From: Propionibacteriaceae bacterium
GTDB taxonomy: Bacteria > Actinomycetota > Actinomycetes > Propionibacteriales > Propionibacteriaceae
Length of the DNA stretch: 64,000 bases
Assembly: GCA_052094425.1 (NCBI GenBank)
Contig: JBQDIN010000007.1
Span: 1,054 to 65,053, forward strand
Direction of reading: 5' to 3'
In this document: piece after piece, positions 1 through 64,000 of the stretch
Numbering within the stretch: position 1 is the first letter of the stretch
Layout of the letters: each line of letters opens with the position of its first letter
Notes under the pieces: model-generated
Seen by the model: the letters and a program-made list of their open reading frames with translations, nothing else
Told to the model about the DNA's origin: nothing
The model's database searches: none
Translations under genes and position numbers: made by a program

Positions 1-61
1 CTGCCGTGCCTACGGTCCTGAGGATGTTGACCTCCGCGAGCACCCAACCGGCTGAGCGATC

Positions 62-982
62 ATGAACAGACGCATTCTTGACACCCTGCAGGGCCCGTTG
101 GCGCAGAAGATCCTGGCCGACGAGGTCGCACGCCAGGTGCAGGCCGAGGTGGCGCGTCAACTGAGTGTCACGGCAGAACCCACCGAGGAAGAGCGCCAGA
201 CCGAGTGGGTGCGCTCCAATCGCGACTTCACCAGCAGCCTCTTCTTCGGCTCGGGCCTGCGCTATGACCGGATGCTCACCTCGGCCCGCTTCAACGAGCT
301 GGCCAAGCAGATCCGGTCACTGACGGGCGTCGGCCAGGTCTATGCCACGATGCAGCTCGCCTACCGCTTGATCATCGACCATGAGACCCGCGGGCTCGGC
401 CGCATCGCGGGGTCCAACTACAACGTGATCGGCAAGCTCGTTGCCCCATTGCTGCTGGAGGCCCCGGCCGGCCCGTTGCTCGAGATCGGCACCCTGTTCG
501 GCGTGTTCTCCCCCGCCCTGATCCGGATGTTCCGCGGCATCGGCGAGTTCCGTACGTTGACCGTGGTGGACCCGTTGGAGGGCACCCAGATCCAGCCCGG
601 CACCGTCGGTGGCGGCGACCCCACCGGGACGCCCGTGACGTACGACATCGCACAGCGGAACATGATCGAGCTCGGTCTCCAGCCCGACGAGTTCAGAATG
701 ATCAAGGGATACTCGACCGATCCGGCCGTTCAGCAGCAGGCAGCTGATCAGGAGTACTCAGTGATCATCATCGACGGAGACCATTCGGAGGACGGTGTCC
801 ATCGCGACCTCTGGTGGACCCAGGAGATCGCCGCACCCGGGGCCATCATCGTGATGGACGACTTCGGTGACCCCAAGTGGGCGGGCATCGATCGTGCCCT
901 GCGCCGCTACCTGGACGAGGGTGGCGCGTTCGAGCTGATCGGCAGCGCGGCGACGTCGGCCTATCTCCGGATGCCCAGCTGA
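62..982 (+). CDS. Class I SAM-dependent methyltransferase (Methyltransf_24-like)
   Basis: Motif I-like LLEIGTLFG, then IIIDGDHS...GVHRDL...GAIIVMDDF, the pattern typical of Methyltransf_24; about 130-aa N-terminal extension. Confidence 0.75.
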   Translation: MNRRILDTLQGPLAQKILADEVARQVQAEVARQLSVTAEPTEEERQTEWVRSNRDFTSSLFFGSGLRYDRMLTSARFNELAKQIRSLTGVGQVYATMQLAYRLIIDHETRGLGRIAGSNYNVIGKLVAPLLLEAPAGPLLEIGTLFGVFSPALIRMFRGIGEFRTLTVVDPLEGTQIQPGTVGGGDPTGTPVTYDIAQRNMIELGLQPDEFRMIKGYSTDPAVQQQAADQEYSVIIIDGDHSEDGVHRDLWWTQEIAAPGAIIVMDDFGDPKWAGIDRALRRYLDEGGAFELIGSAATSAYLRMPS

Positions 983-1009
983 GGCGAGGACGTACGGACC
1001 AGAAACTCT

Positions 1010-1882
1010 TCAGTCGAGGGTGATGTCGAGCGGGTTGGTCAGGCAGCGGATCGATCCACCGGAGAGGTGGAACTGGCTCAGGTCGATGTGCTCGCACCGT
1101 AGTCCGCGATCGGTCAGGGCCGCGGCGACCTCCGGGTCCAGACCGGCGCCGAGCACGGTCGAGCCGACCACCACGGCGTTGGCGGTGAAGGCGAGGGCCT
1201 GCTCGGTGGTCAGCACGATCGGGTCCGGAACCAGGGACATGATCAACTCGGCCGACTCCTGGTCGAAGGCACTCGGGCACACCAGCGCGGCCTCCTCGGT
1301 GATCGGGCAGAAGGACAGGTCCAGGTGGAACATCGCCGGGTGGGTGGTGTGGATGGCGTGCGTACGGACGCCCAACTGCTCCCGGATCAGCGTGACGGCG
1401 GCCAGGTCGGTGCGCGGCCCGTGGCCGACGATCAGCTCGCCGCGCCACCAGAAGGCGTCCCCGGCCTCGAACGCGGGGGCCGGGTTGTCGGGGGCCATGA
1501 ACTGGTCGCCGGTGGTCGGTTCCTCGCCCAGCCAGTGCACCCGGAAGCCGTGCTCGGCGAACCAGGCCGCCGCGACCGGGGTCTCCCCTCGTCGCTGCGG
1601 GAACCGCATGTGACTCATCAGGACGTGCCGCTCGCCGGAGCGCTGCCACGCCAGCCCCAGGTTCTGTGCGTACACCATGTCGGGCACGTCGACCGGTTGG
1701 CCGAGCACCTCCACCTCGGCACCAGCCAACCGCAGCGCGGCCACGGCCGCGTCGAACTGCTTGGTGCTCACCTTCGGGTCGGGCTGGTGCCCGGGATCCA
1801 TGAAGGGGTTGATCCGGTAGTCGATCCGGAAGTGTTCCGGAGCCACCGCCAGATAATGCCGTCCCCACGCCAGTTCAGTCAC
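1010..1882 (-). CDS. Amidinotransferase/dimethylarginine dimethylaminohydrolase (DDAH)-family protein
   Basis: INPFM, PDMVYAQN, FEAGD, FHLD and C-terminal GGSIRCLT (catalytic Cys) of the pentein superfamily. Confidence 0.85.
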   Translation of the reverse strand: MTELAWGRHYLAVAPEHFRIDYRINPFMDPGHQPDPKVSTKQFDAAVAALRLAGAEVEVLGQPVDVPDMVYAQNLGLAWQRSGERHVLMSHMRFPQRRGETPVAAAWFAEHGFRVHWLGEEPTTGDQFMAPDNPAPAFEAGDAFWWRGELIVGHGPRTDLAAVTLIREQLGVRTHAIHTTHPAMFHLDLSFCPITEEAALVCPSAFDQESAELIMSLVPDPIVLTTEQALAFTANAVVVGSTVLGAGLDPEVAAALTDRGLRCEHIDLSQFHLSGGSIRCLTNPLDITLD

Positions 1883-1981
1883 GTACCGCCACCTTCCTCG
1901 TCCGATCCCGAAGGATCACGGGCGCCGGCAAAGGAGGCGCCGAGGTGGGAGGCGTTTGGTCACGCATGGGACGATCAGACC

Positions 1982-2374
1982 ATGAGGCTGATCCTTCGCC
2001 TGCTCGCCAACGCCGCTGCTCTCGCGGTCGCTACCTTCCTGTTGTCCGGCATCACCATCAATGCTGCCACGACCCAGGAGAAGATTCTGACCCTCCTGTT
2101 CGTTGCGCTCATCTTCGGTGTCATCAACGCTGCAGTCAAACCGATCTTCAAACTGGTCAGCCTGCCGGTCGTGCTGCTGACCCTCGGCCTGTTCCTGGTC
2201 GTCATCAACGCCCTGCTGTTGATGCTCACCTCCTGGGTCGCCGAACGGGTCCGACTCGGCTGGCACGTGGAGGGCTTCTGGACCGCCGTGGTCGGTTCCC
2301 TCATCGTCTCGGTGGTGAGTGTCGTCCTCGGCCTGTTCGTCCCGGAGAAGAAGGAGAACCGACGCCGGGGCTGA
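1982..2374 (+). CDS. Phage holin family 4-TM membrane protein (YvlD-like)
   Basis: C-terminal part of ORF 1325..2374: MRLILRLLANAAAL...GVINAAVKPIFKLVSLPVVLLTLGLFLVVINALLL, the YvlD/Phage_holin_4_2 pattern; ATG at 1982. Confidence 0.85.
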   Translation: MRLILRLLANAAALAVATFLLSGITINAATTQEKILTLLFVALIFGVINAAVKPIFKLVSLPVVLLTLGLFLVVINALLLMLTSWVAERVRLGWHVEGFWTAVVGSLIVSVVSVVLGLFVPEKKENRRRG

Positions 2375-2412
2375 ACGGCCGACCCACACGGACGCCCCGC
2401 TACGGTGGGCCC

Positions 2413-2904
2413 ATGACCGCGACCGTGATCTTCGTCTGCTGGGGCAACATCTGCCGCTCACCGATGGCCGAACGGGTGGCCCGCAAGGCAGCCGCCGACC
2501 AGGGCCTGCGCGGGGTGGAGTTCACCAGTGCGGGGACCAGCACCGAGGAGATCGGCAACCCGGTGGATGCGCGAGCAGCCAGACTCCTGACGGCCCGCGG
2601 CTATGACGCCACCGACCATCGCGCGCACCAGATCACCGCCGACGAGCTCGCGGGTGCCGACCTGGTCGTGGTGATGGAGGAACTGCACCGCAGCAAGCTG
2701 GAGTCCCTCGCCCGGTCCGCCGGCATCCCCCAGGCCCTCGACCGTGTCGAGCTGCTCAGCGCCTTCGACCCGGACGCCGAACCCGGCGCCGGCGTACCCG
2801 ACCCGTGGTACGGCGACGAGTCCGGCTTCACCGACACCCTGGCGATGGTTGAAGCCGCCACTCCCGGCGTGCTGGACCGGGTGCGTACGCTCCTCGCCGA
2901 CTGA
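2413..2904 (+). CDS. Low-molecular-weight protein-tyrosine phosphatase
   Basis: P-loop VCWGNICRS (CX5R) and VPDPWYG motif; ATG 2413 is preceded by TACGGT + 6 nt (leaderless). Confidence 0.92.
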   Translation: MTATVIFVCWGNICRSPMAERVARKAAADQGLRGVEFTSAGTSTEEIGNPVDARAARLLTARGYDATDHRAHQITADELAGADLVVVMEELHRSKLESLARSAGIPQALDRVELLSAFDPDAEPGAGVPDPWYGDESGFTDTLAMVEAATPGVLDRVRTLLAD

Positions 2905-3022
2905 CCCCATCCACGCCCCACCGCGACCTCCGGCACAGTCGGGAACGACACCTCCGAGACGAGTTCGCTGAGCCACGGCCCGGGTCCCCGGTGACCGGTT
3001 GTCCATGTTGGATACTGGACCC

Positions 3023-3718
3023 ATGCACATTCTGGTGGTCGACGACGATCAAGCCGTCCGGGACTCCCTCGCCCGCTCACTCGAGTACAACGGGTACGAG
3101 GTGTCCACGGCCACGAACGGAGTCGAGGCCCTCGCCCGGTTGGCGGCCGGCCGGCCGGACGCGGTGATCATGGATGTGATGATGCCTCGGATGGACGGCC
3201 TCGAAGCCACCCGGATGCTCCGCTCGGCCGGGAACGACGTCCCCATCCTGGTCCTGACCGCACGCGACGCGGTCGGCGATCGGGTGGACGGTCTGGATGC
3301 CGGCGGCGACGACTACATGGCCAAGCCGTTCGCACTGGACGAGCTGCTGGCCCGCCTCCGCGCCCTGGTCCGCCGGGCCGGGACCGGCGCAGACAGCGAC
3401 GACCCGACCAGCGAGAGCCTGGCCTTCTCTGACCTCACCCTCAACCCGCACACCCGCGAGGTGGTCCGGGGGGCGCGGTCCATCGGACTCACCCGGACCG
3501 AGTTCGCCCTGCTGGAGACCTTCCTGGCCCACCCGCGCCGGGTGCTGGAGCGCAGTTGGTTGCTGAACGAGGTGTGGGGGTTCGACTTCCCCACCACCGC
3601 GAACTCCCTCGAGGTCTACATCGGCTACCTGCGCCGCAAGACCGAGGCCGATGGCGAGACGCGACTGATCCACACCGTCCGCGGCGTGGGGTACGTACTG
3701 CGCGAGACTCCTCCGTAG
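3023..3718 (+). CDS. mprA: OmpR-family response regulator, MprA-like
   Basis: [16 protein letters not shown] receiver motifs; C-terminus [26 protein letters not shown]...[16 protein letters not shown] closely resembles actinobacterial MprA. Confidence 0.85.
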
Positions 3719-3730
3719 GCCGTACCGCAC

Positions 3731-5146
3731 GTGTTCGAGTTCCTGGTCCGGCACCTCCGCGCGCAGTCGCTGCAGCGACGCGTGGCGTGGCTGACCGCCT
3801 TTGCCGTGGCGCTCGCCGTCGCCGTGACCGGGCTGGCCGGCTACCTCACCGCCCGGACCTCGCTGTACAACCAGCTCGATGCGGAGCTGATCGACGTCGC
3901 CAGCGTGATCGCGGTCTCCGTCTCGGAGGACGTCCCGACCCTGGGCGGGCTGAACAGCGACTCCCTGCGGGCGGCCAATGTCACCGTCGCGGTGGTCCGC
4001 GCCGACGGATCGATCTTCAACGTTCCGGACAACCGGGTGGACCTGCAGATCGGCGAGGAGGAGATCGCGATCGCCAAGCTGCACCAGGGTTCGTCCACCC
4101 GGAACGGCCACAGCGCCGACGGCCGCGAGTTCCGGATCGTGACGGTCCCGATCGAGAACTACGACAACTTCGCCCTGGTGCTGGCCCGCGACCTGACACC
4201 CACCAACGGGTTGTTGTCCGCGGTCTGGCTGGTGTTGATCATCTCCGGCGCCTCCGGGGTGATCTGGGCCGGACTGATCGGTTCGGCCGTGGCGCGGTCC
4301 GGGCTCTCCCCGGTCCGGCGGCTCACCAGCGCCGTCACCCACGTGACCGCCACCGACGACCTGACCCCGATCGCGGTCACCAGTGACGACGACCTGGGCC
4401 GGTTGGCCGAGTCGTTCAACCAGTTGCTCAACTCGGTGGCGGTCTCCCGGGACCGGCAGGGCCAGTTGATCGCCGACGCCGGCCACGAACTGCGGACCCC
4501 GCTGACGAGCCTGCGCACCAACATCGAACTGTTGGACGCAGACAGCCGTTCGCCGATGCTGCCGGCGGGGGCCCGCGAGGAGATCCTCGGTGACGTGACG
4601 GCCCAGTTGGCCGAGTTCACCACACTGATCCAGGACCTGGTCCACCTGGCCCGGGACGACCAGGTCACCCCCTCACCGGAGCCGATCGACCTCCGCACGG
4701 TGGTGGAGGCCGCGATCGAGCGCGCCCGGCGCCGCGGCGCGGGCCTCGTCTTCGACGTGGAACTCAACCCGTTCTATGTGATCGGTGAGTCCGACACCTT
4801 GGAGCGGGCCTTCACCAACCTGCTCGACAATGCGGTCAAGTTCAGCCCCTCCGACGGCACCGTGCGGGTGCACCTGGAGGGTGATCAACTCCGGGTCTCC
4901 GACCAGGGGCCGGGTATCGACGAGGTGGACCTGCCATACGTGTTCGACCGGTTCTACCGCTCCGACACCTCCCGGAACACTCCGGGCACAGGACTGGGCC
5001 TGTCGATCGTCGCCCAGGCCGTGATGCGGCACGGCGGCACGGTGAACGCCGCCCGGTCGGCCGAGGGCGGTGCGGAGTTCACCGTCCGGCTCCCCGGATC
5101 CACCACCCTCGCCGGCCTGTCGGAGTCCGACCCGAACCTGCCTTGA
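3731..5146 (+). CDS. mprB: HAMP-domain sensor histidine kinase, MprB-like
   Basis: Two TM segments, HAMP, H-box DAGHELRTPLTSL, N-box NLLDNAVKF, G boxes DQGPGI and GTGLGL; follows the mprA-like gene. Confidence 0.85.
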   Translation: MFEFLVRHLRAQSLQRRVAWLTAFAVALAVAVTGLAGYLTARTSLYNQLDAELIDVASVIAVSVSEDVPTLGGLNSDSLRAANVTVAVVRADGSIFNVPDNRVDLQIGEEEIAIAKLHQGSSTRNGHSADGREFRIVTVPIENYDNFALVLARDLTPTNGLLSAVWLVLIISGASGVIWAGLIGSAVARSGLSPVRRLTSAVTHVTATDDLTPIAVTSDDDLGRLAESFNQLLNSVAVSRDRQGQLIADAGHELRTPLTSLRTNIELLDADSRSPMLPAGAREEILGDVTAQLAEFTTLIQDLVHLARDDQVTPSPEPIDLRTVVEAAIERARRRGAGLVFDVELNPFYVIGESDTLERAFTNLLDNAVKFSPSDGTVRVHLEGDQLRVSDQGPGIDEVDLPYVFDRFYRSDTSRNTPGTGLGLSIVAQAVMRHGGTVNAARSAEGGAEFTVRLPGSTTLAGLSESDPNLP

Positions 5147-5220
5147 TCGAACCCTCACCCCGCAACCGTGTTCCAAAGCGGTGGCAACCACGTACTGCGG
5201 CCCCTGCTAGCGTTCAAACA

Positions 5221-6009
5221 ATGGCACCCATCCCCGAAGACGAACGCCCGGCGACGTCACCGGTCGAATCGATCGACCGGGCTCTTCGGGTGCTCCAGGC
5301 ACTGGCCGCCGCCGGGCCGCAGGGACGATCGCTGGGTGGGCTGGCCACGACCCTCGACATCAACAAGACGACTCTGCATCGCATCCTCGGTGCCCTCAGG
5401 TTCCGCGACTTCGTCTCCCAGAGTCCCCGGTCCGCGAACTATGCGCTCGGACCCGCAACGCTTGGGATCGGCGAAGGATTCTTCTCCGATGAGAACCTGC
5501 CGGCGCTCTTGCACCCGGCGCTTGTCGCCCTGAGCAATGACGTCGACGAACTCGTTCACTTGGGATCCCTCTCCGGCGCCTACGTCGTCTACCTCGACAA
5601 GGTCGAACCGGAACACTCGATCCGGGTCTGGTCGTCGATAGGGCAGCGGATGCCCGCTGCCACCACTGCAATGGGTAGGGCGCTCCTCTCGGCCCAGGAC
5701 ACCGACCGCACCCTGCTCATGAGTTATCTCAAGGCCGTCAAACATCGTTCCGACGTCGACCCCGACAGTGTCTGGCGCGCGATCGAACAGGCGAGAGACC
5801 GTGGCTACGCCACCGAGGAGCAGGAGAACGAGCCGGGGATCAGTTGTGTCGCCGTACCCCTGCTGTGGTCCGGCCGCCCGATCGCGGCCGTCAGTGTCAC
5901 CGCGCCTGCAGAACGGATGACCTCGGAGCGGATCGGGGCCATCCACGACCGCATGGTCGCGAAGTTGCCGCACCTCCTGCCTTCCGACTTCAGCCTCCCT
6001 CAGCGCTGA
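5221..6009 (+). CDS. IclR-family transcriptional regulator
   Basis: ESIDRALRVL HTH start, PAATTAMGRALL, RGYATEEQENEPGISCVAVP IclR signatures. Confidence 0.92.
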   Translation: MAPIPEDERPATSPVESIDRALRVLQALAAAGPQGRSLGGLATTLDINKTTLHRILGALRFRDFVSQSPRSANYALGPATLGIGEGFFSDENLPALLHPALVALSNDVDELVHLGSLSGAYVVYLDKVEPEHSIRVWSSIGQRMPAATTAMGRALLSAQDTDRTLLMSYLKAVKHRSDVDPDSVWRAIEQARDRGYATEEQENEPGISCVAVPLLWSGRPIAAVSVTAPAERMTSERIGAIHDRMVAKLPHLLPSDFSLPQR

Positions 6010-6110
6010 AGTGAGGCGGCCGAGCATCATCGTGCGCTCGGCCTGCCTCCTCTCGCAAACCCCGCCTGGGTGACCCTTGCGTTTCACGTGTCGCCATGCC
6101 AATATCTCCG

Positions 6111-6147
6111 GTGCGCCTACTGAAACAAACGTTTCGCGATACGGAAC
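6111..6147. promoter_or_regulatory. Candidate IclR operator(s) upstream of the aminotransferase
   Basis: Imperfect palindrome GTTTCG-CGATA-CGGAAC (6131-6147) plus adjacent GTGCGCCTACTGAAAC (6111-6126); another GTTTCA half-site at 6081. Confidence 0.45.
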
Positions 6148-6212
6148 GAGGCAGGGTGGCCACACCGGAGGCGTCGCCCACAGTGCCCTCGTGGTGACCA
6201 GCACGACCGCAC

Positions 6213-7418
6213 ATGTCTCCCGCTGACCCGATTGACTACGGAAGAATCACTGTGATCACCCACCGCCGACTGAGCGCACTGGCACAGGACTACCCCGCGT
6301 CGAGTATCCGGAGGATGCTCGCCAGAGCCGGCCAGTGCCCCGATTCGGTGAAACTCACAGTCGGGGAGCCGGACTTCGCGACCCCCGAGCACATCAAGCA
6401 GGCCGGCATCAGCGCCATCGAGAACGACGAGACGCGTTACGGCCCGAACGCGGGCCTGCCGGAGCTGCGCCACGCGGTGGCCGAGAAGTACTCGCGCCGG
6501 TGGAGCCGTGAACTCCGCGAGGAGAACGTCATGGTCACCTTCGGCGGGATGCAGGCGCTTGCCTTCGCGCTCGACGTCACCGTGGAACCGGGTGATGAAG
6601 TGATCGTCGCCGACCCCGGATACCCCAACTATGTCGGCCAGATCCAGCGCGCTGGCGCCACGGTCGTGACGGTCCCTGTGTTCGAGGCGAATGACTTCAA
6701 ACTCCGTGCCGACGATCTCGCATCCGTGGTCACCGACCGCACAGCGGCGGTCATCCTCAACAGCCCGTCCAACCCCCTCGGTTCGATCATGGCCCGCGCT
6801 GACCTCGAGCGAATCGCGGATCTCGCGGACCAGCGCGGCTTCATGATCATCTCGGACGAGGTGTACGACGAGATCGTCTTCGACGGCGCGACGTTCACCT
6901 CGATCGCTCAGGTTCGGCCCGGCTTCGATCGCTACCTGGTGGTCAACAGCCTCTCCAAGACCTACGCCATGACCGGCTGGCGTTGCGGATTCGTGATCGG
7001 GCCGGAGGACCTCGTCGCACCCATGTCGATCCTGCAAGAGGGCCTCGCATCGGGCGTGCCGGCGTTCGTGCAGCGCGCCGCGATCGCCGCGATCGCAGGC
7101 CCGCAGGACGCCGTCCACGCCATGGTGGCCTCGTACCAAGAGCGTCGGAGAATCATCCTCGATCGGATCAACGCGATCGAGGGCATCCACCTGCTGGCGC
7201 CCGAGGCGACCTTCTACGCCTTCGTCAACGTCAAGGAGCTCGGCATCCCTTCGTGGGACCTCGCCATCGACCTGCTCGAACAGCACGGCCTCGCCGTCGT
7301 GCCGGGATCCGCGTTCGGACAGGCCGGCGAAGGACATTTGCGCATGACCTTCGCCGTCGATCCGGACGCCATCGAGGACGCATGCGAGCGTCTCAGACGC
7401 TGTGTCGGACGACACTGA
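6213..7418 (+). CDS. PLP-dependent aminotransferase class I/II (aspartate aminotransferase-like)
   Basis: LTVGEPDF, YGPNAGLPELR, LNSPSNPLG, ISDEVY, NSLSKTYAMTGWRCG (PLP-Lys). Confidence 0.9.
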   Translation: MSPADPIDYGRITVITHRRLSALAQDYPASSIRRMLARAGQCPDSVKLTVGEPDFATPEHIKQAGISAIENDETRYGPNAGLPELRHAVAEKYSRRWSRELREENVMVTFGGMQALAFALDVTVEPGDEVIVADPGYPNYVGQIQRAGATVVTVPVFEANDFKLRADDLASVVTDRTAAVILNSPSNPLGSIMARADLERIADLADQRGFMIISDEVYDEIVFDGATFTSIAQVRPGFDRYLVVNSLSKTYAMTGWRCGFVIGPEDLVAPMSILQEGLASGVPAFVQRAAIAAIAGPQDAVHAMVASYQERRRIILDRINAIEGIHLLAPEATFYAFVNVKELGIPSWDLAIDLLEQHGLAVVPGSAFGQAGEGHLRMTFAVDPDAIEDACERLRRCVGRH

Positions 7419-7471
7419 CCTCGCAACGCGAGCGACTGACCTCCACTTCCACGTTCAGAGGAGAACACACC

Positions 7472-7603
7472 ATGGCCCAGATCGTCGACTGGCTCAGTGT
7501 CGTACGGAGCAACGTCCTGGTGGTGCTCATCGTCGGCGCGAGCAGCTACATCACCATCCGCCTGCGCGGGGCAGAGCTGCGCCACGTCGGGACAGCGAAC
7601 TGA
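7472..7603 (+). pseudogene. 43-codon N-terminal stub of an alanine/glycine:cation symporter (AGCS/AlsT-like)
   Basis: Good RBS (AGAGGAGA), then MAQIVDWLSVVRSNVLVVLIVGASSYITIRLRGAELRHV, resembling the first TM and the 'yfTir.rf.Q.r' motif of AGCS carriers; stops after 43 aa. Confidence 0.5.
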
Positions 7604-7612
7604 GACGAGCCG

Positions 7613-8505
7613 ATGGACTTCACCGCCGAAGCTGCTGCGCTGCACGACGGACTCGTCGCACTGCGCCGGGAACTGCACGCCCGCCCGGAAACGGACACCG
7701 ACACTGTCTGGACTGCCGACCGGATCGCGGCCGAGCTCGACACGATCGACGTGCCGTACACCCGCCTCCCCGACAAGCAGCTGGTCGGGCGGATCGGATC
7801 GGGCGCCAGCCCATCGATCGCGCTGCGGGCCGACATGGACGGTCTGCCGATCACCGAGGACACTGGACTTCCTTTTGCCTCGACCAACGCAACGATGCAT
7901 GCCTGTGGCCACGACGGCCACAGGGCGATGCTCGTCGGCGCGGCCCGGTTGCTCAAGGGAGTCCAGGACGCACTGAACGGCACGGTCCACCTGTGCTTCC
8001 AATCCGCCGAGGAGACCGGGCGCGGCTGGGATCGGATCCTGAACCATCTGGGAGATGTTGGCGGAGTTGACCAGGCGATCGCACTGCACCTGTGGGCAGA
8101 CGTCGATTCCGGCACGATCTCGGTGGTCAGCGGCCCGCGGATGGCCGGCGTCGAACGTTTCGACATCACGATCACGGGACGTGGAGGCCATGGCTCTCGA
8201 CCCGATGACCCCAGAGGTCAACGATCCCGCCTCGGTGTGGCAGGCCGAGCAGGTCATCGAGGACATGCCCGGCCTGACGAACGTCGAGTTCGAACAGATC
8301 GCGGCATCGGAGAACTTCCCAGTACCTGCAGGTCTACCCGGGGTTCATGGCCTACTTCGGGATCAAGCGCCCTGCGATCGAGCAGTCCTACCACCACCAT
8401 CCGAAGTTCGACATCGATGAAGACGTCATGCCACACGGTGCCGAGTTCCTCGCACGCTATGCCCATCAGCACCTCGCCGGAGGTGGGGCGATGCAGAACC
8501 CGTGA
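7613..8505 (+). pseudogene. M20 amidohydrolase (AmaA/HipO-like), internally deleted and frameshifted
   Basis: LRRELHARPE, LRADMDGLP, MHACGHDGH, FQSAEE, GRGGHGSRP in frame 1. Frame jump at about 8206 to TPEVND...ASENF, second shift at about 8319 to QYLQVYPGFMAYFG...HHHPKFDIDED, stop at 8503-8505. Confidence 0.85.
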
Positions 8506-8604
8506 CTCTCGTCGGCCCAGCGCACCCGCACGAAGGGCCGCGCGCAAGTTCCCACGAAGAAGTTGGAATCCATGCCCGCCATCAACTCGATTCGAGGCTC
8601 GCAG

Positions 8605-8859
8605 ATGAGACGAATACCGAGATCCGCCAAAGTCGTCGCCGTCCTGATGTTCGCGTCCATCGCCCTGACCGCCACACCGGTCGTCATCCTGGCGAACCGC
8701 GTCTATCCCACCATCCTCGAGATGCCCTTCTTCCTGGTCTGGACAATCGCCGGGCCGTTCCTCGCGTTCGTGTTCTCCGCTATCTACATGCGCATCATGA
8801 ACCGCAGCGACGAGGACCAGCAGCAGACCGCCCTCGAGTCCGACACCGTGGAGGGCTGA
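8605..8859 (+). CDS. Small 2-TM protein (DUF3311/DUF485-like SSS accessory subunit)
   Basis: NRVYPTILEMPFFLVW motif; directly upstream of a sodium:solute symporter. Confidence 0.65.
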   Translation: MRRIPRSAKVVAVLMFASIALTATPVVILANRVYPTILEMPFFLVWTIAGPFLAFVFSAIYMRIMNRSDEDQQQTALESDTVEG

Positions 8860-8862
8860 CCC

Positions 8863-10326
8863 ATGACCGCCGTTGTCATGCTTGCCGTGTTCTTCATCGC
8901 GACCCTCGTCGTCGGACTGATGCCGACGATCTCTCAGCGTCGGGCAGGAACCGCGATGTCTGCGAGCGAGTACTTCCTGGGCGGCCGTGGCCTGGGCCTG
9001 GTGCTCATCTTCTTCACCCTCATGGCCACCTGGTACAGCTCCGGGGTCTTCCTGGGCTCGGTCGCCGAGGTCTACACCAAGGGTCTGGAATGGGTGTTCG
9101 GCTTCACCAGCAGTGCGATCGCCGCGATCGTCTTCCTGCTGCTCGGACCGCAGATCAAGCGCCTGGGCGACAAACACGGATACGTCACCCAGGCGGACAT
9201 GTACGCGGACCGATTCAAGAGTCCGGCAGTTGGATACATCAGCGGCCTGATCGGCATCGTCTTCATCATCCCGTACATCACGATCCAGATGGTCGGCACG
9301 GGATACATCATCGAGTCCTTCACCGACGGCCTGATCCCGTACTGGGCCGGTTCGATGATCGGCCTCCTGGTGTGCTTCGCCTTCATCTACGCGGGCGGCA
9401 TCCGCAGCGTCGCGTGGACGGACGTGTTCTTCGGAATCCTCTTCCTCGTCAGCATCTGGGGCGTCGTACTGCTGGTGGCGAACAATGCGTTCGGCGGCTT
9501 CGGCAGCATGTTCAGCACGCTGGTGGATGAGAACTCCGGGCTCCTCACCCTGCCCGGTCCGGAGGGAGTCTCCTGGACCTACTTCTTCTCGCAGGCCTGG
9601 GTGATCGGTCTCGGCGGGTACATGTGGCCGCACCTGTTCATGCGGATGTTCGCCAGTGACTCGGTCAAGTCGATCCGGCGCAGCGGTTCCCTTCTCGTCC
9701 TCGCGAGTCTGGTGGCGCAGGTCCCGATCGTGATCGGGGCGCTTGCGGCGGCCAATGCCTTCCCCGGGCTGGAGAGTCCGGACACGGCCCTCCTCGTCCT
9801 CGTCGGGGAGTACGCGCCACTCTGGATGGTCGGCATCCTCGCAGTCGGTGGAGTGGCGGCTTCCCTGTCGACGATCAACAGCCTGATCCATTCAGAGGGC
9901 GTGCTGATCTCCAACGACATCTACGCGAAGATCACCCGGAAGGACGCCAACGACCGGAGCGTCTTGAAGTTCACGCGCCTCGTCATCTCCGTCCTGTGCG
10001 TACTGGTGTACCTGATGTCCCTGACTGAGCCGCAGTTCCTGTGGAGCATCATGGCGCAGGCATATGGCGGGGTGATCCAGTTCTTCCCCGTGACCATCGC
10101 CGCGCTGTACTGGAAGAGGGCCACCAAGGAGGGCGTCCTGACCGGTATGTGCGTCGGCGTCGTCGTCTCGCTGTTCTTCAGCCTCGGACCCATCCAGGCG
10201 CCGCTCGGGATCGTCGCGCCCGCCTGGGGAGTCCTGGCGAACGTGATCTGCCTGATTGCCGTGGGTCTCGCGACGCAGGGGCGGGCCCGGGCGAAGAAGG
10301 AGGTGGCACGAGGACGCACTCCCTGA
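8863..10326 (+). CDS. Sodium:solute symporter family protein
   Basis: SEYFLGGRGLG, ATWYSSGVFLG, GYVTQADMYADRF, AGGIRSVAWTDVF, AASLSTINS; about 13 hydrophobic segments. Confidence 0.92.
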   Translation: MTAVVMLAVFFIATLVVGLMPTISQRRAGTAMSASEYFLGGRGLGLVLIFFTLMATWYSSGVFLGSVAEVYTKGLEWVFGFTSSAIAAIVFLLLGPQIKRLGDKHGYVTQADMYADRFKSPAVGYISGLIGIVFIIPYITIQMVGTGYIIESFTDGLIPYWAGSMIGLLVCFAFIYAGGIRSVAWTDVFFGILFLVSIWGVVLLVANNAFGGFGSMFSTLVDENSGLLTLPGPEGVSWTYFFSQAWVIGLGGYMWPHLFMRMFASDSVKSIRRSGSLLVLASLVAQVPIVIGALAAANAFPGLESPDTALLVLVGEYAPLWMVGILAVGGVAASLSTINSLIHSEGVLISNDIYAKITRKDANDRSVLKFTRLVISVLCVLVYLMSLTEPQFLWSIMAQAYGGVIQFFPVTIAALYWKRATKEGVLTGMCVGVVVSLFFSLGPIQAPLGIVAPAWGVLANVICLIAVGLATQGRARAKKEVARGRTP

Positions 10327-10453
10327 TCGTCTGGTGCGGATCTCGGGCTGCCGAGGTTGGCGGCGACGGAGTCCTGGTCGATCAGGAAGAGGAATGAACG
10401 GACGAAGGCGTTCTTCGGTAGATTCCTCTGAACCGAGAATGAGCGGGAGAACT

Positions 10454-11710
10454 ATGACGCAGGATCTCGATCGACGACTGACCCGCATTCGAGAGGTTGG
10501 GCGCGAGTACAACGCGGTGACGTTGATGACGGATGCACGCGCCCGCGCGCTCGTTCGACGTGACGAGGCTGCGAGCGACGACCGCCCACTCTTCGGGGTT
10601 CCGTTCGTCGTGAAAGACATCATCGATATCGAGGGGTGTCGCACTTCTGCGGGTTCCAACGTCGATATCGGAAAGGATCCCGCTTCCTCGACCGCGCTCC
10701 TCGTGGAGGCGCTCGAAAGCGCAGGCGCCATCACTGCGGCGAAGACAAACTGTCAGGAGTTCTCCTACGGTCTGCTTGGCAACGAGAGCGCCTTCGGGCG
10801 CGCGGTCAACCCGATCCATACCGAACTCGTGACCGGCGGTTCGAGTTCAGGGTCCGCCGTCATGGTCGCTGCCGGAGCAGTGCCATTCGCCGTCGGCACA
10901 GATACCGCCGGATCCGTGCGTGTTCCGGCCGCATGCTGCGGCGTCGTCGGGTTCAAACCAACGAGCGGGGCCGTCTCCGTCGATGGGGTGCTCCCGCTGG
11001 CGCCAAGTTGCGACACCGTTGGACTGTTCGGGCGCGACGTCAGGATCATCGCATCCGCGTACGCCGCGACAACCGGTGAGCCGTCAAAATCTTGCGTCGA
11101 GTGGTCCCGCTGGGCCGCCGACACGAGCGTACTCTCGGCAACGGCTCAGGAGCAGGCAGACATCTCGCGGGCGGTTGCGGCGCTCGTTGACGAGCGCGAC
11201 CAGGGCGAAGCCTTCTCGGAGGATTGGCTCAGGATCTTCCGCCGCACCGCGGAACTGTACCGACCGATTCTAAAGTTCGAATCCTTCGAGATTGCCGAAC
11301 CACTGCTCGCGTCGCAGCGTGATCGATTCCAACCAGGAGTGCTCGAGAGCTTCGTATCCGGTGCCGCCACCACTCGGCAGGAGCGCGACGAAGCACTCGC
11401 CGCGATACCCGCGCTCCAAGCCGAGGCAGAGAATCTGCTCGGCGACGCAGACGTGCTGATCACGCCTGCCATCGAGGGCTTGGTCCCGACCTGGGCAGAG
11501 GCGGATGCAGACCCGCGTCGAAGTGCTCGGCTCATCCCATTCGCCGTTCCGTTCAACATCCTCGGCTGGCCCGCGATCGTCATTCCGGTGGGCAGATCTG
11601 ATCGGCGGGGTGGTCCGCTTTCGATCCAGATCGCAGCTCCGAAGGGGCAGGACAGAAAGCTCCTTGCCATCGCGGCCGATCTCGAACAACGGCTCGCCGC
11701 TGACGTCTGA
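10454..11710 (+). CDS. Amidase signature family protein
   Basis: PLFGVPFVVKD (catalytic Lys), GGSSSGS, GTDTAGSVRVPAACCG; RBS GGGAGA before ATG 10454. Confidence 0.88.
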   Translation: MTQDLDRRLTRIREVGREYNAVTLMTDARARALVRRDEAASDDRPLFGVPFVVKDIIDIEGCRTSAGSNVDIGKDPASSTALLVEALESAGAITAAKTNCQEFSYGLLGNESAFGRAVNPIHTELVTGGSSSGSAVMVAAGAVPFAVGTDTAGSVRVPAACCGVVGFKPTSGAVSVDGVLPLAPSCDTVGLFGRDVRIIASAYAATTGEPSKSCVEWSRWAADTSVLSATAQEQADISRAVAALVDERDQGEAFSEDWLRIFRRTAELYRPILKFESFEIAEPLLASQRDRFQPGVLESFVSGAATTRQERDEALAAIPALQAEAENLLGDADVLITPAIEGLVPTWAEADADPRRSARLIPFAVPFNILGWPAIVIPVGRSDRRGGPLSIQIAAPKGQDRKLLAIAADLEQRLAADV

Positions 11711-11745
11711 TCCGCGAACCGCGCGTGCAGCCGACCAACGGCGAC

Positions 11746-14097
11746 TCAGCCCGCCGGGGTGCCGCGGACCTCGATCTCCCAGATCGAGTAACCCCACTTG
11801 GGCAACTTGCGCTCGGCGCCCTGGATGCGGATGAACCGGACCGGCTCGTCGCCGGTCAGGGCGGTGGTCTCGGTACCGCACGACGGCTCGTCGACCGGCG
11901 TGTCGGTCCAGGTTTCCCCGTCTGCGGAGGTCTGCACCACGTAGCCCAGGGCGCACGCGTCCTCCCAGTGCACGGTGACCTCGGCGGGTACGACCTCCTG
12001 GGCGAGCTCCAACTGCACCCAGGCGTCATCGGCGTAGTCGGAGGACCAGCGGGTGGCCAGGTCCCCGTCGGCGACGTGCTGCTCGGAGAACTCCTCGCGA
12101 TCGAGCTCGACCCCGGAGGCGGTCACCGTGCTGCCCTCGGCCCAGTTCTTCAGCGTCGGGTCCACCTCCGCGCGCAGCTTGGTGATCAACTGGTCCAGGA
12201 CTCCGTCCCCGATCCGCACCTGGACGGGACCATCCTGGCTCCATTTGTTCTTCTGGTCGTCGACCTCCACCTCCTTGGCGGCGGCCACCTCCGTCCCCGC
12301 CAGATCGGAGAGCGCCTTGGCTTCCGCCACCTCTCCGTCGCGGTGGGCCACGATGGCTGCCAGGGTGGAGCGCAACGCCTTACCCCAAGCGCCCGTACCG
12401 TCCAGCCATGCCTCGGTGTCGGACAGGAACAGGGCGTCGGCCACATGGGTTCGGATGAGTTCGGGGGCGGCGACCATCCGGTCGGCGTAGGCCTGCAGGT
12501 CTGCCAGGTCGGCACCGTTCGGGTCAGCAAGGACGGGTTCACCCAGGGCCGCCAACTGCGGCGCCTGCGGCTGCCACTCGCCGCCGAAGGTGGGCGCCTT
12601 GTGGTTCAGGTCGCCGAAGGTGAGCAGGGCTGCTTGGGTGGCCTCGTCATCGGTCAACTGTCCGAAGGCCCACTCCCAGGTGCGTTGGGCGTCGTAGCCG
12701 GTGTCCTTCCACGCGAAGTCGGCCATCCCGGTGATCGCGATCTTGCTCGCGCCGGACTGGTTCATCGGGTTGGAGACCAGTCCGAGCAGGTGGTCTGACA
12801 GCCCCTCCTCCCGCTTGTCGTACGGCGCGAGCAGCAACCGGCCGGTGGTGTCCCCGAAGTCGTTCACCGGGTAGTTGTCCCAGACGAACACCTTGCGTCC
12901 CCAGGCCGCGGCGACCGCCTCGGCGTCGGCGTTCTTGATCGACTCCGGCACCACCCCGACCCCGGTCCACATGATCACGACGTCTTCGTCGAGACCCTCC
13001 TTGAAGGCGTTCTTGTACGGCGACGGCTTCGTGTCGCTGTACTCGGTCGGCACCATCTGCAGCGCCTGCGTCCCCTCGTGGGTCTCGATGAACTCCTGTT
13101 GCACGAAGTTCAGCAGATCAACCTGTGCCTTGCCGGCATTGGCGGCCCCGGCCTCCCCGTAGGTCTCTGCATCGGAATCGCAGTGCCAGGTGCCGTAGTC
13201 GATGTCGTCCAACGGAATGGAGAAGGAGCGCACCCCGATGTCGTACATCGACTGGAGCTTGTCGATCAATTTGGCCCGGTGGTCCTCGCTGGAGAAGCAG
13301 ATCGAGTTCCCGGGCGAGAGGGCGAAGGTGAAGCGGACGTGATGGTCCGCGGCCCGCTCGACCAACTCAGCGAGTTCGGCGACCTTCTCCTCCGGGTACG
13401 GCTCAGCCCACTTCTCCCGGTGGTAGGGGTCGTCCTTCGGTGCGTAGATGTAGGTGTTCATCTTCACCGTGCCGTAGAAGTCCAGTTGGTCCAGTCGTTC
13501 CTCGTGCGACCACGGCTTGCCGTAGAACCCCTCGATGGTGCCCCGGAGTGGCATCTTCGGATGGTCCGCGACATCCACCTGGGCGATGGTGGCCTTCTTT
13601 CCTTCACCGGTGATCAACTGGGTGAGGGTACGGACGCCGTAGTACTGGCCGGCGGCGTCCACACCGCCGATGGTCACGGCCTTCTGGTCCACCGACAGGC
13701 CGTACCCCTCCGCCTCGTCCACGGCCGGTGACTCGAGCCGCTGGTCCACGTCCTTGCGGTCGATCTTCCCCAGGTGGATCGACATCTGCCGCGGCTTCAC
13801 CCACCACGGCTCCTCGGTCACGTCCACGTCGTGCGCGGCCAGGGTGTCCTGCAGCAGCTCCAGCGCGGCGGGATCGGTGTCCTGGCCGGTCACCACCGTG
13901 ACCTTGCGCTTCAGCTTCACCGGCGCACCGGCCGACTCGATCTGCTGCGGGGTCGGGACGACGGTCGGAATCTCGTCCGGCGGTCCGGCCGCAGCGGGCG
14001 TAGGTCCGGCGTAGGCCAGGCCGAGGCCGGCGAGCAGGGCCAGTGCGGACAGGCCACCCACGAGCCGGCGGCCGGGTAGGGAGAATTGGTCGAGCAC
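11746..14097 (-). CDS. Secreted beta-N-acetylglucosaminidase (GH84, NagJ/hyaluronidase-like) with N-terminal GH20b-like and C-terminal F5/8 type C (CBM32) domains
   Basis: Signal peptide with RR; RGTIEGFYGKPWSHEER, NTYIYAPKDDPYHR, FSIPLDDI (catalytic DD), VWDNYPVND; C-terminal DGDLATRWSS...WVQLEL...YSIWEIEV discoidin motif. Confidence 0.88.
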   Translation of the reverse strand: MLDQFSLPGRRLVGGLSALALLAGLGLAYAGPTPAAAGPPDEIPTVVPTPQQIESAGAPVKLKRKVTVVTGQDTDPAALELLQDTLAAHDVDVTEEPWWVKPRQMSIHLGKIDRKDVDQRLESPAVDEAEGYGLSVDQKAVTIGGVDAAGQYYGVRTLTQLITGEGKKATIAQVDVADHPKMPLRGTIEGFYGKPWSHEERLDQLDFYGTVKMNTYIYAPKDDPYHREKWAEPYPEEKVAELAELVERAADHHVRFTFALSPGNSICFSSEDHRAKLIDKLQSMYDIGVRSFSIPLDDIDYGTWHCDSDAETYGEAGAANAGKAQVDLLNFVQQEFIETHEGTQALQMVPTEYSDTKPSPYKNAFKEGLDEDVVIMWTGVGVVPESIKNADAEAVAAAWGRKVFVWDNYPVNDFGDTTGRLLLAPYDKREEGLSDHLLGLVSNPMNQSGASKIAITGMADFAWKDTGYDAQRTWEWAFGQLTDDEATQAALLTFGDLNHKAPTFGGEWQPQAPQLAALGEPVLADPNGADLADLQAYADRMVAAPELIRTHVADALFLSDTEAWLDGTGAWGKALRSTLAAIVAHRDGEVAEAKALSDLAGTEVAAAKEVEVDDQKNKWSQDGPVQVRIGDGVLDQLITKLRAEVDPTLKNWAEGSTVTASGVELDREEFSEQHVADGDLATRWSSDYADDAWVQLELAQEVVPAEVTVHWEDACALGYVVQTSADGETWTDTPVDEPSCGTETTALTGDEPVRFIRIQGAERKLPKWGYSIWEIEVRGTPAG

Positions 14098-14298
14098 CTT
14101 CTGCTCCTCGGGGTCTGCGGGACTGGTCAGAGTTGATCACCAGGCCGTACGCCCCGAGGTGGTTGATCGGTACTCACCCTGTCCCGACCGGAACCGCACG
14201 TCAAGACCTGTCGGAAGATCCGTGGCCGTTCCCCACTCGCCCTGTGTACGCGCCGCTCCGGCCATGCAGCCCGACTGCGTGATTCCCGGTAACCGGGG

Positions 14299-15093
14299 TC
14301 AGGTCGGATCGGCCTCGGTCGGGTTGAGGACGCGACTGAGGAAGCTGCGCGTGCGCTCCTCCCGCGGATTGCCGATGACCTCGTGGGGCGGGCCCTCCTC
14401 GACGATCACACCGCCGTCCATGAAGACGACCCGGTCGCCGACCTCACGGGCGAAAACCATCTCGTGGGTCACCACGAGCATCGTCATCCCCTCTTCGGCG
14501 AGCTGGCGCATCACCGACAGCACCTCGCCGACCAGTTCCGGGTCCAGCGCCGAGGTGGGTTCGTCGAAGAGCATCACCGCGGGCTGCATGCACAGGGCTC
14601 GGGCGATCCCGACCCGCTGCTGCTGGCCGCCGGAGAGCCGCCCGGGGTACTCGTCCACCTTGTCCCCCAGGCCGACCCGGTCCAGCATCTCCCGGGCGAC
14701 CTGGTTCGCCTCGGCCGTGGAGCGCTTGAGCACGTTCCGCTGGGCCAGGGTGCAGTTGTCCAGGGCGGTCAGGTTGGAGAACAGGTTGAACTGCTGGAAC
14801 ACCATCCCGATCTGGCGCCGGGCAGCGTCGATGTCGCAGTCCGGATCGTTGAGCTCGATGCCGTTCACCAGCACGCTGCCGCGTTGCGGCTGTTCCAACA
14901 TGTTCACACAGCGCAGCAGCGTCGACTTCCCGGAACCCGACGGGCCGATGACACAGACCACCTCGCCGGTGTCGATGCCGAAGTTGATTCCGCGCAACAC
15001 CTCCAAGTCACCGAAGGACTTGTGCAGGTCACTGATCTCGACCAGTCGCTGCGCATCAGGCCTGGGCGCGGTCGTGTCGGATGCGATCATCAC
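14299..15093 (-). CDS. Polar amino acid ABC transporter ATP-binding protein (GlnQ-like)
   Basis: [44 protein letters not shown]. Confidence 0.95.
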
Positions 15094-15938
15094 CTTCTCC
15101 TTTCGCCGGAGTTTTCCATCCGCCGCACGATGGCGGCCAACGGGATGGTGATCAACAGGTAGCAGAACCCGGCGGTCACCAGCGGGGTCAGGTTCGCCTC
15201 TCCATTGGCCATCCCCCGACCGAACTTGGTCAGTTCATATCCGGAGACGGTGAGACCCACGACATAGACCAAGGAGGAGTCCTTGACCAGCAGGATGACT
15301 TCGTTGGCCAACGGCGGGAGCACGATCCGAAAGGCTTGTGGGAGCACCACCTTCACGGTGGTGGCAAAAGGCGTCATGCCCAGCGATCGCGCCGCCTCCA
15401 CCTGACCGCGCGGCACCGCCTGGATCCCGGCCCGGACCGTCTCCGCGGTGTAGGCCGAGGCGACGATCCCCAGCGCCAGCCACACCGTCCCGTACGGCGA
15501 GAAGGGAATGCGCGTCCCCGGGATCGCCAGCGGCAACAGCGACAAGGCGATGAAGATCAAGATCGCCGGCAACCCGCGGAAGAACTCCACGTAGGCGGTG
15601 GCGATCCAGCGGTAGGGCGCGACCTTGCTGAGCTTCATCAGCGCCAGCCCAGTGCCGACCACCAACCCGATGACGAAGCCCCCGGCGGTGTAAATCAGCG
15701 TGTTCAGGAAGGCGAGGTGAAGGCCCCGGGCAAACCCTTGGACCACCAGATCGAGCCGGAAGAAGGTGCTACCGATCTGTGACCAGTTCGCCGTCAGGAC
15801 CAGTACGACCGCGACCACGGCCAGCACCACGTACTGGATGATACGCATCCGCCGCGATCGCCGCCGCGGACTCAATTTGGTCCGCGGCGGCTGGGCAGTT
15901 GCGACCGTGTCGGCCGCTTCAGCGTTGCTGGAGCTCAC
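15090..15938 (-). CDS. Polar amino acid ABC transporter permease
   Basis: [36 protein letters not shown] (EAA loop), LVKDSSL. Confidence 0.95.
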
Positions 15939-15941
15939 AGG

Positions 15942-16772
15942 TCACTCAGTCTCGCCCGGCTTGGCGTCGAACCACTTCTCGTAGAGCTCGTCGTAGGTCC
16001 CGTCCTCCTTGGCCTGGGCGAGCAGTTCGTTGAACCGATCCACCAACTTCTTGGCGTTGGGGTCGTCCTTCATCACCGGGAAGCCGTACTGCTCACCGGT
16101 GTCGAACTGGGCCGCCATCACGGTGTCCGGGTTGTCCTTGGTGAAGTTGAGGATCGGCACATTGTCGTTGATCGCCGCGTCGACGTTGCCTGCCCGCAGT
16201 GCGTTCAGTTGCAGGGAGACGTCCTCGAACACCTTGACCTCGTAGCCGAACTCCTCCGCGTGGTCATCAGCGTAGATCTGGCCGGTGGTCGCGCTCTGGG
16301 CCCCGAGTATCTTGCCCTCCAGGTCCTCCAGCCCCTTGTAGCCGGAGTCCTTCATCACGATCAGCGCCTGGGTGGCGTCGAAGTACGGGTCGGAGATGGT
16401 CGTCGCCGCCGCCCGCTCCTCGGTGATGGTCATCGCGCCCATCCCGATGTCGCACTGGCCGGCGGCGAACACCGCCCCGGAGATGATCTGGTCCCACTCG
16501 GTGTTCAGGACCTCCACCTCGGCACCGAGGTCATCGGCCAGCAGCCGGAGCATGTCGACGTCGAAGCCGACCACCTCACCGGAGTCGTCCTGGAACTCGA
16601 ACGGCTCGTACGGCAGGTGGGTGCAGATGGTCAGCGTCCCGGACGCGACCAGTTCGATGTCGCTGTCCCCGCCGCCGCCGGCCTCTTCGCCACCGCCGCC
16701 GCAGCCGGCCAGGACCAACGCCATCGCCGCCGCCGCTCCCAGCAGGCGTCCCCTCTTGTTGAACAACCTCAC
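15942..16772 (-). CDS. Polar amino acid ABC transporter substrate-binding lipoprotein (SBP family 3)
   Basis: Lipobox LAGC, YEPFEF, GFDVD, FSDPYF-like motif; GTG at 16772 after GGAGGA RBS. Confidence 0.92.
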   Translation of the reverse strand: MRLFNKRGRLLGAAAAMALVLAGCGGGGEEAGGGGDSDIELVASGTLTICTHLPYEPFEFQDDSGEVVGFDVDMLRLLADDLGAEVEVLNTEWDQIISGAVFAAGQCDIGMGAMTITEERAAATTISDPYFDATQALIVMKDSGYKGLEDLEGKILGAQSATTGQIYADDHAEEFGYEVKVFEDVSLQLNALRAGNVDAAINDNVPILNFTKDNPDTVMAAQFDTGEQYGFPVMKDDPNAKKLVDRFNELLAQAKEDGTYDELYEKWFDAKPGETE

Positions 16773-16979
16773 GATGACGCTCCTCCCAGCCTTGCACCCT
16801 TGCCCCACGTACCTTCGCGGAGTCAACCCGACGGGGCAGGTGGAGGATTCCGCCTGCGAACCACGTCGTTCGTGGTCACACTAGCGGCTGGCCGCACCGG
16901 CGACAGGCAACCCCAGTGAGCCGTTGCCAAAACGTGTCTGGCCGGTTCGGTGCGGGACCGCTGGGCTGACCCCGAACCA

Positions 16980-17945
16980 TCACGAGCGACCGCGAGTGGC
17001 GTGCGGGGTGTGGGTCGGCAGGGAACGCCGAGGCCCGTGGCGTTCCGGTCGCACCCCGGTCGCGGCGAGCAGTTGCTGGACTCGGTAGCGGTGGCCACCG
17101 TACGGCTCCAGCAGTTCCAGGCAAGCATCGTCGTCGAGCGCCTCCCCGGTCAGGGCGTAACTGATCCAGCCGCCCACGTGGTAGTCGCCGATGCTCCAGG
17201 CGTCGGCATCCCCGTGGGCCCGCTGCCGCACCTCGGCCGAGGTCCACGGACCGATCCCGGGCAGCGACTGCAGGGCGCGATCGGCTGCCGCCGAGTCCAT
17301 CCCGAGGGTGCGCTCCAACGCCGACCCGCGCCGCACTGCGCCGACCAGGGGGCGACTGCGCCGCTCCTCCACCCCGGCGGCCAGGAACCGCCAGGTCGGG
17401 ATCCGGGCCCAGGTCGCAGCGTCGGGCGGCACCATCACGCCGGCGGCCGGCGAGTCCGGATCGGCGGCGGGCCCCGGAGCCGGTTCACCGAACTCGCGGA
17501 CCAGTAGCCGCCAGGCCCGGTACGCCTCGCTCCCGGTCACCACCTGCTCGATGCAGGCCGCGGTCAGGGCCTCGACGACAGCTCCGGTGGCCCCCACGCG
17601 CAGGTGCGGGTTACGCCGCCACGCCTGGACCAGAACCCGGTGCTCGGGCAGCGGCGTGAATCCGGAGGGGTCATCCTCGGCCCCCAGCAGCCGGGGCAAC
17701 TGCCCGAGGGCCGCCTCGGCACCCTCCCCCCATGCGCGGGCGCGAACCCCACTCGGGTCGGGCTGCAGGCGCAGCAGCGCCGGTCCGTCCGGGTTCCGGG
17801 TGGCGCGCCACCACTCGGCCCCCGCGCCGGAGCCGAGGCGTCGGTGGGTCGGGTCCCCGGGGCCGCGACGCAGCCCGCCCAGGCAGGCGGACAGGTCGAT
17901 CCGGCGCTCGCTGCGCACGATCCGATCCTTCGGGGCCACGGCCAT
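16980..17945 (-). CDS. DNA-3-methyladenine glycosylase II family (AlkA-like, HhH-GPD)
   Basis: ACIEQVV, HhH LQSLPGIGPWTSA, GDYHV, PYGGHRYRV. Confidence 0.85.
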   Translation of the reverse strand: MAVAPKDRIVRSERRIDLSACLGGLRRGPGDPTHRRLGSGAGAEWWRATRNPDGPALLRLQPDPSGVRARAWGEGAEAALGQLPRLLGAEDDPSGFTPLPEHRVLVQAWRRNPHLRVGATGAVVEALTAACIEQVVTGSEAYRAWRLLVREFGEPAPGPAADPDSPAAGVMVPPDAATWARIPTWRFLAAGVEERRSRPLVGAVRRGSALERTLGMDSAAADRALQSLPGIGPWTSAEVRQRAHGDADAWSIGDYHVGGWISYALTGEALDDDACLELLEPYGGHRYRVQQLLAATGVRPERHGPRRSLPTHTPHATRGRS

Positions 17946-17956
17946 GCTGCGAGCCT

Positions 17957-18121
17957 AGGGCGTGTTGGCCAACGTTCGGTCGTCGCGAGTGTCGCAATGG
18001 GCGTGCGATGGCAGGGCGCCGGACGCGATGGCAGACCGGGTCGTCTGATGAGCGTCGGCAACGAAGTCAGCGCGCGTCCAGTGCGATGTGCAGCAGGCCA
18101 AGACGTTGACCAACACGCCCT
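17957..18121. mobile_element. 165-bp MITE-like element with 19-bp terminal inverted repeats
   Basis: Left end AGGGCGTGTTGGCCAACGT (17957-17975); reverse complement of the right end (18103-18121) is AGGGCGTGTTGGTCAACGT, 18/19 identical. Non-coding interior; left junction within CTAG. Confidence 0.75.
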
Positions 18122-18169
18122 GCCACCCCGCCATTGCGGCCCCTCCGGGGAGGGAGAAGGATGCTGGAC

Positions 18170-19099
18170 ATGAACCAGTCAGATTCCGTGATCCAGCCGA
18201 GCGGGCAGCAGTTCGTGATCAGTCGCGGCGACCAGCGGGCCGTGGTCGTCGAGGTGGGGGGCGGGATCCGCTCCTACACGGTCGGCGGCCGGGACGTGCT
18301 CGAGCCCTACCCGGTGGAGGCCATCTGCGACGGCGCCCACGGTGCCCCGCTGATCCCGTGGCCGAACCGGCTGGAGGACGGCCGTTACACCTTCGACGGG
18401 GCCACCTACCAGGTGGCGCTGAGCGAGCCCACCAAGCACAACGCGAGCCACGGCTTCCTGCGCTGGCGATCCTGGGAATGTGTCGAGCAGGGTCCGGTCG
18501 CGGTGGTGCTGGGGACGACCCTGCATCCGCTGAGCGGGTACCCGTTCACCCTCCAGGTGCGGATCGCGTACCGGCTCACCGACGACGGCCTGGTGGTCAC
18601 CACCACCGCCACCAACCGCGGGATGCGCGACCTGCCGTACGCGCACGGCCAACACCCGTACCTCTCCCCCGGCACGGGGCTGATCGACCGGGCCCGGCTG
18701 CAGTTCAGCGCCGGGCAGCGGATCGAGACCGACCCCGAGCGCCAACTCCCCACCGGCGCCGTGCCCGTCGACGGAACGCCCTACGCCTTCACCGCGGCTC
18801 GCCCGCTCGGCGACCTGGCGATCGACCACGCCTTCACCGACCTGGGCCGCGAGCCGGACGGACGCGCCCGGGTGCGACTCACCGGGACCGACAGCCGGAC
18901 GGCCGAGCTGTGGGTGGACGAGACCTTCGGGTACCTGCAGTTCTACACCGGAGACACGTTGGCACCGGACCGACGACGGACCGGCCTCGGCGCCGAACCG
19001 ATGACCGCCCCACCGAACGCCCTGGCCACCGGCACCGACGTGATCAGGTTGGCTCCCGGCGCGTCAGTCACCACCACCTGGGGCGCCCGGCTGCACTGA
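18170..19099 (+). CDS. Aldose 1-epimerase family protein
   Basis: LIPWPNRLEDGRYTFDG, NASHG, YPFTL, HGQHPY, LQFYTGD, EPMTAPPNAL. Confidence 0.9.
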   Translation: MNQSDSVIQPSGQQFVISRGDQRAVVVEVGGGIRSYTVGGRDVLEPYPVEAICDGAHGAPLIPWPNRLEDGRYTFDGATYQVALSEPTKHNASHGFLRWRSWECVEQGPVAVVLGTTLHPLSGYPFTLQVRIAYRLTDDGLVVTTTATNRGMRDLPYAHGQHPYLSPGTGLIDRARLQFSAGQRIETDPERQLPTGAVPVDGTPYAFTAARPLGDLAIDHAFTDLGREPDGRARVRLTGTDSRTAELWVDETFGYLQFYTGDTLAPDRRRTGLGAEPMTAPPNALATGTDVIRLAPGASVTTTWGARLH

Positions 19100-19121
19100 T
19101 CAACTCACCCCCGCCCTGGTG

Positions 19122-19541
19122 CTACTGCAGCAAACCGAGTGGGGTGGACATCGCCAAGAACAGGACGAGCTGGTACGCGCTGTTGATCACAGTGAGCCGC
19201 GCGGGCTTCTGCTCGAAACCGTTGTGTTGCGCCAGGGTAGAGAGTGAGAACCCGAGCCACGCAGCGAGGGCGACGGCCAGGGCGAGCCAGACTGAATCGC
19301 TGCCGAAGAAGGCGGACGCGATGGAGCAGGCGACGGCGAGAACGAGAGCGGTCACGACGATCGACGCCACCAAGATCAGGAATGGAGCCTTTCCGGCTCG
19401 CTCCGAGGCTTCCTTGGTCACGCCGGTCAGCTTCCGCCAGGTACTGCCGACCAATCCCCAATCGCTGTACCAGACCCATGCGACCGCCGTACCGACCAAG
19501 ATCGCGATCGCCACGGCCAGCCAACTGATGCTCAACTCCAC
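19122..19541 (-). CDS. DUF1761-family membrane protein
   Basis: Four TM helices, AWVWYS..LVGSTW motif, INSAYQL C-terminal motif; RBS GAGGAGG. Confidence 0.75.
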   Translation of the reverse strand: MELSISWLAVAIAILVGTAVAWVWYSDWGLVGSTWRKLTGVTKEASERAGKAPFLILVASIVVTALVLAVACSIASAFFGSDSVWLALAVALAAWLGFSLSTLAQHNGFEQKPARLTVINSAYQLVLFLAMSTPLGLLQ

Positions 19542-19574
19542 GAACCCTCCTCTTCTCGACGACCTAATAGGAAC

Positions 19575-19587
19575 TTGATAGAATCAA
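19575..19587. promoter_or_regulatory. Palindrome overlapping the -10 box between DUF1761 and the HxlR regulator
   Basis: TTGAT-AGA-ATCAA perfect inverted repeat containing TAGAAT, 5 nt before ATG 19590. Confidence 0.5.
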
Positions 19588-19589
19588 CC

Positions 19590-20270
19590 ATGATGGATAA
19601 AGTCAACCAACGACCGAAGAGCCCCAGGACCTACGGGCAGTTCTGCGCCCTTGCGCGGTCCCTGGACGTCGTGGGCGAGCGCTGGACCCTCCTCATCGTG
19701 CGAGAACTTCTCCCCGGTCCGATGCGGTACACCGAACTGAAGACTTCGCTCAATGGCATCGCGACGAACCTCTTGGCCGAGCGACTGCGAACCATGGAAG
19801 CGAGCGGAATCGTCACGCGTCGCCTGGCGAGTGGAGGCGTCGCGTACGCCCTCACGCCGTGGGGAGAGGGGTTGCGGGAGCCAATGGAAGCGCTCGGCCG
19901 CTGGGGAGCGCCGCTGCTCGCGACCGGATGCGGAGAAGATGCATTCCAGCCGCGCTGGCTCACCCTCGCACTGCCTGCCCTGCTACGAGGCAGGACCGCA
20001 TCACCTCCGATCGAGCTCGGCGTCGAGACGGACGGCTTCACCATGGTCCTGAGGGTCGACCAGGAGGGACCTAGCGTGTTCGCTCGCCCCGACGACATGC
20101 CTGATACGGTCCTCAGCGCTGGGCCCGACGTCGTCGTCGCTCTCGCCGCGGGAGCGATCAGCATCGAGCAGGCCGTCGCGACGGGTGACCTCCGGGGCGA
20201 CCTGAGCGTCCTCCGGGCCGCGTTCACCGTCGATCCCGTGAACGTCGTGCCACCGACGGACAGCGACTGA
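19590..20270 (+). CDS. HxlR-family winged-helix regulator with C-terminal SCP2-like domain
   Basis: YGQFCALARSLDVVGERWTLLIVREL...LLAERLR...YALTPWG. Confidence 0.9.
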   Translation: MMDKVNQRPKSPRTYGQFCALARSLDVVGERWTLLIVRELLPGPMRYTELKTSLNGIATNLLAERLRTMEASGIVTRRLASGGVAYALTPWGEGLREPMEALGRWGAPLLATGCGEDAFQPRWLTLALPALLRGRTASPPIELGVETDGFTMVLRVDQEGPSVFARPDDMPDTVLSAGPDVVVALAAGAISIEQAVATGDLRGDLSVLRAAFTVDPVNVVPPTDSD

Positions 20271-20365
20271 AGGCTACGGCTCACGACCTCGAGACCGCTC
20301 AACTGTTCGCGCAGGAAACCACCTCCACCAGCAGCTCACCCTCTGCACCTTCTGGCCAGCAACAA

Positions 20366-21682
20366 CTAACGGTCGAAGCGGGAATTCCGTCGCGGCCTGC
20401 GATTCGGATCGATGCTGGTCGGTGGGCGGATCTCCGGTATCCCGTTCGCGTTCAGCCTGATCGTCCATTGCTCCCCGGGCCCTGCCCGGGGGTTCGGTTC
20501 GATGATCTGGTGATGATGCCGACACAGGAGCACCAGGTTCGCGAGTGAGGTCTTCCCGCCCGCATGCCACGGAACCACGTGGTGCGCATCGCACCCAGAC
20601 GGTGCCCGGTCACAGCCCGGGAACACACACCCCCGATCACGTACGACGAGGGCTTTGCGAATTCCGGAGGTGACGAGCCGCTGCGTCCGGCCGACATCGA
20701 GGACTTCGGAGTCCTTGCCGAGGACCACCGGGATCACGTCCGCATCACACGCCAACCGACGGGCCGTCTTCGGCGACACTTCTTCACCCGAGTTCGTCAG
20801 GGTCGCGCCACCGATGCCGTCGACCAGATCGCGGTAAGGAAGAATCAACGTCACACTGGGCCGGTCGCCCCCCGAGGTGGGGGCGGTTCCGCGCGCGAGC
20901 AACTCATCCAGCATCGCGACGAACGCGTCGGCTTGGCGTTGTTCCATCGTCGGAGCCTCGGCGAGGGGGTCGAGGCGTTCAAGGCCGGCGGTGCCGGGCA
21001 GGTACGCGGCCAGGAGGTTGAGGAGTTTCTCCCCGTCGGCGATGGGTAGTTTCCCGCCGAAACACACCGCTCCCTCGCCGTCGACCCGACACCGGAACGC
21101 CCGGGCACGGCGGGCCCTACGTTCCTCGTTCTCCAGCTGTTGGCCGAGGTGGTCTTCCTCGGTGTCGGGGAACAGCACCGCAACCAACTTCATCGCGAGT
21201 TGCCGCATCCCCTGCGGCGGCTGACCGGCCGCACTCTCCAACAACTCCGACTGCACATAGATCAACTGGTCGTTCGAGGCGGTGGTGGGCAGGTACTTCA
21301 GCCCGTGCAGACAGGCATCGGCCTGGCCCAACGTGAGCTCACCCGCCTCGGCCGCTTGTTGCAGGATCGGGTAGCGGCCGAGTTGTTTCGCGGTCCGGAC
21401 GTACTGCTTCGCCACCCTCGGGATGGTCCGATCCGTGAGCGCGATCCGATCCGAGGCAGACCACCCGCCGGCAGTGTCCTCACAGACACGTTGCTCATCA
21501 ACTGTGCGGACGGTGTGCAGGCGGAGTCCGTGGAGGCGGTCGATCGCGACCCCGTACCCGTCCATCCGACCCAACTTCTCCTCGTCGGACAGTCGCCAGA
21601 CCTCGGTCGACGCGATCCGGTCGAGGATCGCCGTCAAGGCAGCGAAATCCTCATCCTCCTGCGTGTCCGTCGTCGTCGACAT
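20366..21682 (-). CDS. DUF222/HNH endonuclease-signature protein (13E12-repeat family)
   Basis: QRQADAFV, RRLACDA, VLDVGR, RDRGCVFPGC, CDAHHVVPW...LVLLCRHHH; leaderless TAGAGT + 6 nt + ATG. Confidence 0.9.
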   Translation of the reverse strand: MSTTTDTQEDEDFAALTAILDRIASTEVWRLSDEEKLGRMDGYGVAIDRLHGLRLHTVRTVDEQRVCEDTAGGWSASDRIALTDRTIPRVAKQYVRTAKQLGRYPILQQAAEAGELTLGQADACLHGLKYLPTTASNDQLIYVQSELLESAAGQPPQGMRQLAMKLVAVLFPDTEEDHLGQQLENEERRARRARAFRCRVDGEGAVCFGGKLPIADGEKLLNLLAAYLPGTAGLERLDPLAEAPTMEQRQADAFVAMLDELLARGTAPTSGGDRPSVTLILPYRDLVDGIGGATLTNSGEEVSPKTARRLACDADVIPVVLGKDSEVLDVGRTQRLVTSGIRKALVVRDRGCVFPGCDRAPSGCDAHHVVPWHAGGKTSLANLVLLCRHHHQIIEPNPRAGPGEQWTIRLNANGIPEIRPPTSIDPNRRPRRNSRFDR

Positions 21683-21750
21683 ACCCCAACTCTAGAGACA
21701 CCCACTGACACAAATACCCTCAGAATTCACTGTCCACACAAGAATCTTGA

Positions 21751-22072
21751 AGAATTCTCCGGGTCGATTGGATGAGTGATTTCGCGCGAAGCCGGGGCCT
21801 TCGACCGATACCCAAGCTGAGTTGCGACGACTCAAACGGGAGAATGCCGAGCTGCGCCGGGCGAATGAGATTCTGAAGTCGGCCTCGGCGTTTTTCGCAG
21901 CGGAGCTCGACCGCCCCACGACGAGATGATCGCGTTCATCGACATGTATCGCGATCAGTTCGGGGTCGAGCTCATCTGCCGCACTCTGGGTGCCGCGCAG
22001 CGTGGGTTTATCACCTCTCGTGGCTATCGCGCTGCGAAGATGCGTCCGACCAGCGATCGGGCTCGAGACCGA
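21751..22072 (+). mobile_element. IS3-family insertion sequence remnant (orfA C-terminus, orfB N-terminus)
   Basis: [36 protein letters not shown] overlaps (ATGA) [21 protein letters not shown]...ITSRGYRAAK. TTTTTC slippery site present; possible degenerate IR at 21751-21772; no DDE core. Confidence 0.85.
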
Positions 22073-22282
22073 TTGTCGACCTCGTTCGACACCCACTGCA
22101 CCACTGCTGGATTGATGTCGACGAGTCCCGACACCACCCCGAATCTCGCGTCTTCGCCTGCTGCTTGCCATCTGGAAGCGCGCCGAGGAGTCCGGCTGGA
22201 CCCTCAACGGCACCATCTCGCTGTCGGACACCTGGTCCTCAGTTCGGCTCATGCCCAGCAACTTGTCCCGCGAGCGTCGTCC

Positions 22283-24382
22283 TCACGGGTCTGGCTGGGC
22301 CGCCACCTCGGGGTAGTGGCACGCGTATCTGTGATCGTCGGGTCCAGGCACCGTCAGGTCCGGTTCCGTCGTCCGGCACAGCGACTGCTGGTCCTCAGCC
22401 AACGTCATGTACCGAGGGCACCTGGTGCGGAACCGGCACCCGGTGATCTGCTGACTGGGGCTGGGCAGATCGCCGGTCAGCAGCACCCGATCACGTTCCC
22501 GCTCGATGGTCGGGTCCGGCACCGGTGCCGCCGAGATCAGCGCTCGGGTATAGGGATGTGCCGGTGCGGTGAACACCTGCTCCACCTCCCCTATCTCGAC
22601 GATCCGGCCTAGGTACATCACCGCTACCCGGTCTGCGATATGCCGTACCACCGCGAGATCGTGGGTGACGAACAGGAAGGCGACGCCGAGCCGGGCCTGG
22701 ATGTCCTCCAGCAGATTCACCACACCGGCCTGGATGGAGACGTCCAACGACGCCACCGGCTCGTCCAGGACCACCAGTTGGGGTTCCAAGGCAAGGGCAC
22801 GAGCGATGCAGATCCGCTGCAGTTGGCCGCCCGAGAACTGACTCGGGAATCGATCGGCGTGAACCTGGTCGAGCCCCACCAACTCGAGCAACTCGCGGAC
22901 CCGCTCGACGATCTTCGGGCGAGCCACGCCGTGCGCGTTCATCGGCTCGGCCAGAATGTCGAACACGGTCGCTCTCGGATCGAGCGACCCCATCGGGTCC
23001 TGGAAGACGATCTGTAATCCACGCCGCATCGAGCGCCGCTCGGATCGGCCAAGCGCTACAACATCCTGGCCGAACACCTCCACGCTGCCGCCGACGGGCG
23101 GTTTGAGCTGCATCAGCTCAAGCAAGGTGGTGGACTTCCCGCAGCCGGACTCGCCGACCAGGGCCAGGGTCTCACCCTCGCGGAGATCGAAAGAGATCCC
23201 GTCCACGGCCTTCACGGTGCCCCGGTACCGACGCGTGATACCGGAACGCAGGGTGAAATGGCGGGTCAGCCCCTCCACCGCCAACACCGGTGCGCGATCC
23301 TGCCGGGCGATCCCCTCGTACATCGAGCGCACTCCCTCGGGTGGGGGGAACACGTCCTGATAAGTCAGTTCGCGTCCGGCAATCTCCTCGCCCCGCACGC
23401 AGGCGGCCAGATGCGACCGGTCATCGGGGAGTGCGACCAAGTCCGGCTCCGCGTGGGTGCAAGCTTCGACGGCGATCGGACAGCGCGGCGCGAACGGGCA
23501 CCCGAGGGGTAGATCGATCATCGACGGGGGGGATCCCTCGATCGGTACGAGGGGACCGGCCAGTCTGCGGTCCGACCGCGGCACCGCTGCCAGCAGGCCC
23601 ATGCTGTAGGGCATCCGGGGTCGGTAGAAGACATCGTCGACGGTCCCTACTTCCACCGGGCGGCCGGCGTACATCACCAACACGTCGTCGGCCACCCGGG
23701 CCACCACCCCCAGGTCGTGGGTGATCAGCATGATCGCCGCATTCGTCTCCGGTTGGGCTTTCAGCAGCACGTCGAGGACCTGGGCCTGGATGGTGACGTC
23801 CAGTGCTGTAGTGGGCTCGTCAGCGATGATCAGTTTGGGATTGTTGGCAATGGCAATCGCGATCATGACCCGCTGGCGCATTCCGCCGGACAACTCGTGC
23901 GGATAGGTGTTAAGTCGCTTGCCGGGATCCGGAATACCGACTAATTCCAGCAGTTCCGTCCCCCGGCCACGCAGTTGCCGCTGGTTCAACCGCTGATGGG
24001 CTTCGAGGGTTTCGGAGATCTGCTGACCGATGGTGTACACCGGCGACAGGGACGTCATCGGGTCCTGGAAGATCATCGCTATCTCGTTGCCCCGAACACC
24101 CGACATGGCGTGGTCGGAGAGCCCGAGGAGTTCGCGGCCCTCCAGCGCAACTGACCCGCTCACGGTGGCGGTGTCCGGCAGCAGGCCCATCACCGCCGTC
24201 GAAGTCACGGATTTTCCCGAGCCCGACTCGCCGGCAATCACCAAGGTCCGACCGGGGTGCACGTCGAACGACGCTCCCCGGACGGCGTCGATTGTGCCGT
24301 GCTCGCTGGCGAAAGACACTGCGAGATCACGTACCCGCAGGACCGGTTCCGGCGCACCCACCTGATTCTCCTGACGATTCAC
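22283..24382 (-). CDS. Dipeptide/oligopeptide ABC transporter ATP-binding protein, fused tandem NBDs (OppD+OppF)
   Basis: Two Walker A motifs (GESGSGKS, GESGCGKS), LSGGMRQR and FSGGQLQR, two Cys-rich CPFAPRC/CRFRTRC tails; GTG overlaps the permease stop. Confidence 0.93.
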   Translation of the reverse strand: MNRQENQVGAPEPVLRVRDLAVSFASEHGTIDAVRGASFDVHPGRTLVIAGESGSGKSVTSTAVMGLLPDTATVSGSVALEGRELLGLSDHAMSGVRGNEIAMIFQDPMTSLSPVYTIGQQISETLEAHQRLNQRQLRGRGTELLELVGIPDPGKRLNTYPHELSGGMRQRVMIAIAIANNPKLIIADEPTTALDVTIQAQVLDVLLKAQPETNAAIMLITHDLGVVARVADDVLVMYAGRPVEVGTVDDVFYRPRMPYSMGLLAAVPRSDRRLAGPLVPIEGSPPSMIDLPLGCPFAPRCPIAVEACTHAEPDLVALPDDRSHLAACVRGEEIAGRELTYQDVFPPPEGVRSMYEGIARQDRAPVLAVEGLTRHFTLRSGITRRYRGTVKAVDGISFDLREGETLALVGESGCGKSTTLLELMQLKPPVGGSVEVFGQDVVALGRSERRSMRRGLQIVFQDPMGSLDPRATVFDILAEPMNAHGVARPKIVERVRELLELVGLDQVHADRFPSQFSGGQLQRICIARALALEPQLVVLDEPVASLDVSIQAGVVNLLEDIQARLGVAFLFVTHDLAVVRHIADRVAVMYLGRIVEIGEVEQVFTAPAHPYTRALISAAPVPDPTIERERDRVLLTGDLPSPSQQITGCRFRTRCPRYMTLAEDQQSLCRTTEPDLTVPGPDDHRYACHYPEVAAQPDP

Positions 24383-25284
24383 TTCGATACTCCCGAGCCG
24401 GTCGCGGACGTGGGGTCCATGGCATCCCGCAAGCCATCTGCAATCAGTTGCATGCTCAGGCACAGCAGCACCAGCAGGCCCGCGGGGACCAGAAACAGCC
24501 ACGGCGCGCTGAGCAGGTTGGCCGATCCGTCTCGGATCAGGACCCCGAGTGAGGTGTCCGGCGGGGAAATACCAAAGCCGATGAAGGACAGCCCGGTCTC
24601 TGCTTCCACATTGCCCACCACACCCAACGTCACGTTGATGATCAGAACGGACCCCAAGTTGGGGACGAGATGTTGTCCCACGATCTTCGTCGCCGGCACT
24701 CCCATGAACCGGCTGGCCATCACAAATTCCCGCTCGCGCAGGGACATTGCCATCGAACGATAGACACGTGCCGGAAAGAACCAGTAGAAGAATGTCAGCG
24801 CCAGCGTCAGCCAGATCCAGCCGCTGGCGCTCGATGTCTGGTTGACCACGATCGCCAACAGGAAGAACGTCGGGATGACGATCGCCATGTCCAGCAACCA
24901 GACACCCGATTTCTCGATCTTGCCGCCGAAGTAGGCGATCCCGGTCCCGACGAACGCCGCAATGAGGTTGCCACCGATCGAGGCGATGAAGCCGATCAGC
25001 AACGACTTGCCCAGGCCGTGTGCCGCCAAGACGAACAGGTCACCGCCGGCGGAGTCCGTGCCCAGCCAATGCTCGGCACTCGGCGGCTGCTGCAGGCTCA
25101 GGAAGTCCAACTCAGTGTATTCCCAGGCGCCGATCAGCGGGCCGATAACGGGATAGGCGACCAGCAGGATCATCACCACCACGGCACCGACCGCGAACCG
25201 GTTCCGACAGAACCTTCGGATGAGTATCCGGCGCCTGGATACCCGCTGGAAGGCCAAGGTGCCTAGCTGGTCAGAGGTCGTCAT
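24379..25284 (-). CDS. Oligopeptide ABC transporter permease (OppC-like)
   Basis: HWLGTDSAGGDL, EREFVMASRFMG, HLVPN, EAETGLSFIGFG, DGLRDAMDP. Confidence 0.93.
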   Translation of the reverse strand: MTTSDQLGTLAFQRVSRRRILIRRFCRNRFAVGAVVVMILLVAYPVIGPLIGAWEYTELDFLSLQQPPSAEHWLGTDSAGGDLFVLAAHGLGKSLLIGFIASIGGNLIAAFVGTGIAYFGGKIEKSGVWLLDMAIVIPTFFLLAIVVNQTSSASGWIWLTLALTFFYWFFPARVYRSMAMSLREREFVMASRFMGVPATKIVGQHLVPNLGSVLIINVTLGVVGNVEAETGLSFIGFGISPPDTSLGVLIRDGSANLLSAPWLFLVPAGLLVLLCLSMQLIADGLRDAMDPTSATGSGVSK

Positions 25285-25299
25285 CCCGTCACCACACCT

Positions 25300-26271
25300 T
25301 CATGAAGTCCGGATCCGTGGATCGGCAAAGGCCACGAAAATGTCGGCCAGCCACAAGGCCACGCACGTTGAGGCACCCCCAAGGAATATCAACGCCACGG
25401 CACCGTTGATGTCGTTGTTGCCGATCGTCTCCAGGAAATACCAGCCGGCTCCGTGGATCGAGAAGATCAACTCGATGAAGACGACGCCGGTCACCATCCG
25501 GCTGATGGAGAAGGCGATCCCGTACGAGGTCGGTATGAACGCCGTGCGGAGCGCATGCCGCACGATCGCCTTCCGTCGCGGAAGGCCCCGTGCCCGAGCG
25601 GCACGGACATAGGGGGCATTGATGGTGTCCAACAGGTACAGCCGCTGTGTCAGGTGATAGCCCGCGTACCCAACCAGTGTCAGCGCGAGCGTTGGTAGAA
25701 CCAGATGCCGGACGTACTCGAAGAAACCGTCTCCGGCGTTGCCCAGACCGGTCACGAACAGTCCATCGACGCCGAACTCTTTGTGCAGGTACAAGTAGAC
25801 CAGCACGACAAGCGTCGCCATGACGAACGTGGGCACGACGAACAGCAGCGTGGTAAGGCCATTCGTGAGGATGCGATCCAGAACGCCGTACTTCCTTATG
25901 GCGGTCAGCACGCCGAGGCCGACACCGATGACGATGGCCAGCAAGGTGCCCACGAAGACCAACTGGACGCTGACCTCGGCGCGCTGCCAGATCTCCTCGG
26001 TGACGGGCTCTCCCACCGGGCTGTATCCCCAGTCCCAGTGCAGGGCCACGCTCTTTAGCCAGCGCCAATAGCGGACGAAGATCAACTCTTCGTCGTTCAC
26101 GTTGGCGTAATCGAGAAATTGGTCGATCGAGCTCTTCGGCGGCGGTGGTGTCTGCGCCAGGAAATTCGCCCGCGGCTTCAGGAACGACGACGCCAGAAAG
26201 TATCCAAGGCTTGTCGCGATGAACAGCATCAGCGCGTAATTGACAAGCCTCTTGGCCATCCATGCGAACAC
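25300..26271 (-). CDS. Oligopeptide ABC transporter permease (OppB-like)
   Basis: WDWGYS, HLVLPTLAL, YVRAARARGL, HALRTA, IELIFSIHGAG. Confidence 0.93.
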   Translation of the reverse strand: MFAWMAKRLVNYALMLFIATSLGYFLASSFLKPRANFLAQTPPPPKSSIDQFLDYANVNDEELIFVRYWRWLKSVALHWDWGYSPVGEPVTEEIWQRAEVSVQLVFVGTLLAIVIGVGLGVLTAIRKYGVLDRILTNGLTTLLFVVPTFVMATLVVLVYLYLHKEFGVDGLFVTGLGNAGDGFFEYVRHLVLPTLALTLVGYAGYHLTQRLYLLDTINAPYVRAARARGLPRRKAIVRHALRTAFIPTSYGIAFSISRMVTGVVFIELIFSIHGAGWYFLETIGNNDINGAVALIFLGGASTCVALWLADIFVAFADPRIRTS

Positions 26272-26309
26272 GAATCACCACCTCGTCGTTGTTGGGTCTT
26301 GCCGCACCG

Positions 26310-28040
26310 CTACTTCTGCCAGCCCACATCCGCCCAAGGGACGGACAGGAATCCCGCCGGGCCGTAGTTGGCCAACTTTGCTTTGGTCGCTGCTATGTCC
26401 GGGCCGTTGTAGAAGGGGATAGCTCCACCCAGACCGAGGTAAGCCCGCTCCGCCTTGTTGTAGAGCTTCTTCGCCTCCTCCACATCGGATTCGGTCGTCA
26501 TCTCCGCGACCATCGCATCGATCTCGTCACTCCCCACACCGCTGCTGTTCAACCCCCCGTCGCTGGACAGCAAGGCACTCCCGTACTCGGCGAACGCGAA
26601 GGGCGAGCTACTGAACGTGAATCCGGTGTCGATCATGTCCCACTTCTTCTCGTCCAGCTCGGTGCCGAACTGCGCCTGTGGCTTGTTGACAATCTCCACC
26701 GAGATCCCGATCTCTTCCATCATCTGCTGCATCGCCCGACCGCGCGCGGTAGTGCTGGTCGCATTCCCGAAGTTCATGTAGGTGAACGTGGCCTGGGCGC
26801 CGTCCTTGCTCCTGATCCCGTCTGAGCCGACCGCCCAACCCGCGTCGTCGAGTAGCTTCTTGGCCCGCTCGACGTCGTAGTTCAGGTCCTTCATGTTGTC
26901 TTCGTAACCTTTGACGAACGGGAAGACGACCAGCGAGCCCGGGGGCTCCTCCTCCCAATTCAAACCTTGCGATTCGATCTCGCCCAAGAGCTTCCGATTG
27001 GTGCCATAGATGACGGCGAGGCGCATGTCCTGATCCTGGAAGAACTTCGCATCCTTGTTGAGAGACAGCAAGTCCACATGGGGGTTCGGACCGGTCCGGA
27101 TGGTGACGTCTTCCATCACCTTGATCGTTTCAAGGTCTTCGGGGCCGCCCACGCCCATGGCACCTATCTCACCGTTGGCGAAGGCATTGTTGATCGAACT
27201 GGCGTCCATCACCCGGTAGATCAGTTTGTCCAGCTTGGCCGGCTCGCCCCACCAATTGGGGTTGCGCTTGAAAACGATCTCGGTCTTTGTGAGCGAATCC
27301 ACCGTGAACGGGCCGGCACCCAGCTCGGGATGAAGATCGTTGACCCAGCCGGTCATGTAGAACTCCGGGTCCAGATTCTTCGGGTGTTCCAGCGTCGTGA
27401 AGACACTCTGGTACGGGTAGTACGATTCGGAGAACGTGACGATCACATGCTTCGGATCCTTGCCCTGCTCCACGTTCTTGATGGATGAGTAGCCTGCGGA
27501 ATTGGACGGTGTGTACTTGTCCGAATCGCCACGTTGGGTGGTCCACGTGGCATGAAAGGCGCGCCAAGTGATCGGGTCACCGTTGTTCCAAGTCGCCTTC
27601 TCGTTGATGACATACTCGACGGTCTCCGGATTTTCCTTGACCAGTTTCACCGAGGTCAAGTAGTCGGGATTCGGAGTCGGGTCACCGTCGACGGTGTAGT
27701 TCCACATGTTGAACGCCGGAGTGAACACCCCCAGTAGCACGCTGTTTGCCGCTGTCGAACCGGCGCTGCTCCACCAGTTGAAGTTCGGTCCCGGATTGCT
27801 AATCGACAATGCCAGGGTGCCGCCGTCCTCGATGTTGTCCCGCGGCTGCGGATTATTGTAAGCTTGACCGGGAATGGTCTCGTGCGGAGGCCCATCATAG
27901 GTGGCCGGAACCCCTTCCGGCGGCGCAGTAGTGGTGGACCCGGCGGCCCCGCTCTCTTGATCTCCACCACCTCCACATGCGGAGAACGTCAGGAGTACTG
28001 CCAAGAACCCGACCCCAGCGATACTAATCCGTCGCATCAT
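26310..28040 (-). CDS. Peptide ABC transporter substrate-binding lipoprotein (family 5)
   Basis: Lipobox TFSAC; NNPQPRDNIEDGG, WNNGDPITW, GAGPF, NPNWWG, typical actinobacterial OppA. Confidence 0.93.
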   Translation of the reverse strand: MMRRISIAGVGFLAVLLTFSACGGGGDQESGAAGSTTTAPPEGVPATYDGPPHETIPGQAYNNPQPRDNIEDGGTLALSISNPGPNFNWWSSAGSTAANSVLLGVFTPAFNMWNYTVDGDPTPNPDYLTSVKLVKENPETVEYVINEKATWNNGDPITWRAFHATWTTQRGDSDKYTPSNSAGYSSIKNVEQGKDPKHVIVTFSESYYPYQSVFTTLEHPKNLDPEFYMTGWVNDLHPELGAGPFTVDSLTKTEIVFKRNPNWWGEPAKLDKLIYRVMDASSINNAFANGEIGAMGVGGPEDLETIKVMEDVTIRTGPNPHVDLLSLNKDAKFFQDQDMRLAVIYGTNRKLLGEIESQGLNWEEEPPGSLVVFPFVKGYEDNMKDLNYDVERAKKLLDDAGWAVGSDGIRSKDGAQATFTYMNFGNATSTTARGRAMQQMMEEIGISVEIVNKPQAQFGTELDEKKWDMIDTGFTFSSSPFAFAEYGSALLSSDGGLNSSGVGSDEIDAMVAEMTTESDVEEAKKLYNKAERAYLGLGGAIPFYNGPDIAATKAKLANYGPAGFLSVPWADVGWQK

Positions 28041-28106
28041 CAGTGATACCTCTCATGACGCCGTTGTTGTCAGTATTTGACGCTAGTGGCCGCCAGCTCC
28101 CAGCCG

Positions 28107-28124
28107 CTTGTAGCAGCTGACGAA
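28107..28124. promoter_or_regulatory. 18-bp palindromic operator (island motif copy 1), upstream of the opp operon
   Basis: CTTGT-AGCAGCTG-ACGAA; on the minus strand followed after exactly 21 nt by TAGCGT (28085-28080). Confidence 0.65.
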
Positions 28125-28170
28125 TGTACTTGGCCCTCTTTGTGACATTTCACGGGCCGTGATCCAAGGT

Positions 28171-29613
28171 TCAGTCGAAAGACAGGCAGTTGGTCGATAC
28201 CCGTGGCACCTGCCGGAGCCCGACGAAAATCCGGCACACCGTGCCGTCATCGTCCCGAAGGAACCGCACGCCGGAATCACCGGGTGGATCGGGGGTGACG
28301 AATTCGTCCCGAACCGCAGTGGGCAAGAGGCCCTTGGGATCCCCTCCGCGAACAATAAGCGTCAGGTCGCCGTCACGGATGTCGACGTTGACCCACACGT
28401 TCTCATCGGATCGGTAACTGCCCACGTAGTCGGCCAGGAACTCAGTCGGCAGGCGAAGGCCCTCCGGAGCCGGCAGGACGTGTGACCGGTCGACCGGCCA
28501 GCCATCGGCCAGGTTCAGCCCCGCCAGCCCTATCCGGCGGGCCGGCCCACCCCGCAGATTCACCAAGGTGGCAGTAGCGACGCCCCGGTCGGGCACGAAC
28601 TGCAGGCGGGAGGTGATCGATTTCAGCGCACCGCCGTGCTCTACCAGGACACTCCCGTGGAAGTCCGGCACCAAGGAGAGTCCGCAGCCGTAGTAGGAGT
28701 TGTTCCTGATCCGAATATTCGCTGTCAGCATGGTCCGCACACTCTTCGGGCTCAGCACCCGGCAGCCGATACCGTCGCCATCGGCGAGATACATCCGGGC
28801 GTAGGCCATCAGGTCATCCACACACGACCAGAGGGAACCGGCGCCCGGCATGGCCGGAGACCGCCACCACAGGGGTGAATCGACGATGACGCTGTCGTCG
28901 TCCTTGCCGTCGGTGACGGCGGGCGTGACCACGTTGCCGCCCCGGGACAGTGCATCGATGTCGAACCCGGTTCGGTGCATGCCCAGTGGCTGTAGGATGG
29001 CCCCATCAATGCACTCGGCCAGCGTTGTTCCGGTGACCCGCTCCAAGATGGCGCCCAGCAGTCCATAGCTGTCATTGGAGTAGCTGAACTCGTTTCCCGG
29101 TTCGCCGAGCAAGGTGTACTCCGCGGCGGACAGGAATGCAATCAGATCGTCGTGGGTGTCTAGGTAAGCACCGGTGACAGGTTCAAACGAGTCACCGAGC
29201 GAAACGGGATCGTCCAGCTCATGGGAGCGACGCATCGCGTGCCGCGATCCCGCCAGCGGAGGCATCCCGGTGGTGTGCGACATCAGGTGACGGATGGTCA
29301 CCTTCTTCAGGTGGTCGCCGCCCGGCATTGTGAACTCTGGGAGGTATTTGACGACGGGCTCATCGATGTGCAACAGACCCTTGTCCTGCTGGGCCATCGT
29401 TGCCGCGCAAACGAAGGACTTCGTCACCGACGCGATCCCGAAGATCGTCTGAGTGTCCACCGCGGTGTCGTCGGATCTCGACAACGATCCGGAGCAGTAG
29501 CTTTCGATACTGCCGTCCGGAGCGAGCGCGGCCGTTGCCATGGCCGGACCATGCGACTCCTTGAGCCATGGCTCTGCCAACTCCCGCATCGCGTCGCCAA
29601 ACTGGACGGTCAC
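28171..29613 (-). CDS. Beta-lactamase-family serine hydrolase (D-peptidase/CubicO-like), cytoplasmic; paralog 1
   Basis: SxxK (ASVTK), LMSHTTG, YSN, HGG motifs; C-terminal beta-rich domain; GTG 29613 after AGGAGG; no signal peptide. Confidence 0.9.
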   Translation of the reverse strand: MTVQFGDAMRELAEPWLKESHGPAMATAALAPDGSIESYCSGSLSRSDDTAVDTQTIFGIASVTKSFVCAATMAQQDKGLLHIDEPVVKYLPEFTMPGGDHLKKVTIRHLMSHTTGMPPLAGSRHAMRRSHELDDPVSLGDSFEPVTGAYLDTHDDLIAFLSAAEYTLLGEPGNEFSYSNDSYGLLGAILERVTGTTLAECIDGAILQPLGMHRTGFDIDALSRGGNVVTPAVTDGKDDDSVIVDSPLWWRSPAMPGAGSLWSCVDDLMAYARMYLADGDGIGCRVLSPKSVRTMLTANIRIRNNSYYGCGLSLVPDFHGSVLVEHGGALKSITSRLQFVPDRGVATATLVNLRGGPARRIGLAGLNLADGWPVDRSHVLPAPEGLRLPTEFLADYVGSYRSDENVWVNVDIRDGDLTLIVRGGDPKGLLPTAVRDEFVTPDPPGDSGVRFLRDDDGTVCRIFVGLRQVPRVSTNCLSFD

Positions 29614-29625
29614 GGCGCCTCCTAG

Positions 29626-29647
29626 TGTCCCGGACATGTCCCGGACA
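29626..29647. repeat. Tandem 11-bp palindrome (TGTCCCGGACA)x2
   Basis: TGTCC-C-GGACA repeated head-to-tail just upstream of the serine hydrolase RBS; runs into GACAATTGTC. Confidence 0.7.
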
Positions 29648-29785
29648 ATTGTCTGATTTACCGCCCCTTCAGACGTCAGAATGACGCCTCGGTGTCCGTT
29701 GACACTCGGTCAGCCGACTGTTGTGCAGTTTAAAACCTCGCACCGCGATCGGTCAGTGACGAATTCACCAACACTTCAGTGAGCG

Positions 29786-29803
29786 TCTGTATGGATCTAC
29801 GAA
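29786..29803. promoter_or_regulatory. 18-bp operator (island motif copy 2), between serine hydrolase 1 and PucR 1
   Basis: TCTGT-ATGGATCT-ACGAA. Confidence 0.5.
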
Positions 29804-29948
29804 CGCCGTGCCCGAACAATGTGGTGGCCACTGCAACATGCTCGCACCATCGTCATCGCTCTCTGCGTGGTGGAGCAGAGGGGTCGCATCACTAGTAGTT
29901 GGACTCTGATGAAGTACAGTGCCGGGCACTTGGTCCTAGCGTAGGAAG

Positions 29949-31604
29949 GTGCGGCGTCCGGTGCCCCTGCAATCCTCGGCCACCCTGGGGACCGTGCTCG
30001 ACAACTTGGGCACGACTCTGCTGCAGACGGTTGGCCGTAGCGGCGACCCCACCCGGGCCATTGATGGCGTCTTTATCCACGACAACGTCGATGACGCTGA
30101 GTACCCCAAGAATTCGCTGGTGCTCGGCGTCGGAATGCATGCCGCCCAAGATGTCGCGGCCCTGCTCGACACTCTCGGCGCGCAGCGGGCCTCGGCGTTG
30201 GTGGTGCGCGCCCCGGCCCCGTCGGGCAGGCAAGTCATCGACGCTGCTGCTGCCGCCGACGTGATGCTGTTGGAGCTGACCCGCGGCGCGTCGTGGACCC
30301 GCTTGGTCGAGTTGTTGCGATCAATGCTCCCCGAGGGCGGTCTGGGCCTGACCGACTCGGGGACCCTTGCGGACATGCCATCGGGCGACCTGTTCGCGGT
30401 GGCCAATGCAGTCAGTACTCTGCTGGATGCGCCGATCACCATCGAAGACCGCAGTTCTAGGGTTATCGCCTTCTCTGCGAACCAGAACGACACTGACTCA
30501 TCGCGGAAACAGACGATTCTCGGTCAGCAGGTACCCGATCGATATCACAACGAACTGAGCGAGCGCGGGGTGTTCCAGGCGCTGAACAACTCGGACGATC
30601 CAGTTTACATCGAGCCGCTGACCGCTGGGGATGGTGAGTACGAGATGCCTCGGACCGCCCTGGCCGTGCGCGCCGGAGATGAACTACTCGGCTCACTTTG
30701 GGCGGCCGTCAGTGGTCCCCTTTCTGCGGAACGCCAGCGTGGATTCCAGGACGCGGCCAAGGTCGTCGCACTTCACATTCTGCGGCTGCGGGCCGGCGCC
30801 GATGTCGGCCGACGGCTGCGATCCGACTTGGTCAGTACGGCCTTGGAAGGTGGCACTGAAGCACCGGACGCCATCGGGCGTCTGGACTTGAACGGGCAGA
30901 GCGTGGCGGTGATGAAGTTGGGCTCAGTCGATCCGGGTCCCGACACGGCGATCGGTCGGGGCGCCGCCGAAAGTGCCCACCAACGCGAACGGATCGCTGA
31001 TGCTCTCACCATGCACCTCGACGCGCTGCATCCGCGATGCGCCACTGCGCTGATCGGGGACGCGACGTACGCGATCGTGCCGGTGCAGTCCGACGGCGAC
31101 GACCCCGAGACCCAAGTCAAACGCATTGCCGCCGAGTTCGTGGAACGTACCGGCGACCGGTTCTCCCTCGTGATCGGCGTGGGCACCGTCGCCGACGATG
31201 CGTCCCAGCTTGCCAGTTCCCGCCGGAACGCCGACCGGGTGACCCGGGCCCTGATCGCTGGGGGACGGGGCCAGCGGGTCGCGAGTCTGAGCGACGTGCA
31301 CATGGAGGTGCTCCTGCTGGAACTCCAGGATCGGCTCATCGCCGAGGGCGAGTCATCCACGGGGCCGGTCGAACGGTTGCACGCCTACGACCTGGAGCAC
31401 CGAGCCAACCTGACGGAGTCGCTGCGTGCCTGGTTGGACTGCTTCGGAGACATCCCGGCAGCCGCTGCCAAGCTGTTCATCCACCCCAACACGCTCCGCT
31501 ACCGACTGCAGCGCATCGCCGACATCGGGCCGCTCGACCTGACCGACAACCACGCGCGTTTCGCGGCGATGCTACAGCTCCGCATCATCGTCCGGACCCC
31601 GTGA
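29949..31604 (+). CDS. PucR/CdaR-family transcriptional regulator, paralog 1
   Basis: DAPITIEDRSSRVIAFS (GAF-like), C-terminal HTH_30 LRAWLDCFGDIPAAAAKLFIHPNTLRYRLQRI. Confidence 0.92.
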   Translation: MRRPVPLQSSATLGTVLDNLGTTLLQTVGRSGDPTRAIDGVFIHDNVDDAEYPKNSLVLGVGMHAAQDVAALLDTLGAQRASALVVRAPAPSGRQVIDAAAAADVMLLELTRGASWTRLVELLRSMLPEGGLGLTDSGTLADMPSGDLFAVANAVSTLLDAPITIEDRSSRVIAFSANQNDTDSSRKQTILGQQVPDRYHNELSERGVFQALNNSDDPVYIEPLTAGDGEYEMPRTALAVRAGDELLGSLWAAVSGPLSAERQRGFQDAAKVVALHILRLRAGADVGRRLRSDLVSTALEGGTEAPDAIGRLDLNGQSVAVMKLGSVDPGPDTAIGRGAAESAHQRERIADALTMHLDALHPRCATALIGDATYAIVPVQSDGDDPETQVKRIAAEFVERTGDRFSLVIGVGTVADDASQLASSRRNADRVTRALIAGGRGQRVASLSDVHMEVLLLELQDRLIAEGESSTGPVERLHAYDLEHRANLTESLRAWLDCFGDIPAAAAKLFIHPNTLRYRLQRIADIGPLDLTDNHARFAAMLQLRIIVRTP

Positions 31605-31663
31605 CAGCCGACGCGCCGGTCAGCTAGTGTCGTGTGTCATTAGACGATTGACTCCTTTGTGGG

Positions 31664-32902
31664 TCACGGCGCCACGTCGACGGCTGCGGCGATGTTGATC
31701 ACTCTTGAGCCTGCGGGCACGTCACTGCCGGAAACGGGAGTGCCGGTACTCGCCAGGAGCGCGGTGAGCTCGGACACACTGGGCTCGGCCCCGAACTTCT
31801 CACGCAGTACGGCGTAGGCGCCGGCCACCTGCGGTGCGGCGAAGGATGTTCCGCGGACGAACCACCAGCCGTGGTCCCGGTACGGCAACATGATCTTGTT
31901 ATTGCTGGCAAACGTTCCGTCGCCGACCGGCGCGTAGAGCTGGATCGCGCTCGACCGCTGGGTGTAGTTGGTGAGGGTGTCGGAGGTGACATTCGTGGCG
32001 CCCACCCGCACGATGTTCGAGCCGCAGTTCCAGGTCCCGGTTCCGGTGATGCCGTCGTTGCCGGCCGCCATCACCACGGCAATCCCCTTCTGTGTAAGGC
32101 GTCCAGCCGCCTCGTCGACCTCAAGGCCGGCGCTCGGGCAGGCGGATCCGTCAGGGAGGGGTCCGCCTGAGACCGAGAGGTTGATCGCCGCGATTCTCTC
32201 TCGGTACTCGCTGCGCTCGGCCAGTACGTAGTTGACCCAGTTGAGGGCGTCGACGACCGAGGCGTGAGGCCATCCCAGCTCGGTGCCCGAGCCTCCGCCG
32301 ACCTTGATCTGGTACACCTCGGCGCCCACGGCTGCACCGGCGGCGTGGTGGATCCGCCCGTCGGACTCGTTCCGAGTGCTCGGCTGGCCGACGACCGCGC
32401 CGGCCGAGCCGGTGCCGTGCCCGTTGTGGCAATAGCCACCGTCACTGTCCGTACAGGTGTTGAACGGCGCGTTCCCTGGCTCCGAGGAGCCGGCGGCCGA
32501 GGAGAAGTACATCGGATCCGCCCCGGGCCAGCTCGGCTGGGTCGTCGAGCCGGGGGTGCAGAGCGACGGCCACGGGGTGGCACCGATCTCCTGGCCGATG
32601 CATGCCTCGCCGGCGACCTTCGACTGACCGGTGGAGTCGGTGAACTGGCTGTTGCCAGCGGTGAAGGCACCGTCGATCACGACGACCACCTTGCCATTGC
32701 CGTCGTAGGCCGCACCAGCGGCATCGGTGTAGCGGCCATCCAATGAGCCGCCGAGGTTGTAGGCCGTCGCGGTGGTCGGGTCGCCCTCGACGGCTTGCGC
32801 CGGGCTCACGTTGCCCACCGCCGCCATCAGCATGCCGGCGGTGACTGCAGCAAGCATCTTGATCATGGGCGTCTTGATTCTGGTTGACTGGGTCATGGAC
32901 AT
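31664..32902 (-). CDS. Secreted S8 subtilase without apparent pro-domain
   Basis: Signal peptide ending AQA; Asp (VVVVID), His (HGTGSAG), oxyanion Asn (AAGND), Ser (GTSFAAP); RBS AGGAAGG. Confidence 0.9.
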   Translation of the reverse strand: MSMTQSTRIKTPMIKMLAAVTAGMLMAAVGNVSPAQAVEGDPTTATAYNLGGSLDGRYTDAAGAAYDGNGKVVVVIDGAFTAGNSQFTDSTGQSKVAGEACIGQEIGATPWPSLCTPGSTTQPSWPGADPMYFSSAAGSSEPGNAPFNTCTDSDGGYCHNGHGTGSAGAVVGQPSTRNESDGRIHHAAGAAVGAEVYQIKVGGGSGTELGWPHASVVDALNWVNYVLAERSEYRERIAAINLSVSGGPLPDGSACPSAGLEVDEAAGRLTQKGIAVVMAAGNDGITGTGTWNCGSNIVRVGATNVTSDTLTNYTQRSSAIQLYAPVGDGTFASNNKIMLPYRDHGWWFVRGTSFAAPQVAGAYAVLREKFGAEPSVSELTALLASTGTPVSGSDVPAGSRVINIAAAVDVAP

Positions 32903-33183
32903 CGTCTCGCCTTCCTGTCTCAGGGTGGGATGCGGCGACACGAATCGAGGTGTCACTGCAATCTCGTTTCATGCGTGCGGGCGGGCCCGAGTCGACCAGG
33001 CTGTCGATAGGAATGTGACCGGTGGCGGCTGGGACAAACAGTTGTCGCCGGTTCCACGCCCCCCGCCGGTGAGTGGAATCGAAACCAGCAACTCTGCCCG
33101 ACCATCTCGGCGTTCATGTCTTGAAAGTTAGTAGCGTCGTTGGCGCAGGACTTGTGGCTGTCGGACAGATTCTGGCGCTATAG

Positions 33184-33201
33184 TTCGTCTTCCCGGACGA
33201 A
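33184..33201. promoter_or_regulatory. 18-bp operator (island motif copy 3), between S8 protease and PucR 2
   Basis: TTCGTC-TTCCCG-GACGAA perfect inverted repeat, abutting TATAGT (33179-33184). Confidence 0.7.
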
Positions 33202-33304
33202 CGCCCCCGTGAACGAGGGCGCGAAGCCGAGAGCCCAAATAGCCGGGAGCCAAACCTCTACACCGACCGTTTACGTCATTCTCGAGGTGGTGCCAACATT
33301 GCCA

Positions 33305-34933
33305 ATGAGATCCCGTGCCAGCATGGGCCGCGCACTCGATGACCTCGGTACGACGCTCATCGACGTCGTGCACGGCAGTCCACGTCTAGACGAGGAGATC
33401 AACGGCGTCGTGATCCACGACCCGATCGACGCTCCCGACATCCCAGTGCGGTCGCTCATCTTGGGGGTCGGGCTTCATGACGAGAGAGAGATCGTCCGGA
33501 TAGTCACCCAGTTGGGGTCGGTCAACGCGGCGGGTCTAGTCATCAGGGCGCCGGTATCGGCCGACGCGTCGATTGCGGAGGCATCCGCGGCGGCCGGAGT
33601 GCCCGTTTTGGGGCTGACCCGGGGCGCCTCATGGGTGCAGTTGGCAGCCATGCTGCGCTCTCTCCTGTCAGACGACGACCTCGCGCCCGCTGGCGATGCC
33701 TACCTGGGCGGGATCCCGGCCGGGGACCTGTTCACTCTGGCCAACGCCATCGCCTCGCTGATCGATGCCCCGGTCACCATCGAGGACCGCAACAGTCAGG
33801 TGCTCGCCTTCTCCGGGCAACAGGGCGAGGCAGACTCGTCGAGGATCGAGACGATCTTGGGGCGCCGTGTCCCGGAGGCCTACTCCCGCCTGTTCGCCGA
33901 GCGGGGAGTGTTCCGCGACCTGTTTCGTAGCGACGAGCCGGTCTGGATCGATCCGCTGCCCATCAACGTGGACGAGAAGCCACGTGTTGCGGTTGCAGTT
34001 CGGGCCGGAGACGAGTTGCTGGGGTCGATCTGGGCCGCAGTTCCCGCGCCCCTCAGTGTCGAGCGCACTCAGGCCCTTCGCGAGGCGGCCAAGCTCGCCG
34101 CACTGCACATGTTGCGCGTCCGTGCCGGGGCCGACATCCGGAGGCAACTGAGCACGGATTTGCTGGCCACGGCACTGAAGGGAGGCGCCGAGTCGTCCGC
34201 AGCGTTGCAGCGCATGGGGCTGTCCGACCATTCCGTGGTGGTTCTGGCGCTGACCGGTCTGGAGGCCGCTGACGGCATCGCCTCCGAAGCCAACCTGGCC
34301 GCCGAGCGTGCCCGGCTCACCGACGGCTTCTCCATGCACCTCGGTACGGTGCACCCGCGCTGCGTGGCTGCTCTAGTCGGTGATGTCGTCTACGGGCTGC
34401 TACCCGTGAGCGGTGGTCATGTCAGCGGTGAGGACCGTGGGCTCCGGATCGCCCAGGACTTCCTCGAGCGGATCGGCAGCCGCTATCGGGCAGTGATCGG
34501 GGTCAGCCCGGTGGCCGAGACCGCCGCAGAATTGACGGCCGTGCGGTCCATAGCCGATCAGATCCTGCGAGTACTGCGGTCACGACGTCCAGAGGGATCC
34601 CAGTCCGCCCGGTTCAGCGATGTCAGCGTCGAGGCGCTCGTGCTCGACCTGCACGATCTGGCCGCAGCACGCGGAGATCGATTGACTGGGCCGGTAGCCG
34701 CCCTTGTCGCCTACGACCAGCGTCACAACAGCGATCTGGTTATCACGCTCCGCGCCTGGTTGGAGAGTTTCGGTAATATCCCGCAGGCCGCCGCCAAGTC
34801 ACACGTCCACCCCAACACCTTCCGCTACCGCCTGCGACGCCTCTGCGAGGTCGCCGATCTCGACATCGACGATGCTGATGCCCGGTTCGGTGTGATGCTC
34901 CAGCTCCGCGTGCTTGCCTCCGGCCTCCCTTGA
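33305..34933 (+). CDS. PucR/CdaR-family transcriptional regulator, paralog 2
   Basis: Colinear with paralog 1 (LDDLGTTLIDVV, DAPVTIEDRNSQVLAFS, HPNTFRYRLRRL); start inferred from alignment with paralog 1. Confidence 0.92.
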   Translation: MRSRASMGRALDDLGTTLIDVVHGSPRLDEEINGVVIHDPIDAPDIPVRSLILGVGLHDEREIVRIVTQLGSVNAAGLVIRAPVSADASIAEASAAAGVPVLGLTRGASWVQLAAMLRSLLSDDDLAPAGDAYLGGIPAGDLFTLANAIASLIDAPVTIEDRNSQVLAFSGQQGEADSSRIETILGRRVPEAYSRLFAERGVFRDLFRSDEPVWIDPLPINVDEKPRVAVAVRAGDELLGSIWAAVPAPLSVERTQALREAAKLAALHMLRVRAGADIRRQLSTDLLATALKGGAESSAALQRMGLSDHSVVVLALTGLEAADGIASEANLAAERARLTDGFSMHLGTVHPRCVAALVGDVVYGLLPVSGGHVSGEDRGLRIAQDFLERIGSRYRAVIGVSPVAETAAELTAVRSIADQILRVLRSRRPEGSQSARFSDVSVEALVLDLHDLAAARGDRLTGPVAALVAYDQRHNSDLVITLRAWLESFGNIPQAAAKSHVHPNTFRYRLRRLCEVADLDIDDADARFGVMLQLRVLASGLP

Positions 34934-34957
34934 CACGGACAGGACTCGGCCTCCCGG

Positions 34958-35529
34958 TCAGAGCCACGTGATGACCGCGCCCACGACGTCGTGGGCGTCA
35001 ACCAGATACCCGACCTCGATCGGGACCGGAAGGGCGCCCGGCGGCCTCCCGTCGGCCAGATCTTGTCGAGGCCCGCGACACCAAGCAGGCTGTCGCCGTA
35101 ACACCAGAAGTCAACGGCCAGGTGACTGAGCAGATGCCGGGCAACTCACCGGATCGCCGACGCATCGACCAGCACGCTGGCCATCAGGATTCGGCGGACC
35201 TCGAAATCCCGTAGTTTTGGACCTGCCTCAGGTTGGCTACTGCGATCGCCTGGGAGCCTGCCGCCACATGACCTCCGGCAGCATGGTGATCTTCGCGTGC
35301 GGCGCGTGGAGTACGCCTGCCTCGCGGCAGTACTGTGCCATCAAGGCGGTGTTCCACTCCAGTGCCGACGGTTTAGCGACATCAACGGCAGGGTGAGGTT
35401 ACCGGTCAGGCGTTCCAGCCCAGATCGGACAAGTGCTCGGCGTCCAACGGCCCAACCCGGGTTCCAGTCTCCTGGCTCGACCGGCGCGTTCTCGGACGTT
35501 CGAAGCACTGCGTGCTGTGTCGGCATCAC
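34958..35529 (-). pseudogene. Degraded D-serine deaminase/D-threonine aldolase-like PLP enzyme (alanine-racemase fold), not recoverable as a single ORF
   Basis: Segments in several frames: GNLTLPLMSL / LEWNTALMAQYCREAGVLHAPHAKITMLPEVMWRQ / AIAVANLRQV / FEVRRILMASVLVDASAIR*VA...DFWCYGDS / LPVPIEVG. The PHAK PLP-Lys motif lies within 35282-35308. Truncated after about a third of the fold. Confidence 0.7.
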
Positions 35530-37025
35530 GCAGCCCGGCGCCCCGCCGCGACCGTCCCCGTGATCGGGCGTCCGGGGTTGACGGCAGGATCGAGGACACC
35601 GTCACGTACGACGAACTGTCCATCCACGAGGACATGGGTGATACCCGAGGAGGGGATGGGTTCGTCCAAGCTCGCCCGGTCGCTGATTGTGCCCGGGTCG
35701 AAGGCGATCAGGTCGGCGTCGCAGCCGACCTGCACCCGGGCCTTGGCCCGCAGGGCGGGAACCGCGTCCTGGAGGATCTGGGCCGGGACTAGGGAACAAC
35801 GGCGCAGCGCCTCGGGCAAATCGAGGACCGCGCGATCGCGGACCAGCCAGCGGATGACCTTCGCGAAGGTGCCGAGGCTTCTCGGATGGGCCAACCCGCC
35901 GGGTCGTAGAGGCCACTCGCACGGGTCCGCGGTCCCGTCCTCGCGGACCACCTCCATCGAGTCGCTGGCGAACGCCGTGTCCGGCAGGAGGAACGACCTG
36001 GTCAACAGGTCCACCCCGTAGGGGGTGGACTCGTCTGCCCAGTCGAATACCACCTTCGCCATGGGCTCGTGCCGTCGCAGCTCCCGCAACTGCGCCTCCG
36101 AGGCAACCCGTTGTCCCGTCCGCAGGTGAATGATCGAAGACGGAGTGATGCCCAGACGCGGCAGGTTGACCGGATCGAGGAACGGTGCCGAGATCGAGGT
36201 CGCCGCGCTGCCGTAAGGGTAGGCCTCGGCACTGAGCCGCGCCCCACTGCGGCGAGCCGTGTCTACGGCGCCCGCGATCAGGTCGATCTGCCGGTTGGAA
36301 GTGCTGTGCAGATGGCAGATGTGCATGTGGGCGCCCGTGGCGGCACTCGCGGCGATCACCTCCAGAATTGCCTCCACCGAGGTGTTCGGCTCCCGGTGCG
36401 AGATGAAGCGGGCGTGGGTGAAGGTCGGCACCTGATGGCTGGCGGCCATCCGAGCGAGCTCGAGGTACTCCGCTCGTGCCGTCCCCGGGGCGTAGCCCAG
36501 CAGGATACCGATTCCGATCGCGCCCTCGTGCAGGGTGGTCTCGACGGCGTCCAGCAGCCGGGTGAGGTCGGTGCCGTCCCAAGGCTGCATCCAGTCGGTA
36601 CCCGCTGGGATCACCCCATGGTCGTCGTCGCCGGTCAACCTGGCACGAACCGCTGCCCATCCGGCGGAGAAGCCGAAGTTGATCGGTCGTCCCTGATCAG
36701 CAGCTGCTCGCAGGGCAGCGGGGACGTCCGCCCGGCCCGCCTCGAGGTCCAGTGCCGTCGTCACTCCGTCGAGGGCGTGAAGGCGCTGCCCGGTCAGGCT
36801 CTGGGCGTGGGAGTGCAGGTCGATGAAGCCAGGCGCGAGGACCAGTCCGGAAATGTCCACCACGCTGCGGGCGCGGAGCGGGCCGTCGATCACCGCGGTG
36901 ATACGTCCGTCGCTGACTCCAACCGATCGTGGTGCGTCGAGCCGCGTTTCCGGATCAACGACTCTGCCGCCCACCAACGCCAGATCCGCTTGGCCACGCT
37001 CGGGGTTAGGGCCTGTGAAGGTCAT
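35526..37025 (-). CDS. Metallo-amidohydrolase, D-aminoacylase/D-glutamate deacylase-like
   Basis: LAPGFIDLHSHA, LDGVTTALDLEAG, GILLGYAPG, EAYPYGS, ASDS, AHPRSLGTF, GCDADLIAFDP, GITHVLVDG. Confidence 0.85.
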   Translation of the reverse strand: MTFTGPNPERGQADLALVGGRVVDPETRLDAPRSVGVSDGRITAVIDGPLRARSVVDISGLVLAPGFIDLHSHAQSLTGQRLHALDGVTTALDLEAGRADVPAALRAAADQGRPINFGFSAGWAAVRARLTGDDDHGVIPAGTDWMQPWDGTDLTRLLDAVETTLHEGAIGIGILLGYAPGTARAEYLELARMAASHQVPTFTHARFISHREPNTSVEAILEVIAASAATGAHMHICHLHSTSNRQIDLIAGAVDTARRSGARLSAEAYPYGSAATSISAPFLDPVNLPRLGITPSSIIHLRTGQRVASEAQLRELRRHEPMAKVVFDWADESTPYGVDLLTRSFLLPDTAFASDSMEVVREDGTADPCEWPLRPGGLAHPRSLGTFAKVIRWLVRDRAVLDLPEALRRCSLVPAQILQDAVPALRAKARVQVGCDADLIAFDPGTISDRASLDEPIPSSGITHVLVDGQFVVRDGVLDPAVNPGRPITGTVAAGRRAA

Positions 37026-37120
37026 GTGCCACTCCCTCTCGAAGTATTGCCCACTCGCGCCGACAGGTCCGACACACGCTGGCACGCCGAGCAACACTAG
37101 ACGGGCCGCGCCCGCGGCGG

Positions 37121-37138
37121 TTCGTTCCCAGCGACGAA
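37121..37138. promoter_or_regulatory. 18-bp operator (island motif copy 4), between the D-aminoacylase and serine hydrolase 2
   Basis: TTCGT-TCCCAGCG-ACGAA; on the minus strand followed after exactly 21 nt by TAGTGT (37099-37094). Confidence 0.7.
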
Positions 37139-37258
37139 TTCCCGGACTGTTTTCTGATCGCCGGTGCAACCCAGACGCAGCGCTCCACCAGTAGTCTCGT
37201 CGCCATATCGGCGCGGGCATCCCGGGCCCGATCGTCATCACCCCACGACGGAGGCACT

Positions 37259-38695
37259 GTGACCCGCTGTTTCACCGACTCTCTGACCGCGTTCGCCGCA
37301 CCTGTGCTGGACAAGGCGAGGGACCCTTCGGCGGCCGTCGGCGTGATCGGCCGCGACGGCACGGCACACACCCACGCCTGGGGATCGGTGTCGAGGACGA
37401 CCAGTGATCCGATCACCAGTGCAACGGTCTTCGGTATCGCCTCCATCACCAAGTCTTTTGGTTCCGCAGTCGCGATGACCCTCCAGGATCGTGGCCTGCT
37501 GGACATCGACGAACCGATCAGTGCCCACCTACCCGAGTTACGCATGCCCGATCCGGCCCATCTGGCCAAGGTGACCACGCGCCACTTGATGAGCCACACC
37601 TCTGGGCTGCCTCCATTGCGCGGACTCCGTGCGGCCATGTACCGATCGCACCAGCGCGAGGACCCGGCAGCCCTGGCACAATACGAGTCCGGCCCCGGAG
37701 ACGACTGCCTGGACACCCACGAGGACCTCATCCGTTTCCTGTCCCAGCAGGACTACGCGCCGTTGGGCGAGCCTGGGACCGAGTTCAGCTACTCCAACGA
37801 CGGTTACGGACTGCTCGGAGCGATCATCGAGCGTGTCAGCGGGGAGCCGATGGCCGACTACCTGACTCGTTCGATCCTGGAACCACTGGGGATGACCAGG
37901 ACCGGATTCGACGTCACCGCCCTGATCAAGCAAGGGAACGTCGTCACCCCGGCGGTCCTCGATGACGAGACCGACGACGCGCAGATCGCCGACTCGCCGT
38001 TGTGGTGGGAAGCCCCGGCGATGGCCGCAGCCGGCTACCTGCGGTCCTGTGTCGACGACCTGCTGACCTACATCCGGATGTTCCTCGGCGAGGGCGAGGT
38101 CGCCGGGACCAAGGTGCTCAGCCCCGAAGCAGTGCGGACAATGACCACACCGGTGGTCCAGGTCAGCCAGACTTCCTTCTACGGTTGCGGTTTGACCATC
38201 GTGCCGGACTACCACGGGGTACGAATGGTCGAACACGGTGGCTCGCTGAAGTCGATCACCTCGCGCCTGCAGTTCGTGCCAGACGTGGGCGTGGGCACGA
38301 TCACCTTGATCAACCTCCGAGGGGCTCCGGCTCGCCGTATCGGGTTGGCTGCACTAAATCTCGCCGACGGGCACGCGGCAGAGCGCTCCCACGTGGCACC
38401 CCGGCCCGGCGGCCTGGCCCTGCCTGAGGGGGCACTGAGCGAGTACGAGGGCGTTTACGAGTCAGCTGAGGATGTCCAACTGACGATCACCGCGTCCGGG
38501 GACAGCCTGGAAATGGTGTCCCGGATCGGCAAACCTTCCACACTGCTTCCGACCGCTTGGCGTGACGAATTCGTGGTCGACGACGCTGTCGGGGACACCA
38601 ACGTCCGCTTCCTTCGCGACAGCTCTGGTTTGGTGGTCCGGGTGCTGGCGGGGCTCCGTCAGCTCGGCCGGGTTCGCGGCCCGGAACCGGAGTGA
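37259..38695 (+). CDS. Beta-lactamase-family serine hydrolase, cytoplasmic; paralog 2
   Basis: ASITK, LMSHTSG, YSNDGY, HGGSLKSITSRLQFVPD; colinear with 28171..29613; RBS GGAGG. Confidence 0.9.
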   Translation: MTRCFTDSLTAFAAPVLDKARDPSAAVGVIGRDGTAHTHAWGSVSRTTSDPITSATVFGIASITKSFGSAVAMTLQDRGLLDIDEPISAHLPELRMPDPAHLAKVTTRHLMSHTSGLPPLRGLRAAMYRSHQREDPAALAQYESGPGDDCLDTHEDLIRFLSQQDYAPLGEPGTEFSYSNDGYGLLGAIIERVSGEPMADYLTRSILEPLGMTRTGFDVTALIKQGNVVTPAVLDDETDDAQIADSPLWWEAPAMAAAGYLRSCVDDLLTYIRMFLGEGEVAGTKVLSPEAVRTMTTPVVQVSQTSFYGCGLTIVPDYHGVRMVEHGGSLKSITSRLQFVPDVGVGTITLINLRGAPARRIGLAALNLADGHAAERSHVAPRPGGLALPEGALSEYEGVYESAEDVQLTITASGDSLEMVSRIGKPSTLLPTAWRDEFVVDDAVGDTNVRFLRDSSGLVVRVLAGLRQLGRVRGPEPE

Positions 38696-38748
38696 CCTGA
38701 CCAGGGGACTTGACCGGCGGCGCTCCAGCACCCCTCGGATGAACGCCA

Positions 38749-39427
38749 GTGACCGACGTCGGCGCCTACGCGACCCGAACCACCCTCACCGACCGCACCA
38801 TCCCCCGCACCGCCAAGTCCTTGGTTCGGACCGCAAAGGACCTCCACCGCTTCCCACTCCTCCAAGAAGCAGCGGAGGCCGGTCGGTTGACGCGGGACCA
38901 GGTGGGCGCGGCCCTGCACGGACTGACGTGGGTGCCCGACACCGCCACGACTGAGGAACTTGACGCAACCCAGGCCGAGTTGTTGGCCAGTTCGGATGAG
39001 CAGCCGCCGGGAGGGATGCGTCAGCTCGCCCACACACTGATCGCTGTCCACCTCCCCGACGTCGAGGGCGCCCGCCTCGAAAAACAACTCGAACTCGACG
39101 AACGACGTGCCCGGCGGAACCGGCACCCTGCTGAACTCCGGTGCAGAAATCTCCGCAAACGTCCGCCACCTCGCCTGTGATGCCGGACCGAACCGCTCCG
39201 ATGCGCACCACCTTCTTCCGTGGTGGGCCGCCTGGGGAGAGACGAAACTCGAGAACCTCGCCCTCCTCTGCAGGTATCACCATCAGCTCGTCGAACCCAA
39301 CCCGAGAGCAGGGCCCGACGAACAATGGTCGATCTCCATGACTGAGCATCAGATTCCCGAGATCAGACCACCGATCCGACTCGACCCCACCAGCCGCCCC
39401 AGGCGCAACTCCCGCTTCACCCGATGA
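38749..39427 (+). pseudogene. Internally deleted DUF222/HNH paralog
   Basis: LTDRTIPRTAK...ERRARRNR aligns with 20366..21682, then jumps in another frame to NSGAEIS..RHLACDA and DAHH...LCRYHHQLVEPNPRAGP...RRNSRF. The N-terminus and two internal blocks are missing. Confidence 0.85.
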
Positions 39428-39447
39428 CCCCACAAAAGGAAGAGGCT

Positions 39448-39495
39448 TCGACAAGCTCAACCGACGTACAGCCAGGGTCTCGACAAGCTCAACCG
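39448..39495. repeat. 16-bp direct repeat TCGACAAGCTCAACCG x2 (REP-like)
   Basis: Exact copies at 39448-39463 and 39480-39495, just after the DUF222 pseudogene. Confidence 0.8.
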
Positions 39496-39522
39496 GCGGA
39501 ATGTCCACCACTGCTCAGATGA

Positions 39523-41034
39523 TCACTTGAGGCGGCCGGCGAGGCGGCCGTGCCAGGCCTGGCTGGGCTCGTTCAGGCCGACGAACTCGACCTCCTTGCC
39601 CCGCTCGGTGTACTTGAGTTCGATGGCGTCCAGGGCGGCGACGGTCGAGGAGTCGTAGATCTGCGACTGGGACAGGTCGATGATCACGTGCTGTGGGTCC
39701 CCGTTGTAGTCGAACTGGTAGACGAGGTCGTTGCTGGAGGCGAAGAAGAGGGCGCCACGGATCGCGTACTTCCGGGTGTCCGGGTCGGGCTGTTCCACAT
39801 CGATGACCTCGGTGAAGTGGGCGATCCGCCGGACGAAGAAGAGGGCGGCGACCACCACCCCGAGCACGACGCCGATGGCGAGGTTGTGGGTGACCACCGT
39901 CGCCACGACAGTGACCACCATGATCGCCGTTGCGCTCAGCGGCATCCGCCGCAGGGTCCGGGGATGCACGCTGTGCCAGTCGAAGGTGCCCACCGAGACC
40001 ATGATCATCACCGCTACCAAGGCGGCCATCGGGATGATCGCGACCAGGTCACCGAGCACCACGACCAGGACCAGCAGGAAGGAGCCGGCCAAGAAGGTGG
40101 AGATCCGGGTGCGCGCCCCGGACACCTTGACGTTGATCATCGTCTGGCCGATCATCGCGCAGCCCCCCATGCCGCCGAAGAACCCGGTGACGATGTTGGC
40201 CACCCCCTGCCCCCAGGCCTCCCTGGTCTTGGAGCTGTGGGTGTCGGTGATGTCGTCGACCAGCTTCGCGGTCATCAGCGACTCCAACAGCCCGACCAGC
40301 GCCATCGCGAACGCGTACGGGGCGATGATCCGCAGCGTCTCGAACTCGAAGGACACCTGCGGCAGGAAGAGGGTCGGGAGGCTGTCCGGCAGCTCCCCCT
40401 CGTCACCCACGGTGGGCACCTTCACCCCGGCCAGGACGGCGAACAAGGTGAGCGCGAGGATGGCGACCAGCGGAGCCGGCACCGCCTTGGTGAGCTTGGG
40501 CAGGAACACCATCACGAGGAGGCCGACCGCGATCATCGGGTACACCGCCCACGGCACGTCGATCACATGGGGCAGTTGGGCGGTGAAGATCAGGATCGCG
40601 AGGGCGTTGACGAAGCCGACCATCACGCTCCGGGGCACGAACCGCATCAGTTTGGCGACTCCGAGCAGGCTGAGCACGATCTGCAGTACGCCGGCCAAGA
40701 TCACGGTGGCGATGAAGTAGTCCATCCCGTGTTCGCGCACCAGCGGGGCGATCACCAGCGCGACGGCACCGGTGGCGGCGGAGATCATCGCCGGACGGCC
40801 ACCGACGATGGCGATCGTGACCGCCATGGTGAAGGAGGCGAAGAGCCCCACCCGCGGGTCCACCCCGGCGATGATGGAGAAGGAGATGGCCTCCGGGATG
40901 AGGGCCAACGCGACCACGAGGCCGGCGAGTACCTCGGTCTTCAACCGGCGCGGGGAGCGCAAGGCCGTACGTACCGACCACGCCTGCGTGTCGCGGACGT
41001 CGCGATTGGAGTGCGCGGGGCTGGGTGCGGGCAT
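39523..41034 (-). CDS. SulP-family inorganic anion transporter with STAS domain
   Basis: EVLAGLVVALALIPEAISF, GRPAMISAATGA, GGMGGCAMIGQT, GALFFAS, YDSSTVAALD. Confidence 0.95.
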   Translation of the reverse strand: MPAPSPAHSNRDVRDTQAWSVRTALRSPRRLKTEVLAGLVVALALIPEAISFSIIAGVDPRVGLFASFTMAVTIAIVGGRPAMISAATGAVALVIAPLVREHGMDYFIATVILAGVLQIVLSLLGVAKLMRFVPRSVMVGFVNALAILIFTAQLPHVIDVPWAVYPMIAVGLLVMVFLPKLTKAVPAPLVAILALTLFAVLAGVKVPTVGDEGELPDSLPTLFLPQVSFEFETLRIIAPYAFAMALVGLLESLMTAKLVDDITDTHSSKTREAWGQGVANIVTGFFGGMGGCAMIGQTMINVKVSGARTRISTFLAGSFLLVLVVVLGDLVAIIPMAALVAVMIMVSVGTFDWHSVHPRTLRRMPLSATAIMVVTVVATVVTHNLAIGVVLGVVVAALFFVRRIAHFTEVIDVEQPDPDTRKYAIRGALFFASSNDLVYQFDYNGDPQHVIIDLSQSQIYDSSTVAALDAIELKYTERGKEVEFVGLNEPSQAWHGRLAGRLK

Positions 41035-41082
41035 GGGGTGGTGGGCTCCGTTTCGGGGGTGGTTTCGACCGGCTCGGGGCCG

Positions 41083-41853
41083 TCAGCCGGGGAGGATGAC
41101 GTCGAGGGCCCAGCCGGGGGTGCCGAGATCGACCAGTTCGCAGTCGACGTGCTCGGCCACGACCTCGGCCACGGTGCCGACGGTTCGGGGGCTGCGATCT
41201 GACTCCAGCAGCCAGCGGGCGACCAGGCCGCGGGTGTGCTTGGCGTGGTGCGACACGACGGAGCGCTTGCCGCGCGTCTCGGTGAAGACCCGGACCGCGA
41301 CCGTACGCCGGGCCACCTCTCCCTTGGGGCGCCAGGCGGTGGCGTACGTCGTCGAGCGGCAGTCGATCACCGGGCCGCGTCCGGCGGCCCCGTCCAGCAC
41401 CGGGCCGAGCACGGAGCGCCAGACGGCACCGACGGAGCCGACCCCGGGCAGGGCCACCCCCATCGAGAGACGGTACGGGCCGATCCTGTCGTTCAGGTGG
41501 ATCGGACCGAACAGGGCACTCTGAATCAGCACCGAGCGGTTCGCCCGGCGACGGGCGGCCGGGGTCAGGCCGGCGAAGTCGAGGGCGTCGTACAGCACGC
41601 CGGTGTAGACCTCTGCCGCCGGCCGCGTCGGCTGGTCGAGGAGTTCGGTGTTGCGACGCACCTCGTCGGCCAGTCCGACCGAGACCCCGAGCACCGTGCA
41701 GGCATCCGGTTGGTCACTGGCCTTCGCGAGTGCGGTCAGGAGCTCCTGTCGGGTACCGGTCAGCTCGGGGTGGCTGAGCCGGGCCAGGTCGAGCGGAGTC
41801 CCCCGCCGACGAGGGGGCGCCTTGCCCTCCGACGGTGGCAGCAGGATGAGCAT
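41083..41853 (-). CDS. yaaA: YaaA/UPF0246 peroxide stress protein
   Basis: MLILLPPSEGK, VYTGVLYDAL, SALFG, YRLSMG, DCRSTTY, HHAKHTRG. Confidence 0.88.
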   Translation of the reverse strand: MLILLPPSEGKAPPRRRGTPLDLARLSHPELTGTRQELLTALAKASDQPDACTVLGVSVGLADEVRRNTELLDQPTRPAAEVYTGVLYDALDFAGLTPAARRRANRSVLIQSALFGPIHLNDRIGPYRLSMGVALPGVGSVGAVWRSVLGPVLDGAAGRGPVIDCRSTTYATAWRPKGEVARRTVAVRVFTETRGKRSVVSHHAKHTRGLVARWLLESDRSPRTVGTVAEVVAEHVDCELVDLGTPGWALDVILPG

Positions 41854-42761
41854 CAGCGTTCCCCGGTGGGCCAGGCGTTCGGCGTGCACCCCTTCAGGCC
41901 CTTGGTCTGCTGCATCATCACCGGCGCCTTCGATCCGCGGCCGGGGCAGGGCACGTGGCCGTAGCCGATGAAGTGGCCGACCTCGTGGTTGACCAGGTAG
42001 CGCCGGTAGTTCGCCACGTCCCCGGAGTAGTCCTTGATCGCCGTGGCCCAACGGTTCGCGTTCAGCACCACACGGTCCTCCACCTGGCAGGACAGGGTTC
42101 CGCCGGTCTTCAGCGGGAGGCAGTAACGGTCGGCTGTCCGCGGCGTGGCGAGGAGGATCTTCAGGTCGGGCTCGGCATCCTTCCCCACCAGCCGGAACCG
42201 CACCTGCCCGCCGCCGGCCCAACTGCGCTCGTCGTCGAGGATGCCGGCGATCGACGCGGCGGTCTTCTCCGAGTCGAACGGCAGGTCCTTCTCCACGCGC
42301 ACCTGCATGGTGATCGTCCGGCCGCGGTCACTGGACGGTCGACGCTCGAGATCGGAGATGTGGAACTTCCCGGAACCCTTGGCCGGAATGGTGGCCTGCT
42401 CCCGCGGCTTCTTCGCCCGCGGCGTCTTCGCCCGGGGTTTCTTCGAAGGGGGTCCGGAGCTGTCCGCCCGGCTGGTCGGGGTGCCCGCGTCGGAGGCTGT
42501 CGGTGTCGGGCTCGCCCCCCGGGTCGTTGGTGCGGGTGTCTCGTTGGCACCGGCCCCGGAGCCGTCGCTCGTCCGGTGCACGATCTGACCCGCGCTGCCC
42601 CGAGTGAGCATGTCCGGGGCGAGCACTCCGGCGGTGACCAGCAGCGCCAGGCCGGCACCCAGGAAGCCCAGTGAGCGCACCCGGCGGCCGGGTCGTGTCG
42701 CCCTGCGCGGGGCGGCCCGACGGGGGATAGGTTTCCCCTGACCGCTGCTGAAACGAATCAC
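41853..42761 (-). CDS. DUF3152-domain membrane-anchored protein (putative zinc metallopeptidase)
   Basis: TM anchor, P/T/S linker, ILDDERSW, LNANRW, YRRYLVNHEVGH (HExxH), APVMMQQT; start uncertain. Confidence 0.85.
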   Translation of the reverse strand: MIRFSSGQGKPIPRRAAPRRATRPGRRVRSLGFLGAGLALLVTAGVLAPDMLTRGSAGQIVHRTSDGSGAGANETPAPTTRGASPTPTASDAGTPTSRADSSGPPSKKPRAKTPRAKKPREQATIPAKGSGKFHISDLERRPSSDRGRTITMQVRVEKDLPFDSEKTAASIAGILDDERSWAGGGQVRFRLVGKDAEPDLKILLATPRTADRYCLPLKTGGTLSCQVEDRVVLNANRWATAIKDYSGDVANYRRYLVNHEVGHFIGYGHVPCPGRGSKAPVMMQQTKGLKGCTPNAWPTGER

Positions 42762-42785
42762 ACCGACCAAGACTAGGCGTTCACC

Positions 42786-44129
42786 GTGTCCCACACACAC
42801 TCGCACCGTCCATCCGACCGCCCGGCTGACCGCAAGCGCCAGCGAACCGCACTGCGGATCCTGATCACGGTCTTGATCCCACTCGGCGTGTGGACCGTGA
42901 TCGGACTGATCGCACTCTGGCCCGGGGACATCTCCGAGCACGTGCAGAAGGACCTGTCCACCTACACCGTCGAGGGCGTGTCCACCGTGTCCGGCGAGAT
43001 CTCCACCCTGGAGGAGATGGGGTGCGAGGGGATGATCGGTTCCTCCCCGGGGTCCGAGGCCGTCTGCGCCAGCGGCCTGGCCACCGTGCTGGAGGGGCCC
43101 GAGGAGGGTAAGGAGGTCGACATCCAGCTGACCGCCGCGGTCTACTCCTCCGGAGCCGACGTGGGCGACAAGATCGTGCTCTTCCGGGTCCCGATGGAGG
43201 GCGGCGAGGCCACGTACCAGTTCTCCGACTTCGAGCGGAAGGTCCCGCTGATCGTGATCACGATCGCGTTCGCGGTGGCCGTGGTTGCGGTGGCCCGGTG
43301 GCGGGGGTTCGCCTCCCTGATCGGACTCGCCTTCGCCGGGTTCATCATGGTCAAGTTCATGTTCCCGGCCCTGGTCGCGGGATCGAACCCGATCCTGGTG
43401 GGGTTGATCGGCAGTTCGGCGATCATGTTCGTGGTCCTCTACAGCGCCCACGGGTTCAGTGCCCGGACCACGACCGCCTTGGTCGGCACCCTCTTCGGGT
43501 TACTCCTGACCGCCGGACTGGGGTACGGGGTGACGAAATGGGCCCACCTGACCGGAGTCGCCTCCGAGGACGACTTCCTGCTGGCCGCGAGCGCGCCCGA
43601 CATGAACCTCGTCTCGGTGGTGATGTGCGGGATCATCATCGCCGGTCTCGGCGTGCTGAACGACGTGACCATCACCCAGGCCTCCGCCGTGTGGGAACTG
43701 GCGGAGGACGGCGACCCCGACCAACGCCGACTGTTCTCCCGGGCGATGCGGATCGGTCGCGACCACATCGCCTCCACCGTCTACACGATCGCCTTCGCCA
43801 CCGCCGGCGCAGCGCTCTCGGCCCTGCTGCTGATCGCGGTCTACCAGCGCCCGCTCTTCGAGGTGCTGCAGACCGAGACCTTCTCCGGGGAGATCATCCG
43901 CACCCTGGTCGGCTCGATCGGGCTGGTGCTCGCCGTACCGCTGACCACGGTCATCGGCGTCGTGATGGTCCGGGCGGCCAACCGAGGGATCCCGCCTGCC
44001 GAAGCCACGTCCGACCAGTCCGCCGAGTCCGGGGACGGCACTGCCTCGCCCGCCGAAGGGCGGACGGGGCAGTTGACCGATGAGCGGACTCTCCCCCGGC
44101 TGAGGAGAGTCCTCCGCCGGTTGCGGTGA
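42786..44129 (+). CDS. YibE/F-family membrane protein
   Basis: YQFSDFER, GVLNDVTITQASAVWEL, GRDHIASTVYT, EIIRTLVGSIGLVLAVPLTT. Confidence 0.9.
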   Translation: MSHTHSHRPSDRPADRKRQRTALRILITVLIPLGVWTVIGLIALWPGDISEHVQKDLSTYTVEGVSTVSGEISTLEEMGCEGMIGSSPGSEAVCASGLATVLEGPEEGKEVDIQLTAAVYSSGADVGDKIVLFRVPMEGGEATYQFSDFERKVPLIVITIAFAVAVVAVARWRGFASLIGLAFAGFIMVKFMFPALVAGSNPILVGLIGSSAIMFVVLYSAHGFSARTTTALVGTLFGLLLTAGLGYGVTKWAHLTGVASEDDFLLAASAPDMNLVSVVMCGIIIAGLGVLNDVTITQASAVWELAEDGDPDQRRLFSRAMRIGRDHIASTVYTIAFATAGAALSALLLIAVYQRPLFEVLQTETFSGEIIRTLVGSIGLVLAVPLTTVIGVVMVRAANRGIPPAEATSDQSAESGDGTASPAEGRTGQLTDERTLPRLRRVLRRLR

Positions 44130-44135
44130 GCCTGA

Positions 44136-45347
44136 TCAGCTCCAGATCTCGTTGACCCACTCCGGGTGGTCGACGAACGGGTTCCGGTTGTGCTGGACCT
44201 CGGTGAAGATCACCTCGTTGCGGTTGGCCTCGAAGGCGTCGACGGGATCTGCCTCATTCCACTCCTTCAACACCGACAGCTTGCCCATGTACGGGTTGCT
44301 GCCGTTGTCGACCTGGTCGTTGACCTCCAGGTCAGGGTAGGAGTCGGTGCCCTCGTAGCGGACGTCCATGTAGAGGATCATCCGGGCCACGTCACCCTTG
44401 ACCTCGTCGCGAGGCTCCCAGGAGTCGGAGTCGGTCTTGCTGTCCTCGGCCTCCGGCACCGACTCGCCGCCGTTGTCGAAGTCCTTGTTGCCCCGGGTGG
44501 AGTTGACCGTGCTGTCGGTCGGACGCAGGTGGTGGACGTCGGTGCCCGGCCCCGTGGCGGTGCCGAAGTCGCCGTGCGACTTGGCCCACACGTGCTCGCG
44601 GTTCCAGTCGTCCTGCTCGCCCCCGTGTTGCGACTTGGCCCGGGACACGCCGCTGTACAGCAAGATCACGTTGTCGGCGTTGTTCGGGTCCTGATCCGTC
44701 TGCTGCAGGGCGTCCCAGACACCGTCGTAGCTGATCTGGGTCTGGTCCGAGATGATCGTGTTCAGCGCACCCTTGAGCTCCTCGCCGGACTTGCCCTCGG
44801 CGTCGGCGTAGTAGTCACCCGGATCGGAGGGATTCTCCGGGTCCTCGGGCTCGCCCGGCTCCTCCGGCGGGTCCTCCGGGTCTCCGGGCTCCTCCGGCTC
44901 GGTGCCGCCATCTCCGGCGGACACGTCGGTGATCGACTTCAGTCCGCCGTGGGAGTAGTAGCCCGAGAGGCTGCCGGTGACCGACACCTGGCTGCCGACC
45001 TTGTCGGGGTTGGACGCCAAGCCCCACTCGGAGCGGAATTCGCCGCCGACCTGAACGTAGAGCATCTTCGCCGTGTCGGTCTCGTCGGCCGAATCGGCCA
45101 GGGCGAGCGCATAGTCTTCTCTGAAGTCCTCGGTGACCACCGTGCTGGCCGAGATCGGTTCGCCGACGATGTAGCCGCCGACTGTGGCCTCCGTCCCATT
45201 CTGGGAGCCGAGGGCCTCGGCGACGGTGAGTGCCTCGGCCGCTCGGGCCTGGCCGATCCACAGCGTCTGCATCACCACCACGGCCAACAATGTGGCGAGG
45301 ATCCGCAGGCTGCGTGATCGTGTCTTCGGTTCGGACCGGACGTGCAT
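44136..45347 (-). CDS. Secreted endonuclease I-family nuclease (Bsn RNase-like) with N-terminal OB-like domain and acidic PE-rich linker
   Basis: Signal peptide; WNREHVWAKSHG, TDVHHLRPTD, VNSTRGNKDF, WEPRDEVKGDVAR, RNPFVDHPEW. Confidence 0.88.
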   Translation of the reverse strand: MHVRSEPKTRSRSLRILATLLAVVVMQTLWIGQARAAEALTVAEALGSQNGTEATVGGYIVGEPISASTVVTEDFREDYALALADSADETDTAKMLYVQVGGEFRSEWGLASNPDKVGSQVSVTGSLSGYYSHGGLKSITDVSAGDGGTEPEEPGDPEDPPEEPGEPEDPENPSDPGDYYADAEGKSGEELKGALNTIISDQTQISYDGVWDALQQTDQDPNNADNVILLYSGVSRAKSQHGGEQDDWNREHVWAKSHGDFGTATGPGTDVHHLRPTDSTVNSTRGNKDFDNGGESVPEAEDSKTDSDSWEPRDEVKGDVARMILYMDVRYEGTDSYPDLEVNDQVDNGSNPYMGKLSVLKEWNEADPVDAFEANRNEVIFTEVQHNRNPFVDHPEWVNEIWS

Positions 45348-45454
45348 TGCTCTCCTTGAGAATCGGGAATCCCCCGAGCACCGTGTGCAATCTAGGCGTT
45401 CAGGTCGGCCCTGTGGGGAGATTTTCCGGTAGCGGCAGCGGGCCCCGGGAGAGA

Positions 45455-45472
45455 GTTCACCCGCGGTTCACC
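45455..45472 (+). promoter_or_regulatory. PHO-box-like direct repeat GTTCACC-N4-GTTCACC
   Basis: Two exact GTTCACC heptamers with 11-bp period, about 108 bp upstream of the nuclease start codon. Confidence 0.6.
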
Positions 45473-45514
45473 GCTCGTACCCGAGCGGTACGCAGCGGTG
45501 ACCGGGAGTACCGA

Positions 45515-45943
45515 TCAACGATGCCGAGGGCCAGCGTCGATGATCGCGAGCGCGTCCGGCAGGTCGAAGAAGGTGGCCGTGTCCCGGGCGGTGGGTGCCC
45601 CGTTGTGCGGGTCCGCCCCGGCGTCGATGAGGGTCTGGACGACCTCCAGATGGCTGCGGAACACCGCCCCGGCCAGTGGGGTCTGGCCGCGTTCGTTCAT
45701 GATCTCCGGGTCGGCCCCGCGCGCCAGCAGGCCGGCGACCGTACGGGCCCGGCCGTGGTAGGCGGCGATCATCACCAGGGTGTTTCCCTTGCGGTCGGTC
45801 AGATCCGCCGGAGCCCCGGCGTCGATCCATGCAAGCAGCCGGTCGGCGTCGCCGTCGCGGGCTCGGTCGAAGAGCCAGTAGCCCAACTGCACCGGATCGG
45901 TGCCGTCGGGTTCGGCCTGCGCGGCCGGATCGTCGGGGTTCAT
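45515..45943 (-). CDS. Ankyrin repeat protein
   Basis: GNTLVMIAAYHG, GQTPLAGAVF, LIDAGADP. Confidence 0.9.
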   Translation of the reverse strand: MNPDDPAAQAEPDGTDPVQLGYWLFDRARDGDADRLLAWIDAGAPADLTDRKGNTLVMIAAYHGRARTVAGLLARGADPEIMNERGQTPLAGAVFRSHLEVVQTLIDAGADPHNGAPTARDTATFFDLPDALAIIDAGPRHR

Positions 45944-45953
45944 CGCGGCAGCC

Positions 45954-47468
45954 TCAGGATCCCGGCCGCAACACCGGGAACAGGATGGTCTCGCGGATAC
46001 CGGCGTCGGTGAACAGCATCACCAACCGGTCGATGCCGAGGCCGAGGCCGCCCATCGGCGGGGCACCGAACTCCAACGCGGCCAGGAAGTCCTCGTCCAA
46101 CTGCATCGCCTCCGGATCCCCCGCAGCGGCCTGCAGCGACTGGGCGGTCAGTCGCTCCCGCTGGATCACCGGGTCGATCAACTCGGAGAATCCGGTACCG
46201 CGCTCCACCCCGCCGATGATCAGGTCCCAGGCCTCGATCTTGTTCGGCTCGCTGCGGTGCGGGCGGGCCAGCGGCTGGGCCGACGGCGGGTAGTCGCAGA
46301 CGAAGGTGGGCTGCAGCAGGGTCGGCTCGACCAGGTCCTCGAAGAGTTCCAGGACCACCTTCTCGGCCCCCCACGCCGGCTCCACCTCGACCTGGTGGCG
46401 TGCGGCGAGGGTGCGCAACTCGGCGACCGGAGTGTCGGGGGTGACCTCGGCGCCGACCACCTCGGACAGGCCGGGGTAGACGCCGAGCCAGCCCCACTCC
46501 CCGTCCAGGTCGATCCGGCCGGCCGGGGTGTCGATCACCCGGGAACCGAGCAGGTCCGCACAGTCGACGATGATCTGCTGCGTCAGGGCGGCGATGGACC
46601 GCTGGTCCCCCCACGCCTGGTAGACCTCCAGCATCGTGAACTCGGCGCTGTGGGTGGAGTCGATCCCCTCATTGCGGAAGATCCGACCCATCTCGTACAC
46701 CCGGTCGATGCCGCCGACGACGGCCCGCTTCAGGAACAGCTCCAGCGCGATCCGCAGGGTCATCGAGACGTCGAAGGCGTTCAGGTGGGTGTTGAAGGGG
46801 CGAGCGGTCGCGCCGCCGTGGATCGCCTGCAGGACGGGGGTCTCGATCTCCAGGTAGCCGTCCGCGTGCAGGGTCTCGCGGATGCTGCGGGTGATCGCGG
46901 CCCGGGTCCGGACCATCTGTCGGGCGTCCTCGCGCACCGTCAGGTCGACGTGGCGCTGGCGGACCCGCACCTCGTCGGAGAGTTCCTTGTGCAGGGTGGG
47001 CATCGGTCGCAGCGCCTTGGCGGCCAGGGTCCACTCGGTCGCCATCACCGACAACTCGCCGCGGCGAGACGAGATCACCCGACCGGTGACGGAGACGAAG
47101 TCACCGAGGTCGATGTCGGCCTTCCACGCCGCGAGGGACTCCTCGCCCACCTCGGCCAGGGACAGCATCACCTGCAGTCGGGTGCCGTTGTCGTCGAGGG
47201 TTGGGCCCTCCTGGAGAGCGGCGAAGCACAACTTGCCGGTGTTTCGGACGAACACGACGCGCCCGACGACGCTGACGACGTCCTCGGTCTCCGCGCCGGT
47301 TTCGAGGTGCCCCCACTGCTCCCGTACGGCGCGCAGCGCGTGGGTGCGCGGCACCGTGACCGGGTAGGGCTCGCGTCCCTCGGCGACCAACTTGGCGCGC
47401 TTCTCCTGTCGGACCCGGATCTGCTCGGGTACGGATGCTGCCAGGTCGTCGTAGTCGCTCACCGTCAC
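45954..47468 (-). CDS. lysS: Lysine--tRNA ligase (class II)
   Basis: RNTGKLCF OB domain, GGATARPF, LRIALELFLKR, GRIFRNEG, HSAEFTMLE, GAPPMGGLGLGIDRL. Confidence 0.96.
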   Translation of the reverse strand: MTVSDYDDLAASVPEQIRVRQEKRAKLVAEGREPYPVTVPRTHALRAVREQWGHLETGAETEDVVSVVGRVVFVRNTGKLCFAALQEGPTLDDNGTRLQVMLSLAEVGEESLAAWKADIDLGDFVSVTGRVISSRRGELSVMATEWTLAAKALRPMPTLHKELSDEVRVRQRHVDLTVREDARQMVRTRAAITRSIRETLHADGYLEIETPVLQAIHGGATARPFNTHLNAFDVSMTLRIALELFLKRAVVGGIDRVYEMGRIFRNEGIDSTHSAEFTMLEVYQAWGDQRSIAALTQQIIVDCADLLGSRVIDTPAGRIDLDGEWGWLGVYPGLSEVVGAEVTPDTPVAELRTLAARHQVEVEPAWGAEKVVLELFEDLVEPTLLQPTFVCDYPPSAQPLARPHRSEPNKIEAWDLIIGGVERGTGFSELIDPVIQRERLTAQSLQAAAGDPEAMQLDEDFLAALEFGAPPMGGLGLGIDRLVMLFTDAGIRETILFPVLRPGS

Positions 47469-47574
47469 AGGGTATCGAGCCACTCCCGCATGTCACCGGG
47501 CGGAATGCACCGCCTCGACGGGCAGTGCGGCCTAGTCTGGGTGGGTAGCACCGTCACCGTCTCCAGGAGTTCTC

Positions 47575-51369
<3,795 letters not shown>

Positions 51370-51473
51370 CCCGGCTCGGCTGGTCGGCCGTCAACGTCGC
51401 TGCGGTCGAGCCGGACCAGCCGTGTCGGGTGGGGATGTGTCGCGACGGCCCGCCGGATGAGTAGTGTCGGGGC

Positions 51474-53087
51474 ATGGCAGACCTCCTCGAGCAGTACACG
51501 TGTGGAGCAGCCCACGACGAGATGATGGACCCGACCGGGCAGATCCGCCCGGCGTACGCTGCGATGGCCTCGTCCTTGGCCGAGGTGTCGGCCGAGGAAC
51601 TGCGCTCCATCGCGGACGCGCTGGCGAGCAACTACATCGACGCCGGAGTCACCTTCGACATCGGCGGGGTGGAGCGACCCTTCCCCCTGGACGTGGTGCC
51701 CCGCATCATCGCCGCGGCCGAATGGGACACGATCGACGCCGGCGTCTCTCAGCGGGTCCGTGCCCTGGAAGCCTTCCTGGCCGACGTGTACGGCGACGCC
51801 CGGGTGATTCGCGATGGCGTGGTCCCCCGCCGGTTGATCACCTCCTCGGCGCACTACCAGCGAGCCGTGTGGGGCGCCCACCCGCACAACGGGGTCCGCA
51901 TCCACGTCGCCGGGGTCGACCTGATCCGCGACCCCGAGGGGAACGTGCGGGTGCTGGAGGACAACGTCCGGGTGCCCAGCGGGGTCTCCTACGTGATGAC
52001 CAACCGGTCGGCGATGATCACCGCGATGCCGGACACCTTCAGTCGGCAGCGGATCCGGCCGGTGGCGGGCTATCCGCAGCACCTGCTGGCGGCGTTGCGC
52101 GCCGCCGCGCCGAACGGGGTGGACGACCCGACCGTGGCGGTGATGACCCCCGGCGTCTACAACTCGGCCTACTTCGAGCACACCCTGCTGGCCCGCACGA
52201 TGGGCGTCGAGCTGGTCGAGGGCCGCGACCTCGAGTGTCGGCGGGGCAAGGTCTACATGCGCACCACGCTCGGCATGCAGCGGGTGGATGTGATCTACCG
52301 CCGCATCGACGACGACTTCATCGACCCGGTGCACTTCCGCAGCGATTCGATGCTGGGCGTTCCCGGTCTGGTCAACGCGGTCCGCACCGGCGGGGTGACG
52401 CTGGCGAACGCCCTGGGCAACGGGGTCGCCGATGACAAACTGCTCTACACCTACGTACCGGACCTGATCCGCTACTACCTGAACGAGGAGCCGGTGATCG
52501 ACAACGTCGACACCTGGCGGCTCGAGGAACCGGAGGCTCGCGAGGAGGTGCTCGACCGGCTGGACGAGTTGGTGGTGAAGCCGGTGGACGGCTCCGGCGG
52601 CAAGGGCATCGTGATCGGCCCGCACGCCAGCCGCGCCGAGCTGGACGAGCTGCGCGGCAAGCTCCTGACCGACCCCCGTGGCTGGATCGCCCAACCACTG
52701 GTCCAGTTGTCCACGGTGCCCACCCTGATCGACGAGCACCTGGCCCCACGGCACGTCGACCTCCGTCCGTTCGCGGTGAACAACGGTGACGACATCTGGG
52801 TGCTGCCCGGCGGGCTGACCCGGGTCGCCCTCCCCGAGGGGGAGTTGGTGGTGAACAGCAGCCAGGGCGGCGGCAGCAAGGACACCTGGGTGTTGAGCGG
52901 CCCGCACCCGGCCGCCGAACCCGAGCTGGAGGAGCCGGCCGAGCAGCGCATCATCGAACTGCCACCGGACGTGACCGCGCCGTCGATGCCGATCGAGCCT
53001 GATCCGATCGACCACCGCCAACAGGAACAGCAGCAACAGGAGGAACAAGAACACCGCGGACCCGAGCAGGGAGGTTCGACATGCTGA
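51474..53087 (+). CDS. Circularly permuted type 2 ATP-grasp protein (Rv2411c-like)
   Basis: RPFPLDVVPR, VLEDNVRVPSGVSY, YNSAYFEH, VDVIYRRIDD, KPVDGSGGKG, RHVDLRPF, VNSSQGGGSKDTW; Q/E-rich tail. Confidence 0.93.
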   Translation: MADLLEQYTCGAAHDEMMDPTGQIRPAYAAMASSLAEVSAEELRSIADALASNYIDAGVTFDIGGVERPFPLDVVPRIIAAAEWDTIDAGVSQRVRALEAFLADVYGDARVIRDGVVPRRLITSSAHYQRAVWGAHPHNGVRIHVAGVDLIRDPEGNVRVLEDNVRVPSGVSYVMTNRSAMITAMPDTFSRQRIRPVAGYPQHLLAALRAAAPNGVDDPTVAVMTPGVYNSAYFEHTLLARTMGVELVEGRDLECRRGKVYMRTTLGMQRVDVIYRRIDDDFIDPVHFRSDSMLGVPGLVNAVRTGGVTLANALGNGVADDKLLYTYVPDLIRYYLNEEPVIDNVDTWRLEEPEAREEVLDRLDELVVKPVDGSGGKGIVIGPHASRAELDELRGKLLTDPRGWIAQPLVQLSTVPTLIDEHLAPRHVDLRPFAVNNGDDIWVLPGGLTRVALPEGELVVNSSQGGGSKDTWVLSGPHPAAEPELEEPAEQRIIELPPDVTAPSMPIEPDPIDHRQQEQQQQEEQEHRGPEQGGSTC

Positions 53088-54016
53088 GCCGGATCGCCGA
53101 GTCGCTGTTCTGGATCGGTCGCTACACCGAGCGCGCCGACGACACCTCCCGGATGCTGCAGGTCCACCTGCGGCTCCAGGTCGAGGACCCGTGGGTGGTC
53201 GAGGCCGACTCGGCCCGCTCGCTGCTCACCCTGCTCGGGGTCGATCCGAACGAGATCGATCCGGAGCCCACCGCTGACGACCTCAACCGACTCCTCGGCT
53301 ACGACCTGACCAGCCCGGCGTCGATCGTGTCCTGCTGGTCTGCCGCGCGCGACAACGCCCGGCGGGCCCGCGAGGTGATCCCGGCGGAGTTGTGGGAGTG
53401 CATCAACACCACCTGGCACCAGCTCCCCTCGGGACGGTTCCGGCCGGGCCGCAGCAACACCTTCTTGGAGTGGACCCGGGAGCGCAGCTCGCTCTTCATC
53501 GGGACCGCCCGCTCCAGCATGGTGCGCGACGAGGGATGGGAGTTCCTGTTGCTCGGGCGGAGTCTGGAGCAGGCCGACATGACCTCGCGACTGGTCTCGG
53601 CGGCCTCCCTGTCGGGCACCACCCCGTGGCCGGCCGTGCTGCGCGGCTGCGGTGCGCACGACGCGTTCCTGCGTACCTACCGCGGCTTCCGGGCGGATCG
53701 GGAGGCAGCCGAGTTCCTGATCCTGGACTCCCGTTTCCCGCGCTCGGTGATGCACGGGCTGAACCGGGCCATCGAGTCGCTGACCAAGATCATCAGCACC
53801 CATCACGGTGGCAGCCGGGAGACCGAGGAGGCGCTGCGTCAGCTGGGTCGGATCCGTGCCCACCTGGAGTACTCCACCCTCGACGACCTGATGGACTCGC
53901 TGAACCAGGAGATGGCCGCCGTACAGAACTCCTGCGACCTCGCCACCCGGGCCATCACCCGCTCCTTCTTCGCCGTCCAGGACCCGACCGCCTGGACCAC
54001 CGAGGAGGTGAGCTGA
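53081..54016 (+). CDS. Alpha-E domain protein (DUF403, Rv2410c-like)
   Basis: MLSRIAESLFWIGRYTERAD, ARDNARRAREVIPAELWECIN, FPRSV. Confidence 0.93.
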   Translation: MLSRIAESLFWIGRYTERADDTSRMLQVHLRLQVEDPWVVEADSARSLLTLLGVDPNEIDPEPTADDLNRLLGYDLTSPASIVSCWSAARDNARRAREVIPAELWECINTTWHQLPSGRFRPGRSNTFLEWTRERSSLFIGTARSSMVRDEGWEFLLLGRSLEQADMTSRLVSAASLSGTTPWPAVLRGCGAHDAFLRTYRGFRADREAAEFLILDSRFPRSVMHGLNRAIESLTKIISTHHGGSRETEEALRQLGRIRAHLEYSTLDDLMDSLNQEMAAVQNSCDLATRAITRSFFAVQDPTAWTTEEVS

Positions 54017-54087
54017 GTGCCCGCACCGTCCCATCGTGACCAGCAGGTCCCAGCCCAGCGGGCCGCAGACCAGCAAGGAGGCACCGG

Positions 54088-54939
54088 ATGCGCCTGAGCA
54101 TTGAGCACGTGACCGGATTCAGCTACTCGTCTCCGGTCGGTGCCTCCTACAACGAGGCCCGGATGACCCCGGTCTCCGACGCCGGCCAGACCGTGTGGAG
54201 CAGCCGGGTCAGCATCGACCCGTCCCCGTGGAGCTACACCTGGACCGACTACTGGGGTACCGGGGTCACCACCTTCGAGATCCACGAACCGCACGAGCGG
54301 ATGACGGTCGCCTCGCACGCGGTGGTGGACACCCACGGCGACACGGTCGAGTGGGACACCGAGCGTCGGGTGCTGCCCGAGGACCTCGGGTGGTCCGCGC
54401 TGCAGGACACCGGGGATGCGATGACGGAGTTCCTGGTGGTCCGCGAACGCACCCGCCCCAGCCCGGAGATGATCGGCGCCCTGGATGGCGTCGACACCTC
54501 CCAGCCGCCGCGACTCGCGGCCCTGGACGTGTGCCAGTTGATCAGTGACCACCTGGTGTACGAGCCGGGCTCGACCGCCGTGTCCTCGCGCGCCTCGGAG
54601 GTGTGGGCCGGCGGCCGCGGGGTGTGCCAGGACTTCTCCCACGTCGCCGTCGGCGCGCTGCGCCACCTCGGCGTCCCGGCCCGCTACGTCTCGGGCTACC
54701 TGCACCCGCAGGGTCGCAGCGCCACCAACGAGCCGGTGATCGGCGAGAGCCACTCCTGGGTGGAGTGGTGGTGCGGACAGTGGGTGGCCTTCGACCCGAC
54801 CAGCATGGGCCGGATCACCGAGGACTACGTCCGGGTGGGCCACGGGCGCGACTACGCCGACGTCCCCCCGCTGCGGGGCACCTACTCCGGAGGTGAGTCG
54901 AAGATGTTCGTGACGGTGAAGTTGACCCAACTGGGCTGA
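54088..54939 (+). CDS. Transglutaminase-like protein (Rv2409c-like)
   Basis: N-terminal IEHVT.F.Y...SYNEARMTP; triad GVCQDFSH (Cys), HSWVE (His), FDPT (Asp); GRDYADVPP. Confidence 0.93.
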   Translation: MRLSIEHVTGFSYSSPVGASYNEARMTPVSDAGQTVWSSRVSIDPSPWSYTWTDYWGTGVTTFEIHEPHERMTVASHAVVDTHGDTVEWDTERRVLPEDLGWSALQDTGDAMTEFLVVRERTRPSPEMIGALDGVDTSQPPRLAALDVCQLISDHLVYEPGSTAVSSRASEVWAGGRGVCQDFSHVAVGALRHLGVPARYVSGYLHPQGRSATNEPVIGESHSWVEWWCGQWVAFDPTSMGRITEDYVRVGHGRDYADVPPLRGTYSGGESKMFVTVKLTQLG

Positions 54940-55013
54940 TCGGGCGCGCCCGTCGTCGTTTTCCCGGCCCGCGCCCCCTTGGGGCCGCCCCCGCGGACCA
55001 GTACGGTGGACCC

Positions 55014-55979
55014 ATGAGTAGCTATGGCGGCCAACCTCCCACTGGCAACCCGTACGGCCAGCAGAATCCGTATGGTCAGGGACAGAACCCGTACGGGCAG
55101 CCCCAGCAGCCGAACCCGTATGGCCAGCCCCAGCAGCAGAACCCCTACGGGCAGCCACAGCAGCCGAACCCGTACGGCCAGCCCCAGCAGCAGAACCCCT
55201 ACGGCCAGCCCTCGGCAAACCAGCCCTATGGGCAGCAGTCGGCGAGCCAGCCGTACGGCCAGCAGTCCGCCGGCCAGCCGTACGGCCAGCAGTCCGCCAG
55301 CCAGGCCTACGGCCAGCCCTCCGCCCCGCCGCCGTCACCCCCGGAGCCGGTCCTGGAGATGGCCAAGCGCGACATCCCGGTCTCCAGCACCGAGTCCCTG
55401 CCGGGCCGCGAAGTCACCGCAGTGCTCGGCGAGGTGCTCGGCGTGGTCGCCCGGGCTCGCGAGTTGCCGGCCGACGTCCAGACGAATCGGGCGAAGGAGT
55501 ACGTGGCGATGCTGACCCGCTCCCGCCAGGATGCGGTCGACGCGCTGGTCGAGATGGCCCAGGACGCCGGTGCGGACGCGGTGGTCGGCCTCCGCTTCGA
55601 CAGCAGTGAGATCTCCCAGCACCTGAGCGAGGTGTCCGCCTACGGCACGGCCGTCACCCTGGCCGGCAGCACCACCGGGGACGCCGCCTCGACCGAGGCC
55701 GATGTCGCCACGGATGCCCCGACCGGGACCGACCCGGCCACCGGCGCGCCGAGCGACGGTTCCCAGCCGCCTGCTCCCGAGCAGCCGCCGGCACCCACCC
55801 CGGATTTCAGTCAGGCCCCCGATCCCAGTCAGGTCTCCGATCCCAGTCAGGCCCCGGCTCCCGGGCAGCCGTACGACACCGCAGATCCGTACGCCCAGCC
55901 CGGCCGGTACGCCCAGGCCGATGACGGGGACGACAGTCGGACCACCCTCCGCCCGCCCGGGTGGAATCCGCAGGGCTGA
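55014..55979 (+). CDS. YbjQ/UPF0145-domain protein with N-terminal PYGQ repeats and low-complexity tail
   Basis: Central VSSTESLPGREV...LG.V...SRQDAVDALVEMAQDAGADAVVGLRFD...EVSAYGTAV; leaderless TACGGT + 6 nt + ATG. Confidence 0.85.
   Translation: MSSYGGQPPTGNPYGQQNPYGQGQNPYGQPQQPNPYGQPQQQNPYGQPQQPNPYGQPQQQNPYGQPSANQPYGQQSASQPYGQQSAGQPYGQQSASQAYGQPSAPPPSPPEPVLEMAKRDIPVSSTESLPGREVTAVLGEVLGVVARARELPADVQTNRAKEYVAMLTRSRQDAVDALVEMAQDAGADAVVGLRFDSSEISQHLSEVSAYGTAVTLAGSTTGDAASTEADVATDAPTGTDPATGAPSDGSQPPAPEQPPAPTPDFSQAPDPSQVSDPSQAPAPGQPYDTADPYAQPGRYAQADDGDDSRTTLRPPGWNPQG
55086..55328 (+). repeat. Nine tandem 27-bp (9-aa) coding repeats, (N/Q)PYGQ(P/Q)xxx
   Basis: NPYGQPQQP, NPYGQPQQQ, NPYGQPQQP, NPYGQPQQQ, NPYGQPSAN, QPYGQQSAS, QPYGQQSAG, QPYGQQSAS, QAYGQPSAP. 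Confidence 0.92.
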
Positions 55980-56039
55980 TCGACTGGTCGGTTCCTCAAA
56001 GGTCTGGCGCAACCGCGCGAGCCACGGTACAAAGGGGCC

Positions 56040-56240
56040 ATGAGCGGAGACAGCAAGAGTGGCCAGGGCGGCACCGAGAGTGCCGCCGAGGAGACCAAGC
56101 GCAAGTTCCGCGAGGCGCTGGAGAAGAAGCAGCAACAGCATTCCGATGGCGAAGACCACACGGACGCGGATCCACATCCCCACCTGGACACCCACGGTCC
56201 AGTGGCGGAGAAGAAGGTCTTCCGACGCAAGACCGGCTGA
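56040..56240 (+). CDS. Small DUF5302-like protein
   Basis: TKRKFREALEKK...HGP...FRRKTG pattern. Confidence 0.7.
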   Translation: MSGDSKSGQGGTESAAEETKRKFREALEKKQQQHSDGEDHTDADPHPHLDTHGPVAEKKVFRRKTG

Positions 56241-56246
56241 GGGTAG

Positions 56247-56600
56247 ATGATCATGGACAGTGCAGCGCCCTGGAACGTCGAGGTTCTTGCCGACGAGTTG
56301 GCCGAGCGAGCCCGGGAGGATACGGCTGGCCGGGCTGCCAAGCACCTGTCCGGCGGGCCCGACTCGACCATGACGCACACCGTCATCGCCCTCACCGAGG
56401 GGTCGGAACTCTCCGAACACGAGAACCCGGGTGAGGCGTCGGTCCTGGTGCTGGCCGGACACGTACGTCTGGATGACCCGGAGGGCTCAGCGGAGGGCCG
56501 GCAGGGTGACCTGCTGGTCGTGCCGCCGCGGCGGCACGGGTTGACCGCACTGGCCGACTCGGTGGTACTGCTCACCGCGGTCAAGTTGCACGCCCACTGA
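56247..56600 (+). CDS. Cupin-domain protein
   Basis: HTVIAL..G.ELSEHENPGEASVLVLAG...GDLLVVPPRRHGLTA. Confidence 0.8.
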   Translation: MIMDSAAPWNVEVLADELAERAREDTAGRAAKHLSGGPDSTMTHTVIALTEGSELSEHENPGEASVLVLAGHVRLDDPEGSAEGRQGDLLVVPPRRHGLTALADSVVLLTAVKLHAH

Positions 56601-56612
56601 TCGAGCCACGCC

Positions 56613-56641
56613 CTTGTTCAGGTTTGCTTCTTGTTCAGGTT
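56613..56641. repeat. 12-bp AT-rich direct repeat CTTGTTCAGGTT x2
   Basis: Exact copies at 56613-56624 and 56630-56641 between convergent stop codons; partial third copy GTTTCAGG follows. Confidence 0.75.
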
Positions 56642-56644
56642 GTT

Positions 56645-57322
56645 TCAGGCCGACTGGAGGCGGATCCCGGCGGCTGAGACCGACCAGGTCACGTAGGACA
56701 GGTCGGGCACCACTGCGTCGGCGTGGTTCGCCAACAAGTCCGCGGGCGTCGTCGTCACTACGGCCAGGCTGGCACAGCCGGCCGCGCGGGCACCGGTCAG
56801 TCCGGATACCGCGTCCTCGACCACCAGGCAGCGCGCTGGATCGGCCCCGAGTCGCTCAGCGGCCACCAGGAAGGGATCCGGTGCCGGCTTGCCGCGCTCG
56901 ACGTCGTCCACGGTGACCAGTACGGGCGGCATCGACAACGCGCTCGCCGCCAAGCGGGCGGCGGCCAGCGGGGCGGTGCACGAGGTGGCGATGGCGAAGC
57001 GTCGGCGCTGCAGGGCGACGAAGGCCTCCGCGGCTCCGGGAAGCGTGCCGATGTCGTGGGTGTCGGCCAGTTCCAGTTCGGAGATCCGGGCCAGCGCGGC
57101 GGCTCGCCGCTCGGCCGGAATCAACTTGTCCACGATGCCCGCGGCCGGATAGCCGTGGTGGCCGGCCAGTTGCTCGGCGGTCAGTTCGTACTCGATGGCC
57201 CACTGGGTCCAGGACCGTTCGACCGCGGGGGTGGAGTCGATCAAGGTGCCGTCCATGTCGAAGATCACCGCCTCGAACACCGCGTCCGCCAGTGCCCCCC
57301 ACTGCACCTCGACCTCGCCCAC
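56645..57322 (-). CDS. HAD-IA family phosphatase (sugar-phosphatase-like)
   Basis: FDMDGTLIDS, IATS, RGKPAPDPF, VVEDAVSG. Confidence 0.92.
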   Translation of the reverse strand: MGEVEVQWGALADAVFEAVIFDMDGTLIDSTPAVERSWTQWAIEYELTAEQLAGHHGYPAAGIVDKLIPAERRAAALARISELELADTHDIGTLPGAAEAFVALQRRRFAIATSCTAPLAAARLAASALSMPPVLVTVDDVERGKPAPDPFLVAAERLGADPARCLVVEDAVSGLTGARAAGCASLAVVTTTPADLLANHADAVVPDLSYVTWSVSAAGIRLQSA

Positions 57323-57411
57323 GCCACCTTCTCCTCATGTCCACCGGTCCCGCCCTCCATCCTCCCGCACGCCTGCGCGAAGGCGGGGACTGGGCCGCGG
57401 ACCAGCCCGGG

Positions 57412-59406
57412 TCAGTGCTGCGCCGGTGCCGCCCAATTGCGTATCGACTCCGCCGCGAAGACCAGCAACAGGTAGCCCGCCAGGACGAGCAGGGCGATCG
57501 GGAGAGCGCTCGGAGCCAGGCAGAGGGCGAGTACGGCGGCGACCACGATCCGGCCCTCGGTGCCGAGTCCGAGGGCGACGCTCCACGCCGACGGAACCGC
57601 CCCCGACAACCGGATGGAGTAGATCAGGTCGTAGCGACGGTAGGCGACCACGGCCAGCAGGACGAACACCGCCCAGCCGATCGGTGCGCGCGCCAACAGC
57701 GCCGACCAGACGGCCGCCTCAACCGCCCAGAGCAGTGACGGCGCCAGCCAGCCGACCCGATGCCGCAGCGGTCGGCGACAGGCCGCCCCGACCGTCACCG
57801 CGGCCAGCACGGCGAGCACCACCGCGACCAGATCGCGGCCCAGACAGAGGGCGGCGATGGTGCCCAGCCAGAGCACGACGGCGCCGAGGATCACCGGCAG
57901 GTACGGAAGGGGCAGGAGTCGGCCGGCGAGGCGACCGAGCACCCCGAGGTCGAGTTGATCATCGAGGGCCTTCCCGCGCAGCGGCACCGGCCGCCAGGTC
58001 GGATCGCGACGCAGGACGAGGCGCGCCAGCCGCCCGCCGACCGTCCAGAGCAGCGCGAACCCCGATCCGCCGATGGCCGCGTACAGCACCCAGGTCGGTT
58101 GCAGGGTGAGCAGCGCCAGGGACAAGATCAGGTAGCGTTCGGCGATCGGCACGTGGGCGAGCTTCTTGGCCCAGAACACGAACTGTTGACGCCCGGTCGG
58201 CGCAGTGGGCAACGGGTCAGCCGAGGTGGCCGGGGGGCCGACCAACGCATCGGGGTCGATCACCTCGGGGTGGCTGACCCGGGCCGCGGCCACCCGGTCG
58301 CCGTAGCCGTAGTCCTCCAGGTGCCGGGCGGTCACCACCGCCATCGCGATGATCGCCAACAACCAGCCGTACGAGTCCCCGTCGCGGACCGCAACCGCTC
58401 CGACTGCGGCGAGTACGGCGTACTCCTTCACCCGGTCGCCGACCCCGTCCAGCCAGGCCCCCAAGGTTGAGAACCGGCGGGTGAACCGCGCGATCTCCCC
58501 GTCCATGCAGTCGACCAGCAGGGCGAGCTGCAAGGTGACGGCGGCCAACACCCACGCCCACGGAGATCCGGTCCAGATGAGGGCGGCGGTGCCGATCCCG
58601 ATCACCAGGCTGATCATCGTGATCACGTTCGGGGACAGATTGACCTTGAGCGCGAGGCCGGTCATCCGGCGCGAGATCGGCCGCACCAACAGCGTGGAGA
58701 AGGGCCCGTCCCCACCCCGCGAGGCCGAGCGCAGGTGCTGCTGCCACACCGAACCGGGCGCGCCGGGTCCGGCGACCGCCGTACGCGCCCAGGCATGCTG
58801 ACCGACGTCCGTGGGCCGCAATACCACGCCGCCGTGCACCAGGACGGCGACGGCCACCTGGAACGGGTCCGCGGTGCCCCAGTCCAGGCTGGCGGCCCGG
58901 CGCCACAGCCGGGCGGCCTGTTCGCGGTCCGTGGCCCGCAGTCGGAGCGCACCGACCAGCACCCGGTTCGGGCGGACGGTCGGCCGCGCGGGGACACTGA
59001 CGGCCTCGAGCTGCCCCGCATCCGGACCGAGCCGGCCCGCGGCCGAGGCCGGATCGCCGGTGAGGCCGTGCGGGTCGGCGACCAGCACCCGGGTTTCGTC
59101 GCCCGGACGGTCGAGCAGGTCCAGCAGCGCCGGGGCACTCAGGTCGAGGTCGTCGGCGACCAGCACCAGCGGGCCGGTACCGGTCGAGGCCAGGTCGGCG
59201 AGTCGGGCGAGTTCTGCGGGCACCTCGGCCCTTGCCGGAGCCGGCGCCCGGAGTCCGAACTCGGCCAGGCCGTCGCGCGTGCGCACCGGCGTGTTGCGGG
59301 CCGTGGAGCCGGCCACCCCGGGGGTCGCCAGCCAGGCCAACTGGGCGTCGGACGACCAGCCGTGCACGGCACGTGCCGCGGGGCTACCGACCAGTACCTC
59401 AGGCAT
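57412..59406 (-). CDS. CDP-alcohol phosphatidyltransferase-family protein with degenerate N-terminal domain and DUF5941-like C-terminal domain
   Basis: SPNVIT, full motif DCMDGEIARFTRRFSTLGAWLDGVGDR; C-terminal YRRYDLIY...LGTEGR. Confidence 0.85.
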   Translation of the reverse strand: MPEVLVGSPAARAVHGWSSDAQLAWLATPGVAGSTARNTPVRTRDGLAEFGLRAPAPARAEVPAELARLADLASTGTGPLVLVADDLDLSAPALLDLLDRPGDETRVLVADPHGLTGDPASAAGRLGPDAGQLEAVSVPARPTVRPNRVLVGALRLRATDREQAARLWRRAASLDWGTADPFQVAVAVLVHGGVVLRPTDVGQHAWARTAVAGPGAPGSVWQQHLRSASRGGDGPFSTLLVRPISRRMTGLALKVNLSPNVITMISLVIGIGTAALIWTGSPWAWVLAAVTLQLALLVDCMDGEIARFTRRFSTLGAWLDGVGDRVKEYAVLAAVGAVAVRDGDSYGWLLAIIAMAVVTARHLEDYGYGDRVAAARVSHPEVIDPDALVGPPATSADPLPTAPTGRQQFVFWAKKLAHVPIAERYLILSLALLTLQPTWVLYAAIGGSGFALLWTVGGRLARLVLRRDPTWRPVPLRGKALDDQLDLGVLGRLAGRLLPLPYLPVILGAVVLWLGTIAALCLGRDLVAVVLAVLAAVTVGAACRRPLRHRVGWLAPSLLWAVEAAVWSALLARAPIGWAVFVLLAVVAYRRYDLIYSIRLSGAVPSAWSVALGLGTEGRIVVAAVLALCLAPSALPIALLVLAGYLLLVFAAESIRNWAAPAQH

Positions 59407-59532
59407 CGCTGAATGCTACCGTGGAGGCTGCTCCGAGCCGGACTGAACTCCCCGGAATCCATGATGGGGAGGGAGACTCCCGGTGCGAGCGCCCGGGGGG
59501 CGTACACGACGAGACCAGAAGGACTGCCGACC

Positions 59533-61374
59533 ATGACTGATGGCCCCGATCGGGACCGCCCCGCGAACGATGCGGCCGGGGGCCAGCACAACCCTCCGCA
59601 CGACTCCGGGCTGATCTCCGGGACTCCGTGGGGTGGCGGCCTGCAAGATCCCGAGTCCTGGAATCGCCAGCAGGAGGCGAACCGCAAGCGCGAGGAAGCC
59701 CGCCAGCAGGAGGAAGCCCGCAAGCAGGAGGCGAACCGCCAGCAGGAGGCGAACCGTCAGCGCGAGGAAGCCCGTCAGGCCTCCACCTCGACGCCGCGCT
59801 CCGCGCCATCGGCCCCCGCCCCGGACGAGCTCGGCTCGGACCGGCCCGGACCGGCCAATCCGTTCGGGAGTCAGCCCCGCCGCGGCGTACCGGAGGGGCA
59901 ACCGCCCCAGCAGTCGGCGCCCCAGCAGTCGGGATCCCAGCAGCAACAGTCGGGATCCCAGCAGCAACAGGGCGTGCCGCTGCAGGCATACCGGCCGACC
60001 TACCCGAATCCGCCCGGACAGCGCGGCCACCAGCAGACACCGCAACAGCAGGCATCGCAGCAGACGCCCCAGCAGCAGACACCGCAACAGCAGGCACCGC
60101 CCCGGCAGGCACCTTCCCAGCAGGCACCGGCCCAACCGCAAACACGCCCGGAGCAGCAGGGCCATCCACAGCAGCGAGCGGGCCAGCAACCCCAGCCGGG
60201 GAGTTGGAACCAGGGCCCGGTGGCCGGTCCGCCCCAGCAGCAGGCCGGTCCGCCCCAGCAGTCCGATTGGGGCAACGACCGGAACCAGCAGCCACAACCC
60301 GGGCACCAACCCTCGGCCGCGCCCCAGCCGTCGCCAGCCGAGGCACCCCAGGGGTCCGGCTCCCCGAGCCAGTACGGCGGCCCGCAGAACAGCTTCGCGG
60401 TGCACCAGCCGATTCCCCAGGACCGGCCGCGCTCGTACCAGGCCAGCGAACTCATCGATCAGCTCAACCCCGACCCGGTACTGAAGTCCCGCCGCGGGCT
60501 GCGGGCCCGACTCGGCATGGCGCCGTCGTCGAAGGAACTGTCCGAGGCCCAGGACGAGGAAGCGGTCCGGATGCCGTTCTCCCGGCCGGTGACGATCATG
60601 ATCGCCAATCCCAAGGGAGGCGTGGGCAAGACCCCGACGGCGCTGATGCTGGCCTCGGCCTTCGGCGTCGCCCGCGGTGGCGGCGTGGTGGCGTGGGACA
60701 ACAACGAGTTGCGCGGCACCATGCCGGATCGCTCCCTGTCCCCGCACCGGCGTACGGTCCGTGACCTGTTGGCTGACAAGGAGTACCTGTCGGAGCCGAA
60801 CTCGCAGTTCACCGACCTGGCCCACTTCATGAACCACCAGACCAGCGGGAAGTTCTACACCCTCGGATCGGCCCAGACCTCCGGGCACGTGATCAGCAAG
60901 GACGACTTCGAGTCCATCCACGGCATCCTGTCGCGCTACTTCCAGATCATCATCGTGGACACCGGCAACAACGAGGCCTCCCCCAACTGGATGGCCGCCG
61001 CCAAGGCAGCGGACTGCCTGGTGGTGCCGACCAAGTGGCGCAAGGACAGCCTGATCCCGGCGGCCCGGATGCTGGAGACCCTGCAGGAGGTGCACAGCGA
61101 TCTGCTGCAACGCACCGTCGTGGTCGCCACCAACGGCCCGGCCGACAGCCAGGAGGAGGTCCGCCGGTCCGGCTCCTCGTGGTTCGCCGACAGCCACCCG
61201 ATGGTCGAGATCCCGACCGATCCGCACATCGCCGAGGGCGCTGTGATCGACCACTCGAAACTCGGCCAGCGCACCCGCCGGTCCACCTTGTCGTTGGCCG
61301 CCGCCGTCGCTCGGAGCATCCAGACGGTCGCCGGCCTCGAGCACGGCCAACGACCGCCACGACGCCGGGGCTGA
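59533..61374 (+). CDS. MinD/ParA-family ATPase with long Q/P-rich N-terminus
   Basis: Deviant Walker A NPKGGVGKT, Walker B IIIVDTGN, EIPTDPHIAEG; about 300 aa of low-complexity sequence before the ATPase; start uncertain. Confidence 0.85.
   Translation: MTDGPDRDRPANDAAGGQHNPPHDSGLISGTPWGGGLQDPESWNRQQEANRKREEARQQEEARKQEANRQQEANRQREEARQASTSTPRSAPSAPAPDELGSDRPGPANPFGSQPRRGVPEGQPPQQSAPQQSGSQQQQSGSQQQQGVPLQAYRPTYPNPPGQRGHQQTPQQQASQQTPQQQTPQQQAPPRQAPSQQAPAQPQTRPEQQGHPQQRAGQQPQPGSWNQGPVAGPPQQQAGPPQQSDWGNDRNQQPQPGHQPSAAPQPSPAEAPQGSGSPSQYGGPQNSFAVHQPIPQDRPRSYQASELIDQLNPDPVLKSRRGLRARLGMAPSSKELSEAQDEEAVRMPFSRPVTIMIANPKGGVGKTPTALMLASAFGVARGGGVVAWDNNELRGTMPDRSLSPHRRTVRDLLADKEYLSEPNSQFTDLAHFMNHQTSGKFYTLGSAQTSGHVISKDDFESIHGILSRYFQIIIVDTGNNEASPNWMAAAKAADCLVVPTKWRKDSLIPAARMLETLQEVHSDLLQRTVVVATNGPADSQEEVRRSGSSWFADSHPMVEIPTDPHIAEGAVIDHSKLGQRTRRSTLSLAAAVARSIQTVAGLEHGQRPPRRRG
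59665..59772 (+). repeat. Six 18-bp coding repeats (RQQEAN/RKREEA-type, charged helical)
   Basis: RQQEAN RKREEA RQQEEA RKQEAN RQQEAN RQREEA. Confidence 0.8.
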
Positions 61375-61424
61375 CCAGCCCCACCTCGCCCACGGGCACA
61401 GACCGGAAGTCGAGAAAAAAGCAG

Positions 61425-61453
61425 TTGTGAGTGAGCGCTCACTCACTTATGCT
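61425..61453 (+). promoter_or_regulatory. sigma70-type promoter with a perfect 20-bp TetR operator
   Basis: TTGTGA-N17-TATGCT; perfect palindrome GTGAGTGAGC/GCTCACTCAC (61427-61446) covers the -35 and spacer; GTG start 7 nt after the -10. Confidence 0.85.
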
Positions 61454-61460
61454 CTGCGTT

Positions 61461-62048
61461 GTGAAACGCGCGGCTCCCCTCCCACCTGACGAACGTCGTG
61501 CCGCGATCCTGGCGGCGACCACCCCCCTGCTCGAGGAGTACGGGCGTGAGGTCACCACCCGCCAGATCGCCCAGGCGGCGGGGGTCGCCGAGGGCACCCT
61601 GTTTCGAGTGTTCGACTCCAAGGAGGCGATCGTCGACGCGGTGGTGTGCGACCTGATCGACCCGGAGAAGCCAGCCCATGCAATCGAGGCGATCGATCCG
61701 GAGCTGGACCTGGAGACCCGTCTGGTCCGGACCGTCACCATCCTCCAGGATCGGATGCAGGGTTTGATGCGGCTGTTCCACGCCCTGCGCATCGCTCCGG
61801 GTCCGGGCAAGGCCGAGGTCCACTCACGTGAGGCACTCGACCAACGACTCGGCGAGGCGATCGAGTCCGTGATCGGATCCGACCGGGACCGACTCACCCA
61901 CGGCCCCGAGGCGGTAGCGGCGCTGCTGCGTGCCGTCGCCTTCTCCTCGGCGCACCCCATGTTCGCTCGCCAGTTCCCCGCCGACCCGCAGTCCCTGGTA
62001 CGGGTCCTGCTGCACGGGGTCCTCCACTCCGCAAAGGATGACGCATGA
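61461..62048 (+). CDS. TetR/AcrR-family regulator
   Basis: RRAAIL...TTRQIAQAAGVAEGTLFRVFDSKE HTH. Confidence 0.92.
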   Translation: MKRAAPLPPDERRAAILAATTPLLEEYGREVTTRQIAQAAGVAEGTLFRVFDSKEAIVDAVVCDLIDPEKPAHAIEAIDPELDLETRLVRTVTILQDRMQGLMRLFHALRIAPGPGKAEVHSREALDQRLGEAIESVIGSDRDRLTHGPEAVAALLRAVAFSSAHPMFARQFPADPQSLVRVLLHGVLHSAKDDA

Positions 62049-63781
62049 TCTTGATCCGACTCCTGCGGGACTACCTGCGCCCGTACCGGTGGGCCCTGCT
62101 CGCCGTCGTCGTGCTGCAACTGCTCGGCACCATGGCCGCCCTCTACCTCCCCAGCTTGAACGCGTCGATCATCGACGACGGTGTGACCAAGGGCGACACC
62201 GCCCTCATCTGGTCAACCGGCCGGGTGATGCTGGCCGTCAGCGCGGTGCAGATCGTCTGCGCCATCGCCAGCGTGTACGTCGGCGCGAAGGCCGCGATGA
62301 AGTTCGGCCGCGACGTCCGAGCCGGCATCTTCGAACGCGTGCTCTCCTTCTCCGCCCGCGAGGTCAACCAGTTCGGCGCACCCTCGCTGATCACCCGCAA
62401 CACCAATGACGTGCAGCAGATCCAGATGCTGGTGGTGCTCAGTTGCACCGTCATGGTCGCCGCGCCGATCACCATGGTGGGTGGCGTGATCATGGCCATC
62501 CGGGAGAACGCCGGGCTCGCCTGGTTGCTCGTCGTCTGCGTCCCGGTGCTGATCATCGCCGTCGGGCTGATCATCTCCCGGATGGGACCGCTCTTCCGCG
62601 TCATGCAGACCCGGATCGACACCGTGAACCGGGTACTGCGCGAACAGATCACCGGCATCCGAGTGGTGCGGGCCTTCGTTCGCGAGCCGTACGAGAGCCA
62701 GCGCTTCGGCACCGCCAACGCCGAACTCACCGGGACGACAACCAGCGTCGGACGCTACATGGCCGCCATGTTCCCGATCGTCATGTTCATCCTGAACGCC
62801 TCCAGTGTCGCCGTGATGTGGTTCGGTGCCCGCCGGATCGATGCCGGCCTGATGCAGGTGGGGGAGCTGACCGCCTTCCTCACCTACCTGGTCCAGATCC
62901 TGATGTCGGTCATGATGGCCACCTTCATGTTGGTCCTCGCGCCGCGCGCCGCGGTGTGTGCGGAACGGATTCGCGAGGTGCTCGACACCGCCTCCTCGGT
63001 CGTACTGCCGAGCCGGCCGGTGACCGACTTCGCCGAGTCCGGCACGGTCGACTTCGACGACGTCGAGTTCACCTACCCGGGGGCGGAGACTCCGGTGCTG
63101 CGCAACATCACCTTCACCGCCCGGGCCGGTCAGATGACGGCCATCATCGGCTCCACCGGCGCCGGCAAGTCCACCCTGATCTCGATGGTGCCGCGGCTCT
63201 TCGACGCCACCGGTGGGAGCGTACGGGTGGACGGCGTCGACGTCACCAGCGCCGACGCGGACGCCCTGTGGGACCGAATCGGACTGGTACCGCAGAAGCC
63301 GTACCTGTTCACCGGGACGATCGCCACCAACCTGCGCTACGGCAAGCCGGACGCCACCGACTCCGAACTGTGGCGCGCCCTGGAGATTGCCCAGGCCGAG
63401 GACTTCGTCCGGGCGATGCCGGAGGGTCTGGACGCACCCATCGCCCAGGGCGGAACCAACGTGTCCGGTGGCCAGCGTCAGCGGCTCTCGATCGCCCGAG
63501 CACTGGTGAAACACCCGGAGATCTACATCTTCGACGACTCCTTCTCCGCCCTGGACGTGGCCACCGACGCCCGCCTCCGCCGCGCGTTGCGGCCCGAGAC
63601 CCGCGACGCCGCGGTGATCGTGGTCGGCCAACGGGTCGCCACGATCCAGGACGCGGACCAGATCCTCGTCCTCGAGGACGGTGAGATCGTCGGCACCGGC
63701 ACCCACGAGGAACTGTTGGAGAGTTGCGTCACCTACATCGAGATCGTCGACTCGCAGCTCAGCGCCGAGGAGGCAGCATGA
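62045..63781 (+). CDS. Heterodimeric ABC exporter subunit A (TMD+NBD, degenerate site)
   Basis: GSTGAGKST, VSGGQRQR, Walker B IFDD (D replaces the catalytic E) and GQR (Q replaces the switch His), as in TM287-type subunits. Confidence 0.93.
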   Translation: MILIRLLRDYLRPYRWALLAVVVLQLLGTMAALYLPSLNASIIDDGVTKGDTALIWSTGRVMLAVSAVQIVCAIASVYVGAKAAMKFGRDVRAGIFERVLSFSAREVNQFGAPSLITRNTNDVQQIQMLVVLSCTVMVAAPITMVGGVIMAIRENAGLAWLLVVCVPVLIIAVGLIISRMGPLFRVMQTRIDTVNRVLREQITGIRVVRAFVREPYESQRFGTANAELTGTTTSVGRYMAAMFPIVMFILNASSVAVMWFGARRIDAGLMQVGELTAFLTYLVQILMSVMMATFMLVLAPRAAVCAERIREVLDTASSVVLPSRPVTDFAESGTVDFDDVEFTYPGAETPVLRNITFTARAGQMTAIIGSTGAGKSTLISMVPRLFDATGGSVRVDGVDVTSADADALWDRIGLVPQKPYLFTGTIATNLRYGKPDATDSELWRALEIAQAEDFVRAMPEGLDAPIAQGGTNVSGGQRQRLSIARALVKHPEIYIFDDSFSALDVATDARLRRALRPETRDAAVIVVGQRVATIQDADQILVLEDGEIVGTGTHEELLESCVTYIEIVDSQLSAEEAA

Positions 63782-64000
63782 CCACACAGGTGAAGGAGCC
63801 CGGGAAGGCTCCGAAGCGCCCCACCGGCGGCCCGCAGAAGTCCAGCGGTCCCAGTTTCGGGCAGTCCGCACCAGCCGAGAAGGCGATGAACTTCGGGCCG
63901 TCGATGAAACGGCTGATCGGCCACCTCCGCGAGGAACGGCTGATCATGATCGCCGTGATCGCCCTGGCCGTCCTGGGCGTCGGCCTGCAGGTGGTCGGCC
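63778..64000 (+). CDS. ABC exporter subunit B, 5' part (runs off the window)
   Basis: ATGA overlap with the previous stop; MTTQVKEPG...KAMNFGPSMKRLIGHL...LQVVG, typical start of the partner subunit. Confidence 0.8.
   Translation, partial: MTTQVKEPGKAPKRPTGGPQKSSGPSFGQSAPAEKAMNFGPSMKRLIGHLREERLIMIAVIALAVLGVGLQVVG

Follow-up and report, generated by a model that had tools for sequence, protein, structure and literature searches.

A low-GC3 gene island for peptide import and digestion with PucR-type regulators in an uncultured Propionibacteriaceae bacterium

Island extent and borders

An island of about 18 kb for peptide import and digestion was located in a 64-kb stretch of DNA (the window) from an uncultured Propionibacteriaceae bacterium, sequenced in metagenome runs of foods and food fermentations. 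The island is compositionally foreign, with a GC3 of 0.806, compared with 0.897 for the flanking DNA (Mann-Whitney p = 7e-6), which bears out the lower-GC3 codon usage remarked on in the initial annotation. The left border is an intact gene with DUF222 and HNH endonuclease domains (20366 to 21682, minus strand; Pfam DUF222 1e-22, HNH 1e-6; GC3 0.80), followed by the relic of an IS3-family insertion sequence (21790 to 22080, plus strand; Rfam RF01497) in which the end of orfA, the start of orfB, and the ALIL frameshift pseudoknot (21887 to 21997; RF01497, 57.6 bits with a gathering score of 50) are still readable. The right border is a second DUF222/HNH paralog, inverted and degraded (38749 to 39430, plus strand), with a weak DUF222 match and 58% amino-acid identity to residues 79 to 187 of the left copy; inverted repeat I1 is further evidence for this pairing. 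From its GC3, the IS3 relic, and the inverted DUF222/HNH copies, the island looks horizontally acquired. A beta-N-acetylglucosaminidase-like gene was seen 8 kb leftward.

Gene content

The importer is encoded on the minus strand by an ATPase in which OppD and OppF are fused and which carries two nucleotide-binding domains (22283 to 24382; Pfam ABC_tran and oligo_HPY, two matches each), an OppC permease (24379 to 25284; BPD_transp_1 and OppC_N), an OppB permease (25300 to 26271; BPD_transp_1 4.9e-28), and an OppA substrate-binding lipoprotein (26310 to 28040; SBP_bac_5 1.5e-53) with the lipobox LTFSAC. The start of the ATPase was placed as in the gene calls of identical contigs, and the protein matches NCBIfam dipeptide/oligopeptide ATPase families. 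The best PDB match of OppA is Rv1280c, the OppA of Mycobacterium tuberculosis (E = 2e-63), and the system resembles M. tuberculosis OppABCD, a general oligopeptide importer.

The first gene of the Opp unit encodes hydrolase 1, an S12 serine hydrolase whose C-terminal domain is a beta-barrel (28171 to 29613, minus strand; PF00144 1.2e-50, weak DUF3471) and the motifs SVTK, YSN, and HGG. Its paralog, hydrolase 2 (37259 to 38695, plus strand; PF00144 4e-59), is 55% identical and has a C-terminal eight-stranded beta-barrel. Both carry SxxK, YSN, and HGG, both lack a signal peptide and are predicted to be cytoplasmic, and the SxxK, YxN, and HxG catalytic residues are invariant across the family. 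The top PDB sequence match of hydrolase 2 is Pab87 from Pyrococcus (2qmi, 1e-37); this D-stereospecific enzyme is the closest solved sequence relative of the island hydrolases, and the predicted two-domain fold matches as well. In the AlphaFold model of hydrolase 2 (pLDDT 91), the closest folds were the esterase IS11 (best), Pab87, the DL-peptidase Lip3, and SurE, with further matches to Ulm16 (like SurE, a PBP-type cyclase) and ClbP. Since the best fold is an esterase and CubicO-specific motifs were absent from both hydrolases, the substrates may be esters or L-peptides. The nearest relatives (35 to 41% identity) are from Firmicutes, in variable gene contexts.

A secreted S8 subtilase is encoded at 31664 to 32902 (minus strand; Pfam Peptidase_S8 4.9e-18), with a Sec signal peptide ending SPAQA|VEG and visible Asp, His, and Ser motifs. 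The predicted cytoplasmic amidohydrolase (35526 to 37025, minus strand) belongs to the D-acylase clade of the PRK09061 type (NCBIfam NF006560, 2.4e-166; 554 bits with a cutoff of 340), and its top PDB match is the N-acyl-D-Glu deacylase 3gip (3e-25). It keeps HxH, Glu95, His204, His235/238, YPY, Asp355, and HPR, each invariant in 121 family members; YPY and HPR are shared with D-acylases, whereas the Cys that serves as a metal ligand in characterised D-acylases is replaced by Glu. We know of no characterised member of its subfamily. Co-oriented behind it lies the decayed N-terminal remnant of a PLP enzyme resembling D-serine deaminase and D-threonine aldolase (DSD-like; 34934 to 35525, minus strand), with frameshifts and in-frame stops. 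A Pfam search of the remnant gave no match, and its read-through matches the D-serine deaminase 3gwq (E = 2.8e-6), with the PHxK lysine motif present as PHAK. Indels occur in related strains, and one relative has the remnant deleted. The initial annotation had proposed a route ending in deamination, a step that is dead because this gene is a pseudogene.

Two PucR/CdaR-family regulators with 47% identity to each other are encoded on the plus strand, PucR1 at 29961 to 31604 (Pfam HTH_30 1.7e-20, GGDEF_2 5e-9) and PucR2 at 33305 to 34933 (HTH_30 1.7e-19, weak PucR domain; alternative start 33209). The gene set listed in the initial annotation was thus found in full (Opp importer, two paralogous cytoplasmic S12 hydrolases, secreted subtilase, D-aminoacylase-like amidohydrolase, DSD-like pseudogene, and two paralogous regulators), and three divergent intergenic regions confirmed its division of the island into three divergent units.

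Regulator relatives and their neighbourhoods

PucR-family regulators are known to control catabolic genes. Relatives of the two regulators, at 48 to 62% identity, are found in many actinobacteria. Scanning a genome collection with a regulator alignment gave 466 confirmed stretches encoding relatives, of which the best 80 loci were analysed; all named ones are actinobacterial. PucR2 is the closer copy to this widespread actinobacterial subfamily, with up to 62% identity, and PucR1 is more divergent (48 to 55%). Among these best 80 loci, S12 hydrolases occurred in 64, Opp genes in 57, an N-succinylamino-acid racemase (NSAR) adjoining an M20 hydrolase in 56, the M20 hydrolase in 52, and the same amidohydrolase in 13; at least one of the five was present in 69. 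Opp and S12 genes were found together in 55 of the 80, six of which also had the amidohydrolase, so the synteny expected in the initial annotation held for Opp, S12, and PucR and, less often, the amidohydrolase; it did not extend to the DSD-like gene, as no homolog of it or of the S8 subtilase was found beside related regulators elsewhere. The racemase was identified as NSAR type (1sja, E = 2e-145) and not as a dipeptide epimerase. Related clusters also contain S9 prolyl-oligopeptidase-type and M20 peptidases, and an M4 thermolysin-like protease adjoins regulator relatives in Amycolatopsis. In Nocardioides, Kribbella, and one metagenome contig, genes related to the amidohydrolase adjoin those for an M55 D-aminopeptidase, an NSAR-type racemase, PF00144 proteins, and ABC importers, as well as for a related PucR regulator.

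The window hydrolases share 28 to 32% identity with the S12 proteins of the related clusters, and the racemase/M20 module present there is missing from the island. The island is a rearranged form of a cluster of regulator and enzyme genes recurring in actinobacteria, of which no published study was found in the literature.

Operator motif

The palindrome TTCGTC-N6-GACGAA is common to the intergenic DNA of related regulator loci, and its 7-mers rank with the most strongly enriched ones there in the best 80. In 23 of the 80, the 220 bp preceding the regulator gene contained a site with at most one mismatch; palindromes were found 50 to 100 bp upstream of related regulator genes, 126 to 129 bp upstream of S12 genes, and 37 to 58 bp upstream of amidohydrolase genes. 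The window has three sites with at most one mismatch (0.12 expected). When the window was scored with a matrix built from the related loci only, the two best scores fell in two of the divergent regions. The top site, TTCGTTCCCAGCGACGAA (37121 to 37138; one mismatch, 23.2 bits), lies between the amidohydrolase and hydrolase 2, 121 bp from the start of the latter, and the second-best, TTCGTCTTCCCGGACGAA (33184 to 33201; perfect palindrome, 22.1 bits), precedes PucR2 in the region that it shares with the divergent subtilase gene. The region between the hydrolase 1-Opp unit and PucR1 gave a noise-level score and no credible site.

The sole exact 8-mer common to the three divergent regions is TCCCGGAC, one copy of which (37140 to 37147) comes right after TTCGTTCCCAGCGACGAA. 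A shared 8-mer is expected by chance in 8.7% of simulations, so the sharing is not significant, and TCCCGGAC is not enriched in the whole window (8 found, 7.95 expected). Two of its four copies lie in a tandem 11-bp duplication, TGTCCCGGACA twice (29626 to 29647, plus strand), directly upstream of the hydrolase 1 start and seen solely in this organism's own contigs. One operator shared by all three units, as initially annotated, is therefore borne out in part, by a motif other than this 8-mer, the palindrome, at 33184 and 37121, and is not confirmed for the hydrolase 1/PucR1 region.

Interpretation

Taken as a whole, the locus is probably best explained as a regulon for scavenging peptides, likely those with D-residues, under PucR-type control. 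The secreted subtilase would cut extracellular protein or peptide material, and OppA, OppB, OppC, and the fused OppDF would import oligopeptides, judging from their homology to M. tuberculosis OppABCD. In the cytoplasm, the two S12 hydrolases with their lipocalin-like C-terminal domain may trim the peptides, their substrates probably including D-residue termini by analogy with Pab87 and other S12 enzymes, and the amidohydrolase would probably deacylate N-acyl-D-amino acids or split residual X-D-amino-acid dipeptides; the DSD-like gene contributes no step. Control is predicted to come from the two regulators, whose subfamily would recognise TTCGTC-N6-GACGAA, through the strong sites at PucR2/subtilase and amidohydrolase/hydrolase 2. 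The analysis establishes what the genes are, which of them are paralogs, where their products are predicted to reside, the island borders, the synteny of the regulator subfamily, and the conservation of its operator, whereas substrates, stereospecificity, inducing ligand, and the activating or repressing action of the regulators are inferred.

That a coherent set for peptide import and breakdown is tied to PucR regulators, as initially annotated, is supported by the Opp and S12 genes beside related regulators and with the conserved operator. The description of the regulon as undescribed was overstated for its enzyme logic. In Pyrococcus, the S12-lipocalin hydrolase Pab87 adjoins a D-aminoacylase and a dipeptide ABC transporter, the same trio as in the island, and D-peptide scavenging was proposed for that neighbourhood in 2009 (PMC2651629).

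D-peptide specificity of the island is plausible. Independent support for a D-amino-acid theme comes from the NSAR and M20 genes at related loci and the M55 D-aminopeptidases of related clusters. Against it, a functional pathway for the D-amino acids set free is lacking in the island, where the DSD-like gene has decayed to a pseudogene and no racemase/M20 module is present.

A general regulon for protein and L-peptide nutrition with no special D-amino-acid link is unlikely. The subtilase would free peptides, for example from food proteins, for import by Opp, a PucR regulator would sense an amino acid or peptide, and the S12 hydrolases and amidohydrolase would be ordinary aminopeptidases, amidases, or dipeptidases. 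Food fermentations, the setting of the source runs, are rich in ordinary L-peptides, S8 subtilases cleave L-peptide bonds, and both they and the M4 protease of the Amycolatopsis relatives are general proteases. The S9 and M20 peptidases of related clusters, the likeness of Opp to a general importer, and the DSD-like gene, dispensable because it is a pseudogene and lost in a relative, also fit. However, NSAR, an enzyme of a D-to-L conversion pathway, is present in 56 of the best 80 regulator loci, M55 D-aminopeptidases co-occur with the regulator subfamily, the amidohydrolase falls in the D-acylase clade, and most S12 peptidases are reported to be D-stereospecific (PMC2651629).

Defence or detoxification is very unlikely. 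The S12 hydrolases, like DL-peptidases or D-stereospecific resistance peptidases, would inactivate antibiotics of neighbours (non-ribosomal peptides, lipopeptides, or beta-lactams), the amidohydrolase would remove acyl tails, and Opp would import the compounds or their fragments. Such a role is consistent with the apparent horizontal acquisition and the fold matches to Lip3, which cleaves lipopeptides (PMC12903863), SurE, Ulm16, and ClbP, and gramicidin-hydrolysing D-stereospecific peptidases have been published (PMC9541196). Without signal peptides, however, neither hydrolase would act before its target had been taken up, an uncommon arrangement for resistance enzymes. Catabolic functions dominate the related clusters (importer, M20, racemase, and S9), and catabolic genes are what PucR-family regulators are known to control.

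That the island recycles stem peptides of the cell's peptidoglycan instead of scavenging foreign material is highly improbable. In favour of this reading, Pab87 takes the terminal D-Ala off a muropeptide (PMC2651629), N-acyl-D-glutamate is the substrate of the characterised enzyme most closely related to the amidohydrolase, and the glucosaminidase-like gene lies 8 kb to the left. Against it, a housekeeping pathway is unexpected on a compositionally foreign, repeat-bracketed island, LD-carboxypeptidase, amidase, and L-Ala-D/L-Glu epimerase are all absent, the secreted subtilase has no obvious recycling role, and the racemase of related clusters is of the NSAR type instead of a dipeptide epimerase.

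Gene content of the island

The window was mapped from ORFs with local codon bias and from profile searches, and start codons were taken from gene calls on identical public contigs. The island, about 18 kb long, begins with genes on the reverse strand for a fused OppD/F ATPase (22283-24382), OppC (24379-25284), OppB (25300-26271), OppA with a lipoprotein signal (26310-28040), and S12 serine hydrolase 1 (28171-29613), followed by PucR1 on the forward strand (29961-31604). The S8 subtilase, with a Sec signal peptide ending in AQA, is on the reverse strand (31664-32902) and PucR2 on the forward strand (33305-34933); beyond a non-coding stretch (34934-35525) come the amidohydrolase on the reverse strand (35526-37025) and S12 hydrolase 2 on the forward strand (37259-38695). 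The amidohydrolase and the two hydrolases were called without signal peptides. The importer has the features of the Opp/Dpp type, namely a family-5 binding protein, two permeases, and ATPases with the oligo_HPY extension, and OppA matches the Mycobacterium tuberculosis OppA at 2e-63. The subtilase has a Pfam S8 match of 4.9e-18, and by inspection its sequence shows the signal peptide and, for the Asp/His/Ser triad, the motifs VVIDGAF, HGTGSAG, and GTSFAAP; no relative in the PDB was found at 1e-5. GC3 was 0.806 +/- 0.018 for the eleven island genes against 0.897 +/- 0.027 for 21 flanking genes (p=7e-6). The ORF map, profile matches, signal calls, and GC3 comparison thus bear out both the gene inventory of the initial annotation, every element of which was found in the window, and its remark that GC3 is lower in the island than in the flanks.

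The last element of that inventory, a D-serine-deaminase/D-threonine-aldolase-like (DSD-like) remnant behind the amidohydrolase, was recovered by read-through of the non-coding stretch. Positions 34934-35525 translate, in three frames and across in-frame stops, to about 155 residues from the N-terminal part of a PLP enzyme of fold type III. Over a span that includes the PHxK lysine motif, kept as PHAK, this read-through aligns with the D-serine deaminase structure 3gwq (E=2.8e-6), and Pfam finds no match to the remnant. Frameshifts and stops interrupt the intact frame of about 380-420 residues expected of such an enzyme. Contigs of related strains from two public sequencing runs differ here. 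Those of X2, about 97-98% identical, contain the island with single-base insertions in the remnant (window 34979-35522), and those of X3, about 94% identical, have 35 bases in its place; these changes are consistent with neutral, continuing decay. X3 was rejected as evidence of expression: it is labelled as RNA, covers several but not all island genes, and may hold DNA, and contig depth in it is not a measure of expression.

S12 hydrolases

Hydrolases 1 and 2 are 55% identical to each other, and both carry SITK/SVTK at position 62, YSN at 178, and HGG at 326; the catalytic SxxK/YxN/HxG positions are invariant across 45 family members. In a comparison of hydrolase 2 with 5.8 billion proteins, none other than its own paralog exceeded 41% identity. 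Its nearest relatives are all from Firmicutes (Bacillaceae, Brevibacillus, and similar), in gene contexts that vary and include an M55 D-aminopeptidase as neighbour in Alteribacter and a binding protein with M19 and PepX peptidases in Brevibacillus. The solved relative closest in sequence is Pab87 of Pyrococcus abyssi (1e-37). In the structural model of hydrolase 2 (pLDDT 91), the S12 domain is followed by a helix at 392-396 and eight strands at 398-471, so that a C-terminal lipocalin-like domain of a helix and an eight-stranded barrel is predicted, with a weak DUF3471 match. Full-length fold matches of the model, with the entries 2qmi (Pab87) and 7spn among them, were the IS11 esterase, Pab87, the Lip3 DL-peptidase, and the SurE/Ulm16 cyclases. 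The hydrolases thus have the architecture of Pab87, an S12 domain with SxxK/YxN/HxG and then the lipocalin-like barrel, and plausibly its kind of chemistry; esterase activity is also conceivable. Identity to Pab87, whose CubicO protease family is marked by a cubic octamer with an internal chamber and by D-stereospecific exopeptidase activity, is only about 26%, however. The Pab87 authors define CubicO proteases by the motifs YAEAF/L, FFYLN, and C-terminal ERY (PMC2651629). All three are absent from both hydrolases, with RAAMY and FSYSN at the aligned positions, and strict CubicO membership was therefore ruled out.

The gene for Pab87 adjoins those for a D-aminoacylase and a dipeptide ABC transporter, and D-peptide scavenging has been proposed for it (PMC2651629). 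The regulon that the initial annotation called undescribed is accordingly not new in its enzyme logic, since an S12-lipocalin hydrolase grouped with a D-aminoacylase and a peptide transporter had been published already under the same hypothesis. The window differs from that neighbourhood in its two hydrolase copies, secreted subtilase, and dedicated PucR regulators, and its amidohydrolase is from another subfamily.

Amidohydrolase

The amidohydrolase matches NCBIfam NF006560 (PRK09061) over residues 9-492 with 554 bits against a cut-off of 340. Its relatives number thousands; the closest, at 50-57%, are actinobacterial and are labelled N-acyl-D-Asp/D-Glu deacylase by some sources. The nearest structure is the Bordetella N-acyl-D-glutamate deacylase (3gip, 3e-25). 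The residues H71/H73 (HxH), H204, H235/H238, and the catalytic D355 of the amidohydrolase barrel, as well as YPY (269-271) and HPR, are invariant in 121 relatives and present in the window's enzyme; YPY is a hinge motif conserved in D-acylases (PMC12149444). The segment aligned to NCG of 3gip reads LEAG, with Glu95 invariant and Ala, Gly, or Ser at the Cys position in the 121 relatives. This Cys, after strand 2, is a metal ligand in the Alcaligenes and Bordetella D-acylases. A small residue at the ligand position beside the invariant Glu rules out membership of the classical D-acylases and suggests a different metal site. With the invariant residues kept, the amidohydrolase is probably active and represents a separate branch within the D-acylase clade, one that is uncharacterised.

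Related actinobacterial clusters

One genome per species was scanned with an alignment of such regulators, which confirmed 466 stretches encoding relatives of the window's regulators; the best 80 loci were kept, and all named ones among them are from actinobacteria. Over about 540 residues, their regulators share 48-55% identity with PucR1 and as much as 62% with PucR2. Among the best 80 loci, an S12 hydrolase lies no more than 10 kb from the regulator in 64, Opp genes in 57, a racemase in 56, an M20 enzyme in 52, and an amidohydrolase of the window's family (up to 52% identity) in 13; an S8 subtilase was found within this distance in 0/80. The initial annotation had proposed a search for Opp, an SxxK hydrolase, a D-aminoacylase, a DSD-like gene, and PucR in synteny. 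The importer and S12 hydrolase stand together beside the regulator in 55/80 best loci, as in the window, and six of the 80 have the amidohydrolase as well; the DSD-like part of the proposal fell, with no such gene within 10 kb of the regulator in any of the 80.

The usual gene order is OppBCDF, a PD40/S9 peptidase in frame with PF00144, M20, a 317-residue ORF, racemase, and regulator. In two loci, the PD40 propeller, S9, and PF00144 form one ORF of about 1100 residues (L015:3271-6651 and L021:3445-6729), which may be a fused two-peptidase protein. The racemase is of the Amycolatopsis N-acyl/N-succinylamino-acid racemase (NSAR) type (1sja, 2e-145), and its identity as a dipeptide (L-Ala-D/L-Glu) epimerase was ruled out by this NSAR/OSBS type. 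The 317-residue ORF is conserved between the M20 and racemase genes (L015:7825-8777) and was matched by nothing in Pfam, NCBIfam, or the PDB; it may encode the transferase that the D-to-L pathway still lacks. Its assignment to GNAT, suggested by a Q/RxxGxG/A motif, was rejected because the likeness is by eye alone and no family or structure matched. Starting from relatives of the amidohydrolase, clusters were found in Nocardioides, Kribbella, and one metagenome contig. These hold a second amidohydrolase, an M55 D-aminopeptidase, an enolase-superfamily racemase, a PF00144 hydrolase, an ABC importer, an M20 peptidase, and a regulator of the PucR type that shares 39-43% identity with those of the window.

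The window thus shares with the related clusters (Amycolatopsis, Streptomyces, Nocardioides, Kribbella, Microbacterium, and others) the regulator subfamily, the palindrome TTCGTC-N6-GACGAA, the Opp-type importer, and two-domain S12 hydrolases. In contrast to them, it is without the M20/NSAR module, the S9 peptidase, and M55, and has an S8 subtilase and a second regulator in addition. The D-to-L pathway of NSAR and M20 enzyme is absent from the window. Its genes lie in divergent units rather than one co-oriented row, and its hydrolases are 35-41% identical to Firmicutes relatives but 28-32% to those of the related clusters.

Regulators and predicted operator

PucR1 and PucR2 are 47% identical to each other and have a C-terminal HTH_30 (1.7e-20 and 1.7e-19, respectively) and a GGDEF-like middle domain, as in the PucR/AdeR/CdaR family. 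Their best NCBIfam match is AdeR, yet at 125 bits against a cut-off of 700. The related loci yielded a motif independently: in their intergenic DNA, 7-mers such as GACGAAT, GACGAAA, and CGAACTA rank with the most enriched, and the palindrome behind them is TTCGTC-N6-GACGAA, a motif that differs from the Bacillus subtilis PucR box. With at most one mismatch, it precedes the regulator gene by no more than 220 bp in 23/80 best loci, usually 50-100 bp before the regulator start, with a few inside the end of the preceding racemase gene. In Amycolatopsis and Streptomyces it also precedes amidohydrolase genes by 37-58 bp and S12 genes by 126-129 bp, and its density in the related loci is 0.31 per kb of intergenic DNA compared with 0.035 per kb elsewhere. 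Regulator paralogs in Amycolatopsis (L019:9932-13210, L020, L026, and L027) have a perfect operator 70 bp upstream; at L019 an M4 thermolysin-like protease gene is 3' of the regulator gene, without Opp/S12 genes, an arrangement that recalls the PucR2/subtilase pair of the window.

With up to one mismatch allowed, the palindrome has three sites in the window, where 0.12 would be expected. A perfect predicted operator is upstream of PucR2, divergent from the subtilase (33184-33201), and another, with one mismatch, is in the gap between the amidohydrolase and the start of hydrolase 2, which is 121 bp away (37121-37138). An operator-like match with 1 mismatch (13.8 bits) falls in the OppA coding sequence (26898-26921). 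In a matrix derived from the related loci only, with the window excluded, positions 37118 and 33181 score first and second over all 64 kb, and the best score in the hydrolase 1-Opp/PucR1 region is just 8.5 bits. Two of the three window units therefore carry the family operator, to which the PucRs are predicted to bind, and the third does not. The view of the initial annotation that one operator is common to all three units accordingly holds in part, for the PucR2/subtilase and amidohydrolase/hydrolase 2 regions, and fails for hydrolase 1-Opp/PucR1. PucR1, the more divergent copy, may recognise another sequence. A further operator-like match (18.8 bits) is in the coding 3' end of the SulP gene (39565-39588).

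The motif that the initial annotation had in mind was probably TCCCGGAC. Its eight copies in the window equal the expected number, four of them being in the three divergent regions, and an 8-mer common to three regions arises by chance in 8.7% of simulations. It was rejected as a common operator because it is not enriched in the window, its sharing is within this chance, and two of the four copies come from a tandem duplication. The 11-bp palindrome TGTCCCGGACA is perfectly duplicated in tandem at 29626-29647, shortly before the start codon of hydrolase 1; no contigs other than this organism's own show the duplication, and in a relative one base is inserted at the junction. In a scan for promoters and terminators of the E. 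coli type, counts equalled those of shuffles.

Predicted function

D-amino acids and peptides with D-residues are plentiful in microbial habitats, as cell-wall debris and non-ribosomal peptides, and to our knowledge their sensing and consumption by actinobacteria are poorly mapped. In the proposed peptide-scavenging mechanism, which is the best-supported one, the secreted subtilase would act outside the cell, the M. tuberculosis-type oligopeptide importer would take peptides in, the cytoplasmic S12 hydrolases and the amidohydrolase would degrade them, and regulators of the conserved PucR subfamily would control the island. Several independent hints, namely S12/Pab87 enzymology, the D-acylase clade, the DSD-like relic, and the racemase pathway and M55 in related clusters, point to substrates with D-residues. 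The island is thus probably a peptide regulon under these regulators with such substrates included; the view that D-specificity is its main purpose is evenly balanced. The window is without any working route for free D-amino acids. General L-peptide nutrition, for which the same importer and peptidases would serve, is an unlikely purpose when set beside the hints of D-residue substrates. Inactivation of antibiotics or lipopeptides is very improbable, and recycling of the cell's own wall peptides is about equally so.

Peptide ABC importers coupled to D-specific peptidases for nutrient scavenging, as predicted for the window, have a counterpart in the B. subtilis dpp operon (DppA D-aminopeptidase and Dpp transporter) and the adjacent ykfABCD murein-peptide genes. 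The enzyme families there are M55 and a dipeptide epimerase rather than S12 and an amidohydrolase, and the genes are under global regulators and are not known to have a dedicated PucR-type one. Literature searches found no described regulon of the kind proposed here, and, as far as they show, two things are new: the dedicated PucR subfamily with a palindromic operator, and the regularity with which Opp, S12/S9 peptidases, and the racemase pathway accompany it across actinobacteria. A fuller reading, which we offer tentatively and with some doubt, would make the window a mosaic member of an undescribed actinobacterial regulon for salvage of D-amino-acid-containing peptides, in which the PucR subfamily binds TTCGTC-N6-GACGAA, senses a D-amino acid, N-acyl-D-amino acid, or D-peptide, and couples Opp and S12/S9 peptidases to the NSAR pathway. 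If true, D-peptide salvage would supply a physiological source of substrate for the long-studied Amycolatopsis N-acylamino-acid racemase. The comparison ties the regulator subfamily and operator to peptide import, S12 hydrolases, and, in most relatives, the NSAR pathway, so that the question is directly testable in cultured Amycolatopsis, Streptomyces, and Kribbella. Practical interest attaches to the S12 enzymes, the amidohydrolase, and the racemase, for D-amino acid production and D/L peptide-bond cleavage. The comparison adds modestly to what is known of the window, whose island is a variant that has been rearranged, moved horizontally, and partly decayed, in a food-associated bacterium not in culture.

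Boundaries and flanks

An IS3-family relic of about 300 bp (21790-22080) lies directly beside the OppDF 3' end and retains the end of orfA, an ALIL frameshift pseudoknot (Rfam RF01497, 57.6 bits), and the start of orfB. Farther left is an intact DUF222/HNH gene on the reverse strand (20366-21682), and right of hydrolase 2 is a degraded, inverted paralog of it on the forward strand (38749-39430), with 58% amino-acid identity over 109 residues. A repeat gene thus flanks the island on both sides in inverted orientation, and public assemblies break there because of these copies. A plasmid origin was rejected, as known plasmids give short ABC-ATPase matches only. The runs containing the window sequence are food and food-fermentation metagenomes. 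The lysyl-tRNA synthetase in the flank shares 80-82% identity with the Friedmanniella and Microlunatus enzymes, which places the host in the Propionibacteriaceae; exact look-up of the flanking LysS and MetH, with the start codons chosen for them, gave no match. In the left flank (11746-16880), a beta-N-acetylglucosaminidase-like gene (363 bits, below the cut-off) is followed by three ORFs on the same strand.

Follow-up and report, generated by a model that had tools for sequence, protein, structure and literature searches.

Within the 64-kb stretch of Propionibacteriaceae DNA analyzed here (the window), an 18-bp dyad recurs in four intergenic regions of an island that encodes two PucR-family regulators. 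Is this dyad a shared operator, which protein reads it, and what would binding do to the adjacent promoters? We propose, with a probability of roughly 0.72, that it is the conserved predicted operator of a widespread, unstudied clade of actinobacterial PucR-type regulators, which would exert ligand-controlled activation.

The dyad in the window and in homologous loci

A preliminary description of this DNA had listed four copies of the dyad as a shared operator. All four 18-mers are present at their coordinates with the letters given (sites 1 to 4, Table 1), and all are truly intergenic after trimming of over-long open reading frames. The pattern nTnGT-N8-ACGAA is strongly non-random within the window, where nine strand-matches, corresponding to six loci, compare with 0.57 expected, and a check against random frequency agreed, as 0 of 100 shuffles reached nine strand-matches. 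The enrichment is confined to one spacing: across spacers from 0 to 24, the six loci fall at N8 and 0-3 at each other length, while perfect TTCGT-Nk-ACGAA is found at k=8 alone, three times. Two of the six loci had been overlooked and lie within coding sequence; the match in the SBP gene has no promoter geometry around it, and the one inside the SulP gene is probably a chance occurrence.

Table 1. Sites, predicted promoter elements and genes of the island (window coordinates).
Feature	Coordinates	Strand	Sequence or type	Context
opp-type peptide ABC transporter operon	22283..28040	-	includes permeases	predicted target
Fused double ATPase	22283-24502			opp operon
SBP lipoprotein	26310-28040			opp operon
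Coding-sequence match	26901..26918	.	perfect TTCGT-N8-ACGAA	SBP coding sequence, encodes FVKGYE
Intergenic region	28041-28170			opp SBP start / hydrolase A end; holds site 1
opp hexamer	28080..28085	-	TAGCGT	predicted -10, offset 21
Site 1	28107..28124	-	TTCGT-CAGCTGCT-ACAAG	read toward opp
Hydrolase A	28171..29613	-	beta-lactamase fold + DUF3471 (S12 / Pab87-like)	possible target
Intergenic region	29614/29638-29948			hydrolase A / PucR1; holds site 2
Hydrolase A hexamer	29727..29732	-	TAAACT	tentative -10, 53 nt past site 2
Site 2	29786..29803	.	TCTGT-ATGGATCT-ACGAA	hydrolase A / PucR1 divergent region
PucR1 signature	29937..29951	+	TAGCGT-6 nt-GTG (29949)	leaderless-type promoter signature
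PucR1	29949..31604	+	GGDEF-like domain + PucR C-terminal HTH	PucR family
S8 peptidase	31664..32956	-	subtilase family	possible target
Intergenic region	32957-33304			S8 peptidase / PucR2; holds site 3
S8-side hexamer	33125..33130	-	TAACTT	tentative -10, 53 nt past site 3
Abutting hexamer	33179..33184	+	TATAGT	abuts site 3; earlier candidate PucR2 -10
Site 3	33184..33201	.	TTCGT-CTTCCCGG-ACGAA	perfect dyad, S8 peptidase / PucR2
PucR2	33305..34933	+	PucR-family regulator	
Amidohydrolase	35526..37025	-	N-acyl-D-amino-acid deacylase type	predicted target
Intergenic region	37026-37258			amidohydrolase / hydrolase B; holds site 4
Amidohydrolase hexamer	37094..37099	-	TAGTGT	predicted -10 (D-aminoacylase-like), offset 21
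Site 4	37121..37138	.	TTCGT-TCCCAGCG-ACGAA	perfect dyad, amidohydrolase / hydrolase B
Hydrolase B hexamer	37192..37197	+	TAGTCT	tentative -10 (GTG 37259), 53 nt past site 4
Hydrolase B	37259..38695	+	beta-lactamase fold + DUF3471	predicted target
Coding-sequence match	39568..39585	.	CTCGT-N8-ACGAA	3' end of SulP gene, just beyond island

The copies are graded by strength. When a matrix built solely from sites in homologous loci was scanned over the window, site 3 was the top match of the whole 64 kb (20.4 bits) and site 4 the second (19.3 bits), with the next match at 14.3. A half-site matrix placed the four sites at ranks 1-4 of about 8,400 intergenic window positions, including site 1 in third place (18.1) and site 2 in fourth (13.3). 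Sites 3 and 4 are thus very strong, site 1 is good and site 2 is weak: about 25 window positions equal or exceed the full-matrix score of site 2 (10.8 bits), and its main support as a candidate is its intergenic rank.

The comparison set comprised 80 loci encoding homologues of the island PucR proteins (53-62% identity) from at least 15 genera in eight or so families. Enrichment was again specific to N8, with 23 perfect dyads compared with at most four at any other spacing. In keeping with a proposal to look for footprints in orthologous loci, the dyad is conserved just upstream of the regulator gene, and 39 of 75 relaxed matches lie within 500 bp 5' of the single PucR homologue gene. The assignment of the motif to the PucR proteins, originally drawn from proximity and from the spaced palindromes of the family, is strengthened by this clustering and by the top-four intergenic ranking of the window copies with homologue-derived sites. 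In the window as in the homologous loci, half-sites are kept and the spacer varies. Conservation extends to positions that were not selected for: in the left half of sites anchored only by the right half and a hexamer, G4 and T5 are invariant in 36/36 unique sites and T2 is present in 31/36, again with a variable spacer. The less regular TTCGT...ACAAG pair of site 1 recurs in two homologue loci (L049 and L056).

Promoter geometry and the direction of control

The preliminary description had also proposed a fixed geometry, with the site exactly 21 nt upstream of TAGCGT or TAGTGT. This gap is exact for site 1 (hexamer 28085-28080, minus strand) and site 4 (37099-37094, minus strand), and it extends well beyond the window. 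A leaderless-type signature, in which an in-frame start codon follows TANNNT after 6-7 nt, was found at 54 of 81 homologue loci, and the start codons indirectly validate these -10 elements. With anchoring on the leaderless-type -10 alone and not on the dyad, 45 of these 54 self-promoters have their best site ending exactly 21 nt upstream of the hexamer, and the same offset occurs at three promoters of foreign targets (L048, L071 and L001). Site-to-TANNNT offsets peak at 1, 21, 32 and 52 only. Often there is a second site another 31 bp upstream, at offset 52/53 in 32 of the 41 strong cases among the 45. Taken together, leaderless start codons and predicted -10 hexamers put the two sites at inferred positions of about -42.5 and -73.5.

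Where closely related strains differ, the changes avoid the half-sites and leave the T, A and T of each hexamer in place. In strain X2, the substitutions in site 1 fall in the N8 spacer (28117 and 28118) and leave the half-sites untouched, and the covered part of site 2 (29786-29799) is unchanged. Site 4 carries no substitution in X2 or in X4 (contigs of the one RNA run with related sequence, from a strain 90-95% identical), all listed intergenic differences (12 in X2) lying outside the site. Among the X2 hexamers, that of opp reads TAACGT, with T, A and the final T retained, TAGTGT is unchanged, TAGTCT is replaced by TAGCCT, which retains the TANNNT form, and TAAACT is unaltered while nearby positions 29717/18 and 29735/36 differ. 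Taken alone this test is weak, with a combined chance of ~0.04 by our own estimate.

At the opp operon, site 1 is a predicted activator site centered near -42.5. The TAGCGT hexamer fits the actinobacterial TANNNT form, and transcription starting near 28073 would leave 33 nt, including a GAGAGG Shine-Dalgarno sequence, ahead of ATG 28040. The degenerate half, ACAAG, faces the promoter, where homologue proximal sites have ACGAA. For the amidohydrolase, a start is predicted near 37087, and its ATG (37025) is preceded by GAGGGAG as Shine-Dalgarno sequence. A sigma-70 consensus scan of 27900-37400 found no promoter with a recognizable -35 at any predicted promoter; its one hit (33305-33278, minus strand) compares with 1.1 expected from shuffles. 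The hexamers at the -35 position are AGCGGC (opp) and AACCGC (amidohydrolase), and a weak or absent -35 of this kind is expected of a class-II-type activator-dependent promoter. We propose that a dimer or higher oligomer binds the two 5-bp half-sites on one helix face, at about -51 to -34. Since the site would lie over the missing -35, the bound regulator would act as an activator of class-II type and draw RNA polymerase to the promoter.

Site 4 probably serves both divergent promoters: TAGTGT follows it after 21 nt on the minus strand, TAGTCT after 53 nt on the plus strand, and it would act on hydrolase B from about -74.5. From the same distance, site 2 may act on hydrolase A and site 3 on the S8 peptidase; neither flank of site 3 carries a TANNNT at offset 21. 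The -74.5 position lies a further three helical turns upstream and agrees with that of the second site in the homologues; homologue distal sites have a proximal partner, whereas the -74.5 promoters of the window have no recognizable one. The start of hydrolase A, as judged from the sequence and from alignment with hydrolase B (55% identical), is probably GTG 29613, which has a GGAGG Shine-Dalgarno sequence, rather than ATG 29637.

A site over the -35 position could equally suit a repressor, with the identical PucR protein blocking RNA polymerase until released by its ligand, and the overlap of site 3 with TATAGT would be compatible with a PucR2 promoter being occluded; this reading is made distinctly less probable by the predicted promoters without a recognizable -35, which are typical of activator dependence, by the second sites near -73.5 on the same helical face, which favor activation or cooperative binding over simple occlusion, and by the characterized family members, all of which except PucR itself are reported activators (PMC13599513).

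Two diverged regulators

Activation would fall to the two regulators of the island, which we regard as diverged copies within one PucR clade that would read nTnGT-N8-ACGAA, ideally TTCGT-N8-ACGAA. Both carry the PucR C-terminal HTH (PF13556; 1.7e-20 for PucR1 and 1.7e-19 for PucR2), and PucR1 also matches PF17853. The two proteins are 47% identical to each other; PucR1 is 47-56% identical to the homologues, and those of PucR2 reach 53-63% across Actinomycetota. Neither departs from the columns that are invariant across the clade alignment. In the recognition helix of PucR1, three residues are not those of the family consensus (F to L, R to Q and L to I), and PucR1 may therefore read a different sequence. 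Assignment to characterized equivalogs was rejected, as NCBIfam scores fall far below the cutoffs for AdeR (125 and 120 bits against 700, a partial similarity of 1e-34 to 3e-36) and CdaR/SdaR (41 and 33 bits against 612), which points to a distinct, uncharacterized clade. The sole relative in the PDB is the MabR HTH (E = 5e-4).

Autoregulation had been suggested from TATAGT next to site 3. The hexamer is where it was described, overlapping the first T of the site, but the argument built on it is not supported: the conserved layout puts the -10 downstream of the site, at 21 nt, rather than abutting it upstream, and the homologue promoters contain no counterpart of the abutting arrangement. PucR2 starts at ATG 33305, not TTG 33140, with site 3 ending 103 nt before it, and has neither a leaderless signature nor a dyad at offset 21. 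The signature at PucR1 resembles in form the CCTAGCTT-CGGGAG-GTG of the homologues; no good dyad stands at offset 21 there, the best 18-mers of the region scoring at most 11 bits. Neither gene, then, has the intact conserved self-promoter, with a hexamer 6-7 nt before the start and a dyad 21 nt upstream.

That the dyad is bound by an unlinked factor, such as a global nitrogen or peptide regulator whose regulon includes the PucR genes, is improbable: the homologue promoters do hold a second conserved palindrome, CTAGGC-N12-GCCTAG, which makes other inputs possible, but the dyad follows the PucR gene's own promoter and adjacent genes in at least 15 genera, the island contains no regulator gene besides PucR1 and PucR2, and to our knowledge it resembles no actinobacterial operator such as those of LexA, GlnR, Crp/GlxR, DasR or Rex. 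Least probable of all is a functionless product of chance, composition or promoter duplication, for although the codon pairs TTCGTC and GACGAA are common, two matches lie inside genes, site 2 scores in the background range and both the hydrolases and the PucR genes are paralogous, the spacer control, the shuffles, the foreign-matrix ranking and a 21-nt geometry common to unrelated genomes all oppose it, and a single duplicated segment is not the source of the sites, since the hydrolase upstream regions fail to align. For sites 1, 3 and 4 chance has already been refuted in large part; with site 2 taken alone it is a serious possibility, if not the favored one.

We retain the PucR proteins as the putative binders. 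PucR1 and/or PucR2, whichever paralogue uses each site, would activate opp, the D-aminoacylase and the hydrolases, and a peptide-derived ligand would probably be sensed by their N-terminal PucR and GGDEF-like domains.

Relation to known systems

Most PucR-family members described in the literature are activators with inverted repeats as binding sites (PMC7652997, PMC13599513). GabR of Corynebacterium glutamicum, a PucR-type activator of gabTDP, uses two repeats between -87 and -23 (PMC7652997, PMC13599513); its gene adjoins its targets, positive autoregulation has been observed and a leaderless alternative start discussed (PMC7652997). It shares with the island an actinobacterial PucR-family origin, and tandem sites of the island type, near -42.5 and -73.5, span the same region. 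GabR differs in its 21-bp repeat of another sequence, its lack of a GGDEF-like domain and its pathway, GABA rather than peptides; it and the island proteins are remote relatives only, and an NCBIfam search of the latter returned no GabR family match. In Bacillus subtilis, PutR/PrcR (17 bp) and AdeR (24 bp) bind spaced inverted repeats 5' of a single catabolic promoter (PMC7652997, PMC13599513). These are Firmicutes proteins, and the PutR site, quoted in the preliminary description as TTGTGG-N5-CCACAA, contrasts with the 5-N8-5 layout here. B. subtilis PucR, which gave the family its name, controls several operons and its own gene and either activates or represses (PMC13599513); its box is reported to be non-palindromic (PMC7652997), and its regulon, purine degradation, is unlike the island. 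In promoter layout a parallel can be drawn with class II (-41.5) CRP/FNR-type promoters, where, as predicted here, the site is centered about 42 bp upstream of the start and overlaps a missing -35, with extra sites about three helical turns upstream. CRP and FNR belong to an unrelated protein family, and the position here derives from predicted -10 hexamers and leaderless start codons.

The genes near the dyad suggest what such a regulator might control. Homologue loci contain opp-type transporters, beta-lactamase-fold S12 peptidases, M20 peptidases and enolase-superfamily MR_MLE enzymes, and foreign sites also stand 5' of S9 peptidase genes and S9/beta-lactamase fusions, stand-alone beta-lactamase-fold hydrolases, a DPP-IV peptidase and opp-permease (oppB-like) genes. 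This content is akin to that of murein- and D-peptide catabolic clusters, namely mpaA-ycjG/mppA in E. coli and ykfABCD in B. subtilis, which are not known to be under PucR control. The beta-lactamase-fold S12 peptidases of the homologue loci recall archaeal Pab87, which is also the closest solved relative of hydrolase B (2qmi, 1e-37). The window's own addition to this repertoire is the amidohydrolase, an enzyme resembling N-acyl-D-amino-acid deacylases, which matches NCBIfam PRK09061 (554 bits, cutoff 340) and has N-acyl-D-glutamate deacylase as closest solved relative (3gip, 3e-25). The regulon would import and hydrolyze unusual peptides, probably D-amino-acid-containing or cell-wall-derived.

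A conserved dyad and its probable regulator family

The dyad nTnGT-N8-ACGAA (ideally TTCGT-N8-ACGAA) is a real and conserved cis-regulatory element, and we estimate at about 0.85 the probability that it serves as the functional operator of the PucR clade represented in the peptide-catabolism island by the paralogues PucR1 and PucR2. The four 18-mers of the preliminary description are present exactly as reported, all four in intergenic regions, and the motif is non-random: YYYGT-N8-ACGAA gives nine strand-matches, equal to six loci, against 0.57 expected, and none of 100 shuffles reaches nine. Varying the spacer is a cleaner control than shuffling, since the true half-site frequencies are retained (66 ACGAA, 47 TTCGT). 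In the window, N8 yields six loci, and no other spacing between 0 and 24 yields more than three. The perfect TTCGT-Nk-ACGAA is found at k = 8 alone, three times.

Two further matches fall in coding sequence (26901 and 39568), and a search for promoter features at both found none. The first, 26901-26918, is a perfect TTCGT-N8-ACGAA within the SBP gene, 1.1 kb from the gene start, where it encodes FVKGYE; no promoter-like hexamer lies at offset 21 or 53 (counted from the dyad end to a TANNNT hexamer). As about 0.05 perfect dyads are expected per window, chance is an uncomfortable explanation for this copy.

PucR1 and PucR2 share 47% identity, and the homologues of PucR2 number in the thousands, none above 63% identity. 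For comparison we assembled 80 genome loci (1.58 Mb in total), taking 10 kb on either side of one homologue of 53-62% identity. The single regulator copy per locus is 47-56% identical to PucR1 and 53-62% to PucR2. Perfect TTCGT-N8-ACGAA occurs 23 times in these loci versus at most four times at any other spacing. Of 75 relaxed matches, 39 fall in the 500-bp stretch that precedes the regulator gene. A common upstream architecture is seen in roughly half of the loci, which belong to Amycolatopsis, Kribbella, Catellatospora, Umezawaea, Nocardioides, Streptomyces, Jiangella, Actinoallomurus, Plantactinospora, Prauserella, Nakamurella and several MAG lineages. When homologue sites were anchored on ACGA[AC] and the following hexamer alone, the unselected left half proved to carry G4 and T5 in all 36 unique sites and T2 in 31 of them, and the eight spacer positions varied freely. 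Invariant half-site positions around a free spacer are the signature to be expected of a dimeric protein-binding site, and the degenerate consensus drawn from the window agrees with these independently anchored sites.

A matrix built from the 36 foreign sites only was then transferred to the window. Over the 64 kb its top two hits are 33184 (20.4 bits) and 37121 (19.3 bits), the next scoring 14.3. With the half-site positions scored alone, so that the AT-richer spacers of the island escape penalty, the four claimed sites are the best four of about 8,400 intergenic positions (20.3, 18.3, 18.1 and 13.3; next 11.7). This ranking makes sites 3 and 4 secure, site 1 good and site 2 marginal. PucR1 and PucR2 are the only regulator genes in the island, and a PucR-type regulator is the most probable binder of the dyad.

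Genes and dyad sites of the island and its boundaries (gene map from Pfam and NCBIfam searches plus codon-position GC; window coordinates; offsets run from dyad end to hexamer)
Feature	Coordinates	Strand	Remarks
DUF222/HNH gene, intact	20366-21682	-	
opp-type peptide ABC operon	fused ATPase 22283-24502; permeases; SBP lipoprotein 26310-28040	-	
Site 1	28107		predicted for opp; TAGCGT (28080-28085) at 21 nt
Hydrolase A (beta-lactamase fold + DUF3471)	28171-29613/29637	-	
Site 2	29786		TAAACT at 53 nt, hydrolase A side
PucR1	29949-31604	+	
S8 peptidase	31664-32956	-	
Site 3	33184		TAACTT at 53 nt, S8 side
PucR2	33305-34933	+	
N-acyl-D-amino-acid-deacylase-like amidohydrolase	35526-37025	-	PRK09061, 554 bits; best solved relative 3gip
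Site 4	37121		predicted for amidohydrolase, tentatively also for hydrolase B; TAGTGT (37094-37099) at 21 nt, amidohydrolase side; TAGTCT at 53 nt, hydrolase B side
Hydrolase B	37259-38695	+	55% identity to hydrolase A; best solved relative Pab87 peptidase 2qmi
DUF222/HNH gene, degraded copy	38749-39180	+	

Promoter geometry and probable mode of regulation

The 21-nt gap between dyad and hexamer claimed for opp (TAGCGT) and the amidohydrolase (TAGTGT) is exact, and the same offset recurs at target promoters of homologue loci, namely L048 (a beta-lactamase-fold hydrolase, TAGCGT), L071 (TAGCCT) and L001 (a DPP-IV peptidase, TACAGT). Among all intergenic sites of at least 13 bits, offsets to TANNNT pile up only at 1, 21, 32 and 52; tandem sites 31 bp apart face the same two hexamers, which accounts for the pairs 1/32 and 21/52. 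An independent anchor for the -10 is provided by a TANNNT that precedes, by 6-7 nt, an in-frame GTG or ATG at the protein N-terminus. This arrangement, present in 54 of 81 loci, typifies leaderless transcripts of actinobacteria. Anchored on this hexamer alone, the best dyad at offsets 10-35 sits at exactly 21 in 45 of the 54 loci; 41 of the 45 score at least 11, and 32 of these 41 have a second site at offset 52/53. The counts put the canonical position, relative to the predicted start, at about -51 to -34, with its centre near -42.5, and an optional second site near -73.5.

A different -10 was considered in the conserved TAGGCT, 1 nt after the homologue sites, which would turn the dyad into an auto-repressor site between -35 and -10. 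The offset histogram and the leaderless-start test both speak against it, and it was rejected in favour of the offset-21 hexamer as the working -10.

At opp and the amidohydrolase, class-II-like activation is the most probable mode, and we lean towards an activating role for the regulator. A scan for the E. coli-type consensus found no sigma-70-type promoter at any predicted promoter, which fits activator-dependent promoters; the single match, 33305-33278 (-), is no more than shuffles give. Published PucR-family members are mostly activators that bind inverted repeats, and GabR binds two repeats between -87 and -23 (PMC7652997, PMC13599513).

A second conserved palindrome, CTAGGC-N12-GCCTAG (extending up to AACTAGGC...GCCTAGTT), directly follows the proximal dyad at L008:9949-9976 and, at the equivalent position, in some 30 further homologue loci; the leaderless -10 (TAGCTT or TAGTTT) falls within its right arm. 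None of the window's sites has this palindrome, which could be the operator of another factor or a structural element of the homologue promoter.

Possible autoregulation, strain variation and island boundaries

Three hexamers of the window lie at exactly 53 nt from their dyads (table), matching the distal-site position of the homologues, a coincidence that would be unlikely by chance. A proximal partner site was looked for at these promoters and none was convincing, so the promoters of hydrolase A, the S8 peptidase and hydrolase B are proposed tentatively. Half-matches not accepted as partners were TTGGT at hydrolase A and TCTGT-N9-ACAAG at the S8 peptidase, the latter wrongly spaced. The hydrolase A and B promoters do not align, which rules them out as duplicated copies.

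Autoregulation is well supported within the clade, and in this island it is a candidate. PucR1 keeps the leaderless signature of the homologues (CCTAGCGT, 6 nt, GTG 29949), but a good dyad is absent at offset 21. For PucR2, the strongest dyad lies 103 nt before the ATG, and no conforming hexamer goes with it. TATAGT (33179-33184) abuts site 3 on its upstream side and had been taken to suggest PucR2 autoregulation; the argument finds no support, the abutting arrangement being seen in no homologue. The TTG at 33140 listed as the PucR2 start is an over-extension, because the paralogue alignment begins at ATG 33305. The recognition-helix motif HPNTFRYRLRRL is nearly invariant elsewhere, and PucR1 (residues ~500-512) reads HPNTLRYRLQRI, with three positions changed; PucR1 may thus prefer variant half-sites, such as those of sites 1 and 2.

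Related strains came from two sequencing runs, the food-metagenome run X2 (strain ~95% identical) and X4, the only RNA run (contigs of a strain 90-95% identical). X2 differs at seven positions in the opp intergenic region, two in the N8 spacer (28117, 28118), one at a hexamer N position (28083) and none in the half-sites. In the amidohydrolase/hydrolase B region, none of the 12 listed differences touches site 4 or the T, A and T positions of either hexamer, the change at 37195 turning TAGTCT into TAGCCT; TAAACT and the covered part of site 2 are unchanged. Such variation is consistent with constraint, if weakly when taken alone (combined chance ~0.04 by our own estimate).

Several smaller features were seen along the island. 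Hydrolase A probably starts at GTG 29613, with GGAGG 4 nt upstream, over ATG 29637 of the longer ORF; its N-terminus, VTVQFGD, parallels VTRCFTD of hydrolase B. A lone half-site at 29759-29763, GGTGAATTCGTC in minus-strand reading, resembles gTGAaTTCGTC, the left edge of Amycolatopsis sites. No right half to match it was found; X2 keeps its ACGAA and differs at the adjacent 29764, 29766 and 29767. On the minus strand at 32944-33117, an ATG 7 nt after TAACTT opens a 57-codon ORF whose TGA overlaps the S8 GTG 32956 as GTGA. One possible reading is a leaderless upstream ORF with coupling to S8; the third-position GC of this ORF, ~0.67 by eye, is below that of the real genes. Between the ends of PucR2 and the amidohydrolase, ~590 bp (34934-35525) hold no convincing gene, and an X4 contig with 35 other bases in place of 34978-35523 marks this stretch as a strain-to-strain indel. 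An X2 contig runs directly from 31716 to 35095 and leaves out the S8 peptidase, site 3 and PucR2, so this S8-PucR2 module appears to be present or absent among close strains.

Genes across 19631-39180 have a third-codon-position GC of 0.76-0.84, compared with values of mostly 0.85-0.95 on either side. The intact DUF222/HNH gene and its degraded copy, which share 58% identity over 124 aa, bound this block. The GC drop and these boundaries fit a horizontally acquired island.

Proposed regulon content and significance

In 48-57 of 81 loci a conserved four-gene enzyme module precedes the regulator gene at a distance of ~1-7 kb and comprises an S9 peptidase/beta-lactamase fusion, an M20 peptidase, a ~310-aa unknown protein and an MR_MLE enolase-superfamily enzyme. 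In Kribbella flavida the order before the regulator is opp-type ABC transporter, S9/beta-lactamase fusion, M20 peptidase, unknown gene and MR_MLE gene. Extra dyads in homologue loci precede stand-alone beta-lactamase-fold hydrolases (L048, L054), oppB-like permeases (L066, L001) and a DPP-IV peptidase (L001). The S9/beta-lactamase fusion sits inside a longer operon in most loci and has an upstream site only at L036, L056 and L063; directly upstream of the fusion in 54 loci the dyad is not enriched (8 of 54 score at least 13 versus 13 of 258 control windows). The canonical module is missing from the window. Its functional analogues there are the Pab87-like hydrolases, the D-aminoacylase-like enzyme, the S8 peptidase and a different opp operon; the Pab87-like hydrolases are 26-32% identical to beta-lactamase-fold hydrolase genes of the homologue loci, mostly to the fusion-gene domain. 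The common theme is the uptake and hydrolysis of unusual peptides, plausibly D-amino-acid-containing ones, and the enzyme families would suggest a link to cell-wall peptides.

PucR-family regulators are common and, to our knowledge, operators have been defined for few of them. A literature search for this PucR clade or its regulon found no description. The putative operator of this clade, as yet uncharacterised, is of a kind already known, the inverted-repeat operators of PucR-family regulators. The result is useful and unsurprising: an operator prediction for a known regulator family, ordinary in kind. It yields a precise 5-N8-5 dyad together with its natural variants by the dozen, a promoter spacing fixed at 21 nt and a conserved set of predicted target genes, for a clade known from at least 15 genera of actinobacteria. 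Direct tests come within reach for the regulator, its ligand, the Pab87-like S12 peptidases and the N-acyl-D-amino-acid deacylase-like amidohydrolase.

Taken jointly, these elements might form a new PucR-type regulon, spread across the phylum Actinomycetota, that imports and degrades peptides containing D-amino acids or derived from cell walls, a reading we put forward tentatively and hold at rather less than even odds. Its parts would be the opp transporter, S9/beta-lactamase-fold peptidase, M20 peptidase, enolase-type epimerase and N-acyl-D-amino-acid deacylase, with the regulator expressed from a leaderless, positively autoregulated promoter. The island would then be a variant obtained by horizontal transfer, and its two diverged paralogues, whose recognition helices differ slightly, would either use a single operator set in common or divide it between them. 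If so, it would offer a natural system in which to study how PucR proteins read DNA. The finding suggests that actinobacteria of soil and food fermentations have a dedicated and inducible route for unusual peptides.
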